Notes: generated by a model from the sequence alone, not told the origin. DNA of 64,000 bases from Terriglobia bacterium (GCA_965206645.1 CBDBKE010000004.1:1888001-1952000); one strand, 5' to 3'; positions 1 to 64,000 are shown, counted from the first letter of the stretch. Numbers and translations are program-made.

Positions 1-675
1 CGGCTGCAGCGAAATCAGCCGGATCTTGGGGTTCAATTCCCGCAGGCGCCGGCCAGTGCCGATGAAGGTTCCTGTAGTGCCCAGACCCGCGACGAAATGC
101 GTGATGCGGCCCTCGGTCTGGGCCCAGATTTCGTTGGCCGTGGTCTGGTAGTGGGCGCGCCAGTTGGCCGGGTTGCTGTACTGGTCGGGGTAGAAGTAGC
201 GCTCCGGGTCGGCGGCATACAATTCCCGCACCTTGCGGATGGCGCCATCGGAACCCTCGGCCGCGTCTGTTAGTACCAGCTCCGCCCCGAAGGCCTGGAG
301 CATACGCTTGCGTTCGATGCTGGCGCTGGCCGGCAGGCACAGCTTGGTCCGGTAGCCGCGGGCGGCTGCGATCATGGCGTAGGCAATGCCAGTGTTGCCG
401 CTGGTGGCGTCCAGAATCACCTTGTCTTGGGTCAGCTGGCCACAACGCTCCCCTTCCAGGATCATGCTCAGGGCGGCCCGGTCCTTGACCGATCCCCCTG
501 GGTTAAACCATTCCGCCTTGGCGTAAAATTCCACCGAGGAGAAGTCGCGCGTCGCCTTCTCCAGGCGCAGCATCGGCGTGTTGCCGATGCGTCCCAGCAA
601 GGAAGGCAGCCCGACTGGCTCTTGGCGAGCCTGGGAGCTAGAATGGTTCAGGGTCATGCGCGCTCGTGCTGACAT
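1..675 (-). CDS. Cysteine synthase (PLP-dependent, CysK/CysM family), 3' end beyond window
   Basis: Manual translation gives IGNTPMLRL...YAKAEWFNPGGSVKDR...LDATSGNTGIAYA...DQYSNPAN, the canonical cysteine synthase motifs. Start at 675 or 657. Confidence 0.9.
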   Translation of the reverse strand, partial: MSARARMTLNHSSSQARQEPVGLPSLLGRIGNTPMLRLEKATRDFSSVEFYAKAEWFNPGGSVKDRAALSMILEGERCGQLTQDKVILDATSGNTGIAYAMIAAARGYRTKLCLPASASIERKRMLQAFGAELVLTDAAEGSDGAIRKVRELYAADPERYFYPDQYSNPANWRAHYQTTANEIWAQTEGRITHFVAGLGTTGTFIGTGRRLRELNPKIRLISLQP

Positions 676-788
676 CTGTCCAGGAACAGGATTTTGTTCT
701 TTAGGGTGATCCGTGCCCAGGCAAATTCACCCTGGTGTTATTATATCCTACTCGCGAATCGAGCTAATCTCTGCCGGAGGTCGAAGCT

Positions 789-1214
789 ATGCTGCCCAGC
801 CTGCCGCCCCAACTGAGTTTCGACCAGCTTCAGGATCGTCTCCGCGCTGCTGGCTTTGAGGTCAGCGCGCAGCAGACCCACCTCGCACGCGTCCAGAAAG
901 GGCGGTGCGCCGCAGTCCTGGAGCGCACGCCCGACGGCCAGGTTCGCTTTGCCGAACCCGCCGGGTACCTCGTTGGGCAGTTTATCGCTCGCCTTGAGGA
1001 CCGCGGCTTTCAGAAGTACCTTTGGACGCCTGAGCGGAGCCTGCCCGCGCTGGCCGAGCACCTGGAGCAAATCCAGAGTTTCGATGAGCAGTTGAAGCAA
1101 GCTCTGGAACTGCCCAGCTTGTACAACGAATCGTTGGGGACGGTGTCGGACCGCTACCTCTACGACCGCGTCCGGGGACGGGAGATCCCGGGAGAGCTCA
1201 AGCGCTACCGGTAG
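789..1214 (+). CDS. Hypothetical protein (141 aa)
   Basis: ORF with GC3-biased codon usage and protein-like composition; no recognisable motif. Confidence 0.65.
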   Translation: MLPSLPPQLSFDQLQDRLRAAGFEVSAQQTHLARVQKGRCAAVLERTPDGQVRFAEPAGYLVGQFIARLEDRGFQKYLWTPERSLPALAEHLEQIQSFDEQLKQALELPSLYNESLGTVSDRYLYDRVRGREIPGELKRYR

Positions 1215-1403
1215 GTTTTGCCGCGCAGCATTGCCACAGGTTCTGCGATTCCTCCCTAGCCCCCCGTCCTCCGGCAGCAACGCTTTTTGTAGGATTTCTC
1301 TGTGGGCACCAAGATGCGGTTGTCAAGGACCAACTCATTGGTCCTAAAGGGATTGCTTGCGCTCGGCCCGTAATAAGAAGGGACCCCTTTTCTTGAGGTA
1401 CTT

Positions 1404-3335
1404 CTAGGCGGTCGCGGGCCGCTCGCCCCCGGCCAGCGGCCGAGGGCTCGGCGCGGGCTCCGGTTTTATCACCTGCTGTTTGCCAGGCTCTTCGGTGGGC
1501 GTGGGGGTGGGCGGCGGCGGCTCCGGCAGGGGCTTACCTTCGATCAGTAGGTTAATCTCGCGCCCGTCCAGCACTTCCCGTTCCAGCAGGGCGTCGGCGA
1601 TGCGCACCAGAGAATCGCGATTCTCGGTCAGGATCGCCGTGGCGCGCTCATAGCCTTTCTGGGCGATCGTGCGGACCTCCTCATCAATCCGGATCGCGGT
1701 CTGCTCGGAAAAATCCCGGTGCTGGGTGATCTCGCGGCCGAGGAAAATCTGCTCCTCTTTCTTGCCAAAGGTGATCGGCCCCAGGTCGCTCATGCCCCAC
1801 TCGCACACCATCTTGCGGGCCAGCTCGGTGGCGCGCTCGATGTCATCGCCAGCGCCGGTGGTTATGTGGTTCATGAACAGCTCCTCGGAGACGCGGCCCC
1901 CCATCATGATGGCGATGCGGGCGTCCAGGAACTCCTTGGTCAGGGTGTACTTGTCATCTTCCGGCAGTTGCATGGTGACGCCCAGGGCGACTCCGCGCGG
2001 AATGATGGTGACCTTGTGCAGCGGGTCGGCACCGGGAATCGAGGCGGCCACCAGGGCATGGCCGGCTTCGTGGTAGGCGGTGTTGCGCTTCTCCGCGTCG
2101 CTAAGGATCAGTGACTTGCGGGCCGCGCCCATGATCACTTTGTCTTTGGCCAGCTCGAAGTCGCTCATGGTAACCGTCTTACGGTTGTAGCGCGCAGCGT
2201 TCAGAGCCGCCTCATTGACCAGGTTGGCCAGGTCGGCCCCGGAAAAGCCGGGCGTGCCCCGAGCCAGCACCGCCAGCTTCACGTCCTCGTCCAGGGGAAT
2301 CTTTCGCGTGTGCACCTGCAGGATGGCTTCGCGCCCCCTGGCGTCCGGCCAGGGCACCACCACGCGCCGGTCGAAGCGGCCCGGCCGCAGAAGGGCCGGG
2401 TCCAGCACGTCCGGCCGGTTGGTGGCGGCTATCAGGATGACGCCTTCGTTGGACTCAAAGCCGTCCATCTCCACCAGCAACTGGTTCAGGGTCTGCTCGC
2501 GCTCGTCGTGCCCGCCGCCCAGACCGGCGCCGCGGTGACGGCCAACCGCGTCAATTTCGTCGATGAAAACGATGCAGGGGGCATTCTTCTTGCCCTGCTC
2601 GAACAGGTCGCGCACCCGGCTGGCGCCCACGCCCACAAACATCTCCACGAAGTCCGAGCCGGAGATGGAGAAGAAGGGGACGCTGGCCTCGCCGGCCACG
2701 GCCCGCGCCAACAGGGTCTTGCCCGTGCCAGGCGGTCCCACCAGCAGAACGCCTTTTGGAATACGTCCGCCCAATTTCTGGAACTTCTGAGGCTCCCGGA
2801 GAAACTCGATGATCTCCTGCAGTTCTTCCTTGGACTCCTCCACGCCAGCCACGTCGTTGAAGGTGACCTTCTTCTGCTGACTGGAGAGCAGGCGAGCTCG
2901 GCTCTTGCCGAAGCTGAGCGCTTTGTTGCCCCCGCTCTGCATCTGACGCATCATGAAAATCCAGAAGCCGATCAGCAGCAGGAAAGGTGAGGCCTGCAGT
3001 AGCAGCGTAAGCCACGAACTGCTGGAAGCCTCCTTGACCTGGATCACCACGTCTTTCTCCCGAAGCTGCTTGATCATGTCCGGGTAATTGGGGGGCGCGA
3101 TCGTCTTAAATGCCTGGCTTTGGGTCTTAAGCTTGCCCCGGATCTCAGGAGGCGAATTGTTGGTGCCGATGATGGTGACCTCGGCGACATTGCCCGCCTC
3201 GACTTCGCGGAGGAAGCGGGTAAAGTTCAGCTCTTCCTCTTTATTGGGCGTTCCGGTCTTCACCACCTGCCACAAGAGCACGGCGGTAGCCAGCATGACG
3301 ACCCAGAAGACGACGGTTTTTGCCGTTGCGTTCAA
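1404..3335 (-). CDS. ftsH: ATP-dependent zinc metalloprotease FtsH
   Basis: Two N-terminal TM segments, Walker A GPPGTGKT, Walker [36 protein letters not shown] zinc motif. Confidence 0.98.
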
Positions 3336-3392
3336 GTCCTGTCCCTCAATCCCCCCATGCGTCCCGGCGTCGGGTCCAGCTGCGTACTAGGA

Positions 3393-3989
3393 TCACTCCT
3401 TCTTCTTCCCAGCCGCGGCGACTGCTTTCTTCCCCGCCGAGGAAACCGCAGACGATTCCTTGGCCTCGTCCCCGGTCAGCGTCCCGACATAGGGCAGGTT
3501 GCGGTACTGCTCCCGGTAGCCCATCCCGTACCCGACCAGGAAGCGGCCCTGCATCTGGAACCCGGAAAAATCGGGGTCCAGGGCCACGCGCCGCTCGTCG
3601 ATCTTGTCCACCAGCACGGCCGCCTTCACCGAGGCGGCGCCCTTGGCCAGGAACTGCTGGACCAAATGATCCAGGGTGATGCCGGTGTGCAGCACGGAAT
3701 CCGCCAGAAGCAGGTCCTGGCCTTGTACTTCCAGCTTGGGCGTGTGCACGACCACGCGGCGCTCGTGCCCGTGTTCCATCACGTCGCTCATTTCCACTTT
3801 AACGAACTGGCAAACCACCGGGCAGGTGAGCCGCCGCACCAGGTCTGCCATGAACAGGAAGCCATTCTCCAGAAGCGCGACCACGTGGACCGTGCGCTGG
3901 CCGTACGCCTGCGAGATGGCCGCTGCCATCTCGCTCACCTTCTGTTGGATTTGCTCCTCACTCAGGAGGACTTCCAGCTTCTTCATCAC
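3393..3989 (-). CDS. hpt: Hypoxanthine phosphoribosyltransferase-like protein (atypical PRPP loop)
   Basis: FMADLVR, FLVGYGMGYREQYRNLPYVG motifs; lies in the tilS-hpt-ftsH gene order. Confidence 0.85.
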   Translation of the reverse strand: MMKKLEVLLSEEQIQQKVSEMAAAISQAYGQRTVHVVALLENGFLFMADLVRRLTCPVVCQFVKVEMSDVMEHGHERRVVVHTPKLEVQGQDLLLADSVLHTGITLDHLVQQFLAKGAASVKAAVLVDKIDERRVALDPDFSGFQMQGRFLVGYGMGYREQYRNLPYVGTLTGDEAKESSAVSSAGKKAVAAAGKKKE

Positions 3990-5418
3990 TCAAGTCCTCT
4001 TCTCGAATCAGGATACCAACCTGCCTTGCCGACCCCATCCGAAATGGGCGCGCTACAGGGAATCCCCGCACCCAGACGATCTGGTTCCCGCTGAGCACCA
4101 CGGGCCAGAGTTTGCGCTCCTCAGCGGGAATCCGGCGTTCGAGCAACAGCGTCTTAATCTTTTTCCTTCCCTGGCCCGAAGGGGACTCAAAGGCATCCCC
4201 TGGACGCCAGTTGCGCACCGTCAGCGGATTCTGGACCGACTCCAGATCCGCCAAAGATTCCTCCCATCCATTATAACCCTGTTCTGCGTGGCCCCGGCTC
4301 ACCAAATTAAACAGCAGGCGCTTTCCCACGGCGGGAATGACACAGGTCCCAGGCACCTGCACTTGATATTCATAAGGGGCTGGAGCTGGGCGAGCCGACG
4401 GGCGGAACTCCAAACAGTCAAACACCCGCACTACTTGGCGCGCCGGCAACTGCAGCCGCTGTCCGCTCTGACCGGCCAGCGCCAGCCTCCGTAGGGCCTC
4501 GATGTGGGCCAGCTCCAGGCGCTGTAGCGAACCCGTCCGCGCCAGCGCTGCCCATAGCAGGCGGCGCTGCTGGGCCCTACTTAGTTGGACGAATTGGGCC
4601 AAGGAGAGTTTCGAAATTACGCTTCCCTGCTCCTGATGCAAGGTGGCGAACTGGGGCAGCAGCTCCGCCGTGTGCTGGTTCCAGTAGGCTTCTTCGTCCT
4701 GGGCAATTTCTGCGGTGGCAGCCAGGTGCTCCACGAGTCTGGGGTTGTAAGTTTCCAGCAACGGAACCACCTCAGTGCGCAGACGGTTTCGGGTCAGCCG
4801 CAGGTCCCGGTTGGAGGAATCCTCGCGCCAGGCAATTCCCCGCGCAGCCAGCCAGGCGCGCACTGCTGCCCTTCGCTGTTCCAGCAGCGGGCGCAGCAGC
4901 CAGCTGTCTACCGCCGGCCGCCCCTCTACCACAGGCCGCCTCTCTACCATAGGATAGATGCCAGCCAGGCCGCGCGTGCCGGAGCCTCTCAGCAAACGCG
5001 CCAGCACGGTTTCGGCCTGGTCATCCGCGCTGTGCCCGGTGGCCACTTTTTTTACCTCGCCGCGTTCCACCAGGCTGCGGAGAAACCGGTAGCGGAGTTC
5101 GCGGCTCACGCTTTCCAGGTTGCGGCGACGGCTGTGCGCTTCAGCGGCCACATCGGCGGCGGCGCCAAAGAAAGGCAGGCCGCGACGGGCAGCGAGTTCT
5201 TCCACAAAGCGGGCATCGGCGTCAGATTCCGCACCGCGGAGGCGATGGTTGAAATGTGCCACCGCCAGTTCCACCGCCAGCCGGTCGCGCAGCTCCATCA
5301 GCACCTGTAGCAGGGCCACTGAGTCAGCGCCCCCGCTAACGGCTGCCGCCACTCGATCCCCCGGCTCCAGCATTCGGTGCCGTTTCACAAACTGATAAAT
5401 CCGCTCTGTCATGTCCAA
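3958..5418 (-). CDS. tilS: tRNA(Ile)-lysidine synthase
   Basis: PP-loop AVSGGADS, HFNHRLRG, TGHSADDQAET, RPLL, EDSSN..RNRLR, C-terminal RNWRPGD domain. Confidence 0.96.
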   Translation of the reverse strand: MDMTERIYQFVKRHRMLEPGDRVAAAVSGGADSVALLQVLMELRDRLAVELAVAHFNHRLRGAESDADARFVEELAARRGLPFFGAAADVAAEAHSRRRNLESVSRELRYRFLRSLVERGEVKKVATGHSADDQAETVLARLLRGSGTRGLAGIYPMVERRPVVEGRPAVDSWLLRPLLEQRRAAVRAWLAARGIAWREDSSNRDLRLTRNRLRTEVVPLLETYNPRLVEHLAATAEIAQDEEAYWNQHTAELLPQFATLHQEQGSVISKLSLAQFVQLSRAQQRRLLWAALARTGSLQRLELAHIEALRRLALAGQSGQRLQLPARQVVRVFDCLEFRPSARPAPAPYEYQVQVPGTCVIPAVGKRLLFNLVSRGHAEQGYNGWEESLADLESVQNPLTVRNWRPGDAFESPSGQGRKKIKTLLLERRIPAEERKLWPVVLSGNQIVWVRGFPVARPFRMGSARQVGILIREEDLSDEEAGSPPE

Positions 5419-5581
5419 ATGTCAGCCAGGTCTCAATCGTCGGGGGCACATTCCGTCCCCCCGACAGCTATCCCCTGAAACCTGACACTGCCTTGATTAT
5501 CGCACCGTCCGGAAACATGTGCTGCCTGTACCTGGCACCTGTTAGAATGGCGGGTGGAACGCCCTCCAGGAGAATTTCCTG

Positions 5582-7192
5582 ATGCCAGTGGAAGCAATGA
5601 AGGAAACAGTAGCGCCGACCCTTTCCGCGTTTGACAACGAAAAGTTCACCGATTTTTCTGACCCGGAGGAGCACCGCAAGATGGAGGCGGCGCTGGCTCA
5701 GGCGCGGGGTGAACTGGGTCGGCTGTACCCGTTGGTACTTGGAGGCCGGCGGCTCAAGCCCAAAGCCAGATGGGAATCCCGCAATCCCTCCCGGCCAGAG
5801 GAGGTCGTAGGCGTTTTCCCGAAGGCCGGCCGCAGGCACGCCCGGCAGGCCATCGAGGCTGCCGAGGGTGCCTTGGAAAGCTGGAAGCAGGTGCCGGCTG
5901 AGCAGCGCGCCGAATGGCTGCTCCGCGTGGCTGCCATCATGCACCGCCGCAAGTTTGAGTTGTCGGCCTGGATGGTGTTTGAGGTCGGCAAGACCTGGGC
6001 GGAAGCCGACGCCGACACGGCCGAAGCGATTGACTTCTGCAACTTCTACGCGCGCGAGGCACTGCGCCTGCTGTTGCCCGATCCCGGCCGGGTGACTCCC
6101 ATCCCCGGCGAACGCAATGAGCTGCGTTACATCCCCCTGGGAGTGGGCGTCGTCATCCCACCCTGGAATTTCCCACTGGCCATCGCCGCCGGCATGACTA
6201 CCGCCGCGATCGTCACCGGCAACACAGTGGTACTGAAACCGTCGAGCGATTCGCCGACCATCGCCTATAAGCTCTATGAGGTCCTCACCGAAGCCGGTTT
6301 GCCAGAGGGCGTGCTGAACTTCCTGCCGGGCAGCGGCAGCCTCATTGGTGACACGCTGGTTGACCACCCGCGCACTCGCTTCGTGACTTTTACCGGCTCC
6401 AAGCCGGTGGGCTTGCGCATCAATCAGCGCGCAGCCCGGCATCAGCCAGGCCAGCTCTGGATCAAGCGCGTCGTCGCTGAGATGGGCGGCAAAGACGCCA
6501 TCATTGTGGACAGCGAGACTGACGTGGAGAAGGCCGCCGCGGCCGTCACGGCCTCCGCCTTCGGCTACCAGGGGCAGAAGTGCTCGGCCTGCTCCCGCGC
6601 CATCGTGGTGGATTCGCTCTACGACGCCTTCCTGGAGAAGCTGAAAACGCGAGTGGAGAAAATCCCCGTCGGCGCCAGCGACGATCCGGGAAGCTTCATG
6701 GGCCCGGTGATCAACGCCGCGGCCATGAAGTCCATCCTTGCTTACATTGAGACGGGCAAGCAGGAAGGGCGGCTGGTCACCGGCGGAGGCGCCGCTAAGA
6801 CCGGCGACGGCGCCGACGATGGTGGGGGTTACTTCATCCAGCCTACCGTCATCGCCGACGTGGATCCCAAGTCGCACGTCGCCCAAGAGGAAATCTTCGG
6901 ACCGGTGCTGGCGGTGATCCGCGCCCGTGACTTCGAAGACGCTCTGCGCATCGCCAACGACACCGAATACGGCCTGACCGGCGCCGTCTTCTCCGACAAC
7001 CCCGAGAAGCTGGAAAAGGCCGGCGACCTGTTCCACGTGGGCAACCTCTACTTCAACCGCAAGTGTACCGGGGCGATGGTGGGGGCGCACCCCTTCGGCG
7101 GCTTCAACATGTCCGGCACCGATTCCAAGGCGGGCGGTCGCGACTACCTGCTGCTGTTTACTCAGGCCAAAGCCATCTCCCACAAGATCTAA
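5582..7192 (+). CDS. pruA: L-glutamate gamma-semialdehyde (P5C) dehydrogenase
   Basis: ALDH motifs PWNFPLAI, FTGS, EMGGKD, GQKCSACSR, EEIFGP, NLYFNRKCTGA..HPFGG..SGTDSKAGG. Confidence 0.93.
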   Translation: MPVEAMKETVAPTLSAFDNEKFTDFSDPEEHRKMEAALAQARGELGRLYPLVLGGRRLKPKARWESRNPSRPEEVVGVFPKAGRRHARQAIEAAEGALESWKQVPAEQRAEWLLRVAAIMHRRKFELSAWMVFEVGKTWAEADADTAEAIDFCNFYAREALRLLLPDPGRVTPIPGERNELRYIPLGVGVVIPPWNFPLAIAAGMTTAAIVTGNTVVLKPSSDSPTIAYKLYEVLTEAGLPEGVLNFLPGSGSLIGDTLVDHPRTRFVTFTGSKPVGLRINQRAARHQPGQLWIKRVVAEMGGKDAIIVDSETDVEKAAAAVTASAFGYQGQKCSACSRAIVVDSLYDAFLEKLKTRVEKIPVGASDDPGSFMGPVINAAAMKSILAYIETGKQEGRLVTGGGAAKTGDGADDGGGYFIQPTVIADVDPKSHVAQEEIFGPVLAVIRARDFEDALRIANDTEYGLTGAVFSDNPEKLEKAGDLFHVGNLYFNRKCTGAMVGAHPFGGFNMSGTDSKAGGRDYLLLFTQAKAISHKI

Positions 7193-7264
7193 AAGACAAC
7201 ACGAAGGCACAAAGTTCACAAAGCCGAACGCTTTGTGTCCTTCGTGTCTTTGCATTTGTCTTTT
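7191..7264. terminator. Long hairpin / REP-like inverted repeat between convergent genes
   Basis: ACACGAAGGCACAAAG (7199-7214) pairs with CTTTGTGTCCTTCGTGT (7231-7247); outer AAAAGACA...TGTCTTTT. Confidence 0.6.
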
Positions 7265-7277
7265 GAAATTAGCGGGG

Positions 7278-7976
7278 TTAATCGTAGCGACGGAGGATGG
7301 GCCGGCGATCGTCGGGATCGCGGGGCCGCCGCTCAGAGACGGGTGCTTCGGTCAGTCCTTCGGGGATCTCCAGCGGGCGGGCCAGACTCATGGTTAACTG
7401 AGTCCCAGCAGGAATAACGGTCGGCGCGCGGCTGCTTGCGATTTTGCGCCCGATCAGCACGGCTGCCACACCGACCGCGGCCCCAATGCCAGCACCCTTG
7501 GCGCTACGGGTCGTCATGGCGCCGATTCCCGCCCCGGTCATGCCTATCTCTGCCGCCTCGCGGGTCGTGTCCGCCTTGCTGCCCGACCGCTCTATCGTTC
7601 CCTCCTCCAATGCGGCACGCAGCTGCTTGCGGTCAATCTCCTCCACGGCGGCGTTGAAATCCAGGCGCCGGCCGTTGGGCAGAGTCAGGGTCTGCGGGCT
7701 GAGCTGGATGCGCTTCTTGCTGCCGCGCACCCGGCCTTCTACCTCGCATCCGGCGGGCAGCACTTCCTGCCCGTCGGCAAAAACCGGGTAGACCACCAGG
7801 GCCGAGAAGCGTTCCAGGCTTTTTCTGCTCGGAACCACCTGGTTTTCCAGACGGACAACAATCTCCGTGCCCGGCTGCAGGGTCACCGCCCAGGCAGGCA
7901 AGGCCCCCGAAGCGAAAACCGCCAGCGGCACGATCACGGCGAACAGTGGGAAGGAGGATCGGGAATTCATGCCCAT
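7278..7976 (-). CDS. Secreted hypothetical protein with TrbI/VirB10-like beta domain and glycine zipper
   Basis: Signal peptide, TLQPGTEIVVRL and VIPAGTQL motifs, GAGIGA repeats. Confidence 0.6.
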   Translation of the reverse strand: MGMNSRSSFPLFAVIVPLAVFASGALPAWAVTLQPGTEIVVRLENQVVPSRKSLERFSALVVYPVFADGQEVLPAGCEVEGRVRGSKKRIQLSPQTLTLPNGRRLDFNAAVEEIDRKQLRAALEEGTIERSGSKADTTREAAEIGMTGAGIGAMTTRSAKGAGIGAAVGVAAVLIGRKIASSRAPTVIPAGTQLTMSLARPLEIPEGLTEAPVSERRPRDPDDRRPILRRYD

Positions 7977-8013
7977 AAGACGGGTCTCGGCCGTCCAGGG
8001 TTACTGCTTGATT

Positions 8014-8045
8014 AGTCCAAAGTCCAGGGTCCAAAGGCCAAAGCC
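8014..8045 (+). repeat. Degenerate 7-bp tandem repeat (RGTCCAA)
   Basis: agtccaa agtccag ggtccaa aggccaa agcc. Confidence 0.6.
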
Positions 8046-8263
8046 TTGTTTCTCCCTGAGCTCACACTACCGAGTCTAGAAAGAGCCAAAAGGCACCACA
8101 GATGAGCAACCCGCCGGCGGCGCGAATTGGGCTGGCCTTCAGCTTCTGAAGCGCTAGGTTGGCCTCGGCAAGGGGGAATACATACGCCCAGGCCGCGTTC
8201 CGCCGCGAACCAGGATCCCACTCCAAGGGCTCGCAAAGAGTCCTGTGATATAGTCCCGAAGCC

Positions 8264-9427
8264 GTGTCCCGCAAGCCGGTTCTGCCGCTGCACGATTTGC
8301 GCGCGCAGTACGATTCCATTCGCACGGAAGTTGCACTGGCCCTGGCCGACGTTCTGGAGCGGCAGGAGTTCGTGCTGGGCCGCGAGGTGCGCCAGCTGGA
8401 GGAGGAGATGGCGCGCTTGGGCGACACGCGCCATGCAGTAGCCTGCGCCAACGGCTCCGACGCGCTGCTGCTGGCGCTGCTGGCGCTCGATGTTCGAGCG
8501 GGCGACGAAGTTGCGGTCCCATCGTTTACCTTTGTAGCCACCGCCGGCGCGGTAGCCCGATTGGGAGCGCGCCCGGTGTTCGTGGACATCGAGCCGCGCT
8601 CCTTCAACATATCTCCTGAGGCCCTGGAGCAAGCCGTGGTTCGTCATCCAGAGCTGCGCGCCGTTATCCCGGTAGACCTGTTCGGGCAGATTCCTGACAT
8701 GGAGGCGCTGCGGCAACGTCTGCCCGAGGGGGTACCCATAGTGGAAGACGCGGCGCAGGCTATTCTGGCCGTGCGCCATGGCCGCCGCGCCGGCGGCCTC
8801 GGGCGCATGGGCACCTTCAGCTTCTATCCTGCCAAGAATCTCGGGGGCTATGGTGACGGCGGAATGGTGGTGACCGACGACGACGCACTGGCGGCTCGGC
8901 TGCGCCGCCTGCGCGTGCACGGCTCAACCGACAGCTACTACCACGAGGAAGTGGGCCTCAACAGCCGCCTGGACACGTTGCAGGCAGCGGTGCTGCTGGT
9001 GAAACTGCGGCACCTGGAGGCCTGGACGGCTGCCCGTGAGCGCGCCGCCGAGCGGTACACGCGCCTGTTCGCGGAGCGCGGCCTGGCGCAGGCCGCAGCT
9101 CTTTACCCCTCGGAAGAACGCCCGGTGGTGGTGCCGGGGGTGGAGCCTGGCTCCGGCCGGCACGTCTTCCACCAGTACACGATTCGCGCGCTCGACCGCG
9201 ACCGGCTCCATCTGGCCCTGGAAGCTGAGGGCATCCGCACTGCTATCTACTACCCACTCCCGCTGCACCTGCAACGTTGCTTCGCGGTGCTGGGCGGTAA
9301 GGAGGGTGACTGCCCGGAAGCCGAGCGCGCCGCGCGCGAGGTCCTTTCCCTTCCGATCTTCCCGGAAATTACCGACGAGCAGCAACAGCGCGTGGTCACC
9401 GCCATTGCCGCCTTCTTCCGGCGCTGA
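8264..9427 (+). CDS. DegT/DnrJ/EryC1/StrS family aminotransferase
   Basis: ANGSDAL, EDAAQA, FSFYPAKNLGGYGDGG, NSRLDTLQAA, VLSLPIFP. Confidence 0.95.
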   Translation: MSRKPVLPLHDLRAQYDSIRTEVALALADVLERQEFVLGREVRQLEEEMARLGDTRHAVACANGSDALLLALLALDVRAGDEVAVPSFTFVATAGAVARLGARPVFVDIEPRSFNISPEALEQAVVRHPELRAVIPVDLFGQIPDMEALRQRLPEGVPIVEDAAQAILAVRHGRRAGGLGRMGTFSFYPAKNLGGYGDGGMVVTDDDALAARLRRLRVHGSTDSYYHEEVGLNSRLDTLQAAVLLVKLRHLEAWTAARERAAERYTRLFAERGLAQAAALYPSEERPVVVPGVEPGSGRHVFHQYTIRALDRDRLHLALEAEGIRTAIYYPLPLHLQRCFAVLGGKEGDCPEAERAAREVLSLPIFPEITDEQQQRVVTAIAAFFRR

Positions 9428-9481
9428 GGCGGGAGCAAAGTGGCTACCGTTCGCTGGGGGAATCGACCTGGGTGGGCAAAA

Positions 9482-9526
9482 GCAAACGGGGTAGCCAACC
9501 GCTTGCGAGTTGGCTACCCCGTTCGC
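9482..9526. terminator. Hairpin, probable bidirectional terminator
   Basis: GCAAACGGGGTAGCCAAC-loop-GTTGGCTACCCCGTTCGC between convergent genes. Confidence 0.65.
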
Positions 9527-9556
9527 AATGGCCGCTGGGGGGACTGACCCGGGAAA

Positions 9557-11629
<2,073 letters not shown>

Positions 11630-11768
11630 CTATTCGTCTCCTTACTCGGGTTCCTAGGAATATACGGCACCCCTCCCATAGCGGGGCACACGAACCGCTC
11701 CCTAACCTTAAGGGCGGTGTCATGATAGCTTAACTGTTTTCTATTAAAGGGCTACTTTTCATAGTCGT

Positions 11769-13046
11769 ATGGGGACTAGGGAGGGGCGAAGCGGGGGTTC
11801 TTTTTGGTGGTACAGTAGCCCTGGCATGCTCAATCGGATGCCTAAGCGGGAACTGCTGCCAGAGCGGGAACTGCTGAAAGCGGCGGCCCAACAGCTCGGT
11901 CTGGACCTGTGGGGAGTGGTTCGGGCCACGGATCTGCCCGCCGGCCCGGACCTGCCCTTTTTCTTTTCCTGGCTCGAACGCGGCTACCATGCCGCGCTGT
12001 CCTACATGACCGGGACGCGGGCCGAAATTCGCGCTGACCTGGAGCGCTTGCTGCCCGGCACTCGCTCGGTGATTTGCCTGGCGCTGAACTACAACACACC
12101 GCTGCCGTACTCGACCAGCCTGCCGGAGGCCACCCGCGCCTGGATTTCGCGCTACGCCTGGGGCGAGGATTATCACCAGGTGTTCCGGGAGAAGCTGGAG
12201 TCGTTTGTGGCCCTGCTGCAACAGCGGATGCCGTCTTCGTTTCAGGCGCGAATCGCCGTGGACACCAGTCCGGTTCTGGAGCGGGCGCTAGCGCGGCACA
12301 CCGGGGTCGGCTGGCTAGGCAAGAACACCTGCCTGATCAATCAACAACTGGGCTCGTGGCTGTTTCTAGGCGAAGTACTGACCACCCTGGATCTGGAACC
12401 GGATGCAGCGGCCGTGGACCGCTGCGGCACCTGTACCCGCTGCCTGGATGCCTGCCCCACGGGCGCCCTGCTGGAGCCGCGGGTGCTCGATTCCCGCCTC
12501 TGCATTTCCTACTGGACCATCGAGGCGCGCGGCTCCATCCCCGTCGAGATGCGTCCCGGCCTGGGCCGCCACGTGTTCGGCTGCGACATCTGCCAGGACG
12601 TCTGCCCCTGGAATAGAAAGGCTCCGGCGACTCAGGAGCAAGCATTCCTGCCGCGTCCCGGTCTGTTCAACCCGCCGCTGGAAGAGCTGGCGCGCATCAC
12701 CGAGGAGCAATTCCGGGACTTGTTCCGCGACAGCCCCATCCAGCGTGTTCGCTATCGTGGCTTTCTGCGGAATGTGTGCGTGGCGATGGGCAATTCCGGG
12801 GACCCGAAATTGCTTCCGGAACTGGAGCGGCTGGCAGCTCATCCCAGTGAGCTGATCCGCGAGCATGCGGCCTGGGCGATTGAGCGCCTCCGCTCAGCCG
12901 GCAGCGCTTCTGACGATGCGACGGAGGAGCCCGGGCGGGAAAATGAGGCCCGCTCAGTTGCCGCCGTTCGAAGCCGTCGAGGCCCGGGTGGCGAAGCTTC
13001 CGGCCGACCAAAGGCCAACCCGAATGGACCCCTCCATGTCCGCTAA
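11769..13046 (+). CDS. queG: Epoxyqueuosine reductase QueG (true start probably ~11826-11838)
   Basis: ISRYAWGEDYH, VDTSPVLER, GWLGKN, CGTCTRCLDACPT, CISYWTIE, FGCDICQDVCPWN, C-terminal HEAT-like repeat. Confidence 0.94.
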   Translation: MGTREGRSGGSFWWYSSPGMLNRMPKRELLPERELLKAAAQQLGLDLWGVVRATDLPAGPDLPFFFSWLERGYHAALSYMTGTRAEIRADLERLLPGTRSVICLALNYNTPLPYSTSLPEATRAWISRYAWGEDYHQVFREKLESFVALLQQRMPSSFQARIAVDTSPVLERALARHTGVGWLGKNTCLINQQLGSWLFLGEVLTTLDLEPDAAAVDRCGTCTRCLDACPTGALLEPRVLDSRLCISYWTIEARGSIPVEMRPGLGRHVFGCDICQDVCPWNRKAPATQEQAFLPRPGLFNPPLEELARITEEQFRDLFRDSPIQRVRYRGFLRNVCVAMGNSGDPKLLPELERLAAHPSELIREHAAWAIERLRSAGSASDDATEEPGRENEARSVAAVRSRRGPGGEASGRPKANPNGPLHVR

Positions 13047-13089
13047 AGGGCACCAATTCGTGATTTGTTTCTGTGCTACAGTCCATGAC

Positions 13090-13596
13090 ATGCGCGCGAG
13101 AAACGGAACGTTCCGGCTAGTTTTGTTCTGCTTCCTGAACATCGCGATTCTTTCCGCGTTTGGCGGGGTGGACAAGCAGGAACCAGCTCCTCAGTTTTAT
13201 GCGAAAACGCTCGCGGGCGAAAGGTTCACCAAGAAGTCGGTGAAGGGGAAAGTCGTCCTGCTCCAGTTTTGGACCACGTGGTGCGGCTACTGCCGCAGGG
13301 AACAGTCCTTGGTGGATGCAGTCGATAAGGAGTTTTCCGGCAAGGGTTTGATTGTGCTCGCTGTGGACGTCGGCGAGTCGAAGAGAACAGTCCGTAAGTA
13401 CCTTCGGCGGAACCCGCGGTCATGCCGGGTCGTGCTGGCCGAGGACACCAACCTTGGTGCCAGGTTCAGCCGCACGGGCGTCCCGTTCTACGTGCTGATC
13501 GACCGCGAGGGGTACATTGCCGGGACTCAACGCGGGGCGGAGGGTGAATCAGCACTGCGGCGCCTGTTAAGCCGCGCCGGTATCGAATCGGACTAA
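13090..13596 (+). CDS. TlpA/ResA-like thioredoxin-fold disulfide reductase
   Basis: KGKVVLLQFWTTWCGYC, GVPFYVLIDREG; N-terminal signal/TM segment. Confidence 0.85.
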   Translation: MRARNGTFRLVLFCFLNIAILSAFGGVDKQEPAPQFYAKTLAGERFTKKSVKGKVVLLQFWTTWCGYCRREQSLVDAVDKEFSGKGLIVLAVDVGESKRTVRKYLRRNPRSCRVVLAEDTNLGARFSRTGVPFYVLIDREGYIAGTQRGAEGESALRRLLSRAGIESD

Positions 13597-13697
13597 GTGC
13601 GCCCAGAAGTTCGATTCGCGTCCTTCCCCATCGATACGAAGCGCTATCAAGGACTCGGTGGTGCCTGTTGGCCTTCCTGCACTAATGGGACGACTTC

Positions 13698-14648
13698 ATG
13701 ATGCAGGCGCTGGTGTTTAAGGCCGGGAAGGCGCGGTTGGCGGAGATGGCTGAGCCAGCGGCGCGGCCGGGATGGGCCAAGGTGCGGGTACTGCTGTCGG
13801 GAATCTGCAACACCGACCTGGAACAGTTGCATGGCTACTACGGGTTCTCCGGCGTTCCGGGACACGAGTTTGTCGGCCAGGTCGTGACGCCGCGCAGCCG
13901 CTACGCGGGGCAGCGCGTGGTGGGGGAAATTAACCTGGCGTGTGGCCGCTGTTCCTGGTGTGCCGCCGACCTGGGGCGTCACTGTCCCCGGCGCAAGGTC
14001 CTGGGCATCGTTCGCCATCCCGGCTCCCACGCCCAATTCCTCAGCTTGCCGGAGGGCAACCTGTTCCCGGTGCCCGAAGGTATCCCCGACGAGCAAGCCG
14101 TGTTTGTCGAGCCGCTGGCGGCGGCCTGCGAAATCCTGGAGCAGTTGGGCGAGGTCCGGGACCGGAGGACGGGCGTGCTCGGCGATGGCAAGCTGGGCCT
14201 GCTGGTGGCGCAGGTGCTGGCCCACGCCGGGGCCGAGGTGACTGTGCTGGGCAAGCATCGCCCGAAACTGTCGCTGGCGCGCCGCCTGGGTCTCGCGGCG
14301 GCCTCCGCCCAACGCGCGCGTCGCCAATCGTTCGATTTAGTGGTGGAAGCCACTGGCTCACCGGCTGGTTTGCCGCGGGCGCTCGAACTGGTACGCCCCC
14401 GGGGCACGATTGTCATGAAGTCCACCTTCCACGGCGCTGCGCGGCTGGAGGCGGCTCCGCTGGTGGTAAATGAGGTGACTGTGGTGGGCTCGCGCTGCGG
14501 CCGCTTTGCGCCGGCGCTGGAGCTGCTGGCCCGCCGCGCGGTGAATGTGGAAGCCCTCGTCTCGGAAGAGTTCCCCCTGCGTCGCGTGACTGCCGCTCTG
14601 CGCCACGCCGCCCGTCCCGGAGTGCTCAAGGTCCTTCTCCGCCCCTGA
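13698..14648 (+). CDS. Zinc-binding alcohol dehydrogenase (MDR family)
   Basis: GICNTD, GHEFVG, CGRCSWC...C, EPLAAA, GDGKLG. Confidence 0.92.
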   Translation: MMQALVFKAGKARLAEMAEPAARPGWAKVRVLLSGICNTDLEQLHGYYGFSGVPGHEFVGQVVTPRSRYAGQRVVGEINLACGRCSWCAADLGRHCPRRKVLGIVRHPGSHAQFLSLPEGNLFPVPEGIPDEQAVFVEPLAAACEILEQLGEVRDRRTGVLGDGKLGLLVAQVLAHAGAEVTVLGKHRPKLSLARRLGLAAASAQRARRQSFDLVVEATGSPAGLPRALELVRPRGTIVMKSTFHGAARLEAAPLVVNEVTVVGSRCGRFAPALELLARRAVNVEALVSEEFPLRRVTAALRHAARPGVLKVLLRP

Positions 14649-14700
14649 ACCTCTGCGGGTCGGTGCGCTGCACCAGCAAATGTTGCGCTAAAATGAAGAG

Positions 14701-15540
14701 GTGGAACGTCGCATTCTATTGCTCGTTTTGCTTTGCCTCGTCTCTGGCTTCCGCCTGCCGACGGCGGCAGCCGATCTGTCTATCCAAGACGCCTACTTCG
14801 AAGACTACGACCGCGTGCTGGTGCGGGAGCAACGGCTCACTGCCGGCGACACACTGTACCTGAGGTTCCGTATCGCAGGCTTCCAGGCTGATAAGGACGA
14901 TCAAGTGCGGCTTGCCTACTGGATCGACTGCGTGGACCACAAGAACGTCCCGCTGACGGAAACCCTGAGCCAGAAGATCGAGGAGAGACTGCGGCGGCAG
15001 GACCAGAACTGGCGTCCCAAGGTCAACTGGTCCCTGGTGATCCCAGCCTTTGCCCCCAGCGGCGAATACCGGGTGAACATCCTGGTGCGCGATGAAGTTG
15101 CCAGCCAGGAAGTGCGCCACCAGATGAATTTCCGCGTGCGCGGCGAGACCGTCGAGCCCAGCGCCACTTTGACGGTGCGCAAGTTCCAGTTTGCTGACAC
15201 CGAGTACGGCACTCCCAAACCCTCCACCACCTACCTGGCGGGCAGCACGCTGTGGGCACGTTACTGGCTTGTGGGCTTCCGGGTCGGCCCGGAGAAGCAG
15301 GTCTGGGTGGAGGAAGACCTCACGGTGCTCGATGCGGAGGGCGAGGTGCTGTATGCCAAGCCCAAGGCGCTGGTAGAAAAGCACCGCATGTTCTACCCGC
15401 CCCGTTTTCTCCACGCGACCTTCAGCCTGGACCTCCAGCCGGATTTGCGGCCCGGTGACTACACGATTCGACTGGAGATCCGCGACCTGCTGGCTGAACA
15501 AAACATCCGCTACGAAGCCAAGTTCACTGTCATCAAGTGA
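14701..15540 (+). CDS. Secreted hypothetical protein, two tandem Ig-like beta-sandwich repeats
   Basis: Signal peptide; two similar halves ending PSGEYRVNILVRD and RPGDYTIRLEIRD. Confidence 0.7.
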   Translation: MERRILLLVLLCLVSGFRLPTAAADLSIQDAYFEDYDRVLVREQRLTAGDTLYLRFRIAGFQADKDDQVRLAYWIDCVDHKNVPLTETLSQKIEERLRRQDQNWRPKVNWSLVIPAFAPSGEYRVNILVRDEVASQEVRHQMNFRVRGETVEPSATLTVRKFQFADTEYGTPKPSTTYLAGSTLWARYWLVGFRVGPEKQVWVEEDLTVLDAEGEVLYAKPKALVEKHRMFYPPRFLHATFSLDLQPDLRPGDYTIRLEIRDLLAEQNIRYEAKFTVIK

Positions 15541-15568
15541 CGTCTTCGCTGCCCATCACCCCGCATCG

Positions 15569-15979
15569 CTACGGGCCTGGAGGAGACTCGGGGCAAGCTG
15601 TTGGAGTGAGGCTGATTCTGGGGAAGAGCGGGGCGCCAGAACCAGTTGGGCTACCGGCTGGGGAACCGGCTTCGAGTTGCGCGACTGCCTCGGCGATCGC
15701 CATTCGCAGGCGCCGAACGTCCAGGTTGCGGTGGAGCGCCTCAAAGCGCGCCAGTCGTTTGGCCGCCCGGCGCAACTGGGAGTGGGCGGCCCGCCAGTTG
15801 GCGCGCCGGGCCTGGTAGAGCGCCACGGTGAGGTGGACCATGCCCTGGTAGAAGTCCCGCTCCTCGGCTGCCGCCGCTTTCCAAACTTCTTCCCAGACCT
15901 CGTGGGTCTCGAAGAACTGGCCCTGGTTGAACAGCCGGACACCTTCCAGAAATCCCACCGGCCAATCGTCTTTCGTCAC
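15569..15979 (-). CDS. DUF309 family protein
   Basis: GVRLFNQGQFFETHEVWEEVW..FYQGMVHLTVALY signature. Confidence 0.85.
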   Translation of the reverse strand: MTKDDWPVGFLEGVRLFNQGQFFETHEVWEEVWKAAAAEERDFYQGMVHLTVALYQARRANWRAAHSQLRRAAKRLARFEALHRNLDVRRLRMAIAEAVAQLEAGSPAGSPTGSGAPLFPRISLTPTACPESPPGP

Positions 15980-16081
15980 CGAGACAGCCTTCTTGAGCGG
16001 ATCAAAGCCTGAATCTAAAGATGGTTCAGTTGAGTGTACTACGAAGTGCGCAGGCAGCGCTTGCGTCCCACCAAGCGGTCG

Positions 16082-19000
16082 CTAATCGCCGCCGGCCGGA
16101 CGCTCGGCCGGGTGGAGCCAGCCGTGCAACCGGGTCGCCAGGGCGGAGCGGATGTCCAGCGTCAAGCTGAACAGAGCCGGCACCAGGAAGAGGGTAAAAA
16201 CCGTAGAAAGGATCAGGCCACCCACCACCACGCTGCCCAGACCGCGGTAGAGTTCCGAGCCGGCGCCCGGGAACAGCACCAGCGGCAGCATCGCGCACAC
16301 TGAGGTGCTGACGCTCATAAAGATGGGGCGGATGCGGTTGGAGACCGCCTCACGGATGGCCTCCCGAGGCGCCAGCCCCTCCTCGCGCATGTGGTTCAGA
16401 GACTGGTGGACAATCAGGATGGCGTTGTTCACCACCGTGCCCACCAGAATGATGAAGCCCAGCATGGTAAGCATGTCCAGCGCCTGGTAGCTGAACAGGT
16501 TCATGGTGGCCAGGCCCAGGAAGCCGCCCAGGGCAGCCAGGGGCACACTGAACATGATCACGAAGGGGTAGAGGAAGCTCTCGAACAGCGCTGCCATCAG
16601 CAGGTAGGTGATCACCAGCACCAACAGGAAATTCCAGCGCAGCTCGCGTCCAGTCTCGGCCAGCTTGTCGGCCGTCCCGCTCAACCTGGCCTGGTACAGG
16701 CCGCCCAGCTTGCCCTGCTGGCGCATGGGCCCAAGGATGTCGGACTCAATCGAGTCCATCGCCGCCTCCAGCGACACCTGCTCGCTGGGAGCCACCTGAA
16801 TGGTGACCGCGCGCTGGCGCTTGATGTGATTGATCGTCTGGGGGCCGTTGACCAGCGAAATCTGGGCCACCGAGCCCAGCGTGACCAGGCGGCCGTCGGG
16901 CGTGGCAATGGGCATCTGTTCCAGCAGGTGGGTGCGGTGCGCGAAGCTCTCCTCGCCCATCACCTTCAGGTCAATCTCTTTGCCCTCATGTTGGTAGTCG
17001 CTGGCCTTGGCGCCGTCCACCAGCGCGCTGACTGCAAAACCCAGCTCCCGGTTGAAGACGCTCACATCGGCGGCGCGGCGCCGGTGAGTCCGCACCCGTA
17101 GCTCGGGGTTGTCCAGGTCCAAGCTGGGGATAGGCCGCGCCTGCGAGCCGGGCAACACCTGCATCACGTTGAGGAACACTTCGCTGCCCAACTCCATCAG
17201 GCGCTCCAGTTCAGGCCCGGTAATTTCTATATCAATGTTGCGTCCCTCACCAAGGCCACGCTGGAAGATGCTGGCCTGGTTGGCGACCAGAATGGAACCG
17301 GGAATCTTGGACCCGGTGCGCTGAAACACTGGGATTAGTTCGCCCACGCGCAGCGGATCGTTCGAGCGAGCCCCCATAAAGGCCCGGTCCCTCAGGGCGA
17401 CAAAGAAGAAGCTCCGAATGCCGCCGCCCGGCAGGTCCTGGGCGTCGGGCGCAGCCCCCCACAAAGGCTCCATTTCCCGGTCGATGACGGTGTGCAACGA
17501 CGCCACCTCGTCCAGGTTCAACCCGGGCGGCGGCAGCATGAACGCGAAAATGAAGTTGTTGTTGCCCACCGGCAGGTATTCGGTCTTGGGCATCAACCAG
17601 TAGCTCAGCCCCAACGAGGCCGTGGTCAATGCGGCCACCACAGCCAGCCGGCGCAGAGTGGAGCCGGTGATCCAGTGGACGGTGCCAGTGACCCGGCTCG
17701 TAAAGCGGCGCGCCAGCAACGAGACACCCCAGAGATTGCGGAAGCTGTGCTGCTCGGGGTCCGCCTCGGCGGCGTGCAGAATCTTGGCCGAGAGGCTGGG
17801 AATGACGGTGATCGAAACCAGGAGGCTCAAAGCTACCGCGCAGCTAACAGCGATGGCGATGTCGCCGAACAGTTGGCCAACTTCCTGTTGGATGAACACC
17901 ACCGGCACGAAGACGGCCACGGTGGTCAGGGTGCTGGCCAGCACCGCGCCCCACACCTCGCGCGCGCCGTCGAAGGCGGCGGCAAAACGCGGCTTCCCCA
18001 TCTGCCGGTGGCGGTAGATGTTCTCCAGAACCACAATCGAATTGTCCACCACCATGCCCACCGCAAAGGCCAGCCCGGCCAAGCTGATGACGTTCAACGT
18101 CCGGCCAAACACCCACATCATCAGGAAGGTGCCGATGATGCTGATGGGGATGGCGATAGCGACCACCAGCATGCTGGTGACGCTGCGCAGGAACAGCAGC
18201 AGAACAATGACGGCCAGCACGCCGCCGATGATCAAGCTCTGGCGCACCAGGTCAATGGCGCCGCGGACGTAGTCAGTCTCGTCGTAGACCTGGCTAAGCT
18301 GCAACCCGCGGTCGCGCAGTTCTTTCTCGTTCAGGCGCGCCACCTTCTGCTTCAGTGTGTCCATCACCTCCAGCACGTTCGAGCCGGGTTCTTTGACGGC
18401 GTTCATGGCCATCACCTGTCCGCCTTTTTGGAAGACTCTGGCGGTGGCCTTGCGGTAGCCCAGCTCGGCGCGAGCCACGTCCTTCAGGTAGATCGGCACG
18501 CCGTTGCGGATGGCGATGACGATGTTCTCGATGTCCTCGGCCGAGCGGTACTCGCCCACGGTTCGGACCAGGTAGCGGCGTTTGCCCTCGTCGAAGTCCC
18601 CGCCGCTATAGTTGCGGTTTTCCCGCTCCACGGCGGCGCCCAGTTCGTTGAGGGTGACCCGCCGAGCGGCCAGCTTGGCCGGATCGACAATGACGTGCAT
18701 CTCCCGCTCGCGTCCGCCGTAGATGTTGGAGGCGGCGATGCCCGGGACGCGCTCGAACTCGGGCTTGATAAAGTCGTCTGCAAAATCAAAGAGCGTGGAG
18801 ATATCGCCGGTGAAGGGGTTTTCCTCTGTAGGGGCCAAGGCAAACCAAGCGATGGCGTTGGCCTCGGTATTCACGCTGCGGATGACGGGTTTGTCGGCGT
18901 CGTCGGGGTAGGAGGGGACCTGCTCCAGGTGGTTCGAGACTTTCAGCAGGGCGGTGTCAATCTCGGTACCCACCTGAAAGGTCAGGGTGATGGTGCCCTG

Positions 19001-19261
19001 GTCGTCGGAGCTGGAGCTCTCCATCTTGGTGAGTCCATCCAGGGACTTGAGCTGCTCCTCCTGCTCTTCGACAATTTCGCGCTCCACCTCATGGGGGCTG
19101 GCGCCCGGCCAGCGGGTGCGTACCGTAATTTCGGGCTCCTCGACGTTGGGGGTGAGCTGGATCGGCAGGCGGAACGCGCTGATGAGGCCAAACAACACCA
19201 GCAGAATGACACCGACTGCAGTGGTGACGGGGAAGCGAATGGCGTCTTGGATGATCTTCAT
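16082..19261 (-). CDS. RND efflux transporter permease (AcrB/AcrD/AcrF family)
   Basis: 1059 aa, GMVVDNSIVVLENIYR, ASTLTTVAVF, GTVVNNAIL, RIRPIFMS. Confidence 0.95.
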   Translation of the reverse strand: MKIIQDAIRFPVTTAVGVILLVLFGLISAFRLPIQLTPNVEEPEITVRTRWPGASPHEVEREIVEEQEEQLKSLDGLTKMESSSSDDQGTITLTFQVGTEIDTALLKVSNHLEQVPSYPDDADKPVIRSVNTEANAIAWFALAPTEENPFTGDISTLFDFADDFIKPEFERVPGIAASNIYGGREREMHVIVDPAKLAARRVTLNELGAAVERENRNYSGGDFDEGKRRYLVRTVGEYRSAEDIENIVIAIRNGVPIYLKDVARAELGYRKATARVFQKGGQVMAMNAVKEPGSNVLEVMDTLKQKVARLNEKELRDRGLQLSQVYDETDYVRGAIDLVRQSLIIGGVLAVIVLLLFLRSVTSMLVVAIAIPISIIGTFLMMWVFGRTLNVISLAGLAFAVGMVVDNSIVVLENIYRHRQMGKPRFAAAFDGAREVWGAVLASTLTTVAVFVPVVFIQQEVGQLFGDIAIAVSCAVALSLLVSITVIPSLSAKILHAAEADPEQHSFRNLWGVSLLARRFTSRVTGTVHWITGSTLRRLAVVAALTTASLGLSYWLMPKTEYLPVGNNNFIFAFMLPPPGLNLDEVASLHTVIDREMEPLWGAAPDAQDLPGGGIRSFFFVALRDRAFMGARSNDPLRVGELIPVFQRTGSKIPGSILVANQASIFQRGLGEGRNIDIEITGPELERLMELGSEVFLNVMQVLPGSQARPIPSLDLDNPELRVRTHRRRAADVSVFNRELGFAVSALVDGAKASDYQHEGKEIDLKVMGEESFAHRTHLLEQMPIATPDGRLVTLGSVAQISLVNGPQTINHIKRQRAVTIQVAPSEQVSLEAAMDSIESDILGPMRQQGKLGGLYQARLSGTADKLAETGRELRWNFLLVLVITYLLMAALFESFLYPFVIMFSVPLAALGGFLGLATMNLFSYQALDMLTMLGFIILVGTVVNNAILIVHQSLNHMREEGLAPREAIREAVSNRIRPIFMSVSTSVCAMLPLVLFPGAGSELYRGLGSVVVGGLILSTVFTLFLVPALFSLTLDIRSALATRLHGWLHPAERPAGGD

Positions 19262-20361
19262 GGCAGCCGGTACTCCAGCGGCTTGCCCTGCACCACCTGG
19301 CCTGGACGCAGGCGCTCGTTGCCTCGGGTGACAACCTTGGTGCCAGCCTCGATCGGGCCCCGGACCTCTAACCAGTCACCGACGCCTTGGCGGGTCTCGA
19401 CTGGGACCATGCTGACGGTGTTATCCCCGTTTATCAGAAAGACGAAATTCTGCTGACCGCGCCTCAGCACAGCGTCCTTGGGAACCACCGTGGCGCGGTA
19501 GGACTTCCCAACCCGCAACGATACCTGGGCCAGCATCCCCACGCCGAGGCGACCCCTGCGGTTCCGGATGCGCACCTTGACGGGGAAGGTGCGGGCCTGG
19601 GGGTCGGCGCGAGGAATGATGGCGCTGATGCGGCCACGAACCTGAAAACCGGGCAGAGAATCAAAGGTAACGCTGGCCCTGGTCCCGCGCTTCAGGTCAG
19701 GGAAATATTGCTCCGGTGCCTCGATCCGCACTTCCAGCTTGGACAACGAAAGGATCTCCACCACCGGGCCGCCGACGTCGAGCCATTCGCCAACCTCGGT
19801 TTGTTCGGCGGTCACCACGCCGGCAAAGGGCGCTCGGATGGTGCAACGACTAATGTCGTCATTGATGCGGGCGATTTCGGCCTTGAGTTGCTCGACGCGC
19901 CCCTGCCAGGCGTTGAATTCGTAGAAGGAATCGTCGTACTGCTGGCGCGACATCACCTGGGCTTCGAGGAGTTCCAGAGCGCGGTCGCGGTCCCGCTCGG
20001 CCAGCTTCAGGCGCGCCTCGGCCTCTTTGAGTTGCGCCTGAGCGGCATCGCGCTGCAACTCCAGGTTGGTGGTGCGCAGTCGGGCCAGTGGCTGGTTTTG
20101 CTTGACGGTGTCCCCCTCGCGCGCCAGCAGTTCCAGCACCAGCCCGCCAACTTCGCCAGCCACCAGGCTGACGGTCGGGGACTCGACTGTGCCGGGTAAC
20201 CGGATCGCCCGGCGCACCGCGTGCTCACGAGCCTCGGTGTAGCGTACTGGACTGGGCGGCGCGTTGGGCCTCTGAGCCGCGGTGCAGAGCGGGAGCAGTG
20301 TGAACAGAGCTGCCATGAGCATCCCGCCCTCCCGCAGCCAAATTGTCTGACTCCGCCTCAT
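19258..20361 (-). CDS. RND efflux periplasmic adaptor (MFP)
   Basis: Lipoyl/hairpin motifs EGDTVKQNQPLARL, TIRAPFAGVV, ADPQARTFPVK, VVPKDAV; overlaps permease start; start estimated. Confidence 0.92.
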   Translation of the reverse strand: MRRSQTIWLREGGMLMAALFTLLPLCTAAQRPNAPPSPVRYTEAREHAVRRAIRLPGTVESPTVSLVAGEVGGLVLELLAREGDTVKQNQPLARLRTTNLELQRDAAQAQLKEAEARLKLAERDRDRALELLEAQVMSRQQYDDSFYEFNAWQGRVEQLKAEIARINDDISRCTIRAPFAGVVTAEQTEVGEWLDVGGPVVEILSLSKLEVRIEAPEQYFPDLKRGTRASVTFDSLPGFQVRGRISAIIPRADPQARTFPVKVRIRNRRGRLGVGMLAQVSLRVGKSYRATVVPKDAVLRRGQQNFVFLINGDNTVSMVPVETRQGVGDWLEVRGPIEAGTKVVTRGNERLRPGQVVQGKPLEYRLP

Positions 20362-20539
20362 CCTGCGTCCTAACGCTAATTCTATGCTTAGATCCACCGG
20401 AAACATAATGAGATACGCGGGGCATCTGAATCCTGGCACCTCCCCTGTCTTACATGATCGAGCATATTGCCTGTAACGGCTTTGTGCCCGGACTCGTCCA
20501 ATTCCTGAATAGGCGGCTGTGAGGGGACGAGGAGGGAGT

Positions 20540-20620
20540 ATGAAAAGAATCGGGTTGTTAGCCGGGTTATTGGCAGTGCTGGTGGCGGGCCTCGGGGTCA
20601 CTTCCCTGATGGCCGACTGA
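20540..20620 (+). pseudogene. Signal-peptide-only stub of a secreted protein, truncated by IS
   Basis: Strong RBS (GGAGGGAG) then MKRIGLLAGLLAVLVAGLGVTSLMAD; the stop is the IS terminal TGA. Confidence 0.6.
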
Positions 20621-21867
20621 CCAGACCGATTTTTTGTACCAACCGTAGTGAGAGTTCACATCGCAGCCTGGGGCTGTGAAACTGGTTTCAGTGGCAGGGG
20701 AGGGCTATAGGCCCCCGGCGCCGAGGGCCTATAGCCGAGCGCCGAGTGCGGCCGCACCGTGTTGTATTGCACCCTCCACTGTTCAATCACCACCTGTGCC
20801 TCCTTCAACGAGTAGAAGATCTCTCCATTCAGGCATTCGTCCCGCAGCTTCCCATTGAAACTCTCGCAGTACCCGTTCTCCCAGGGACTGCCCGGTTCGA
20901 TGTACAGTGTCCCGGTCCCTAGATTTGCCAACCACTGGCGCAGTTGTTTGGCGATGAACTCGGGACCATTGTCGGATCGAATCTGTTCCGGTATCCCTCG
21001 CCACAACATCACGTCCAACAACGCCTCAATGATTTGTTGGCTGCCCATTCTCCGCTCCACCCGGATCGCCAGGCATTCCCGCGTGTACTCATCCAGCAAG
21101 GTCAGCAGCCGCAGCGTTCTCCCCTCGTGCGTTCTGGCACTCATGAAGTCGTAGCTCCACACGTGGTTCGGTCGCTCCGGCCTCAGTCGTACACAGGAAC
21201 CGTCGTTCAGCCACAGCCGTCCTCGCGGCCTTTGTTTTTGCGGCACTTTCAGCCCTTCCCGCCGCCAAATCCGCTGCACCCGGTCCTTGCCCACTTCCCA
21301 GCCCGCACTCCGCAGCAACGCTGTGATCCTCCGGTAGCCATATCGCCCGTACTTCGCTCCCAGGGCAATGATCGCTCGGGTCAGAGCATCCTCGTCCACC
21401 CGATGAATCGGCTCGTATCGTTGTGTCCCTCGCCATTGCCCCAGCAGCCGGCAGGCATGCCGTTCCGACAACCCGTGTTGCTCCCACGCACGCTCCACCG
21501 CACAACGCCGCCGCTCAGGGCTCAGAAGTTTCCCTGTGCCACATCCCGCAGCACCTGCTTCTCCAGAGAAAGCTCCGCTACCAACCGCTTCAGCCGCGTG
21601 TTTTCCTTCTCCAACTCCTTTAGCCGTTTCGCCTGCACCACCTTCAGCCCGCCGTATTCCTTCCGCCACCGGTAGTAGGTTTGGGTGTGGATTCCAGCTT
21701 CTTTGCAGGCTTGGGGCGCAGTCTTCCCGTTCCCCATCTGCACTTCTATCTGCCGTAGCACCGCTACAATCTGCTCCGGCTTGTAACTCCTTGTCGGCAT
21801 GACCTCACTTCCTCCTCAAGTGGATTCTCTCTCTTTCCACTTGGTACAAAAAGTGCCGGTCAGGTCA
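20618..21867 (-). mobile_element. IS3-family element, species A copy 1 (1250 bp; orfA 21522-21800, orfB 20656-~21520)
   Basis: TG...CA ends with imperfect IRs (TGACCAGACCGATTTTTTGTACCAA / TGACCTGACCGGCACTTTTTGTACCAA); DDE motifs WSYDF, RSDNGPEF, ESFNGKLRDE; GGGAAAC slippery site; no TSD. Confidence 0.96.
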
Positions 21868-22324
21868 GGACGAGCCCACCGGCCGGCAACCGGACGCCAA
21901 AGGCTGCTGCCCGAGCCGCCGAGTAACTGGCGGTAGACCCATAGTTGATGAGTGCCCGTCCTCGCCGTTCCTGGAGAAACTGCGCCACGTCTGGAACTCC
22001 GATCTCCATCTCGAGTGCGGTCGTAACCCCGTCAAGCGCCTTCAGACGGTAGCTGTCGGAATCGTGCCCGTGCTGGTGAAGGTCGACAAAGCCTGGGGCT
22101 ACAATTAGGCCGGTGGCGTCAATAATCTTTTCTCCTTCCAGCGGCAGGCTCGAAATCCGCGCGATTCGATCGCCGGTGATGCCAACATGGCGCACTGCGT
22201 CTAGGCCAGTCTCCGGGTCCATCACGCGTCCACCCTTGATGACTATGTCGTAGCGGCTCGGCAGTGCTTCGCCCGTCATGAGCGCGCCCGTCATGAGCGC
22301 AAAGAGGAGTGGAACCATTATCAT
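21868..22324 (-). pseudogene. N-acyl-D-amino-acid deacylase-like amidohydrolase, 3'-truncated by IS
   Basis: DIVIKGGRVMDPE, IDATGLIVAPGFVDLHQH, DGVTTALEME; ends at the IS boundary. Confidence 0.85.
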
Positions 22325-22643
22325 TCGCTCGCGTCGTCGACTACGTCTTCAATTTTGTCGGCTGTCTCCTCAACTGAACGCTTCGCCTTCCGGATGATTC
22401 GACCAAGCCCAGACCGATCGTCCTCAAAGCCCTCCCGGCTCATTTCTCTAGGCGAGTTGAGCACCACATTATTCCTCTGGCCTCGTCGCTCTGCTTCATC
22501 CAGGTAGTGATCGAGGTAAGCTCGGTGTCTTTCACCTTTCTCCCGAGGGCTCGTCTCATCCGCCGCCGCGCCACAGAAGTAGTTATCCAAGCTGCGACTG
22601 TTGTCACAATAATCAAGACTAGGAGTAGCCATCCACTTCTCAT
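22321..22643 (-). pseudogene. Small membrane-anchored hypothetical protein, apparently frameshifted
   Basis: TM N-terminus (22440-22643 frame) continues in another frame to the stop at 22321. Confidence 0.4.
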
Positions 22644-22703
22644 GATCGTGGCTCCTTAAGCCTCCTACTCCTGACTGCCCGCCTGGTAGTGGGCTACTTT
22701 GAT

Positions 22704-23561
22704 TTAAGCCGCTCTTTGAGACCTCCGCTCTTCTGATTCCCGCAAGGCAACAAGGTCTGCCACGTCCCACAGCCGATCTGTAACGCCAGCGGCCATTGCA
22801 GGGGTGACACGCAAGGTCCGGTGAATCTTGATGAAGTTGTAAGCGAAGTAATACAACGCCACAGCCGCTGCGTGATTCTCGATCTTGCGGCTGAAGGCGT
22901 TTGTCAAGCGGGTGTAGCGGCGCATGCCCATGCGGGCCGAAAGATTCTGCCGCTCAACGTAGGATGTGGAAATGTGCTTCGGATCTGGATTGCCGCCAAT
23001 GGCCACGGCTCGACAACCAATGCACTCCGCTGGGCTGTAGCGGACTTGGCCTTCTCGGTCTGATCCGTAGAGCTTAATCAGCATTGCGTAATCCACATTC
23101 GAGCCGAAAGCGCTTTCTACCGCGTCCAGGTAAGCTTTGTGTCCGTCGCTGGTGAGTTGGACGCGATTATTCAGACGTGAGGCCAAATCGCTAACGAAAT
23201 CGTGTGCGGTTCCCGCGCCACGATCACCTAGCCGCCATGACGGCACGAGCTTTGTATCCGCATCAATCGCCATCCAGAGCCACACATCGCCGGCATGGGG
23301 GTTCTTAGCTGCAATGTCCGGCGTCACATTCTTATGCTTGCAATAACAAAATGACCACAGTTCGTCTGGCTGCAGTCGGCGGCAATTGAGCTTTCGGAAC
23401 ATCAGGTCCTGGTAATCTGAACACACCGCGCCAACCTCCACCAGGAGACGCATCACGGTCTTCTTCGCAACGCCCGTCATGCGGACGGTAGAGCGGATGG
23501 AGCAACCTTCCACCAGACACTTGATGGCTTGTGCCCGCCGTTCTCTGTCTAGTCTGTTCAT
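22704..23561 (-). CDS. IS1-family-like DDE transposase
   Basis: N-terminal HTH (LVEGCSIRSTVRMTGVAKKTV), DELWSF, LTSDG, STSYVERQN, RYTRLTNAFS, TPAMAAG. Confidence 0.9.
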   Translation of the reverse strand: MNRLDRERRAQAIKCLVEGCSIRSTVRMTGVAKKTVMRLLVEVGAVCSDYQDLMFRKLNCRRLQPDELWSFCYCKHKNVTPDIAAKNPHAGDVWLWMAIDADTKLVPSWRLGDRGAGTAHDFVSDLASRLNNRVQLTSDGHKAYLDAVESAFGSNVDYAMLIKLYGSDREGQVRYSPAECIGCRAVAIGGNPDPKHISTSYVERQNLSARMGMRRYTRLTNAFSRKIENHAAAVALYYFAYNFIKIHRTLRVTPAMAAGVTDRLWDVADLVALRESEERRSQRAA

Positions 23562-23597
23562 GTCGCGATTGCACCTAAAGCCGATTTAGCATGTCAA
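23562..23597 (-). promoter_or_regulatory. Putative sigma70 promoter for leaderless transposase mRNA, with palindromic spacer
   Basis: Minus strand TTGACA-18nt(CTAAATCGGCTTTAG palindrome)-TGCAAT-6nt-ATG. Confidence 0.45.
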
Positions 23598-23891
23598 GAA
23601 AAATCTTTCTGTAGTGAGCTGGGATGTGGATTATTTCCGCCGGGAAATATCCCTTGCGTGAGGGCTGCTCCTGTGCTGAAGATGTAGGGAGTGGCGAGCC
23701 CGGTTTACAAGGTGTTGCCCCACGCCGGGCCCGCCGCAGAGAGGAGCGGTAGCTATTATGAGAGTCTGAGCGGGCCATGCGCCCGCGCTAGCCCACGGGT
23801 GAGGCCAAAAGCCCCACCCGTGGGCTAAGCAACCAATCCCTCTTTGAGTTTTATACCACGTTTTCGCTTGAATTAGAAGGAGAAAACGAAT

Positions 23892-24374
23892 ATGGAAAAG
23901 GCCCGCCAAGCCACGGACTACGCAGCCATTCTGGATGACATGGAAACCAAGAAGGCTAGCCTGGAGACGGCTATCTCAAGTTTGCGGGCGGCTCTTGCCG
24001 CCGGTTCTTTGGGTGTTACAGCCGACGTATCTCCAGGGGTGGTATCGGCCGCACCAGCACTAAGGACACCAGGCGAACCGGGTTCCCTTCCTAGGGGTGC
24101 CTTATTGAGCAAGACGGCTCCCGAGGCGATCAAGCTATACCTCAGCGCCGTTCGGCAGAAGAAGACGAACAAGGAAATCGCCCAGACCTTACAAGAGCAC
24201 GGCGTGGAATCTACCGGGAAGAAGTTCGACAACTTCATAAACCATAGTTTGTTTCGGCTGAAGAAGCAAGGGGTGGTGCTTCGGTTCGACGACGGGTGGG
24301 CTCTAGCCGAATGGTACCCCGAGCCGTTTAGGAATCGTCTGAGCCAAGACAAGAGCAAGCTCGACAGGAAGTAA
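23892..24374 (+). CDS. Passenger protein: coiled coil plus winged-HTH (HARE-HTH-like)
   Basis: RBS AGGAG; amphipathic N-terminus; PEAIKLYL..KEIAQTLQEHG..INHSLFRL..WALAEWY. Confidence 0.65.
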   Translation: MEKARQATDYAAILDDMETKKASLETAISSLRAALAAGSLGVTADVSPGVVSAAPALRTPGEPGSLPRGALLSKTAPEAIKLYLSAVRQKKTNKEIAQTLQEHGVESTGKKFDNFINHSLFRLKKQGVVLRFDDGWALAEWYPEPFRNRLSQDKSKLDRK

Positions 24375-24416
24375 AGGCGAAGCCTAAGCCTAAGAAGCAA
24401 TCGGCTCAGCGGGGGG

Positions 24417-24695
24417 CTAGGATTCGGAAGTCCGCTTAGGCTTGCGGCGCTTTGACCAGCGGACGCAGGCGGCCTTGAAGGCGATCTGGCTGCGCTGTTC
24501 TTGTGTGAGGGTTTCGAGCCGCCGCTTACCACCGATCTTGCCGCCTTTGCGTCCCAACGCGGACATGACAAGCGAAATTTCAGCCGGTGTCGGCCCTTTT
24601 GCTTTCTCCGATTTTTCCGTGGATAGATTTCCTAGAAAGTGAGCTAGTTTGTTTATGTCCCCAGGTCTCCTGGCTTTGCTTAATGGCTTTGGCAT
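24417..24695 (-). CDS. Passenger: small basic KGG-motif (histone-H1-like) protein
   Basis: RPGDINKLA...MSALGRKGGKIGGKRRLETLTQEQRSQIAFKAACVRW. Confidence 0.7.
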   Translation of the reverse strand: MPKPLSKARRPGDINKLAHFLGNLSTEKSEKAKGPTPAEISLVMSALGRKGGKIGGKRRLETLTQEQRSQIAFKAACVRWSKRRKPKRTSES

Positions 24696-24840
24696 ATTTA
24701 CAGTATGCCACGGCATCGCTGTATATGGAAGACCCGCAAAATCCAAAGTAGCCCACTACCGCCCGCCTGGGGAAGTTGACAGCGCGGTGCTCACGTGAAA
24801 AAATCATATAGGGTCTTCCGCCAAGTAGATAGTTCCCTGT

Positions 24841-24927
24841 GCCCAAGTGGCGGAATTGGCAGACGCGCTAGATTCAGGTTCTAGTGAGCGAAAGCTTGTG
24901 GAGGTTCGAGTCCTCTCTTGGGCACCA
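24841..24927 (+). tRNA. tRNA-Leu(CAG)
   Basis: 87 nt, acceptor GCCCAAG/CTTGGGC+ACCA, D arm TGGCGGAATTGGCAGACGC, anticodon loop TTCAGGT, long variable arm, GGTTCGAGTCC. Confidence 0.97.
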
Positions 24928-24960
24928 TTTAATTCCAGGGCACTTACGCTGTTGCCGCTT

Positions 24961-25585
24961 TCACCAAGCGCGTGCCTGATTTTCGCCGGTGTCAGTTCTA
25001 GTGTCAGTTGCGCCCTGTGTCGGGAGCTCCACTGCCTCTTGCAGGTGGGCTTCTCCCAGGTGGGAATACCGGAGGGTTGTTTCAATCCGTTTGTGCCCCA
25101 TCAGCACCTGGACGGTCCGTAGCGGAACCCCAGCCATTACTAGCCGACTGGCAAAAGTGTGCCGCAGATCATACCAGCGGAAATTGGCAATCTCCGTTGC
25201 CTCTAGGCATTCATTGAACCATTCCTGCCTGTCGTGAATTGGCGCGCCTTCAGAGCCGGGGCAGACGTAGCCGAACGGGATTCGAGGCAACCTTGCCATT
25301 GCGACCTGCCAGCGAAAACACCAGGCTCAGGAGCGCCCGATAGCGGTCGACGGTAGCGGGCTTCCTTCCATCCTCAGCCAGCTCGTGTAACTTGCGCTCT
25401 ATGTCCTGTGGGGTAATGTCTTCGGCTGGCCGATCCCCAAACCAATCCTTCAAAGTTTCCATGTGCCACTTGTCTATGCGGTAGGCTTCGGGCACTTTCG
25501 TTGCCTTGGAGTAATCCAGCGCCTCATGGCAATCTTGGAAAAAGCCACGTTCACCTGCCGCATCGTCTCCGGCACGTTCTTCCCC
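24961..25585 (-). pseudogene. Tyrosine integrase remnant (frameshifted, internally deleted)
   Basis: C-terminal RWYDLRHTFASRLVMAG..VQVLMGHK..TLRYSH; core-binding part ITPQDIE..KPATVDRYRALLS..SNPV; box I Arg region missing. Confidence 0.9.
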
Positions 25586-25989
25586 TGGAGCTCGAAGTCG
25601 TAGTAGCCGCCTACATGGGGCAACTTGTCCAACCTCTCCGAGGTTTGGTCGAGATCTTCCCTCGTAGCGGTGAGGGTTTCATCGCCCTCTTCTCGATCGG
25701 CTTTTTCGCTCGCTATTGCTTGCGAAACCGCCCCGACCTGCTCGCGGGTCCTCACCTGTGAAGCTTCCATCGCCTCTACCCGTTGCAGCAGGTCCTGGAT
25801 CAGGGCCGCCTGCTCCTCAATGAAAGACTCGTGGGCGGCTATCTTTTTCTTCAGCTGAACAATCTCTTCCGGATTTTCCGCCTCTTGCGCGGCAGCCGGT
25901 GCAAAACCCAACAGGAACAGCATGATCGCAAGCCCGGAAGAATACGCCAATCGCATACCGATTCCCTGAATGTTTCCCGGTACGGTCAT
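25586..25989 (-). pseudogene. N-terminal part of a secreted coiled-coil/porin-like protein, fused to the integrase remnant
   Basis: Signal peptide plus coiled coil, then HVGGYYDFE (typical barrel start), then integrase-derived sequence. Confidence 0.55.
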
Positions 25990-26024
25990 TTGAGCCTCCT
26001 GCCCGATAGGGCGATCGATTCGAT

Positions 26025-26687
26025 CTATGCTGAACGGCTTCTAAAAGAGGCATCAGGCAATGCAATCTTGCCCAGATCGTGCAGGATGCCGCCGCGGCAC
26101 AACGCCTCCAGGTCAGCTTCGGGCAATCCTAACTGCCTGCCCAGGGCCGGCGAGTAGGCCGACAGCCGCTCGCAGTGCCCTTCGGTGTAGGGATCGCGAG
26201 CTTCGACACTGCGCGCCAGGGCGAACAGGACACCTTCGGCGTGCTCCAGCTCATCGGTGAACTGTTTCAGCCGCAGCAGCGACCGCAACCGAGCCAGCAG
26301 CTCCTGGCGGTCGAAGGGCTTGGTGAGGAAGTCGTCGGCCCCGGCTTCGATGGCGCGAATCCGGTCAGCCCGCTCGTGCAGTGCCGTCACCATCACCACC
26401 GGGATCAAGCGGAATGCCGGATTGCTCTTGATCCGGCGGCACACCTCGAAGCCGTCGGGCGGTGGCATCATTGCGTCCAGCAGCACCAGATCAGGCTGGC
26501 ATTGCTCTACCTGCTGGAGCGCTTCTGCTCCATTGGCGGCACCCAGCAGGCGGTAGCCCAGCGGCTCCAGCATGTCGCGCAGGAGCATGCGGTTGACCTG
26601 CTCATCGTCCACCGTCAAGATCGCTGGGGTGGGCAGGCGCGGATCCTGCGCAGGGTTGCCAGCGGTTCGGCTGCTTCTGGTATCCAT
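26025..26687 (-). pseudogene. Response regulator REC + HD-GYP, truncated within the HD domain
   Basis: ILTVDD, DLVLLDAMMP, DFLTKP, EARDPYTEGHCER, LHDLGKI; then ends. Confidence 0.85.
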
Positions 26688-26702
26688 GGGTTATGAGCCT
26701 GC

Positions 26703-27387
26703 TTAGCGCTCCAGTGCCTGGCGCACCTTGCGGGCCAGGTCCGCCGCGGTAAATGGTTTCTGGAGGAAGGCCACGCAAGGCTCCATCACCCCGTGGTGAA
26801 CGGCGGCGGCGGCGGTGTAGCCGGACATGTAGAGCAGTTGATCCCCGGGCGCAGGGAGGCCAGGCGTTGGGCCAACTGGCGTCCGTTGACCTCAGGCATC
26901 ACAACGTCAGCCACCAGCAGGTGGATCCGGCGTTCATTCCGTTGGACGAGCCGTGTGGCCTCGGCACCATCTCCGGCGGCCAGCACGTTGTAGCCGTTCC
27001 TCTCCAGAGTTCAGGCAGCCAACTCCTGGACCGCCTTTTCATCTTCCAGCACGCCCTGCTTAAGGTATTCGACAGTGCCTTCTTCGCCCAGAGTCGCCGT
27101 GACGACCAAAAAGGGGATGTCTTTTCTGGACTGCTCGCGATCATCTCCAAGGCGTCAGTCCCTGCCCAGCTGCCCAGATTATGGTCGCTGAGAATCAGGT
27201 TGTATCCTGCGTGCTCCAGGCGCCGCTGGAACGCTCCGGGGGAGTTAACCGCTTCAAAGAAAAGGGAATAGCCCGCTCGTTTCAGCGTCGCCACCATCAG
27301 TTCCACATCCGCAGATTTATCGTCTGCAATGAACACGCGAAGGGGGCTTCGCGAGACGCTTGGAGTTTCTGTTTGAGCTTTAGACAT
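26703..27387 (-). pseudogene. Hybrid sensor kinase remnant: N- and C-terminal REC domains joined, kinase core deleted
   Basis: RVFIADDKSADVEL...ILSDHNL joined to EDEKAVQE...IHLLVADVVMPEVNG...LYMSGY...FLQKP, with stops and frameshifts. Confidence 0.75.
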
Positions 27388-28050
27388 CGGTGGCGGTGAC
27401 TTACAAAAACTAGTTCGCGGCAGGACGGACATGCAACTCAGAGTCCCTTTATCAGGCGCTTTGCTACCACGCAGATAGAAAGCTGGGGGAGCCCTTGGGG
27501 GTCCACTTCGGCATGCCATTCCCAGATTGGGACTTGGCCCGTCGCTGCCGCGCCCCTACTTGGGCCCCGGGATGGACACCGCCCTGGACCAGGTTCTCAT
27601 GCAGTGGCAGGCAACGCCTGAGCTGATAGAATTTCGGCTATGCGCGAATACACCAAAGAACACGCGCGGGCACGAAATCGGCACTTCAGTGCTCGACTCA
27701 TCGCGAATCCACCTGGCCTTGTAACGCCCTTATCGGAAACTGAGCCACTGCCCTGGCGGGCGTAGAGGGTCGTTTTTCCGGAAGCCGACTCCTCATTCCT
27801 AATCTGTTTTGGAGGGTGTATCAACTCGAAGTTGTAGAACCCAGACCGGTTCATCCCAACGGGTTCTCGTTTAGAAAAGCTAACCTTGCGCAGGCATACG
27901 CCAAAGTGAGCCGTGTAGTTCCTGTCGCCCACTTCTCGCCCGCTGCAGAGCTGAAACCTTCGTAATCTTTCCTCTTTTCTGTTGGCGAAAAATCCGGGAA
28001 CCTGTTGAGGTTTATAAGCGTTTCGTTAGAAACCACTTGGTTTCGGATAC

Positions 28051-28109
28051 GATTCAGGTTCTAGTGAGCGAAAGCTTGTGGAGGTTCGAGTCCTCTCTTG
28101 GGCACCATT
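28051..28109 (+). repeat. attR: duplicated 3' half of tRNA-Leu
   Basis: Exact copy of 24871-24929. Confidence 0.95.
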
Positions 28110-28183
28110 AACTTACGGACACTGGCAATCCTCTGAACCTGTATATGCTTGCAGTTTTTCGGTAGAGGGGTGGCTTTTAGCTT

Positions 28184-28238
28184 GTCCAGGCTGGATCGTA
28201 GGTAAGCACTAGCCCGTTGGTCGGGACCTGCCCGGCAT
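28184..28238 (+). repeat. dif-like palindromic site S1
   Basis: 46/55 identical to 40337-40391; core GGTAAGCACTA-GCCCGT-TGGTCGGGACC (28201-28228). Confidence 0.8.
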
Positions 28239-28548
28239 ATCTATCCTCCGACGAAGTGGACATTCGACCCCCGCCACACTGTCGTGATTCCACTTCCCCA
28301 CCAAAGTCAGTGCTTCTCAGGAATGGAAGAGCGTCCCGAAAACGCCGACTTACCAGAAAGAAACCCAAGGATATGCGAGAAGCGCCAGTTCCTACTCGTG
28401 CGCCTCAGACTCCCATTGCTCGACGAGATGGCACAGCCGCACAACGATCTCCGGGCGGCGCAAGTGGGTGGCATTCCGGGGGACGTCACCACCCCGTGAA
28501 CGTCCGGTTCCTTTCAGGTGATCCGGACCTACCCGCCCTGCCTCTTTA

Positions 28549-29262
28549 CTATCCCCCCAGGTAGAGACGCTTCACCTCCTCATTGTGCATGATCTCCTCG
28601 CCAGTTCCCTCGAAACGCTTTCTTCCCAGCTCCAGGACGATCGCATGATGTGAAATAGCCAATGCCCTCTTTGCATTCTGTTCTACAATCAGGACGGCGA
28701 TTCCATCGGAATTGATCTCGCGGATCTTTTCGAATACGATTTCAGTTGTCTTCGGCGCTAGGCCTAAAGACGGCTCATCGAGCAACATCAATCGTGGATG
28801 TAATAACAGGACTCTTCCCATCTCAAGGATTTGTTGCTCACCCCCACTGAGATTGCCAGCCATTTCATTTGCCTTTTCTCGAAGAACCGGAAATTTGTCC
28901 ATCACCTCCTAGATGTCGTTCTCGATCTTCTCATCGTTACGCGTGAACGCACCCATCTCGAGGTTTTCCCTGACAGTCATCGCTGGAAAATTACATCGAC
29001 CCTGCGGGACGTAAGACAATCCCCTTTTCAGCATCCCCGCAGGGTTGAGATTGGTAATATCCGAGCCATCAAACAGAACGCTGCCTCGTCGGGCTTTGAT
29101 GAGTCCGAAGACTCCTTTAACCAAAGTAGACTTGCCAGCTCCATTCGGGCCTATAACACATGCTATCTCGTGTCGCTGGATCTGAGCGGAGACTCCCTTG
29201 ATAACATCAATCTCGCCGTAGCCAGTAACATAGTCCTTGATGTCCAGTATTACGTCACCCAT
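28549..29262 (-). pseudogene. BCAA-type ABC ATPase (LivF-like) with in-frame TAG at 28909-28911
   Basis: GPNGAGKST; LSGGEQQ, LLDEPSLGLAP; the two ORFs are in the same frame. Confidence 0.88.
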
Positions 29263-29304
29263 AATTCTCGCACCATCTCGTCACCACGACGAGCCATAGA
29301 CGAA

Positions 29305-30060
29305 CTATGACCCAAAGTAGGCTTCGATAACATCGTCGTTTCTTTTAATGTCCTCCGGCCTCCCTTCCGCGAGTTGTTCTCCATAATTGAGAACGACCAC
29401 CCTGTGGCAAAGCTCCATGACGACGTCCATATTGTGTTCTATGATGCAGAATGTACACGCATTCCTATTTATTCGAACGATATGATCCATCATCTTCCTG
29501 ATCATCGTTGGATTTACGGCTGCTACGGGCTCATCTAGCAAGACGATCTCCGGGTCAGGCATAAACGCCATGGGAAACTCCAGGAGCTTCTGTTGCCCAT
29601 AGGAAAGATGTCCAGCCAGGTTGTCCTTCAGGTGAGCGATGTTTACGAGCTCCAATAACTCGGAAGCCCTTTCCTCGGCTTCCTTCTCAAGGCGCCTGAT
29701 GCGCGGAGTTCTAAATATGGATGCCAGGACCCGCTCTCCCTGATGCTGCTGTATCGCCAGCAGCATGTTGTCCATCACCGTCATTGCGGGAAATATTCTT
29801 ATGATCTGAAACGTCCTACTCAGGCCCCTAAGGGCGATTTCATGAGTCTTCAGGTTGGTGATGTCCCCCCCCCTGAAGTGGACTCTTCCCCCCGTAACCG
29901 GCAGCAGACCCGTTACGCAATTGAACAGCGTGGTCTTTCCGGAGCCATTCGGTCCAATGAGACCAACTATTTCACCCTTATTGATGTGAAGGTTAACTCT
30001 ATGGAGAGCAGTCACGCCAAGGAACGTCTTGGTCAAATCTATTGTCTCCAGTAGTGTCAC
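29305..30060 (-). CDS. BCAA-type ABC ATPase (LivG-like)
   Basis: GPNGSGKTT, RTFQ, LSYGQQK, LLDEP, IEHNM, VIEAYFG. Confidence 0.9.
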   Translation of the reverse strand: MTLLETIDLTKTFLGVTALHRVNLHINKGEIVGLIGPNGSGKTTLFNCVTGLLPVTGGRVHFRGGDITNLKTHEIALRGLSRTFQIIRIFPAMTVMDNMLLAIQQHQGERVLASIFRTPRIRRLEKEAEERASELLELVNIAHLKDNLAGHLSYGQQKLLEFPMAFMPDPEIVLLDEPVAAVNPTMIRKMMDHIVRINRNACTFCIIEHNMDVVMELCHRVVVLNYGEQLAEGRPEDIKRNDDVIEAYFGS

Positions 30061-31019
30061 GCTGTTTTACACTTCCTTTTGGAAAGGAGTGCGTCCACCC
30101 TCCCTCCAATTCCCTCGGGCATAAGAACAACCGTGAATAACAATACACAACCGTATATGATATCCTTGAACTCAGGCGCTATTCTCAGATATTCGGGAAT
30201 GAAGGTAACAAGTATCGCCCCCAGGATAACTCCATGAATTGTGCCGGAGGCCCCAACGATCACCATGATCAGAAGCATTGTGATGTAATAACAGTCTGAG
30301 AATTCAGGTCCTACGAAAGTAATATAGTGGGCTGTTACACTCCCCGCGAGGCCGGCGAAACAAGCACTGATTGTGAAATCGATCATTCTGTACTTGAAGG
30401 CTTTAACCCCACGGGCTTCCGCAAGCACCTCGTTCTCCCTGATGGAAACGAACGCCCTTCCGACCCTTGAGTGCATCATGTAGTAAATACATACACACGT
30501 AGCGGTCACTAAGGCCAGAACAAAATAGTAGTATTCCGTGGCGGTGTCGATAACGATGCGACCGAGGAAAGGGACATTTATAATGGGCCGTGCAACGCCA
30601 GGAATCCCCATGGGACCATTCGTCAGCTGAACCCAGTTTATCCATATCGCTCTAGTAATGAGCGTAAACGCTAGAGTTACGATAGCAAAAGAATGATACG
30701 ATAGCCTTAGCGCTGCAAAGCCCACCGACACCGCGACGATTGATGCCACGGCACCGGCAAGTGGCAGAGCGACAATAAAGGGAACCTCCAGTTTTATGAC
30801 CAGTAAAGCCGAGGCATAGGCTCCAACTCCATAAAACGCTGGGTGCCTCAGGGACAGCATTCCTAGGTACCCGACGACGATGTCGTAACTGAGAGCAAAT
30901 ATTATGTAGATTCCTGACAAGATGATCAGATGCATAACGTAAGGAGAGGTTATGTAGAAGGGAACCCCGAGCAAGAGAAGTCCTCCAACAATGGTGACCA
31001 GAGGCCTCCTTCTGCCCAT
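30057..31019 (-). CDS. BCAA-type ABC permease (LivM-like)
   Basis: AFYGVGAY, LTNGPMGI, SRVGRAFVSIRENE; some aberrant substitutions. Confidence 0.88.
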   Translation of the reverse strand: MGRRRPLVTIVGGLLLLGVPFYITSPYVMHLIILSGIYIIFALSYDIVVGYLGMLSLRHPAFYGVGAYASALLVIKLEVPFIVALPLAGAVASIVAVSVGFAALRLSYHSFAIVTLAFTLITRAIWINWVQLTNGPMGIPGVARPIINVPFLGRIVIDTATEYYYFVLALVTATCVCIYYMMHSRVGRAFVSIRENEVLAEARGVKAFKYRMIDFTISACFAGLAGSVTAHYITFVGPEFSDCYYITMLLIMVIVGASGTIHGVILGAILVTFIPEYLRIAPEFKDIIYGCVLLFTVVLMPEGIGGRVDALLSKRKCKTA

Positions 31020-31031
31020 ATGCGTTAGCGC

Positions 31032-31897
31032 CTATATTCCTATCTTTCTGCCAAATAGGCCGTGTGGCTTAAACAGCAGTACGAGGATCAACATTAGGAA
31101 AGCGAACACATCTTCATACTGCAAGGAAACGTACGCCACGGCAAAACTCTCGACGATGGCCAAGATGAACGATGCGTAGATCGTCCCCTTCACATTGCCA
31201 AAGCCACCCATGATGACTACTGCGAAGCATTTCGGGACCAAAAGCAATCCCATCACTGGATGGATGGCCATAATGGGAGCCACGATAGCGCCGCCAAAAC
31301 CAGATAGACCGGCGCCCAATGCGAAGGCAATGGTTAAAATCTTGCGACGTCGATTCCAGCAATACGACATGACTCCTTGTTATGAGATACGGCCCGGAAG
31401 GCTTTACCAGTCTTTGTGCGGTGAATGAAGAAATGCAATCCGGTGAAAATGATCAGGGCACACACAATGATCAGCAGCCTCTGGAACGTGATCACAACTC
31501 CGAATATGTGAATGTTCATACTCGCGAGGTCCATGATGATTGTCCTGGGATTGGGTGTCCAAAGCAGTATGACACCGTTTTGCATGATGATAGATATTCC
31601 AAGGGTCGAAAGTAGCGGTAGCTGCCATGCCTTTCCAATCAGAGCACGGATGGCAAATCTCTCTACGATTATCCCAACGATGATCATCAGGCCGACCGAA
31701 ATCAGGATCGCAAGTGGATAGGAGAGCTGAGCCGTGTAGGCCAGAAGGGTGATATACGCCCCGAGCGTGTAAAACTCGCCCTGGGCGAAATTCACGACCT
31801 CAAGGATTCCGAACACGATGGTGAGTCCCACTGCGACCATCGCGTAGACGGCGCCGAAGAACAGGCCGATCACAATGAGCTGAAAGAAAGTCTCCAT
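31032..31897 (-). pseudogene. BCAA-type ABC permease (LivH-like), frameshifted near 31350
   Basis: GLTIVFGILEVVNFAQG, TKTGKAFRAV; second frame FAVVIMGGFG, LLFKPHGLFG. Confidence 0.88.
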
Positions 31898-32337
31898 GCG
31901 CAGGCTTACGCCAGGCCGTTCCGAGGAACGCTATCACCCTACGAGCGCTTGCGTTTTATTTGTTGCCCTGGCCTAGTGTGCTTTCTTTTCCCAGGCTTCC
32001 CAGTAGCCTTGGGGTCTGCCGACTTCCACAGCCTTCATGACCTTTACCTTGCCATCGTCGATCTTCGCGATGACCACCCATGTCCACGCCTGATTATGTT
32101 CGTCAAACCTGACATGTCCAGCGATTGTCTTCAGATCCACCTTTGTCAGTCCTTCCCTTATGGCGTCGGGTGTGGCTGCTTGTGATATCCTGATTGCCTC
32201 CGCGATCAACTGAACACCAACATAGCTATAAGCGGAATGTTCAATGAGGTCATATCCCCACCTCGCGATATAATCCTCCTCGAACTTCTTGTTCATCGGA
32301 TCCTGTATCTTGGATACCAGGATTCACAGCCAAACAA

Positions 32338-35033
32338 CCCGGATTTCCTTTTTGGAAACGCAGCGGCAACCTTCAGCTAACCTCCAACGTCAATGTTGAT
32401 ACTGGTTGCAGCATCAATCGGAGCGTTCGGAGGCGTAAACCCAATGGGTGAGAGCGGAAAACAGGGATTTCAGCTGTCGTTCAACCGATTCCTGCGAGTC
32501 GGATTTCAGGGATCACGGGTGACTTCCAATGGTGGACTGATTCTGGTCTGGGAGTTGGATGAGCGTCTGGGATTCAGCGAACTCATTGACGAGCACCTGA
32601 CCGATTCGCGGGCAAACAATGCTCGGTTTTCTTTCGCGGACTTGCTGCGGCAGTCGGTCTACAGTCGCCTAGCTGGATACGAGGATGTAAATGATGCCGA
32701 GCGGCTGTCGCAAGACCCGACCTTTCGGCTGATTGGTTCAGAGAAGACTTGGGAACGAGGCGCGGCGCTGACCTCCAGGTTGCAAACTTTCGAGACGGAG
32801 ATGCTGGCGAAGGTGGAGAACTTCGTCGGGTTAGCCCGGATCAACCGGGAACTGATCGGAAAGGTCGAAGCCTTCCAGTGGCACTACCGAGCGGTGCTGG
32901 ATATGGACTCAACCGAGATTCCGGTCTGCGGGGAGCAGGAACAGAGCGCCTACAACGGACACTTCGAGTCCACTTGCTATCACCCGCTGCTTTTGTTCAA
33001 TCGAGACGGCGACTGTCTGGCGGCCCAGCTCCGTCCGGGCAACGTGCACAGTGCCGAGGGTTGGGAGAAACTCCTGTTACCCGAGATTGAGCGCCAGCAA
33101 AGAATGGGAAAAGAGATTGCGTTTCGGGCGGACGCGGCCTTTGCCAAGCCGGAGGTGTACGAGGCATTGGAGGAACGGGGTGTGAAGTACGCAATTCGCA
33201 TCCCGGCCAACGATATTCTGCAGCGAGACATCGAAGAGCTACTGAAACGCCCCGTGGGAAGGCCCACCAAGAAACCGCTGGTCGAGTACAAGGGGTTCTT
33301 GTACCAGGCAGCCGGTTGTGACCTGCCGGCTTTCTTCGGACCACCGATTACTGGAGAACAGCGCCAGTCGGCATGGTTAAGTCGCTCTCGTGTTCTTCTT
33401 GGTCAGCGTGAGCCGGCATCGCCGGCGAGCGCCCACCGTCATCCGAGCCAGCACGGAGCTGCGCTTTGAACTCGGCTGGCGTCAGATAGCCAAGGCTCGA
33501 GTGCGGTCGCACGTCGTTGTAGTGCCGTCGCCATTGCTCGATCCCCACCTTCGCGTCCACGCGGTTCCGAAACCACTGCAGGCTCAGATACTCGTCGCGG
33601 AACTTCCCGTTGAACGATTCGTCGGTCGCATTCTGCCACGGCTTGCCCGGCTCGATGAGCGCGGTTTCGATCTGCGCCTGGAGCAGCCACCGGAGAATCG
33701 CACCCGCGACAAACTCGGGGCCGTTGTCGGACCGGAGGTAACGTGGGGCTCCGTGGACGCTCACGAGCTGCGTGAGCACCTCGATAACGCGCCCGGACCG
33801 AATGCCGCCGGCCACGTCGATCGCGAGTGACTCGCGGGTCCATTCGTCGACGACGGTGAGGCACTTGAGCGTCTGCCCATTCGCGCAGGTGTCGAACACG
33901 AAGTCGTACGCCCAGACGTGATTGACCGCAGTGGCGGGCACCGGGCGGGGCCGGCTCAGGGCGACCCGGCGCCGCGGCCGCCGCCGAGGCACCTGCAACC
34001 CCGCCTGGCGCCAGAGGCGATGGGTCCGGTCCGTGCTCATCGTGTGCCCTTCGCGTTTTAGGAAAATCCGAATCCGGCGATAGCCGTACCGCGGATACTG
34101 CGCCGCCAGACGACGCATCGCGGCCAGCGCCGGGGCATCCCGGTCGACCAGCCGCGACTGGTAGCCCAGCGTGGACCGTGCGACGGAGAGCAAGGCGCAC
34201 GCGCGGCGACCCGACAGACCGCGTGCACGTGCATACGCGACCTGCGGCCGGCGCACGCGTGCGCCTACCATTTTTTTCGGGTGATCTCCTTGAGCACGTC
34301 GATCTCCAGATCTCGATCGGCCACCATCTTTTTCAGCCGGCCGTTCTCCTGCTCGAGCTGCCGCAGCCGCTTCACATCGGCGGGCTCCAACGTGCCGAAG
34401 TGTTTCCGCCAGGCGTAGAGCGTCTGGGCGCTGACGCCGTTCTTTTTGGCCACCTCCGGAACGGGCCGCTGATCGGCCTCGCGGAGGATCGTCACCATCT
34501 GCTCTTCGGTAAACCGGGTCTTCTTCATGGCTCCCTCGTTTCTCCGAGGGCGCCATTCTCTCAGGCTTCAGCTGGTCCGGAAATCGCCAGGCAGGTCAGT
34601 TGGAAGACGGCTCGAAGGGTGCTGGCGAAAGTAGAGCATCATTCCGGGGAGTTGTTCCCGCGAGTGGGGTTCATTGTAACGAATCTGACGCTGCCGAATC
34701 GGGCGGTGGTGCGGTTCTATAACAAGCGCGGCACCGCAGAACAGTGGATCAAGGAAGGCAAGCAGGCGGTGAAGATGACGCGGCTCAGTTGCCACAAGTT
34801 CCGATCTAACGAGGTACGGCTTTGGCTGACGATCATCGCCTACAACCTGGGCAACCTGTGGCGACGGCTAGTGCTGCCACAGAGAATCGAGAAATGGTCC
34901 TTGACGAGCCTCCAGCAGCGGCTGGTGAAAACCGGAGGACGGCTCCTAAAACACTCACGGTACTACTGGCTCCTGCTGGCCGAGGGCCATTTGACCCGAC
35001 GGCTGTTTGCCAGCATCCTGGGGCGGATCGATG
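32338..35033 (+). mobile_element. IS1380-family element, interrupted by an IS3 copy and lacking its right end
   Basis: CCCGGATTTCC left end; transposase from 32444 (LDMDSTE, FRADAAFA, FYNKRGTAEQWIKEGK); stops abruptly at ~35033. Confidence 0.92.
33319..34598 (-). mobile_element. IS3-family element, species B copy 1 (1280 bp)
   Basis: Ends TGACCTGCC; orfA 34265-34528, A7 slippery site, orfB DDE motifs; 4-bp TSD GTTG. Confidence 0.97.
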
Positions 35034-35948
35034 ATTAGTCCTTGGGCGATTTCTTTTCCCACCAGCTTCACAAATTGCTCGTTGACCATCTCGCCCTGAT
35101 TGAATACAAGCATCTTCATTCCGAGCTCGGTATATTGTTTCATAATGACAGCACCGCTTCCCGTCCTTGCGGCCACGAGAAGCGCATCTGGGTTAAGCCC
35201 TTTGATTTTTGTAAGTACGGACATGAAATTAGTCTCGCCTTCTTCATAAGAATCGACGTTGAGGACCTTTCCACCTTCACTTTCGACGACTCGTTTGAAC
35301 GAACTCGCTACCCCTCGCCCCCAGTCGTCATTGACGAGCAGAAAGCTGACGTTCTCTCCCCCAGTTCCACGATCATCTGTTGAGTTCCACGATCATCTTG
35401 GCAAAAACGGTAGCATTCATGTCGTCGGGAAGGTTGGCACGGAAGATCCATTGATTGCCACCCACCCCTGCTCTCACCGTGATCATCGGGTTCGTTGAGG
35501 TCTCAACGACATGTGGAATCTTTCCTGTTGATTGATCGGCATGGCCGCCAGCGCGGCCGAACTGCATCCGTGTCCGATTGTGGCTACAACTCTATCTCTC
35601 GTAATGATCTTTCTTGTGGCCGAAACCGATTCTGCAGGATTGCATTTGTCATCCGCCGCATACAACCTAAGGGAGCGGCCCAACAATCCACCGGCAGCAT
35701 TTATCTGCTCCACCGCAAGCGTCGCACCCTTCACGCCTTCGCTGCCCACAAGTGCAACAGAGCCCGCAAGGGGACCAACATACCCAATCCGGATCGATTC
35801 TATTTTAGATGCACAAGAAGAGAGGAAAATGAAGGCCATTAACGTCGCCGTGACTATCCCTTTGTTCTGCATGATCCTTCCCTCTTTTTCAGTGTTACGT
35901 TCCTTGGACCTACACACCTTCATCTTTTCTGTCTCTATCATCTGCCCC

Positions 35949-36662
35949 TCAGAATTGTTTCAGTAACCTTCCGAAACCCGAGATGGAATCTCCACATCCA
36001 ATCTTTCGGAGGGCAGCCCGGAAGGTCGCTTGATTGCTCGTCACCACCGGTTTCTTGCAGTCCTTCTCCAATCGTTTTATGATGTCCATCGTTCGGAAGT
36101 TCGTACAGCTAATGAAAATCGCGTCCGCAGAGGAATCATCCATGCCTTTTACGAATCGGTATGTATTGTCTGGCATCTCGCAGCCGATTAGGAAGGCATC
36201 TCTAATTTCCAGCCCTTTTATCGTGAGAACTCCGAAACCGTTTTCTTCGAGATACAATTTCTCCAATCGATTAATCTCATCAGGGTAGGGTGTCGCAACG
36301 ACAAGCATCTTTGCCTCGAGGTTTTTCAACGCTAGTACCACGGCCCCTGATGTGGTCACTGAAGGGATATGCGAGGTTCTCTCGATTCTCTCCTTCAGCT
36401 CGTCTTCACCCGTTCCACCCTTCACAAAACTGCCGGACGTGCAAGTGAAGGCAATGACATCCACGTGTGCGCTGGCCAATTCATCTGCGGCCCTTTCGAC
36501 ATGCTTGAGCATCGCCAAGGTATCGTCATAGTCAGTGCTGGTGTTTCTTATCCTCGCCGCAAAACATGAAACTCCTTCAGGAACAGCCCGATTCATTTCT
36601 GGCTTCGCAACTGTGTTCGCGGAAGGGACCAACAATCCGATTTTTCCCCGCCAGCCGTACAT
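35949..36662 (-). CDS. Maleate cis-trans isomerase / Asp-Glu-hydantoin racemase family protein
   Basis: IGLLVPSANT, FTCTSGS, VATPY, IFISCTN, KPVVTSNQA. Confidence 0.88.
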   Translation of the reverse strand: MYGWRGKIGLLVPSANTVAKPEMNRAVPEGVSCFAARIRNTSTDYDDTLAMLKHVERAADELASAHVDVIAFTCTSGSFVKGGTGEDELKERIERTSHIPSVTTSGAVVLALKNLEAKMLVVATPYPDEINRLEKLYLEENGFGVLTIKGLEIRDAFLIGCEMPDNTYRFVKGMDDSSADAIFISCTNFRTMDIIKRLEKDCKKPVVTSNQATFRAALRKIGCGDSISGFGRLLKQF

Positions 36663-36688
36663 GTTCAACCTCCTTTGCACCATCCCAT

Positions 36689-37938
36689 TGACCTGACCGG
36701 CACTTTTTGTACCAAGTGGAAAGAGAGAGAATCCACTTGAGGAGGAAGTGAGGTCATGCCGACAAGGAGTTACAAGCCGGAGCAGATTGTAGCGGTGCTA
36801 CGGCAGATAGAAGTGCAGATGGGGAACGGGAAGACTGCGCCCCAAGCCTGCAAAGAAGCTGGAATCCACACCCAAACCTACTACCGGTGGCGGAAGGAAT
36901 ACGGCGGGCTGAAGGTGGTGCAGGCAAAACGGCTAAAGGAGTTGGAGAAGGAAAACACGCGGCTGAAGCGGTTGGTAGCGGAGCTTTCTCTGGAGAAGCA
37001 GGTGCTGCGGGATGTGGCACAGGGAAACTTCTGAGCCCTGAGCGGCGGCGTTGTGCGGTGGAACGTGCGTGGGAGCAACACGGGTTGTTGGAACGGCATG
37101 CCTGCCGGCTGCTGGGGCAATGGCGAGGGACACAACGATACGAGCCGATTCATCGGGTGGACGAGGATGCTCTGACCCGAGCGATCATTGCCCTGGGAGC
37201 GAAGTACGGGCGATATGGCTACCGGAGGATCACAGCGTTGCTGCGGAGTGCGGGCTGGGAAGTGGGCAAGGACCGGGTGCAGCGGATTTGGCGGCGGGAA
37301 GGGCTGAAAGTGCCGCAAAAACAAAGGCCGCGAGGACGGCTGTGGCTGAACGACGGTTCCTGTGTACGACTGAGGCCGGAGCGACCGAACCACGTGTGGA
37401 GCTACGACTTCATGAGTGCCAGAACGCACGAGGGGAGAACGCTGCGGCTGCTGACCTTGCTGGATGAGTACACGCGGGAATGCCTGGCGATCCGGGTGGA
37501 GCGGAGGATGGGCAGCCAACAAATCATTGAGGCGTTGTCGGACGTGATGTTGTGGCGAGGGATACCGGAACAGATTCGATCCGACAATGGTCCCGAGTTC
37601 ATCGCCAAACAACTGCGCCAGTGGTTGGCAAATCTAGGGACCGGGACACTGTACATCGAACCGGGCAGTCCCTGGGAGAACGGGTACTGCGAGAGTTTCA
37701 ATGGGAAGCTGCGGGACGAATGCCTGAATGGAGAGATCTTCTACTCGTTGAAGGAGGCACAGGTGGTGATTGAACAGTGGAGGGTGCAATACAACACGGT
37801 GCGGCCGCACTCGGCGCTCGGCTATAGGCCCCCGGCGCCGGGGGCCTATAGCCCTCCCCTGCCACTGAAACCAGTTTCACAGCCCCAGGCTGCGATGTAA
37901 ACTCTCACTACGGTTGGTACAAAAAATCGGTCTGGTCA
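36689..37938 (+). mobile_element. IS3-family element, species A copy 2 (1250 bp)
   Basis: Near-identical inverted copy of 20618-21867; no TSD. Confidence 0.96.
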
Positions 37939-38597
37939 GCTGAGGCGTTCAGCTCCATGAAAACCGGGATGTCGAGAGAGGCGATGAGCTCCCAGAACGG
38001 GCTCATGCGTGCATCGTTGAAGGCCCACCGGAATCCATAGCGGGCGAAGGAATCCACCGAGTAATAGAGTCCGCGCAGGCCCAGGCGGCGGTAGGCGCGT
38101 TCCACCTCTTCCATCCACCGGGGGGTGTAGGCCATGGCGTCGTCCACGTGTAAGAGGCCGGTGAATTTGGTAGGGTGCGCGCTTTGCGCGCAAGCGTTGT
38201 AGTCGTTCATCATGCCGTAGGTCGGCCCCGCTTGAAGCACGCAGTGGCTGACCCCCGCGTAGCCCATCTGGGCCAGCATCAGCTCAGGCGGAGATTGTAT
38301 CGCGGCCATGCCAACGGGATAATACTGGACGAAATAGTCCGTGCCGTCGATGGTGAACTCCATGCGGCCGCATGTTCCCACCCGAAACCCGATATCGTCG
38401 CGCAGACCGTCCCAAGAGTTGTCGCCCGGGCGAAAGAGCAGTTGGGCATCGGCAGGGGCGCTGTCGCGCGTCCGGAAGACCCGCGCCGCCGGTCGAGTAA
38501 GGTTTTTCTGGATATACTTAAGATGAAGATCCTTGGCGTCATGCTCGCATTTGCCGTGCCAGTTTCCGAAGATATGGGCATGGGAATCGACGATCAT
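37939..38597 (-). pseudogene. Amidohydrolase family 2 protein, 3'-truncated by IS
   Basis: RBS GGAGGAG; MIVDSHAHIF; PELMLAQMGYAGVSHCVLQ; ends at the IS. Confidence 0.8.
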
Positions 38598-38647
38598 CGG
38601 TTTGCTCCTCCAACGGAGGAATTGTCTCACGACTGTCGGCCAAGCGG

Positions 38648-38730
38648 GCCTAACGATGGGCTGCAACAGAGCCGGGCTGCAGCAAAGCCGCCAAAAGCGA
38701 GGGTTTGGCTGCAGCGCCTGGTCGTTAGGC
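38648..38730. other. Integron attC-like site (83 bp)
   Basis: GCCTAAC...GTTAGGC (RYYYAAC/GTTRRRY) with internal GGCTGCA/TGCAGC inverted boxes. Confidence 0.7.
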
Positions 38731-38758
38731 ACAACGTGCAGGCAAAGCGTGAACGACT

Positions 38759-38995
38759 ATGCATAGTGACAAGCTAGGCCAGTTGTCACCGGAGATCAAC
38801 CTTTGCCTGGGTGAAGTGCTGGAGTTCAGACGCTCGCTCACTGAGAAGGCCGATCGGACTTGTGCTCTTCTAGCCGGCTCCTTGTGGACGGCGAGCTCGA
38901 GAAGCTCATGAGAGAACTTCTCGTCGGGGACGCCGATGTTGCCGGCCGGCTCTTCAGGCCGGATGGGACGCAGGGTCTTGGAAGGGCATGTTGAT
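38759..38995 (+). pseudogene. Frameshifted MtlR/MltR-like gene-cassette fragment
   Basis: FRRSLTEKADRTCALLAGS / LVDGELEKLMRELLVGD in two frames; lies between GTTAGGC and GCCTAAC. Confidence 0.45.
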
Positions 38996-39017
38996 GCCTA
39001 ACAAGCCGCTGCAGCCG
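38996..39017 (+). other. Truncated second attC (left half only)
   Basis: GCCTAACAAGCCGCTGCAGCCG, a typical attC start; no matching GTTRRRY downstream. Confidence 0.55.
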
Positions 39018-39070
39018 GGCAGGCACACAGGCACGTGAACCCGGGGGCGCAAGCTTTGTCATTCGTCACA

Positions 39071-40165
39071 CTACTGCGCGTGGTGCGGATGATAGCCTCT
39101 AACGTTGAGCCGGACCCGGTAAAGGCTGGTGTCGATGGTCACATAGAGCACGTTCGCCTCTTCGCCGATGCCGAATTCGACATTGCTTGGCAAGCCCACT
39201 AGTTTCTCTGCGCCTTCCTGGTGGGGCGGACCCGTGGGGATGAACCCGAGTTCTTCGCCTTCGGGATTTATGATCACTACCCCGGGTCGTTTCGCGCTGC
39301 GGACCGCCAGATAGATGTTTCCTTCTTCGTCCACGGTCATGCCGTCGCAGCCGGCTTGGTCTCCAAAGTCCACTAGGGTCTTCCGTTCGCCCGATACCAA
39401 GCCATCTGGACTGAGTGGGAAAGCATAGACTTTCATTGGTCCCTGCGTTGCGGGCGGCGCATTAGGGTCGTCGACATGCTCACTCCCGTTGTCGAGGTCG
39501 GCTGCGTAAAGCGTTTTCTCATCCAGGCTAAGGGCCACACCGTTCGGTTTAGCTACCTCGCGAGTAATTTCAATGACCGTCCCATCTTTGTTGACCCTGA
39601 AAATAGCGAAGTAGTCGAGATCGCGAGTTTCTGGGCCCAGGTATCGCGGATCGCTGAAGTAGACGCGTCCCCGGTTGTCGATAGCGACGTCGTTGGGCGC
39701 GTTAAATTTCTTGCCCTTGTAGTTGTCCGCCAATGTTGTGCGCTTGCCGGTTTCAACGTTCCAGCGCGAAATCTGCCGGCCGCCGTAGTCGGCCCCCTCG
39801 GCGGCAATCAAATGACCCTCGGCGTCGAAGGCTAGCCCGTTGGACTTGTGGCTGTCTTTGGCAAAGACAGTGGTCTCGCCTGTTTTCGTGTCGAAGCGCA
39901 GGATCATGCCTTTATCTTTTCCGAAGGCGATGTCCGAAAAGTAGATGCTGCCGTCGGGTGCCACTGCCGGTCCCTCTGTCAGGCCTCCCTTGATGTCGGC
40001 CGTTCGCGTGAAAACGTGTTCCAGCTTGGCGTCGGTCGGGACGATTTTTCCCTCGACTGGAGCAGTGGCCTTCTCGGGCGCTTTTGGTGTACCGCATGAA
40101 AACAGAAATCCTGTTATCAACAGGAAGGGGAAAGTGGTTTTGCTAAGTTGCATGGGTTGTTCCAT
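39071..40165 (-). CDS. SMP-30/gluconolactonase/LRE family lipoprotein
   Basis: Lipobox LFSC, TEGPAV, SNGLAFD, FNAPNDV, YFSDP, PNGVALS, CDGMTVDEEGNIY. Confidence 0.92.
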   Translation of the reverse strand: MEQPMQLSKTTFPFLLITGFLFSCGTPKAPEKATAPVEGKIVPTDAKLEHVFTRTADIKGGLTEGPAVAPDGSIYFSDIAFGKDKGMILRFDTKTGETTVFAKDSHKSNGLAFDAEGHLIAAEGADYGGRQISRWNVETGKRTTLADNYKGKKFNAPNDVAIDNRGRVYFSDPRYLGPETRDLDYFAIFRVNKDGTVIEITREVAKPNGVALSLDEKTLYAADLDNGSEHVDDPNAPPATQGPMKVYAFPLSPDGLVSGERKTLVDFGDQAGCDGMTVDEEGNIYLAVRSAKRPGVVIINPEGEELGFIPTGPPHQEGAEKLVGLPSNVEFGIGEEANVLYVTIDTSLYRVRLNVRGYHPHHAQ

Positions 40166-40336
40166 TCATCACGACACCTACCGCGAACCGACGGTCTTCC
40201 CGGTCCGTGCACGCGTCGTAGTGGCGAAAAACGCGTTTGCGAGGCTCTCGCGTCCCGACGCTTAGCCCCCAGAGCCTGGCGCTTCAGACACGGATCGACC
40301 AATTATGCCAGATAGATCCTCCCGGCGTCCAGATAC

Positions 40337-40391
40337 GTCCAGGTTGGAACGTAGGTAAACACTAGCCCGCTAGTGTGGACCTATCCGGCAT
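40337..40391 (+). repeat. dif-like palindromic site S2
   Basis: Core GGTAAACACTA-GCCCGC-TAGTGTGGACC (40354-40381); an inverted half-site precedes it at 40305-40320. Confidence 0.8.
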
Positions 40392-40405
40392 TGCTGAACC
40401 CGACC

Positions 40406-40930
40406 TCAGCGCACTTTAACGACGAAGTAGAGGAAGGGCGCCTTCACTTGCTTGAACCAGTGGGGCGTGCTTTGAGGCACGATGATGACGTCGCCTTTAA
40501 CTAACTGGTGAGTCTTGCCGTCGCGGATGGATGCCCCAAGGATCTCATTCGGCGCGGTTGTCTTTCCGCCCACGACCGTGCCTCCGGTGACGAAAGTTGC
40601 GGTGCCTCGGAGCACATAAAAAATATCCGTATCCAACAGGTGTACTTCAACCTCGCCGGCCTTTTCCCGCCGACTGGCGTGCACCTGGTAGTTGCGCCCG
40701 GGCTCTTCGCCCAGCACCACCGCGCCCCGGTCAAAGGCGGCAGCCACCTGGGTGGTGTCGAAATAGAGAACCGGCAGAGAGGTCGTGCTGCTCGCAGTCA
40801 GGGCACCGACGGCGGTTTTCGCCAGCGCAACATCAACAGTCAAAATCCTCTTGTGGTCCGCCGCGAGAGAGATCGCCGACACCGAGACCAATAGAAAGAG
40901 CGTCGAAACCAGGGTTGATCTTCGAATCAT
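40406..40930 (-). CDS. Secreted cupin-domain protein
   Basis: EVHLLDTDIFYVLRGTATFVTGG, GDVIIVPQSTPHWF; signal peptide; RBS GGAGG. Confidence 0.85.
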   Translation of the reverse strand: MIRRSTLVSTLFLLVSVSAISLAADHKRILTVDVALAKTAVGALTASSTTSLPVLYFDTTQVAAAFDRGAVVLGEEPGRNYQVHASRREKAGEVEVHLLDTDIFYVLRGTATFVTGGTVVGGKTTAPNEILGASIRDGKTHQLVKGDVIIVPQSTPHWFKQVKAPFLYFVVKVR

Positions 40931-40950
40931 GAACCACCTCCTCGAACTAT

Positions 40951-40994
40951 TGCCGTGACAGATAGGTCCCGACTAGTCGGTTAGTGTTTACCTA
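40951..40994 (-). repeat. dif-like palindromic site S3 (inverted)
   Basis: Minus-strand core GGTAAACACTA-ACCGAC-TAGTCGGGACC (40965-40992). Confidence 0.8.
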
Positions 40995-41018
40995 TCCTTA
41001 CTAAGGAACACCATACCA

Positions 41019-41071
41019 TCCAGGCAGAACATTGGTAAACGCTAGCCCGTTAGGGAAGACTTATCCGGCAT
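41019..41071 (+). repeat. dif-like palindromic site S4
   Basis: TCCAGG...GGTAAACGCTA-GCCCGT-TAGGGAAGACT-TATCCGGCAT. Confidence 0.75.
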
Positions 41072-41340
41072 TTAGGATCACGGGGCAACCATGCGAGCAG
41101 GCTATGCCACCGGGGAATCAGTGGCGCGGCTAAGGGCATAATGAAGAGATGTGGCAGAGTCTAGGTCGCGCGGGCCTTAAACTGTCAACGACGGCAGAGC
41201 TAACGGCGCTTGGCCGGGTCGCCGCGTTGACTTGGCTGCGGGCGGGGCGTAGCATGGCCGGCAAGAGGGCGGCGTGTGACCGGCCAGACTCTGGAACCGA
41301 GCAAGGGTTGAAACCGGAAATTCCGGCTAAGGGACACCAT

Positions 41341-41676
41341 ATGAGCGTTCGAGCAATTCCCGCAATCCTTCTTGTCACGTTATTTCTGTCCAGTTGTGGC
41401 AAACCAGTTCCGGCTGACAAAGCAGACTACGTTGGCCAGTGGAGGGCCCCAGAAATGTATCTGTTAATTACACAAGACGGGAGCATAGAATACGAACGGC
41501 TTAAGGAAGGGAGAAAAACGTCAATTACTGGACCTCTCCAAGGATTCCAAGGCGACGATTTCTCTGTTGGCATCTCATTCCTTTCAACCATCTTCGTCGT
41601 TTCCAAGCCGCCTTACCAAGAAGGCGGTAGATGGGAAATGGTCGTGGACGGTGTTGAACTAACTAAGGATCAATGA
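41341..41676 (+). CDS. Small hypothetical lipoprotein
   Basis: Lipobox FLSSC-GKPVP, YVGQW; lower GC than core genes. Confidence 0.75.
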   Translation: MSVRAIPAILLVTLFLSSCGKPVPADKADYVGQWRAPEMYLLITQDGSIEYERLKEGRKTSITGPLQGFQGDDFSVGISFLSTIFVVSKPPYQEGGRWEMVVDGVELTKDQ

Positions 41677-41781
41677 GCAGGTCGGTAAATTGACCCTGGG
41701 GTAGTGGCTGAGGTCAACGAGTCGAGGGATGGGAAGCGCGACAGACGATCCGGTTTACGTTTCCAATCCCCACCGTCTCAT

Positions 41782-43439
41782 CCGGAATTTCCATTTCGAG
41801 CTTCCTCTTCACCCGAAAAGCTATGCCTCGTACCCTGTCGTGTCAACCGCAAACAGCTCTGGCCTCTTTGAGGTGGTAGTGCGGCACATTTTGGCTGTTC
41901 TTCGGAGTCGCTGTGCGGGTTTCGCCTGCCCAGCCTGCCGCGCCGCTGACACTTATCCGGCCCGACCACTTCTGAGCACCTAAAATTACCCTCTCTCCCG
42001 GTTCGCTAGCCGTCTGGCAGCGGCAGTGCCGAGATCGTTCGCAGCATGCTGCTGAACAGCCTCCGGCTCAAGTGCCCTTCGGCCAGCAAAAGCCAGTAAT
42101 ATCGCGCATGTTTCACCAGCCGTCCTCCCGTTTTCACCAACCGCTGTTGCAAGCTCGTCAGGGACCAGTTCCCGATTCTCTGTGGCAGCACCAGTCGCCG
42201 CCACAGGTTGCCGAGATTATAGGCAATGATGGTGAGCCACAGCCGGACCTCGTTCGACCGGAACCGGTGACAACTGAGCCGCGTCATCTTCACTGCTTGC
42301 TTTCCTTCTTTGATCCACTGCTCCGCTGTCCCCCGCTTGTTGTAAAACCGCATCACCGCCCGACTTGGCAGAGTCAAGTTCGTAACGATAAACCCTACTC
42401 GCGGGAACAGCTCCCCTGGATGATGCTCCACCTTGGCCACCACCCTGCGGGCTGTCTTCCAACTGGCCGCTTGGTATAGAAAGCCCTTGAACTCCACCAA
42501 CGGCTTCTTGCTGGGTCTCCCCACCGGCCGAGTCAGCAACTCCTCAATGTCCCGCTGTAGGCTGTCGTTAGCCGGGATGCGGATGGCGTACTTTACCTCC
42601 CGCTCCTCCAGAGCCTCGTAAATCTCCGGCTTGGCAAAGGCCGCGTCGGCACGAAACACCACTTCCTTGCCCAGCTGCTGCTGCCGCTCGATCTCCGGCA
42701 GGAGAAGTTCTTTCCAGTCCTCGGCGCTGTGCACGTTGCCCGGTCGCAGCTTGGCCGCCAGACAGTCACCCTCGCGATTGAACAGCAACAACGGGTGATA
42801 GCAGCTCGACTCGAAATGCCCGTTGTAGGCACTCTGCTCCTGCTGGCCGTAGACCGGAATCTCGGTCGAGTCCATGTCCAGCACCACCCGTTGCGGGGAA
42901 TCCATAGCTTCCGCCCTGGCGATTAAATCCCGGTTGATCGCTGCCAAACCAGCCAGGTTCTCATCTTGCGTCAGTAGTTCTGTCTCGAACGATTGCAGCC
43001 GGGAAGTCAACGCGGCTCCTCGCTCCCAGATCTTTTCTGAACCGATCAGCCGGAACGTCGGATCTTGAGAGAGCCGTTCCGCGTCATTCATATCTTCGTA
43101 ACCCGCCAAGCGGCTGTACACGGACTGGCGCAGGAGGTCAGCAAAGGGCAACCGTGTGTTCTTTCTCCGAGGATCGGCCAAGTGCTGTTTGATGAGTTCT
43201 CCGAATCCCAAATGTTCGTCTGATTCGCGCACGAGGATCAGGCCGCCGTCGGAAGTAACCCGCGACCCCTGGAAATCGACCTTCAATGCAGCATTGAAAG
43301 AGAACTGAAAGGGCTGATTTTGCCTCTCACCCACTCGGTTTCTACCTCCGGAAGCTGTATTGACGCTGGAACCGGCATAAATATTGGCGTCGGAGGTCAG
43401 TATAAGGTTAGCTTTGGAGTTTTAAAACGGAAATCCGGG
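41782..43439 (-). mobile_element. IS1380-family element, complete (~1658 bp; transposase 42006-43334)
   Basis: Ends CCCGGATTTCC / CCGGAATTTCC; intact 442-aa transposase; no TSD. Confidence 0.94.
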
Positions 43440-46400
43440 GGAAGGACCAGCGGGACGGCGCCCGTCGCAACGCCGGTGGGCACCACCACGTTCACCTGGT
43501 AGAGGCCCACAAAGCCGGGCGCCAGACCCTGATAGGCTATCGCGGCGTCGAGCCCGCCGATGGTCACCGTCACCGGCAGTTGCACGGTGCTGAACGGGGG
43601 CGCGGGGGCTCCCGTCTCCACCTGCTCCTGCACGGCGCCAAGACCGGTGCAGAAGATCTGTATCGTGTCTCCAGCGCGCACCGGGTTCTGCGCCGTCACC
43701 AGCAGGAACGAGGCGTCCAGGATGGCGGCGTTTTCACCCGCAATGAAGATGCCCGGCTGCACCGGAGCAATCCGGTAGTTCTGCGGTGAAGTCAGCAGGT
43801 CACCTACGTTGACGGTGACCCCAACGTCATCGCCGGGGCGGGTCTCAAACGGCACCTGCGCGTTGATCTGCCCCGGGCCGGCGAAATACAGCGGCGCATC
43901 TCGATCGCCGATCCGTACGCTGTCCCCGGCCAGGTCCCGCTCCAGCGGCAGCTGGGTGGCGAAGTTGTTCTCGGTCGCGAAGCGTGCGCCGAACAGGGAG
44001 ATGATGCCACCCGGCGCCAGCGGCCGCCGCGCGGTGAAACCGGCTCCTTCCACCACTCCCTCGGGAAACAGCACCGGCAACTGCACGGCTCCGGGCGCCG
44101 CCGCCGTGGAAACCGTGAAGGAGCGGCGCGCCGTAGCAAACGAGGGATGCAGCGCCACAAACGTCACCGTCACCTCGGCCGCCTCGCTCACCGGCGTCCA
44201 GGTGCCAGTGTAGAAGCCGTCGCCCAGTGACCGCAGCGAGATATTCAACCCTTCGATGCTGGCCAGCACGGTGGCATCGCTAACGACTGTGCCGCAGGTG
44301 TCTACCGTCACCGCCACCAGCACCCTGGGGAAAGACACCGGCAGGCTGAGGCCATTGCCGATGGTGGTGGCCAGCAGCTCCAGCCCCGATGGAGCGCACT
44401 GGGCCGTGCGTGGCGGACCCACCGCCTGCGTCCGGAGCGCCGTGCCCGGCGGCGTCACGATCAGCAACACGCCTACCTGCTGCGGCACGCCTGCGGAGAA
44501 GGTGCCGGTGATGGTGCCCCGGCAAACGCCAGCCGCCAACCGCGCCTGGTTCACCGAAACCTGGGTCGTGAACGGACCCCCCGACGCGGTCCCGCTCGTC
44601 GGGCTCACCATCAGCCAGTCGCCGCCGGAACTGGTCGCAGCCACGAAGTCAGCTGTGAGTGTTCCTCCCCCAGCGTTGCTCACCGTCAGGTCTTGCTCCG
44701 CCAGCAGCGCGCCATCCTGCTCGGCGACGAACAGCATCCCGTTAGGGCCAATGTCCGCCGTTACCGGCGTGTTTGTAGGCACCACGTGCAGCGTCGTCGT
44801 GAACAGTTGCGGATCGTTGCTGGCCCCCGGCGCCGATACCGTCACCAGTACCTGCAAGACCCCGGCCGCCAGCCCCGACGGGTTCGCCGCCAGAGTGATC
44901 GCCGAAGCCTGGGCCGCGCCGACGCCGGCCGTCCCCGACTGCGGGGAAGCCGTCAGCCAAGGAGGCAACTCGGAGAGGGACCAGCTCACCGGCTCAGTCC
45001 CGTTGTTCAACACCCGCAGCGTCTGTGCCGGCGGCGCGAATCCGCCTTCCGCCACCCGGAACAGAAACGCCGTCTGGTCCAACAGTAGCTGGCCGCCCGG
45101 CGAGGTCACGACCGCCTGCACGGGAACCGCAATGGAAAAGCCAGTATCCGTATTGGTGACGCTGACCACCGCCTGGAACACTCCGGCGGCGGCCAGCGCG
45201 GCAAAGTTGACCTCCACGGTGACAGTCGCCGGCTGCTGTAAGGTGGCGCTGCCGGAGGTGGGAGAAACAGTGAGCCAGCCGCTTCCATTCAGCAGCTCCA
45301 CCGTGGCGCTCCAGTTCACCGTGCCGGCGTCGCTGCCAACCTGCAATGCCTGCTGCGCAGGGGGATCACCGACGGCCCCGGAAAAACTTAGCGTCAAGGG
45401 CGATACGGTCAAGGCGGAAACCGGAGCCGTTCCGGCCTGGGTCACCGTGAAGGTCTGCCCGGCAATCGTCATCGTCCCGGTGCGCGAACTGGCGCCGGGA
45501 TTGGCCGCCACCGAGTATTCCACCGTGCCATTGCCACTGCCGCTCTCGCCCGAGGTGATGGTGATCCAACTGTCGTTGCTTGACGCCGTCCACATACACC
45601 CGTCTGGTGCCATCAAGGCCAGGCTGCCAGTTCCCCCACTGGCCGGGAAGGATTCACTGGTCGGGGCAATGGAGAAAGTGCAGCCCACTGCCACGTCGCT
45701 GATCTTGACAATGAAGGCGTCCGAGCTTCCGGCCTTAGTGGCCTGAAAAGGGCTTGCCGTGGGGAAGTTGGTCGAATCGGTGTTGCCGGTCACATAGGCG
45801 CTACCGGAGGTGTCCACAGCGATGGCGTTACCATCATCGTTGCCACTGCCGCCCAGGTAGGTGGAGTAAACCAAAGCGTTGCCTGCGGCATTCAATTTCG
45901 TCACAAAGGCGTCCCGGCCGCCGCCGTGGGCCGGCTGGATTGGATTGGCCGTGGGGAAGTCGGCCGATTCAGTAACGCCAGTCACATAGGCGTTCCCGGC
46001 GGCGTCCACGGCGATGCCTCCGCCAAAACGATTTTCAACGCCGCTGCCTCCCAGGTAAGTGGAATAAACCAGAGCGCTACCGGAGGCATTTAATTTCGTC
46101 ACAAACACGTCGCCGCTGGTGGCGCTACTGGCCTGGAAGGGACTTGCCGTGGGGAAGTCGCCCGACCGCGTCAGGCCCGTCACATAGGCGTTGCCGGAGG
46201 TGTCAACAGCGATGCCTGCGCCCTGATCGAGGCCGTTACCGCCAAGGTAGGTGGAATAAACCAGAGCGCTGCCGGCGGTATTCAATTTCGTCACAAACGC
46301 GTCCACGACACCGAAAGCGAAAGTAGGCTGGAAGGGACTGACCGTGGGGAAGTCGGTCGACTCGGTGTCGCCCGTCACGTAGGCGTTGCCGGCGGCGTCT

Positions 46401-47506
46401 ACGGCGATGCCCTCACCATTGTCGAAGCTACTGCCGCCCAGGTAGGTGGAGTAAACCAGAGCGTTGCCGGCGGTGTTCAATTTCGTCACAAAAGTGTCGT
46501 CGTCGGAGATGTTGCCGGCGAAAGCGGCCTGGAAGGCATTGGCCGTGGGGAAGTCCGTCGATTTCGTAGTGCCCGTCACGTAGGCGTTGCCCGCGGCGTC
46601 TACGGCAATGCCGCGGCCACGGTCCCGGGCGCTACCGCCGAGGTAGGTGGAGTACACCAGTACCGGATCAATGATCAGAGGCTTGCCGGCATCATACGCA
46701 GCCACCTGGAAACCCACCTGGTACCCGCCGTTGAGCACATAAGACCCGGCGATTTCCCGCCGGATGCCATCTACCTCCTGGTAGACCAGAGGCTTGTGCT
46801 GGCGGATTTCCCCGCCAGCGGTCTCAAGCACCAAGTCGCCCTGGGCATCAATCCGGAGCTTCTCCACGCCGTCAAAGCTGAGCGCGATGGCGTCCGGATC
46901 GGCGCCAGGAGCGACAACCAGGTCGTATTCCAGTTGGCGCTGGTTGCCGTAGTAAACCAGGTCCACGCCGGGATAAACGTCCTGATACTGCACCCGGGCA
47001 TAGTTGGGGACGTCCGTGTGCCACTTGTCGGGATCGTTTCCGAGGAAATAGTTGCTCTTGCCGGGCAGTTCCTCCAGCCCGGTCACCCGTGGCGATGGGT
47101 TGGCGCCGACCAGCTTCATACGTAGCACGGCCGTTGGGGCAGCAGGAGCCTGCTCCGCTTCTGCATTGCGCGGCGTCCCATTGTCTCTGCGCGGTCTGTT
47201 GGACGCGACGGGCTTGCGCAAGGCCAACACTGCCTCAGTGGGAGTCAAGAACAGGGTGTAGCCGCTGCCCCGCGACAGGAAGTCCACACGGTTGTCGGTC
47301 TGCCCCTCATTGGCTTCAAAGCTTAGCGGCAGCTTGCCGTAAGCCTCCACGACCTGCAGCTTGTTGGCCGCCGGAGTGTTCGCTGTGGAGGATGGCTTAT
47401 GGACAAGGAGTGGGCCTGTGTCGAACTTCATCAGGCCGATGGCCAGCAGCCCGAGCGGTAGCAGCGCCATTCCCGGTCCTGCACTACGAAGCAAGGTCCT
47501 GCGCAT
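43440..47506 (-). CDS. Large secreted protein: SBBP beta-propeller repeats, BACON-like domains, TIGR03437-like C-terminus (last residues replaced by IS1380)
   Basis: LPLSFEANEGQ, repeated LVYSTYLGGS..GIAVDAAGNAYVTG.T.S.DFPT, WLTVSPTSG, GLAPGFVGLYQVN. Confidence 0.88.
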
Positions 47507-47666
47507 GGCTGTCCCCCTCGGATGTGAAGGACCAAAGATTATCGCCTGCGGGGTCGCATGTCCACTTGCCGAGAAAATGTTCTGCGGCATGGGCCGCATT
47601 TCGCTCGCATCTATTCCTGGAAGCTGGTCCACTGGAAGTTGGCGAGATACCTCCTTCTCATCAGCG

Positions 47667-47715
47667 ATGCCGGATAAGTTCCGCCTTGTATCTCAGTCTA
47701 TGTAGAATCCTCCAG
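47667..47715 (-). repeat. Divergent dif-like site S5 (inverted) at the end of the accessory region
   Basis: Minus-strand CAAGGCGGAACTTATCCGGCAT matches consensus CTAGTCGGGACCTATCCGGCAT at 18/22. Confidence 0.5.
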
Positions 47716-47861
47716 GGTTCTGCTACTCCAGGGCGCTGGGGTAAAGGGAGGCGTGAACCCAGGTCCACTCCGGGATAGACGTCCCCGTACTGCATACCCA
47801 AAAAGTTTCTTAAAGCCAGGAGTGAGGTACTCGTTGTCGGGTGGCCTGATAGAATTTCCCT

Positions 47862-48308
47862 ATGAGCGGTTACACCGAAGAACACGCGCGCGCGGGCATC
47901 CGGACCAAGCTGCCGGCGCTGGAGACCTGGCCCAACCAGTACGGCGGCTACACGATCACCATCGAATACCCGGAGTACACCTCGATCTGCCCCAAGACCG
48001 GCCTGCCGGATTACGCCACGATCACGATCGAATACGCGCCCGCCGAGCGGTGCGTGGAGTTGAAATCGCTGAAGATGTACCTGCTGGCCTACCGGAATCT
48101 GGGCATTTTCTACGAGAACGCGGTGAACCGGATTCTGGCGGATCTGGTGGCAGCCTGCCGGCCAGTTTCGGCCACCGTCATCGGCGAATTCACGGCGCGG
48201 GGCGGCATGCGCAGCACTGTCGTGGCCCGCTGGCCCAGACCGGAAGGTTTAAAGTCCAAGGTCCAAAGCCCAAGGTTCAAGACCCAAGGTTCAAAGCCGA
48301 AGCGGTGA
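47862..48308 (+). CDS. queF: NADPH-dependent 7-cyano-7-deazaguanine (preQ0) reductase
   Basis: PEYTSICPKTGLPDY, ELKSLKMY, GIFYENAVN, FTARGG. Confidence 0.93.
   Translation: MSGYTEEHARAGIRTKLPALETWPNQYGGYTITIEYPEYTSICPKTGLPDYATITIEYAPAERCVELKSLKMYLLAYRNLGIFYENAVNRILADLVAACRPVSATVIGEFTARGGMRSTVVARWPRPEGLKSKVQSPRFKTQGSKPKR
48246..48301 (+). repeat. Eight degenerate 7-bp tandem units (RGTCCAA-like) in the queF 3' end
   Basis: ggtttaa agtccaa ggtccaa agcccaa ggttcaa gacccaa ggttcaa agccgaa. Confidence 0.7.
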
Positions 48309-48355
48309 TACTGGAGAGCGGGCTTAGGAGACGGGCGCAGCGGGACTGGAATCAC

Positions 48356-51300
48356 TCAGGGTCGCGTGTCGAGAGTCGCCTCGGCGAGGATTCTGCCAAC
48401 CACGCCGTTCGAAACCTTGCGCAGAATGAAGCGATAGACGTGCCCGGGCTCGATGAAATCGGCCTGCTGTTCGCCAAAGACGAATCCCGCGAAGAGCACC
48501 TCTTCGCCGCCATCTTCGGTGACGAAAACCTGCGCGGCGCTCGTGTTGGTGGTTGACCAGGTCACCAGGCCCTCGGGAGTCACGCTAATCTCCCCTGCAG
48601 ACAAATCGCGGACGGGCAGGAAAGTTTGGTTGGCCGAAAGCGAGCCGACGAACACTATTACTTGAGCGTCATCGCCGTCCTCAAACAGGTTCGCAGCCAC
48701 CTGCACATTAAACTGCAGCACGCCGACGAAGCCCGGAGCCAGTCCGGCAAACTTGATGGCAGCGTCTTTACGCTGGATCGAGACGCTGGCGATGGTGCTA
48801 ATCAGTGCATCCGCGGGAGAAGCTTCGCCAGTGACTGCCACCGGCAGGTCCGAGATAGTTCGTAGAACGAAACGATACAGACGCCCTGCCTGGTAGAACC
48901 CCGTTTCTTCCCCCTCCGTGCCATCCTCGAACAGGGATTCCTGCTCGCCATCTACGGAAATGTGGACGCGCGCGGCCGTCACGTCGGTGGTGGACCAAGT
49001 CACCGTGCCCTCGGAGTCCACCGAAATGTCCCCGGAGGCTCCGTTGGAAACCGTTACAAATGTATCCAGAGAGGCGCTGGCGAGCAGCTCGCCCTGCAGT
49101 CCCTCGATGAACATCCACAGCGTGAACTGGTAGTGCTGGCCGGGCGTGATGAAGTCTGCTTGCTTGGTGCCGGAGAGGCCCGTGGCGAATGGCTCGGGCG
49201 GCGCGCCGTCCACTGAGACCAGGACGCGGGCGTCCGGGACACCAGCGGCTGACCAGGTAACCAGGCCCTCCGGGGTCACCTCAATCTGCCCGGAACCTCC
49301 GTCCGTGGCTTGCCCGCGCGTGTCCAGCACCGCGATGGCAACGATGTCGCCCACGCCGCCGCCGTCGAACGGCCTGAGGATGAAACGGTAGATGTGCCCG
49401 GGCTCGATGAAGTCGGCTGTTTCCGTACCCTCGGCGCCCTCGGCGAAGAACACTTCCTCGCCCCCATCGGTTGCAACGAACACCTGGGCGCTTTCGCTGA
49501 AGGAAATGGACCAGGTCACCGCCCCGTCGGCGCTTACCCGGAGCTCGCCTCGGTCGCGGGTATCCAGGATGGCAGTAGCTAACGCGTCGCCCGGCAAGCC
49601 CAATACTTGTACGCCAGTGCCATAGAAGACGATTATCCCGCCGGGCACAAGCGGATGCTCGTCGTCCACGGGGGTGAAATCCGGGTGGAAGGCGAGCAGC
49701 CGGCCTATTCCATTTCCGGAAACAGTAAACAAGCCGGTGGTCAGTTGGTTGAGGCCGACGGGCATGGCGTTGGACAGGAGCACTTCTCCTGACTCGGTGC
49801 GCTTGCGGATGACCACGCTGGCGTTTCTGCCCTCTGTCTCCCAAGGGACCTGGAAGTTGATCTGGGTTTGGGAGACAAAGAACAACGGGGCGGGCACGCT
49901 GTTGACCAGCACACTAGTGCCCGCCAATTCACGCGGGAGGGGAATCTGCTCAGCTACGGCCGTCTGTGGGGCCAGGTCGCGCCCAAACAGGGCGGCGATA
50001 TTGCCGGGCGTCACCTCTAGGCGAGGCCCGCCGAAGTTGATGCGGGAAATGTCCGGAAGCAAGCTGCTGATTTCCACTAGAAGTTCGGTGGGCTCACCGT
50101 TCTCGGGTGTTTCGCCTTCCTCGCCTTCCTCGTCTCCCTCGGGCCCGCCGAGCCCTATGGGTTGGAAGTAGACGACCTGTCCGCCGGGCGAGCCGCCAAC
50201 ATAAGCGCGATAGTTGGTCGCACCAGGCACTTCATCGAAGGTCACGATCAGCTTGCTGTTCTCCGGCACCGTCACCATGACCTCTTCGGAGGGTATGCTC
50301 TCGAAAAGGAGGTCGCTGTTTTCCGCGGTCATCTTGATGTAGTAGTCGCCCGCGCCGAGGAACCCGTCGGGCTCGACCTGGACGGTGACGCCGGTGGGGC
50401 GGCCCAGGCCGTTGCCGGAAAAGCTCGCTGCGCTCAAAACCGAACCCTGGTCGAACAGCGGCACTCCCGGCTCGAATTTCACGACGCGTCGGTTAATGCT
50501 GTCCGCTACCAGCACGCCCGACTCGGTGGCCGCCAGCGCGATGGGCAAAGCCAGCACGCCGGCGGTAACCTGATTGGGAAGATCCTGCGGGTCCAAAACA
50601 CTGAAGAAGTCCTTTTGTCCGAGCACCAAATCGGCCGGCGTGCCGTCGCTGGTGGGAATCTGGTTGAAGACCAGGACCCGGTTGTTGCCCGTGTCGGCAA
50701 TGAACAGCCTGGTCCCATCGGTTAAGGCGTAACGCGGGAAATTCAGCGAGGCCGGGCCGGTGCCGGCCGTGTCGGTGGTGAAGTCCGGCTGCCCCACCAC
50801 CACGTCGGCTGGTGCGTTGTTGCTGGTGGGAATTTGATTGTAGATCAGCACGCGGTTGTGTCCCAGGTCGGTGACGATCAGGCGCACTCCGTCGGAGAAT
50901 ACCGCGGTGGGGTCGCGCAGACTGGTGTTGCTGGCCGGCAGATCTTCGGCGGAGTTGAAGTCGGCTTGTCCCAGCACTACGTCGGCTGGGACCCCACTCA
51001 AAGTGGGGACAGCGTTATAGATCAGCACGCGGTGGTTAAACGTGTCCGCCACGAACATTTGCTGCCCGTCTAGGAACACGCCGTTTGGCCCGCGCATGCC
51101 GGTCTCATCGGTATTGGCGGCTGCGCTTTCGAAATCGCTCTGGCCGACGACCACATCGGCGGCGGCCCCGTTGGCCGTGGGGATGTTGTTGAACAACAGC
51201 ACGCGGTTGTTTCCCCAGTCAGCGACGGCTAGGCGCTGGCCGTCGCTGCTGATCCCCACCGGCCGGTTCAGGGAACTCTGGGAAAGCCCCGGGTCCGTCT

Positions 51301-51688
51301 GGCCGAAGTCCGGCTGTCCGATGACAACGCTGGCCGAAGATCCCAGCGTCAGTTGTGAAAGGTTATCGAAGACCAGGATTCGATTGTTGGTGGGCGCGGT
51401 AAACGGCAGGCTGCCATCGCACACAATCAGCCGGTCGCCGGCTACCGCCAGGCCAGTGACCGAGCCGGCCTCAGCGGCGGCAGTGCCGGGAGTGCTCGAG
51501 CTGAAATTCCTCTGGCCGATGACGGCGACGGCAGCTTGACCGGTAACGTAGCGGCTGCTGTCGGCGGTCTCTTGCGCCAGCACGGTCGGGGCCGGCAGAG
51601 CCGACAAGCCGACTACTAAGCCAACCAGGGTAAGTACGCGGGACACTAGACTGACCGTGCTCCTGGAACGAGTCGCAAAAACTACCAA
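48356..51688 (-). CDS. Secreted NHL-repeat protein with TIGR03437-like domain and four copies of an ~80-aa beta repeat
   Basis: Repeated VAD.GNNRVL.FN.IPT....ADVV.GQ.DF; APLFFVSQTQINFQVP; AGLAPGFVGVLQFN. Confidence 0.85.
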   Translation of the reverse strand: MVVFATRSRSTVSLVSRVLTLVGLVVGLSALPAPTVLAQETADSSRYVTGQAAVAVIGQRNFSSSTPGTAAAEAGSVTGLAVAGDRLIVCDGSLPFTAPTNNRILVFDNLSQLTLGSSASVVIGQPDFGQTDPGLSQSSLNRPVGISSDGQRLAVADWGNNRVLLFNNIPTANGAAADVVVGQSDFESAAANTDETGMRGPNGVFLDGQQMFVADTFNHRVLIYNAVPTLSGVPADVVLGQADFNSAEDLPASNTSLRDPTAVFSDGVRLIVTDLGHNRVLIYNQIPTSNNAPADVVVGQPDFTTDTAGTGPASLNFPRYALTDGTRLFIADTGNNRVLVFNQIPTSDGTPADLVLGQKDFFSVLDPQDLPNQVTAGVLALPIALAATESGVLVADSINRRVVKFEPGVPLFDQGSVLSAASFSGNGLGRPTGVTVQVEPDGFLGAGDYYIKMTAENSDLLFESIPSEEVMVTVPENSKLIVTFDEVPGATNYRAYVGGSPGGQVVYFQPIGLGGPEGDEEGEEGETPENGEPTELLVEISSLLPDISRINFGGPRLEVTPGNIAALFGRDLAPQTAVAEQIPLPRELAGTSVLVNSVPAPLFFVSQTQINFQVPWETEGRNASVVIRKRTESGEVLLSNAMPVGLNQLTTGLFTVSGNGIGRLLAFHPDFTPVDDEHPLVPGGIIVFYGTGVQVLGLPGDALATAILDTRDRGELRVSADGAVTWSISFSESAQVFVATDGGEEVFFAEGAEGTETADFIEPGHIYRFILRPFDGGGVGDIVAIAVLDTRGQATDGGSGQIEVTPEGLVTWSAAGVPDARVLVSVDGAPPEPFATGLSGTKQADFITPGQHYQFTLWMFIEGLQGELLASASLDTFVTVSNGASGDISVDSEGTVTWSTTDVTAARVHISVDGEQESLFEDGTEGEETGFYQAGRLYRFVLRTISDLPVAVTGEASPADALISTIASVSIQRKDAAIKFAGLAPGFVGVLQFNVQVAANLFEDGDDAQVIVFVGSLSANQTFLPVRDLSAGEISVTPEGLVTWSTTNTSAAQVFVTEDGGEEVLFAGFVFGEQQADFIEPGHVYRFILRKVSNGVVGRILAEATLDTRP

Positions 51689-51789
51689 GCATTACTATTT
51701 TAACGCGAACCTCTACGATTGCGCAACGATGCTAGAGCGGCCGTCCCGAAAGGCCTCCATGGCAGCATGATAGAATTTCCCATCCACTT

Positions 51790-54700
51790 ATGACGGTTGT
51801 CCTACGCTGGGTCACGTGCTCTGTTCTGGTCCTGTTCCACGTCTTGGCTGGGGGCCCGGCGGCTTTCACTGCAAACGGTAGCGACGCTGCGGGAGAGCGA
51901 GGGTATCGTTGTGGCACCAGCGACTGGGGCGTGCTGAACTCCCTGGGCCGTGAAGCGCTTCGAAAACTGCAACTGCAGCGCCAGGGGCACTTTCAGACCC
52001 TCGCTCGGCAGCAGACGGCTTCCGCCGATGTAGGCGACATCGCAGTCCTCGACGACGATGGCACATTGCTGGTGCAGGCGAATGCGTTTGACCTGGCGAA
52101 CCGCAGCTTGCGTTTCACCCCTACCGGCACCGGCTACCAGATCGCCGCCGGGGACGCAGCGCTGGATACCGCGGCAGCCGCAGCCGGCACGGTGCTCACG
52201 CTGGCCGACGATGATACTCAGGAGATCCCCCTGGGCTTTTCCTTCACCTTCTACGGAAACACTTACACGTCGGTCTTCGTCAACTCGGACGGCAACCTGA
52301 CCTTTACCGGAGGTGACGTGGCGACCACGCCGCGCGACCTGAGCCGTTTCCTGACGGGAGTCCCGCGTATCGCGCCATTCTTTGATGACCTGAATCCGGC
52401 CGAGGGCGGCCAGGTGACCTATAGCGCCGAAGCGGGCCGGTTCGTGATGAGCTGGACCGATGTCCCAGAGTGTTGCCTGCCGGCGATCACGCCCAAGTCC
52501 ACGTTCCAAGTGGCGCTGTTCCCGGACGGCCGCGTGGAGTTTGCTTATGGGACTGTGAGCGCCAACGATGCGGTGGTGGGCATCTCACCGGGAGCCTTCA
52601 CGGGCGCCGCCGAGATCGTGGACCTTTCCGCCACCGACGGCACCGAGACGATTGAGCTGCCAATCGCCGAAGTGTTTTCGTCCCGGACCCTGCTCAGCGA
52701 GGTGGCGGTGGCCAACCGCTTCTATACCACCCACGAAGACGCCTACGACTTCCTGGTCATGTGGACTAACTTCCCCGTGAACCTCGGCCAGAACGTGTTT
52801 GCTTTTGCCCTGAGCATTGTCAACAGCACGTCCGGCATTGGCCGGCCAACTTTTGACTTTGCCGAAGCCCTGGGCAGCGAAGGACGCCTCTCCACCCTGG
52901 TCATGATGGGCGACCTGGACAAGTATCCGGCCGATCCAACGCAGGTAATTCAGAGTGTGCCGCCGAACGACACTCTGAGCGTGCTGGGGCAGGAGGCGGG
53001 GCATCGCTGGCTGGTCCACTTCCGCTACCCTTTCCTCACGGATCCGAGCAGCACCATCCTGTTGGGTCGCGACTTGGCCCACTGGAGCTTCTTCTTTAAT
53101 TCAGAAGCGTCGGTGGTGGAGGGCAACGAAATCCGGGATAATGGCGACGGTACCTTCACGACCACCGATGCTGTCCGCCGCTACGGCTCCTTTGAGCAGT
53201 ATGCGATGGGACTGCTTGCTGCAGGAGAAGTCCCGCCAAGCTTCGTGGTGCCGGATCCGGACCGGCCCGCTTTTGGCCATCGTCCCGAGATTGGGGTCAC
53301 CTTCAGTGGCACGCGGCTGGATGTGACCGTGGAAAAGCTGATCGAGGCCAACGGCAGCCGCCTGCCGACCGCTGTTGTGGATCAGAAGAATTTCAGCTTT
53401 GCTTTCATCCTGATCAACGCCCGAGGCAGCACGGCCACCTCGGAGCAGATCGCCAAGCTGGAGACCCTTCAGCAACAGTGGGAACAGTTCTGGGCCGAAG
53501 CCACCGGCGGGCGGTCGCAGGCCAACACGCGTCTGGTGCGAGCACTTTCTTTCGGCGGGCTGCCAGCCGCTGTCGCGCCCGGAGCGCAGGCCACCGTAAG
53601 CCTACGGACCGGCAGTCCGGCGGATGAGTTGCGGACCTTCACCCTAGCCAGCTCGGCTCCCGGCGTGGCTTCCGTGCCCTCCGCGGTCACGCTTCCGGCA
53701 GGGACCCGCGAGGTCGAGTTCCAGGTGATCGCCGGCGCGTCCGGGGTGGCGCGTATCACTGCCACGGCGCCGGGCTTCGAAACCGCAGAGGGCGCCCTCT
53801 CGGTGGCCGAGCCAGCCGCGGTGGAGTTGACCGCCATTTCCGGCGGCGGGCAGATGGGACCCCAGGGGGCAACCCTGGCAGAACCGATGGTGGTCGAGGC
53901 GCGCGAGCCCAACGCGCTGCCGGTGGCCGGGGCCGAGGTGCGCTTCTCGGCCACGGGCGGCGCCATCGTTGCACCCGCGGAGGTCACCACCGATGCCGGC
54001 GGGCGGGTCCAGACCAGTGTGACGTTAGGGTCCTCGGTGGGAACCCTGACGATCACCGCTTCCTTGGTTGGCCTCGACGAAGCGCGAGCTGCGTTCACCG
54101 CGACCGCTCTCACGCGGCCGCAGGTGCCGGAAGGCTCGGCGGTGAACGGCGCCAGCTTTGCCCATGCACCTGCGCCGGTCAGCCCGGGCTCCATCATCTC
54201 TATCTTCGGCACCAGCCTTGCGCCGGAAACGCAGCAAGCCACCTCGCTGCCGCTGCCCACAATGCTGGGAAACGTCACCGTGCGGATCAATGAGATTGCG
54301 GCGCCCCTGTTTTTTGTCTCGCCGGGACAGGTGAACGCGCAGGTGCCCTTTGCAATTTCCGGAACCAGCGCCACCGTTACGGTGGACAATGGCACCTTGC
54401 CCAGCGCGTCGATTACGCTTGGCATCGCTCCCGCTGTACCGGGCATTTTTACCCTGTCGCAAGACGGCACCGGGCCGGGCGCGGTGTTGCATCCGGACGG
54501 CTCGCTGATCACCGTAACTTCACCCGCTACGGTGAACGGAGTGGTGGCGATCTTTCGCACTGGCCTGGGGAGCGTGACGCCAGCGGTGGAAAGCGGGCAG
54601 CCGGCCCCACTCTTCCCAGCAGCCACTACCTTACCCCCCCCGCAGGTCACCATTGGAGGCGAGCTGGCTGAAGTGGTGTTTTCCGGTTTGGCGCCGGGCT

Positions 54701-54816
54701 TTGCCGGACTCTACCAAGTGAACGCTCGCGTTCCCGCCGGTCTCGAGGCCGGCGCGCAGCCGCTGGTGATTACCAGCGGTCTCAGCAGCAGCTCCGTGAC
54801 CCTGGCGGTCGAATGA
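51790..54816 (+). CDS. Secreted protein: nidogen-like, zincin-like, Ig-like and TIGR03437-like domains
   Basis: GFSFTFYG..VNSDGNLTF, IAPFFDDL, QEAGHRW, VNGASF, APLFFVSPGQVNAQVP, GLAPGFAGLYQVN. Confidence 0.85.
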   Translation: MTVVLRWVTCSVLVLFHVLAGGPAAFTANGSDAAGERGYRCGTSDWGVLNSLGREALRKLQLQRQGHFQTLARQQTASADVGDIAVLDDDGTLLVQANAFDLANRSLRFTPTGTGYQIAAGDAALDTAAAAAGTVLTLADDDTQEIPLGFSFTFYGNTYTSVFVNSDGNLTFTGGDVATTPRDLSRFLTGVPRIAPFFDDLNPAEGGQVTYSAEAGRFVMSWTDVPECCLPAITPKSTFQVALFPDGRVEFAYGTVSANDAVVGISPGAFTGAAEIVDLSATDGTETIELPIAEVFSSRTLLSEVAVANRFYTTHEDAYDFLVMWTNFPVNLGQNVFAFALSIVNSTSGIGRPTFDFAEALGSEGRLSTLVMMGDLDKYPADPTQVIQSVPPNDTLSVLGQEAGHRWLVHFRYPFLTDPSSTILLGRDLAHWSFFFNSEASVVEGNEIRDNGDGTFTTTDAVRRYGSFEQYAMGLLAAGEVPPSFVVPDPDRPAFGHRPEIGVTFSGTRLDVTVEKLIEANGSRLPTAVVDQKNFSFAFILINARGSTATSEQIAKLETLQQQWEQFWAEATGGRSQANTRLVRALSFGGLPAAVAPGAQATVSLRTGSPADELRTFTLASSAPGVASVPSAVTLPAGTREVEFQVIAGASGVARITATAPGFETAEGALSVAEPAAVELTAISGGGQMGPQGATLAEPMVVEAREPNALPVAGAEVRFSATGGAIVAPAEVTTDAGGRVQTSVTLGSSVGTLTITASLVGLDEARAAFTATALTRPQVPEGSAVNGASFAHAPAPVSPGSIISIFGTSLAPETQQATSLPLPTMLGNVTVRINEIAAPLFFVSPGQVNAQVPFAISGTSATVTVDNGTLPSASITLGIAPAVPGIFTLSQDGTGPGAVLHPDGSLITVTSPATVNGVVAIFRTGLGSVTPAVESGQPAPLFPAATTLPPPQVTIGGELAEVVFSGLAPGFAGLYQVNARVPAGLEAGAQPLVITSGLSSSSVTLAVE

Positions 54817-55547
54817 ACCCGACGAAGCTCAGATTCCTGGCGATTACTGCGCATCCCGACGATGAAACCGGCTCGTTCGGCGGCACGCTGGCTCTCTATG
54901 CCGCTCGCGGGGTTGCTATAGATGTGGTGTGCGCCACTCGCGGCGAAGCCGGGCGCAACCGCGGCTCGGCCCGTACGCGCGAAGAACTGGCCAAGATGCG
55001 AATTCGGGAGTTCCATCAGGCTTGCGAACTGCTGGGCGTTTCCTGGCACGAGATCTGGGACTACCCCGATGGGGGGCTGAACTGCGTCGGCTTCCTCGAT
55101 CTGGGGCTGCGGCTGTGCCAGGTGATCCGCCAGCGCCGGCCTGCTGTGGTGTTGACTCTGGGGCCGGAAGGTGGTTTCACCGGGCATCGGGACCACGCGG
55201 CGATTTCCCACTTTGCCATCTTCGCCTTCCATGCGGCCGGACGCCAGGAGCTTTTCCCGGAAACAGGCCAGCCACACCAGGCTCAGCGTCTTTACTACGC
55301 CACCGGGCCCAAATCCCTGGCCGGCTATCCCCAGGTCTGTTTTTCTCCGGTGACTGTCGAGGTCGATATTTCGGAAACGTTCCAGCGCAAGCTCGAAGCC
55401 TTCCAGTGCCACCACACCCAAGCACCGCTGTTTCCCCGCTTCCGTGCAGCTGTTCAGCAGGTTGGTCCCCGGGAATGGTTCCACTTGGCGGCCGCGAATG
55501 CTGCTTTGCCGCCAGGGATGGACCGCGACTTGTCCGTCGGACTCTAG
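54813..55547 (+). CDS. PIG-L family deacetylase (MshB/BshB-like)
   Basis: AHPDDE, ATRGEAG, YPDGGL, GHRDH, HHTQ. Confidence 0.9.
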   Translation: MNPTKLRFLAITAHPDDETGSFGGTLALYAARGVAIDVVCATRGEAGRNRGSARTREELAKMRIREFHQACELLGVSWHEIWDYPDGGLNCVGFLDLGLRLCQVIRQRRPAVVLTLGPEGGFTGHRDHAAISHFAIFAFHAAGRQELFPETGQPHQAQRLYYATGPKSLAGYPQVCFSPVTVEVDISETFQRKLEAFQCHHTQAPLFPRFRAAVQQVGPREWFHLAAANAALPPGMDRDLSVGL

Positions 55548-55658
55548 CCGGACTCTAGTAAGCTGCTCGAATTTCTACCGTCTTGCCAAGACCAGCCCGG
55601 GGGGGACTCCGCGCAGTTCGTCCCGGCAGCCAAAGCCGGCAGCCAAAGAACGCGGGGT

Positions 55659-56864
55659 GTGACTCCCCTGGCGGTTCCTGCTATCCTGCTACCCCTTCCT
55701 ATGGCCTTCGACAAAGTTCGGCTTGACGGACCAGAAAGGGCAAGCGGCTTGCCTGGAGTGCTCTTGTTGTTCTTGCTTCTGTTGCCCGTCGAATGGGCGG
55801 CTGGCGCGCCGGCCGCGCGGGCTGAGGACGAGGTGTATGTCTATGACTTGTTTGTCGAGGGAGCCAATTGCGGAACCGTGCTGGCTCGCTTGAAGGAACT
55901 TCCCCTGCGGCCCACCCTGATCCTGAGCATCGAGCAAGGAAAACGATTCGTGCTGGATGATCCCGGAGGGGAACGGTTGCTGGCCTGCGTCCTAGACCAT
56001 CTGCACGGCTCCGACCGCACGGTGAAGGCCATGCTGCTGCAAGACCCCTCGTTTACCGAGCGCACCGGGGAGGCCGTGAGGCGCGCCGCGCGGCTCGGGC
56101 AGTTCATGAAGCGGCATCCCGGTCGGCTGGCAGGCGCGCACATAGACGTGGAGCCCTACACCACCGAAGACTGGAAATGCGGTGATGCCGAGGAGCGCGG
56201 GCGCCTGGTGCAGGAGCTGCTTCAGTTATTGAACCTGGTTCGCCAGCAACTCCGCGGGCTGCCGCTGGGCGCGGCCGTCCCTTGGTGGTTCCCGCGGATC
56301 AGCGACGAGGTTCCCGAAGCCGCTCCCGAAGCCCTATTCAGCGCAGCAGACGAGATTTATCTAATGACCTATGGGGACAAAGGGGGACCGGTGGTGGGAG
56401 GTACGGCCAACCGAGTGCTGCGGCGCGTGGACGCCCCGGAATTTTTCTCCGGCACCGGGCGCATATACATCGCCCTGGCCAGTTACGAGTTTCCCTCGGC
56501 GGCCGACCTGGAGACAACAGTGGGAACTGTACACCAGCGCCTGGACAGGCACGCGAATTTCGCCGGCACGGCAGTCTTCCACGCCGCCTCCGTCTCCAAG
56601 GCCCCTTTGCTGCGGCTGGTATCCGGCCAGGTGGTGGACGAAGCCGGAGAGGGCGTGGCTGGCGTCAACATCGATGCCGGCGAAATCCGAAAACGCTCCA
56701 ACAAGTGCGGGAAGTTCGTGCTGCGCGGCGTGCCGGAGGGGCAAGCGGAGCTGATCCTGGAAAAGGAGGGCTTCCGCACTCGGAAGCTTCCCATCCGCCT
56801 TGCCGGTCCCGGCCGGATCCGGGACCTGGGAAACATCGTCCTGGAAAAGAGCCCCGGCTTTTAG
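55659..56864 (+). CDS. Hypothetical secreted protein: glycoside-hydrolase-like barrel plus carboxypeptidase-regulatory-like domain
   Basis: GAHIDVEPY, DEIYLMTY; C-terminal VSGQVVDEAGEGVAGV..GKFVLRGVPEG..EKEGF. Confidence 0.65.
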   Translation: MTPLAVPAILLPLPMAFDKVRLDGPERASGLPGVLLLFLLLLPVEWAAGAPAARAEDEVYVYDLFVEGANCGTVLARLKELPLRPTLILSIEQGKRFVLDDPGGERLLACVLDHLHGSDRTVKAMLLQDPSFTERTGEAVRRAARLGQFMKRHPGRLAGAHIDVEPYTTEDWKCGDAEERGRLVQELLQLLNLVRQQLRGLPLGAAVPWWFPRISDEVPEAAPEALFSAADEIYLMTYGDKGGPVVGGTANRVLRRVDAPEFFSGTGRIYIALASYEFPSAADLETTVGTVHQRLDRHANFAGTAVFHAASVSKAPLLRLVSGQVVDEAGEGVAGVNIDAGEIRKRSNKCGKFVLRGVPEGQAELILEKEGFRTRKLPIRLAGPGRIRDLGNIVLEKSPGF

Positions 56865-56884
56865 TTGATATTTGACCTGCTCTT

Positions 56885-59245
56885 ATGATGCTAGCAGCTT
56901 TGCGTCGGGCCGCAGGTTCCTTGAGAACCCGAGTGGCTCGGCTTGGCCGGGGCCTAACTGTCTCCGTGTCAGATAAACCCGCCCTTCCGGAAAACCACTC
57001 CACCTACAGGAAGCGCCTTCACAGGGAAATCGAGCGCTACAAGGCAGACGGAAACGTTCATGACCTGCCAGAAATCTTTCACTTCTGGTCGAACAAGTAT
57101 ATCCGCCCAAAAATAGAGGAAGTTATTGGTGTGTCGGGCTTTGAAGAGTTTTATGTGAAATACATCTCCCGGTACGCATCCGACCATCCGGGTGAACCCA
57201 TCGAGATCGCCAGCCTGGGAGCAGGTAACGCTGACATGGAAGTCGGAATAGCGCAGGCCTTGCGAAACCGCGGCCTTATGAACTTCCGCATCCGCTGTCT
57301 GGACATTAATCCAAGCATGCTGGGACGCGGCCGGGAACTCGCATTGCAATCGCAACTTGCGGATCGATTTGAATTTCTCGAGGTCAACCTTGCCCGCTGG
57401 CGTGCAGAGTGCCCCCTGGCAGTGGTGATCGCACACCACAGTCTGCACCACATCGTAGCACTGGAAGAAGTTTCCCAAAACATCCAGGAGGCAATCGGCA
57501 ACAGCGGCTATTTTCTGACATGCGACATGATCGGCCGCAACGGTCACATGCGCTGGCCAGAGGCCCTAACAGTCATCCACGAGATCTGGCGGACCATGCC
57601 TGACCGATATAAATACAACCATCAGTTGCGGCGTTTTGAGAAGATGTTAGACAATTGGGACTGTTCCACAGAAGGTTTTGAATGACCTGCCGGCTTTCTT
57701 CGGACCACCGATTACTGGAGAACAGCGCCAGTCGGCATGGTTAAGTCGCTCTCGTGTTCTTCTTGGTCAGCGTGAGCCGGCATCGCCGGCGAGCGCCCAC
57801 CGTCATCCGAGCCAGCACGGAGCTGCGCTTTGAACTCGGCTGGCGTCAGATAGCCAAGGCTCGAGTGCGGTCGCACGTCGTTGTAGTGCCGTCGCCATTG
57901 CTCGATCCCCACCTTCGCGTCCACGCGGTTCCGAAACCACTGCAGGCTCAGATACTCGTCGCGGAACTTCCCGTTGAACGATTCGTCGGTCGCATTCTGC
58001 CACGGCTTCCCCGGCTCGATGAGCGCGGTTTCGATCTGCGCCTGGAGCAGCCACCGGAGAATCGCACCCGCGACAAACTCGGGGCCGTTGTCGGACCGGA
58101 GGTAACGTGGGGCTCCGTGGACGCTCACGAGCTGCGTGAGCACCTCGATAACGCGCCCGGACCGAATGCCGCCGGCCACGTCGATCGCGAGTGACTCGCG
58201 GGTCCATTCGTCGACGACGGTGAGGCACTTGAGCGTCTGCCCATTCGCGCAGGTGTCGAACACGAAGTCGTACGCCCAGACGTGATTGACCGCAGTGGCG
58301 GGCACCGGGCGGGGCCGGCTCAGGGCGACCCGGCGCCGCGGCCGCCGCCGAGGCACCTGCAACCCCGCCTGGCGCCAGAGGCGATGGGTCCGGTCCGTGC
58401 TCATCGTGTGCCCTTCGCGTTTTAGGAAAATCCGAATCCGGCGATAGCCGTACCGCGGATACTGCGCCGCCAGACGACGCATCGCGGCCAGCGCCGGGGC
58501 ATCCCGGTCGACCAGCCGCGACTGGTAGCCCAGCGTGGACCGTGCGACGGAGAGCAAGGCGCACGCGCGGCGACCCGACAGACCGCGTGCACGTGCATAC
58601 GCGACCTGCGGCCGGCGCACGCGTGCGCCTACCATTTTTTTCGGGTGATCTCCTTGAGCACGTCGATCTCCAGATCTCGATCGGCCACCATCTTTTTCAG
58701 CCGGCCGTTCTCCTGCTCGAGCTGCCGCAGCCGCTTCACATCGGCGGGCTCCAACGTGCCGAAGTGTTTCCGCCAGGCGTAGAGCGTCTGGGCGCTGACG
58801 CCGTTCTTTTTGGCCACCTCCGGAACGGGCCGCTGATCGGCCTCGCGGAGGATCGTCACCATCTGCTCTTCGGTAAACCGGGTCTTCTTCATGGCTCCCT
58901 CGTTTCTCCGAGGGCGCCATTCTCTCAGGCTTCAGCTGGTCCGGAAATCGCCAGGCAGGTCATGAAGGTATTCGATCTCAAGATATCCTCCCTCTGTTGG
59001 TAAAGAATTTCCACTTTGAAGCGTTTGTGGCGTATGGAAATTTGCCAGATATTTTCGTGGACCGCGGGTTTGGCCACAATTGTGATGTTGCAAACGCAGA
59101 AGATACCAACTTTATTGATCGTATTGGAGCATTGAACGACCGGCAGATTAGCGATGGCCTAATCAAGCCGACACAGATGGTTGCGGTCATGCGCGCTTGC
59201 CCGACTGTAGACGGCAGATGCTATAAAGACGAACAAGCTCGATGA
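56885..59245 (+). pseudogene. Class I SAM-dependent methyltransferase interrupted by IS3 species B
   Basis: IASLGAGNAD, CLDIN, HSLHH; reading frame rejoins across the IS (EGFE|GIRSQDILPLL). Confidence 0.88.
57683..58962 (-). mobile_element. IS3-family element, species B copy 2 (1280 bp)
   Basis: Near-identical to 33319-34598; 4-bp TSD TGAA. Confidence 0.97.
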
Positions 59246-59807
59246 TGGCTTCGATGCCTCTCCCGCTGTCGTGGATAAGGAAATCTACCTCCGCGGCCGC
59301 CGGTACCTCTACCGCATCTCAGAAAACTAAGCGTGCAAGCCCCTTCTCAAACGTTGCCAGGGTAACGGTTAGCGTTTACCGATGCTGCCACGCAGCTGAC
59401 TTGGACGTATAACGCCCTTCTCGGAAACTGAGGACCCAGAGTACCAAAACCATTTACTTGATCATTAAGGAACGACTTGGCTGTAATGGGGCCATGCGGA
59501 AATTCCTTGGAGGCGACCCTACTTTATCCAGGCAGAGGCGCTGGCAACTGCGAAAGAAAAGCCAAGGGAAGTGTAGAATCTGCGGGACGAAGGCAGTATC
59601 TCCGGAATTTTCGATTTGCCCTTCCCCTTCGACCAAAAGCATACGCCCGTCGCCCTCCGTGTCAACCTCAAGTCACGATGACCTCTCGTGGTTAGCATCG
59701 CGGGCTTCCGTTGCGGTGGGACCGGCGAACCAAGCTGCGGAAAAGGTTGCCTGCGATCAGGAACGTACGGGAGAGAATCCGGGGAAAGTCTTGGGGGGGT
59801 TGCGAGG

Positions 59808-60161
59808 TTAGTGCATGTCTTCGTCAACGGAAATCTTCAACGCCTTGAGGAATTTCGTGTCCTGGGTGGTGAACCGCAGTCGTCCCGAGGGATTCGTCAC
59901 GCTCTTCAGCGGCTCTTTCTTGATGCTTTCTTCCCGCCGGTTAAATCCGATCTTAGCTTCCAGCACCAGAAAGACGTCGTAGCCGGCGTGCTTGATGTTG
60001 CCGATGACTTCGCCAATCCGCTCAGATTCCAACAGCGATTCGTTGATCGCGTCGCTCATCTCCTTCATCAGCTGCTTCAGCTGCTCGTCCAACTTAGCAA
60101 TCCTTCTCTCGGTAGCATTGTCCCCTTGCGGTCCCGGGGTACCCGCCCCAGCTTCTCCCAT
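59808..60161 (-). CDS. Hypothetical protein
   Basis: LDEQLKQLMKEMSDAINESL...GYDVFLVLEAKIGFN...DTKFLKALKISVD; downstream of ctpA on the same strand. Confidence 0.7.
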   Translation of the reverse strand: MGEAGAGTPGPQGDNATERRIAKLDEQLKQLMKEMSDAINESLLESERIGEVIGNIKHAGYDVFLVLEAKIGFNRREESIKKEPLKSVTNPSGRLRFTTQDTKFLKALKISVDEDMH

Positions 60162-60285
60162 GCATCTTCTGCGACGGTAACCTTACGGTGCAATTCTGTC
60201 AACGAGAACCAGGAGAACTTGGCCCGAGGCGGGCCTTTCACCATTTCCCACCACACGGTTGGATAGATTTCCGGCGGGCAGTTTC

Positions 60286-61884
60286 CTAGCGGTTCAGCTG
60301 TTGCGCCAAAGTGCGCCGAGCGGTCTCCGCCAATTCTTTGGCCTTTGGCAGAAGTTCGATCGCCTTCAACACCTGCCGGTCGGTCTCAAGAACGCTCCGG
60401 TCCCCTTCCATTTTTCCGAAAACCGAAATAAACAGGTGCTGCTTGATGCGCCGCTGGATGGTCTCCAGGTGTTCCTGAACATCCTCTTCAGTGTAGACGA
60501 TCTTCTCCCTATCCAGAAACCGCCGGAACTCGTCCAGCACCGACTCGTCTACCTGGAAGTCCCGGCCTATCGTCTCGTGGGTAGCCAGGTAAAACCTGGC
60601 GAAGTTAAACAACGCGTATTTCCGCCCCAGGGTGCGCAGGAAGCCCTTCAGGGGCGGCGTCAACATCTTCACATCGGGCGTAATTCCGCCCCCGCCATAG
60701 ACGGGGCGCCCGCTGTCGGTCATCCGGATTTGTCGCCCAGGGCGCTCATTGTCATCCGATTCGTCTTCGTCCCGATAATAGTAGTAGTCGTAAAGAGTAA
60801 TACCGGTGAACTCTCGCTGGATCAGGCGACCGCTGGGCGTGTAATACCTAGCGGTGGTTAGGGCCAATCCCGTGTTCTCTCTGAGCGGGTACACGGTTTG
60901 CACCAAGCCTTTGCCGAAGCTGGTTTCGCCGACCACCAGACCGCGGTCGTGGTCCTGCACCGCGCCGGCCACAATCTCTGCGGCACTGGCGCTCTGGCGG
61001 TTGATCAGCACCACCAGCGGATACATCACTCCCCCATTGCCTCGCGCAGCTCGGTAGACCTTTTCGCCCGAAGCGCGTCCGCGGTGGCTGACAACCACCT
61101 GGCCCCGGCTCAGGAACATGTCGGCGACGCTGACGCCCTCCGAGAGCAACCCGCCCTGGTTGCCGCGCAGGTCCAGGATCAGTCCGCGAAGGTTCCTGTG
61201 GTTCAGCTTTCTGAGCGCTTTGGCCAGTTCCCGGCTGGCGGTCTCGCTGAAGCTGGCGATCCTGATAAAGCCGATGCCGGGCCGAATTTCAAAGGCGTGC
61301 TCGATGCTGGGGAGAAGAATCTCGGCGCGGGTAATGGCAAACTCCAGCGGTGCCGGAGTCCCTTCGCGTAACACCAGGACCCGTACAGTGATCCCCTTGG
61401 GTCCCCTCAGCAGTTTCACCACCTCACCGGTGGACAGGTTATCGGTGGGTGTGTCGTCCACCTGCACAATAATGTCGCCGGGCCGCAGACCGGCCTGATA
61501 AGCAGGCGAGCCAGCGAACGGCGCCACCACGATGGTCTCGCCGCCGCGTGGAGCCACCGTCATGCCGACCCCGTAGTACTTGCCGCGCTGCTTTTCTCGC
61601 AGTAATTGAAAGCTCTTGGGATCGAAGAAATCCGAGTGTGGGTCCAGGGTCCGCAACATCCCCTGAATTGCGCCGTGGTAAATTGCCTTCTCCGGGTCTA
61701 CCGCGTCGGCATAGTTTTCCTCCACCGCCGAGTACACCTTGGTGAGCAACCTGAGGTTGGCCCGAATATTGTCATCGCTAGAGCCCGGAGTGGCTTTGAC
61801 TCGCCCCCCGTAGACCCCTGCCAACACGGCGCAGGACAGAATCACCAGCGGAATCGTCAACACGAATCGCCGCCAGCTGTTCAT
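60286..61884 (-). CDS. ctpA: Carboxyl-terminal processing protease (S41A, PDZ)
   Basis: LDPHS, PDZ GLRPGD, LILDLRGNQGG, SASAAEIVAGAVQDHDRG, SFGKGLVQ, ARYYTPSGR. Confidence 0.93.
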   Translation of the reverse strand: MNSWRRFVLTIPLVILSCAVLAGVYGGRVKATPGSSDDNIRANLRLLTKVYSAVEENYADAVDPEKAIYHGAIQGMLRTLDPHSDFFDPKSFQLLREKQRGKYYGVGMTVAPRGGETIVVAPFAGSPAYQAGLRPGDIIVQVDDTPTDNLSTGEVVKLLRGPKGITVRVLVLREGTPAPLEFAITRAEILLPSIEHAFEIRPGIGFIRIASFSETASRELAKALRKLNHRNLRGLILDLRGNQGGLLSEGVSVADMFLSRGQVVVSHRGRASGEKVYRAARGNGGVMYPLVVLINRQSASAAEIVAGAVQDHDRGLVVGETSFGKGLVQTVYPLRENTGLALTTARYYTPSGRLIQREFTGITLYDYYYYRDEDESDDNERPGRQIRMTDSGRPVYGGGGITPDVKMLTPPLKGFLRTLGRKYALFNFARFYLATHETIGRDFQVDESVLDEFRRFLDREKIVYTEEDVQEHLETIQRRIKQHLFISVFGKMEGDRSVLETDRQVLKAIELLPKAKELAETARRTLAQQLNR

Positions 61885-62005
61885 TAACAGATTCTCCTTG
61901 CCTCCCCTCTCGTCAAGCGTGTTTGGGCTCAAATCGGGGCCCTTGCCCCTTGACCAAAGATCCGGAGGTCTGCTGTCAAGCTAACTATATCAATCGTTGG
62001 GTCGA

Positions 62006-63385
62006 TCAGTGCAGGATCAGCCATAGCCAAAGCGCAACAACCACAATGATCGCTACCACAGTAAGTTGCTCGATCAGCGAGAAACCTCTCTGTTTGCTTG
62101 ACCTGCCGGCTTTCTTCGGACCACCGATTACTGGAGAACAGCGCCAGTCGGCATGGTTAAGTCGCTCTCGTGTTCTTCTTGGTCAGCGTGAGCCGGCATC
62201 GCCGGCGAGCGCCCACCGTCATCCGAGCCAGCACGGAGCTGCGCTTTGAACTCGGCTGGCGTCAGATAGCCAAGGCTCGAGTGCGGTCGCACGTCGTTGT
62301 AGTGCCGTCGCCATTGCTCGATCCCCACCTTCGCGTCCACGCGGTTCCGAAACCACTGCAGGCTCAGATACTCGTCGCGGAACTTCCCGTTGAACGATTC
62401 GTCGGTCGCATTCTGCCACGGCTTCCCCGGCTCGATGAGCGCGGTTTCGATCTGCGCCTGGAGCAGCCACCGGAGAATCGCACCCGCGACAAACTCGGGG
62501 CCGTTGTCGGACCGGAGGTAACGTGGGGCTCCGTGGAGGCTCACGAGCTGCGTGAGCACCTCGATAACGCGCCCGGACCGAATGCCGCCGGCCACGTCGA
62601 TCGCGAGTGACTCGCGGGTCCATTCGTCGACGACGGTGAGGCACTTGAGCGTCTGCCCATTCGCGCAGGTGTCGAACACGAAGTCGTACGCCCAGACGTG
62701 ATTGACCGCAGTGGCGGGCACCGGGCGGGGCCGGCTCAGGGCGACCCGGCGCCGCGGCCGCCGCCGAGGCACCTGCAACCCCGCCTGGCGCCAGAGGCGA
62801 TGGGTCCGGTCCGTGCTCATCGTGTGCCCTTCGCGTTTTAGGAAAATCCGAATCCGGCGATAGCCGTACCGCGGATACTGCGCCGCCAGACGACGCATCG
62901 CGGCCAGCGCCGGGGCATCCCGGTCGACCAGCCGCGACTGGTAGCCCAGCGTGGACCGTGCGACGGAGAGCAAGGCGCACGCGCGGCGACCCGACAGACC
63001 GCGTGCACGTGCATACGCGACCTGCGGCCGGCGCACGCGTGCGCCTACCATTTTTTTCGGGTGATCTCCTTGAGCACGTCGATCTCCAGATCTCGATCGG
63101 CCACCATCTTTTTCAGCCGGCCGTTCTCCTGCTCAAGCTGCCGCAGCCGCTTCACATCGGCGGGCTCCAACGTGCCGAAGTGTTTCCGCCAGGCGTAGAG
63201 CGTCTGGGCGCTGACGCCGTTCTTTTTGGCCACCTCCGGAACGGGCCGCTGATCGGCCTCGCGGAGGATCGTCACCATCTGCTCTTCGGTAAACCGGGTC
63301 TTCTTCATGGCTCCCTCGTTTCTCCGAGGGCGCCATTCTCTCAGGCTTCAGCTGGTCCGGAAATCGCCAGGCAGGTCAGGCTCAT
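62006..63385 (-). pseudogene. Short prepilin-like ORF split by IS3 species B copy 3
   Basis: Removing the IS gives MSKQRGFSLIEQLTVVAIIVVVALWLWLILH*. Confidence 0.55.
62099..63378 (-). mobile_element. IS3-family element, species B copy 3 (1280 bp)
   Basis: Near-identical to the other copies; imperfect TSD TGCT/GGCT. Confidence 0.97.
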
Positions 63386-63525
63386 GTTGCTTTTCCACTC
63401 GTTCCCTGCATTCGGGGGGAAGGCAATTTCAATCTATATGCCTGGAAGGTCCATCAGCAACCCTCAAGTTTGATTGCTGAGGTCAGGCCCGCTTGATGCC
63501 CGTGTTCCCTGATTGAAGTAACTAG

Positions 63526-64000
63526 CCGGAATTTCCTTTTTGGCCTTCCGGCGATTGAAAATATACACGCATCTGCGTCCCAGCGAGTACAATGTTTTCT
63601 CCGCGAGGACCATCGGCTCCGAGCGTCCCTTTCGGGGTCCCCTAAAACCGTCCGATCAGCATCCAAACCCAGCTTTTTCAGACAACTCTCCATACCTGGG
63701 GGATAGCGGCATCGTTTTCTTGTGTGCCGTAGCCCAGGCTATCCCGACGGGAGTGCCCATCCATCGATCCGCCCCAGCATGCTGGCAAACAGCCGTCGGG
63801 TCAAATGGCCCTCGGCCAGCAGGAGCCAGTAGTACCGTGCGTGTTTTACGAGCCGTCCTCCGGTTTTCACCAGCCGCTGCTGGAGGCTCGTCAAGGACCA
63901 TTTCTCGATTCTCTGTGGCAGCACTAGCCGTCGCCATAGGTTGCCCAGGTTGTAGGCGATGATCGTCAGCCAAAGCCGTACCTCGTTAGATCGGAACTTG
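63526..64000 (-). mobile_element. IS1380-family element, right end (continues beyond window)
   Basis: CCGGAATTTCC end; transposase C-terminus SLQQRLVKTGGRLVKHARYYWLLLAE, stop at 63739. Confidence 0.92.

Follow-up and report, generated by a model that had tools for sequence, protein, structure and literature searches.

Mobile insertion cassettes are transposase-less elements having IS-like inverted ends, some of which carry passenger genes, and the eukaryotic Pack-MULEs are analogous to them. The pdif modules are modules of Acinetobacter plasmids which are bounded by Xer sites. BIMEs are described as built from two types of palindromic unit in alternating orientation joined by motifs (PMC2817692), and GTAG is given as the tag of one REP super-family (PMC3733652). 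Here we surveyed a family of repeated 11-6-11 sites present in a window of 64,000 nucleotides from a Terriglobia bacterium (the whole stretch of DNA that was analyzed), and compared them with these systems and with integron cassettes. A literature search found no account of such elements in Acidobacteria. At slightly less than an even chance, we read the sites as a conserved module lying inside the ends and junctions of mobile cassettes that carry cargo but no transposase, and of their solo and doublet derivatives. This cassette family would have spread across a Terriglobia genus in the DNA between genes.

The first-pass annotation had reported a conserved element at 28184(+), 40337(+), 40951(-) and 41019(+), and all four (here S1 to S4) were recovered. 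The 11-6-11 core positions in the window were confirmed, none being expected there by chance: the pattern GGTAAACACTA-N6-TAGTNNGGACC with up to 3 mismatches was found at 28201(+), 40354(+) and 40965(-) and never in 100 shuffles, and S4, which has 4 mismatches to it, was recovered by nhmmer (E 1.6e-10). The spacers had also been read correctly, being GCCCGT or GCCCGC in S1, S2 and S4 and ACCGAC in S3. Two classes are distinguished by the centre, GCCCGT in class A and ACCGAC or GCCGAC in class B, and their conserved flanks differ as well. The arms pair at 8 of 11 positions around the centre with an invariant AAA/GGG mismatch, and two inverted arms of ~11 bp with a 6-bp centre make up a geometry of the Xer/dif type. 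Conservation extends well past the 28 bp of the core into the class-specific flanks, over 45-100 nt, and B-long copies have an insertion of ~60 nt in the centre. Variants of the left and right arms are statistically independent, flank types up- and downstream of the core occur in all combinations, and one site (C4:2196797-2196823) has two 'a' arms.

The sites had been taken for a local array, an idea which does not survive the genome-wide count: nhmmer (E<1e-3) returned 77 copies across the whole 4.4-Mb genome and the pattern search with up to 3 mismatches 55 (reversed control 0), counts that are slightly raised by two identical repeat pairs (C1:264438/C4:3754 and C3:194417/C3:902074). By our own gene calls, which are crude and cover 81% of the genome, every one of the 77 is intergenic, and the 67 host gaps (16 convergent, 32 tandem and 19 divergent) are used approximately in proportion to gap length. 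Both classes are present in all four genomes of the genus, this one and three congeneric ones (55, 29, 8 and 37 copies). A genome of another Terriglobia family (G017) has 9 related copies at up to 3 mismatches, and there the core sequence and the doublet architecture are conserved and the arm pairing, or hairpin, is not. Such conservation of core and doublet in another family exceeds what is usual for selfish repeats and counts against the cassette reading.

The same distribution bears on a reading in which the elements are a REP/BIME-like mosaic of structural or selfish palindromes with no gene-moving role, where homologous recombination causes the rearrangements and modules appear bounded only because repeats pile up between genes. 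It suits the intergenic position of every copy, the gap types that follow gap length and the breaking of metagenome contigs at the elements, which are extragenic palindromic units in alternating orientation and in mosaics. The two types of imperfect palindrome alternate with conserved linking motifs, as is described for BIMEs (PMC2817692), and the second repeat described below, U, begins with the GTAG of the REP super-family (PMC3733652); inverted doublets are a further likeness to REP, BIME and REPIN-RAYT systems (PMC3733652, PMC2817692 and PMC3337134). We nevertheless hold this reading to be quite improbable. Both Y1-transposase genes found in the genome have palindromes of another, unrelated kind on their flanks, for which reason a link to RAYT was rejected, whole genes are carried, and a pairing that always joins unlike classes is unexpected under random accumulation. 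Target duplications are also present, which RAYT/HUH mobility is not known to produce. In the window, S2 (z -2.9) but none of the other three copies folds better than shuffled sequence, and G017 keeps the sequence, not the hairpin. The idea of a hairpin or RNA motif was discarded on these two points together with weak covariation and the independent arm variants; pair 11-24 is A-T in 27, G-T in 22 and C-G in 4 of 64 distinct cores. The sole match to Rfam in the window, at gathering thresholds, was a tRNA.

The alternating orientation and bracketing of genes that had been noticed in the window hold for the genome. Among pairs 0.3-6 kb apart, 14 of 22 face inward and all 14 of those join an A with a B; among pairs within 300 nt, 9 of 11 are back-to-back, 8 of the 9 being A with B. 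Doublet spacing and doublet junctions are constant, and units also occur in head-to-tail arrays with constant junctions. Cargo runs from the B end in 10 of 14 modules and its functions are unrelated between units, with cupins, reductases, a globin, cytochrome P460, kinases and TPR proteins as examples. Inside the U-bounded units we found no recurrent or multi-copy protein and no transposase belonging to the units, only nested, independently bounded IS copies. Among the four congeneric genomes, the modules vary both in where they stand and in whether they are present at all. Integron cassettes (attC) share the promoter-less or single-gene modules, the imperfect palindromes between them and the arrays that vary among strains; in contrast to integrons, no intI lies beside the arrays here and the sites alternate instead of running one way, and no R''/R' core-site pattern of attC was seen by eye in the elements.

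The repeat U starts with GTAG, is ~50 nt long and is itself an imperfect hairpin (consensus GTAGTGGGTCAGTTTCCGG); placed in inverted orientation at unit ends it forms terminal inverted repeats, in U-type units only and not at S2-S4. U termini number 49 in G000, 26 in G003 and 22 in G001, and the reversed controls have none. A core lies 20-110 nt inward of U in 22 of the 49 in G000, and about half of the cores sit 50-60 nt inside U, none of the four window cores being of this type. The motifs CGACTA and CGTTA inside U resemble the core. Flanking 10-mers are identical at 9 or more of 10 positions in 7 of 12 inward-facing U pairs of G000, where 0 of 132 mismatched pairings reach 9, and the other 5 of the 12 pairs show no duplication; in G003, 3 of 5 pairs score 9/10, one of them a 308-bp unit without cargo. 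The target sequences which are duplicated around units (~10 bp, direct) are unrelated. In the sister species G003, empty sites are present for the 8.6-kb array C4:758247-766859 and for the 2.9-kb unit C2:192569-195446, whose two flank alignments overlap by 10 bp. These two sites, in which the unit is absent and one copy of the 10-mer is present, establish insertion. The units range from 0.3 kb without cargo up to 9 kb with several genes.

Terminal inverted repeats, target duplications with empty sites, absence of an internal transposase, and presence or absence between relatives are therefore features shared with MITEs and mobile insertion cassettes. Unlike these, the ends here are ~100 nt long and composite (U hairpin, 11-6-11 core and class-specific flank), left and right ends are of distinct classes, head-to-tail arrays are formed, and no cognate IS was found. 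For the last point, six IS families of the genome were compared with U: an autonomous element with U ends was not found in the genome, and the IS1380-like, IS21, IS256-like, IS30-like and IS5-like ends are unrelated to it. These five IS types were thus rejected as a source of U or of the cores, the nearby IS copies being independent insertions. It had been said at the outset that a match to the ends of a known IS or MITE would speak against a recombinase system; the unit ends are indeed MITE-like, and they belong to no family that could be named.

According to the cassette reading, a complete unit would run from U through a class-A core, a cargo of 0.3-9 kb and an inverted class-B core to an inverted U'. 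A DDE-type transposase acting in trans would cut at the U termini with a 10-bp stagger, and the palindromic core and the CGACTA and CGTTA motifs in U may be internal binding sites of the transposase or of an accessory protein. Back-to-back B/A doublets would be abutted-end junctions resulting from head-to-tail insertion or tandem formation, and U-less copies, for instance the four window cores, would be derivatives, with modules reshuffled mainly by recombination between dispersed repeats. Several points weigh against it: besides the missing autonomous element and the 5 of 12 U pairs that lack a duplication, only about half of the cores are of U-type, and random transposition alone does not predict the A-with-B polarity, for which a further rule has to be assumed (end-targeted insertion or tandem formation, for example).

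In the window, a back-to-back junction of two U termini 10 bp apart (CCTGGCGGGC) lies at 27715-27790; their interiors are truncated, no core is adjacent, and junctions of this type are also present at several other loci. S1 (28171-28240, plus strand; class-A core 28201-28228 with flanks) has a degenerate U-like start (GTAGAGGGG) ahead of it at 28171, and is part of a ~285-bp stretch (28157-28450) which is absent from the orthologous place in G001. An SMP-30/gluconolactonase-like gene (39071-40165, minus strand; PF08450) has a class-A remnant in its upstream region, namely a half-site at 40303-40317(-) comprising the end of the right arm and the 3' flank. This half-site, which had been placed at 40305(-), is real: the same upstream region in G003 has a complete class-A element and U. 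S2 (40337-40395, plus strand; class A, core 40354-40381, centre GCCCGC) faces the 3' end of a cupin-domain gene (40406-40930, minus strand), the cargo of a module A>(S2) ... <B(S3). S3 (40951-41005, minus strand; class B, core 40965-40992, centre ACCGAC) lies 27 nt upstream of the cupin start codon and forms a back-to-back doublet with S4 (41016-41075, plus strand; class A, core 41036-41063). No clear target duplication was found around the S2-cupin-S3 module, and the transposon reading applies to S2-S4 only by analogy since no window core is of U-type.

An IS1380-like insertion sequence of 1658 bp (41782-43439, minus strand), of which the genome has ~20 near-identical copies, is outside the repeat system; compared with G001, it marks one of the breakpoints of an IS-mediated inversion of 268 kb. 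The outer sites had been viewed as the two ends of one accessory block, which this breakpoint refutes; because of it, the site at 47667 once stood in a different neighbourhood. That divergent site (47650-47715, minus strand), upstream of a gene for a 1411-aa DUF7948/SBBP/BACON protein, was found to retain class-A flanks around a core that has decayed. A truncated class-B core, of which the left arm and half the centre remain, was detected by nhmmer at 59366-59386(-), i.e. C4:1947366-1947386 (E 0.021); neither this core nor the U junction at 27715-27790 had been listed by the first-pass annotation.

A further reading, which sharpens the first-pass proposal, treats A and B as heterospecific recombination sites having the same arms and different 6-bp centres, each recombining only with its own class. 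Excision between consecutive A sites would free a circle that carries a single cargo plus a B/A doublet. Arrays A> g <B A> g <B would then be built up as circles re-integrate at any A or B, much as in recombinase-mediated cassette exchange, of which this would be a natural version. The pair statistics (14/14 inward, 8/9 doublets A with B) are predicted by it without extra assumptions; the constant doublet spacing, flank types that assort in all combinations, independent arm variants and the two-'a'-arm site at C4:2196797-2196823 are in line with it. So is one DNA metagenome contig in which 40336 is joined to 41015, omitting exactly S2, the cupin gene and S3, a segment with class-A sites in direct repeat, S2 and S4, at its borders. 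The pdif modules likewise share the 11-6-11 form, sites alternating around unrelated genes and classes defined by the centre. Still, the 40336/41015 joint, whose shorter side is only 39 nt, falls ~25 nt away from the core on the outer edge of the upstream flank, the break in G002 lies 9 nt into the S2 flank, that of the half-site inside the right arm, and that of the doublet C4:1205223 between its two cores. All resolved breakpoints are at outer edges of elements, inside an arm, or at U termini with ~10-bp duplications, and 0 are in the 6-bp centre. U-type units move with target duplications, and the ~60-nt insertion in the centre of B-long copies also argues against the model.

A linked recombinase and a likeness to the host dif were looked for as well. 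None of the 33 integrase-like matches in the genome is closer than 1.7 kb to a core, and its two Xer-like genes are unlinked to cores. The single candidate host dif found by a motif search, C4:400159(-), TCGTCTGATAA-GAGATA-TTATGTCAACT, has no likeness to GGTAAACACTA or TAGTGGGGACC. Unlike pdif modules, then, the arms differ from the candidate host dif, conservation exceeds 28 bp, the sites are found genome-wide on the chromosome, the breaks fall outside the centre and the outer repeats show target duplications. Of the tyrosine-recombinase cassette array proposed earlier, the centre classes, alternation and variable modules stand; its locality, dif likeness, linked recombinase and central breakpoints do not. 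The movement evidence points to transposon-like insertion over recombination of the Xer/dif type, and the heterospecific-site model is in our estimate rather unlikely. Two other crossover schemes were also dropped: a 7-nt AAGGAAC or a 13-nt motif shared between doublet halves is inconsistent among doublets, and an attL/attR reading (A and inverted B as hybrids of a-a' and g-g'), prompted by the likeness of the B centre to the A centre's reverse complement, fails because the two still differ at 2 of 6 positions.

The elements might instead be portable promoters, operators or 5' leaders, with a core that binds a regulator or sigma factor and copies that spread with paralogous genes; this we judge very unlikely. 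Some class-A copies read GGAAC-N17-CGTT over the upstream flank and centre, which we take to resemble ECF-type promoters, and a class-A copy is found 60-100 nt upstream of each of the paralogous small secreted proteins. A sigma-70-like match at 40331..40302 overlaps the half-site flank, hairpins with G-T pairs on the forward strand lie downstream of cores, and the running of cargo from the B end (10/14 modules) would also agree. RNA contigs begin at 41077, which is 5 nt past S4, and stop at 40281/40282, a short way downstream of the half-site, but they are treated only as a hint, because both runs come from one study and contigs do not reveal true transcript ends; parts of the window without RNA cover are uninformative. 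On the other side, sites are not arranged upstream of and oriented toward genes as a TF operator or promoter would be: orientation to the next gene is co-directional in 39 and convergent in 38 cases (by the crude own gene calls), 16 of 67 gaps lie between convergent genes, and S2 and several of the best GGAAC copies face 3' ends. The unrelated cargo functions and a conservation of 45-100 nt, far beyond the needs of an operator, also oppose it.

Strict A-with-B pairing and constant doublet junctions are unexplained by simple transposition, so a second step at the cores may be discoverable, which may be recombination or end-targeted insertion. One form of it, in which A/B cores are heterospecific recombination sites inside transposon ends and a recombinase encoded elsewhere swaps single genes, seems to us improbable; if true, Terriglobia would possess a natural platform for exchanging cassettes, different from both integrons and pdif modules, that would serve chromosomal and transposon-borne arrays. 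In practical terms, the repeats break metagenome assemblies at module borders and account for mosaic synteny among related genomes. If the cassette reading is true, ordinary genes of metabolic and stress type are moved about between chromosomal sites in a soil Acidobacteriota genus as small, transposase-less, repeat-bounded cassettes, a route of genome plasticity distinct from integrons and ordinary composite transposons.

The window was read directly and searched with the core pattern GGTAAACACTA-N6-TAGTNNGGACC (two 11-bp arms around a 6-bp centre, <=3 mismatches), and core elements S1 at 28184(+), S2 at 40337(+) and S3 at 40951(-) were found in both ways, with no match in 100 shuffles. S4 at 41019(+) was found by direct reading and has four mismatches to the pattern; it is still recovered by the profile (E 1.6e-10). 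The first-pass annotation had placed four elements at these positions and had given their spacers correctly, GCCCGT or GCCCGC in S1, S2 and S4 and ACCGAC in S3, and its half-site (40303-40317, minus strand) and divergent site (a decayed copy at 47667, minus strand) are genuine remnants. The Rfam search of the window gave a tRNA only. The elements do not form the local array that had been proposed: in the window's genome, G000 (4.4 Mb in four contigs, C1-C4), the pattern has 55 copies against none in the reversed control, and the profile built from these copies finds 77 genome-wide (E<1e-3), all intergenic by our own gene calls (3830 genes covering 81% of the genome, from a codon model of our own). 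Each of the three further genomes available for the genus has both core classes (29, 8 and 37 copies, the genome with 8 being 62% complete), nine related copies were found in a Terriglobia genome of another family, and 12 of the 41 genomes searched gave any core match.

The two classes, A and B, are recognised by centre and 3′ flank. Class A has the centre GCCCGT, then CTATCCGGCAT as its 3′ flank and a hairpin after it; class B has ACCGAC or GCCGAC, then CTATCTGCCAAG or CTATCCACTGAA as its 3′ flank and after it a hairpin unlike that of class A; a few class-B copies carry an insertion of ~60 nt inside the centre. The arms are identical between the classes and an invariant AAA/GGG mismatch is kept. 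About half of the copies of each class have a second repeat upstream, U in class A and U′ in class B; U starts with GTAG, forms an imperfect hairpin in itself and gives termini like GTAGTGGGTCAGTTTCCGG. The copies without U have short flanks (u1, u2) and are often paired into back-to-back B/A doublets whose cores are ~42 nt apart. All combinations of upstream and downstream flank types were found around the core. None of S1-S4 is of the U type, S3/S4 being one such doublet, and a U′-10 bp-U junction lies at window 27715-27790. One site of G000 (C4:2196797-2196823), found also in the congeneric genome G001 (locus L031, 7500-7526), reads GGTAAACGCTA-GCCCGT-TAGTGTTTAC and is matched by the profile on both strands because both its arms are of the 'a' type, instead of the usual asymmetric a/g pair.

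The arrangement of the cores in G000 was tabulated with the identical locus pairs C1:264438/C4:3754 and C3:194417/C3:902074 counted twice; among 11 neighbouring pairs less than 300 nt apart nine are back-to-back, eight of these being A + B, and 14 of the 22 pairs 0.3-6 kb apart are inward-facing, every one of them A + B. In 10 of the 14 inward-facing modules, transcription of the cargo runs from the B end. The cargo between cores is diverse and includes a cupin, SDRs, an aldo-keto reductase, radical-SAM enzymes, hydrolases and a Ser/Thr kinase, together with globin, cytochrome P460, PsiE, an RRM protein, TPR proteins, SBBP/DUF7948 proteins and PSD1/DUF1501. The sites do bound gene modules in alternating orientation, as had been suggested. 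Near-identical 3′ ends (...TVTIAVQ*) were also seen in unrelated secreted proteins of G000, GSDH-like (C2:364643-366610), SBBP/DUF7948 (C4:758793-761351) and a third without Pfam match (C4:66376-67965), with an inverted class-B element 52-54 nt after the shared end, and this C-terminal domain appears to travel together with the class-B repeat.

The flanked genes vary in presence, a check which the first-pass annotation had asked for, two U-ended units being absent from the congeneric genome G003 and the window array from G002. The first is an 8.6-kb array (C4:758247-766859; U-A> SBBP <B AKR <B A> globin P460 <B-U′, arrowheads giving orientation) whose orthologous site in G003 is uninterrupted; in G000 the 10-mer of this empty site occurs twice, flanking the array (CAAGATTAGG, CAAAATTAGG). 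The second is a 2.9-kb unit (C2:192569-195446), for which the flank alignments overlap by 10 bp in G003, with the duplication CCGCGCTCGG and CCGCGCGCGG in G000. U termini number 49 in G000 (<=3 mismatches) and, at <=2 mismatches, 26 in G003 and 22 in G001, with none in reversed controls. Of 12 inward-facing pairs in G000, seven have flanking 10-mers at least 9/10 identical, against 0 of 132 mismatched pairings reaching 9 of 10, and in G003 three of five score 9/10, one being a cargo-free unit of 308 bp. The duplicated 10-mers have no common consensus and are hence target duplications, not a recombination core.

Site-specific recombination at the cores, the mechanism first proposed, is retained as the main rival, since it accounts for the all-hetero A/B pairing better than plain transposition. 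An arm of the core had been described as weakly similar to the XerD arm; against the mechanism, the only dif-like site found in G000 (C4:400159) has arms unrelated to the core; of 36 integrase-family matches 33 were measured, and none has a core nearer than 1.7 kb, the two closest being fragments. The breakpoints compared between genomes fall at outer element edges, within an arm or between doublet halves, and none was seen within the 6-bp centre.

At the window locus, 24771-41780 is colinear with G001 at 96-97% identity, the IS copies being absent there. Beyond this part G001 runs on into the homologue of G000 C4:2189000-2198254, and G000 therefore has 268 kb inverted relative to G001, between two IS1380-like copies in opposite orientation. 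Undoing the inversion gives an array of the form A>(S2) cupin <B(S3) A>(S4) orf175 SDR <B A* SDR ... <B. G001 lacks S1 with ~285 bp around it, the difference beginning at the U-like GTAGAGGGG; in G002 the whole array is missing, with divergence from 9 nt into the upstream flank of S2; and in G003 one copy of the gluconolactonase-like gene has a complete <A-U at the place of the window half-site. In a DNA metagenome, one contig runs from 40336 straight into 41015 and thus omits precisely S2, the cupin gene and S3. The joint is about 25 nt off the core, where the upstream flank has its outer edge, and is weak evidence, coming from a single contig with a shorter side of 39 nt. DNA contigs from two metagenomes end at elements, their loose ends matching other flank types.

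The IS1380-like copies marking the inversion (1658 bp; window 41782-43439 and C4:2198254-2199911) belong to an extreme IS load of the G000 genome, with 127 DDE_Tnp_1 matches, about 20 IS1380-like copies and relatives at 85% and 77% identity, about 12 IS21, about 16 IS30-like, 8 IS256-like and about 23 copies of a 1062-bp IS5-like element. The window copy also removes the 3′ end of a 1411-aa DUF7948/SBBP/BACON gene, and a branched-chain ABC transporter operon (28549-35941) is disrupted by IS insertions which G001 lacks. An islet of ~3.1 kb (24841-28109), also absent in G001, is bounded by a 59-bp direct repeat (24871-24929, 28051-28109) derived from the 3′ end of a tRNA gene (24841-24924). Within the islet are a C-terminal integrase fragment (25051-25224) and genes for two response regulators, and it appears to be a tRNA-integrated element that has decayed.

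A promoter or operator role is only hinted at by RNA contigs of one study, with starts at 41077 and ends at 40281/40282, and by a sigma-70-like match at the half-site; element orientation relative to the next gene is even (39 vs 38), and the 67 host gaps (16 convergent, 32 tandem, 19 divergent) are near expectation from gap length. The mosaic look of the elements fits a REP/BIME-RAYT system; target duplications count against that reading, as do the two Y1-transposase genes of G000, both flanked by their own palindromes unrelated to the cores. These IS200-like genes lie at L034 (C4:708578-711883) and L035 (C4:114372-117572), and one palindrome pair begins with CGTC (GGCACGGCT-loop-AGCCGTGCC); similar hairpins, GGCAGGCTTCAGCCTGCC, occur at the G002 junction (L107), and the genes with their palindromes may represent another REP/RAYT-type system of this genus, distinct from the cores. 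Y1 transposases with long flanking inverted repeats are noted for Acidobacteria in PMC3733652.

For the transposition of U-ended cassettes, a putative DDE transposase acting in trans would recognise the U termini, and the core with the related CGACTA and CGTTA motifs, whose order is swapped between U and the cores, may serve as internal protein-binding sites. Doublets would be abutted-end junctions left by head-to-tail insertion, and copies without U, such as S2-S4, may be derivatives reshuffled through recombination between repeats. The cores lie 50-60 nt inside the units, and the polarity is strict, one end having class A and the opposite end class B. Insertion of the U-ended units duplicates 10 bp; the genes they carry are arbitrary, a transposase is absent from them, and the units vary from species to species.
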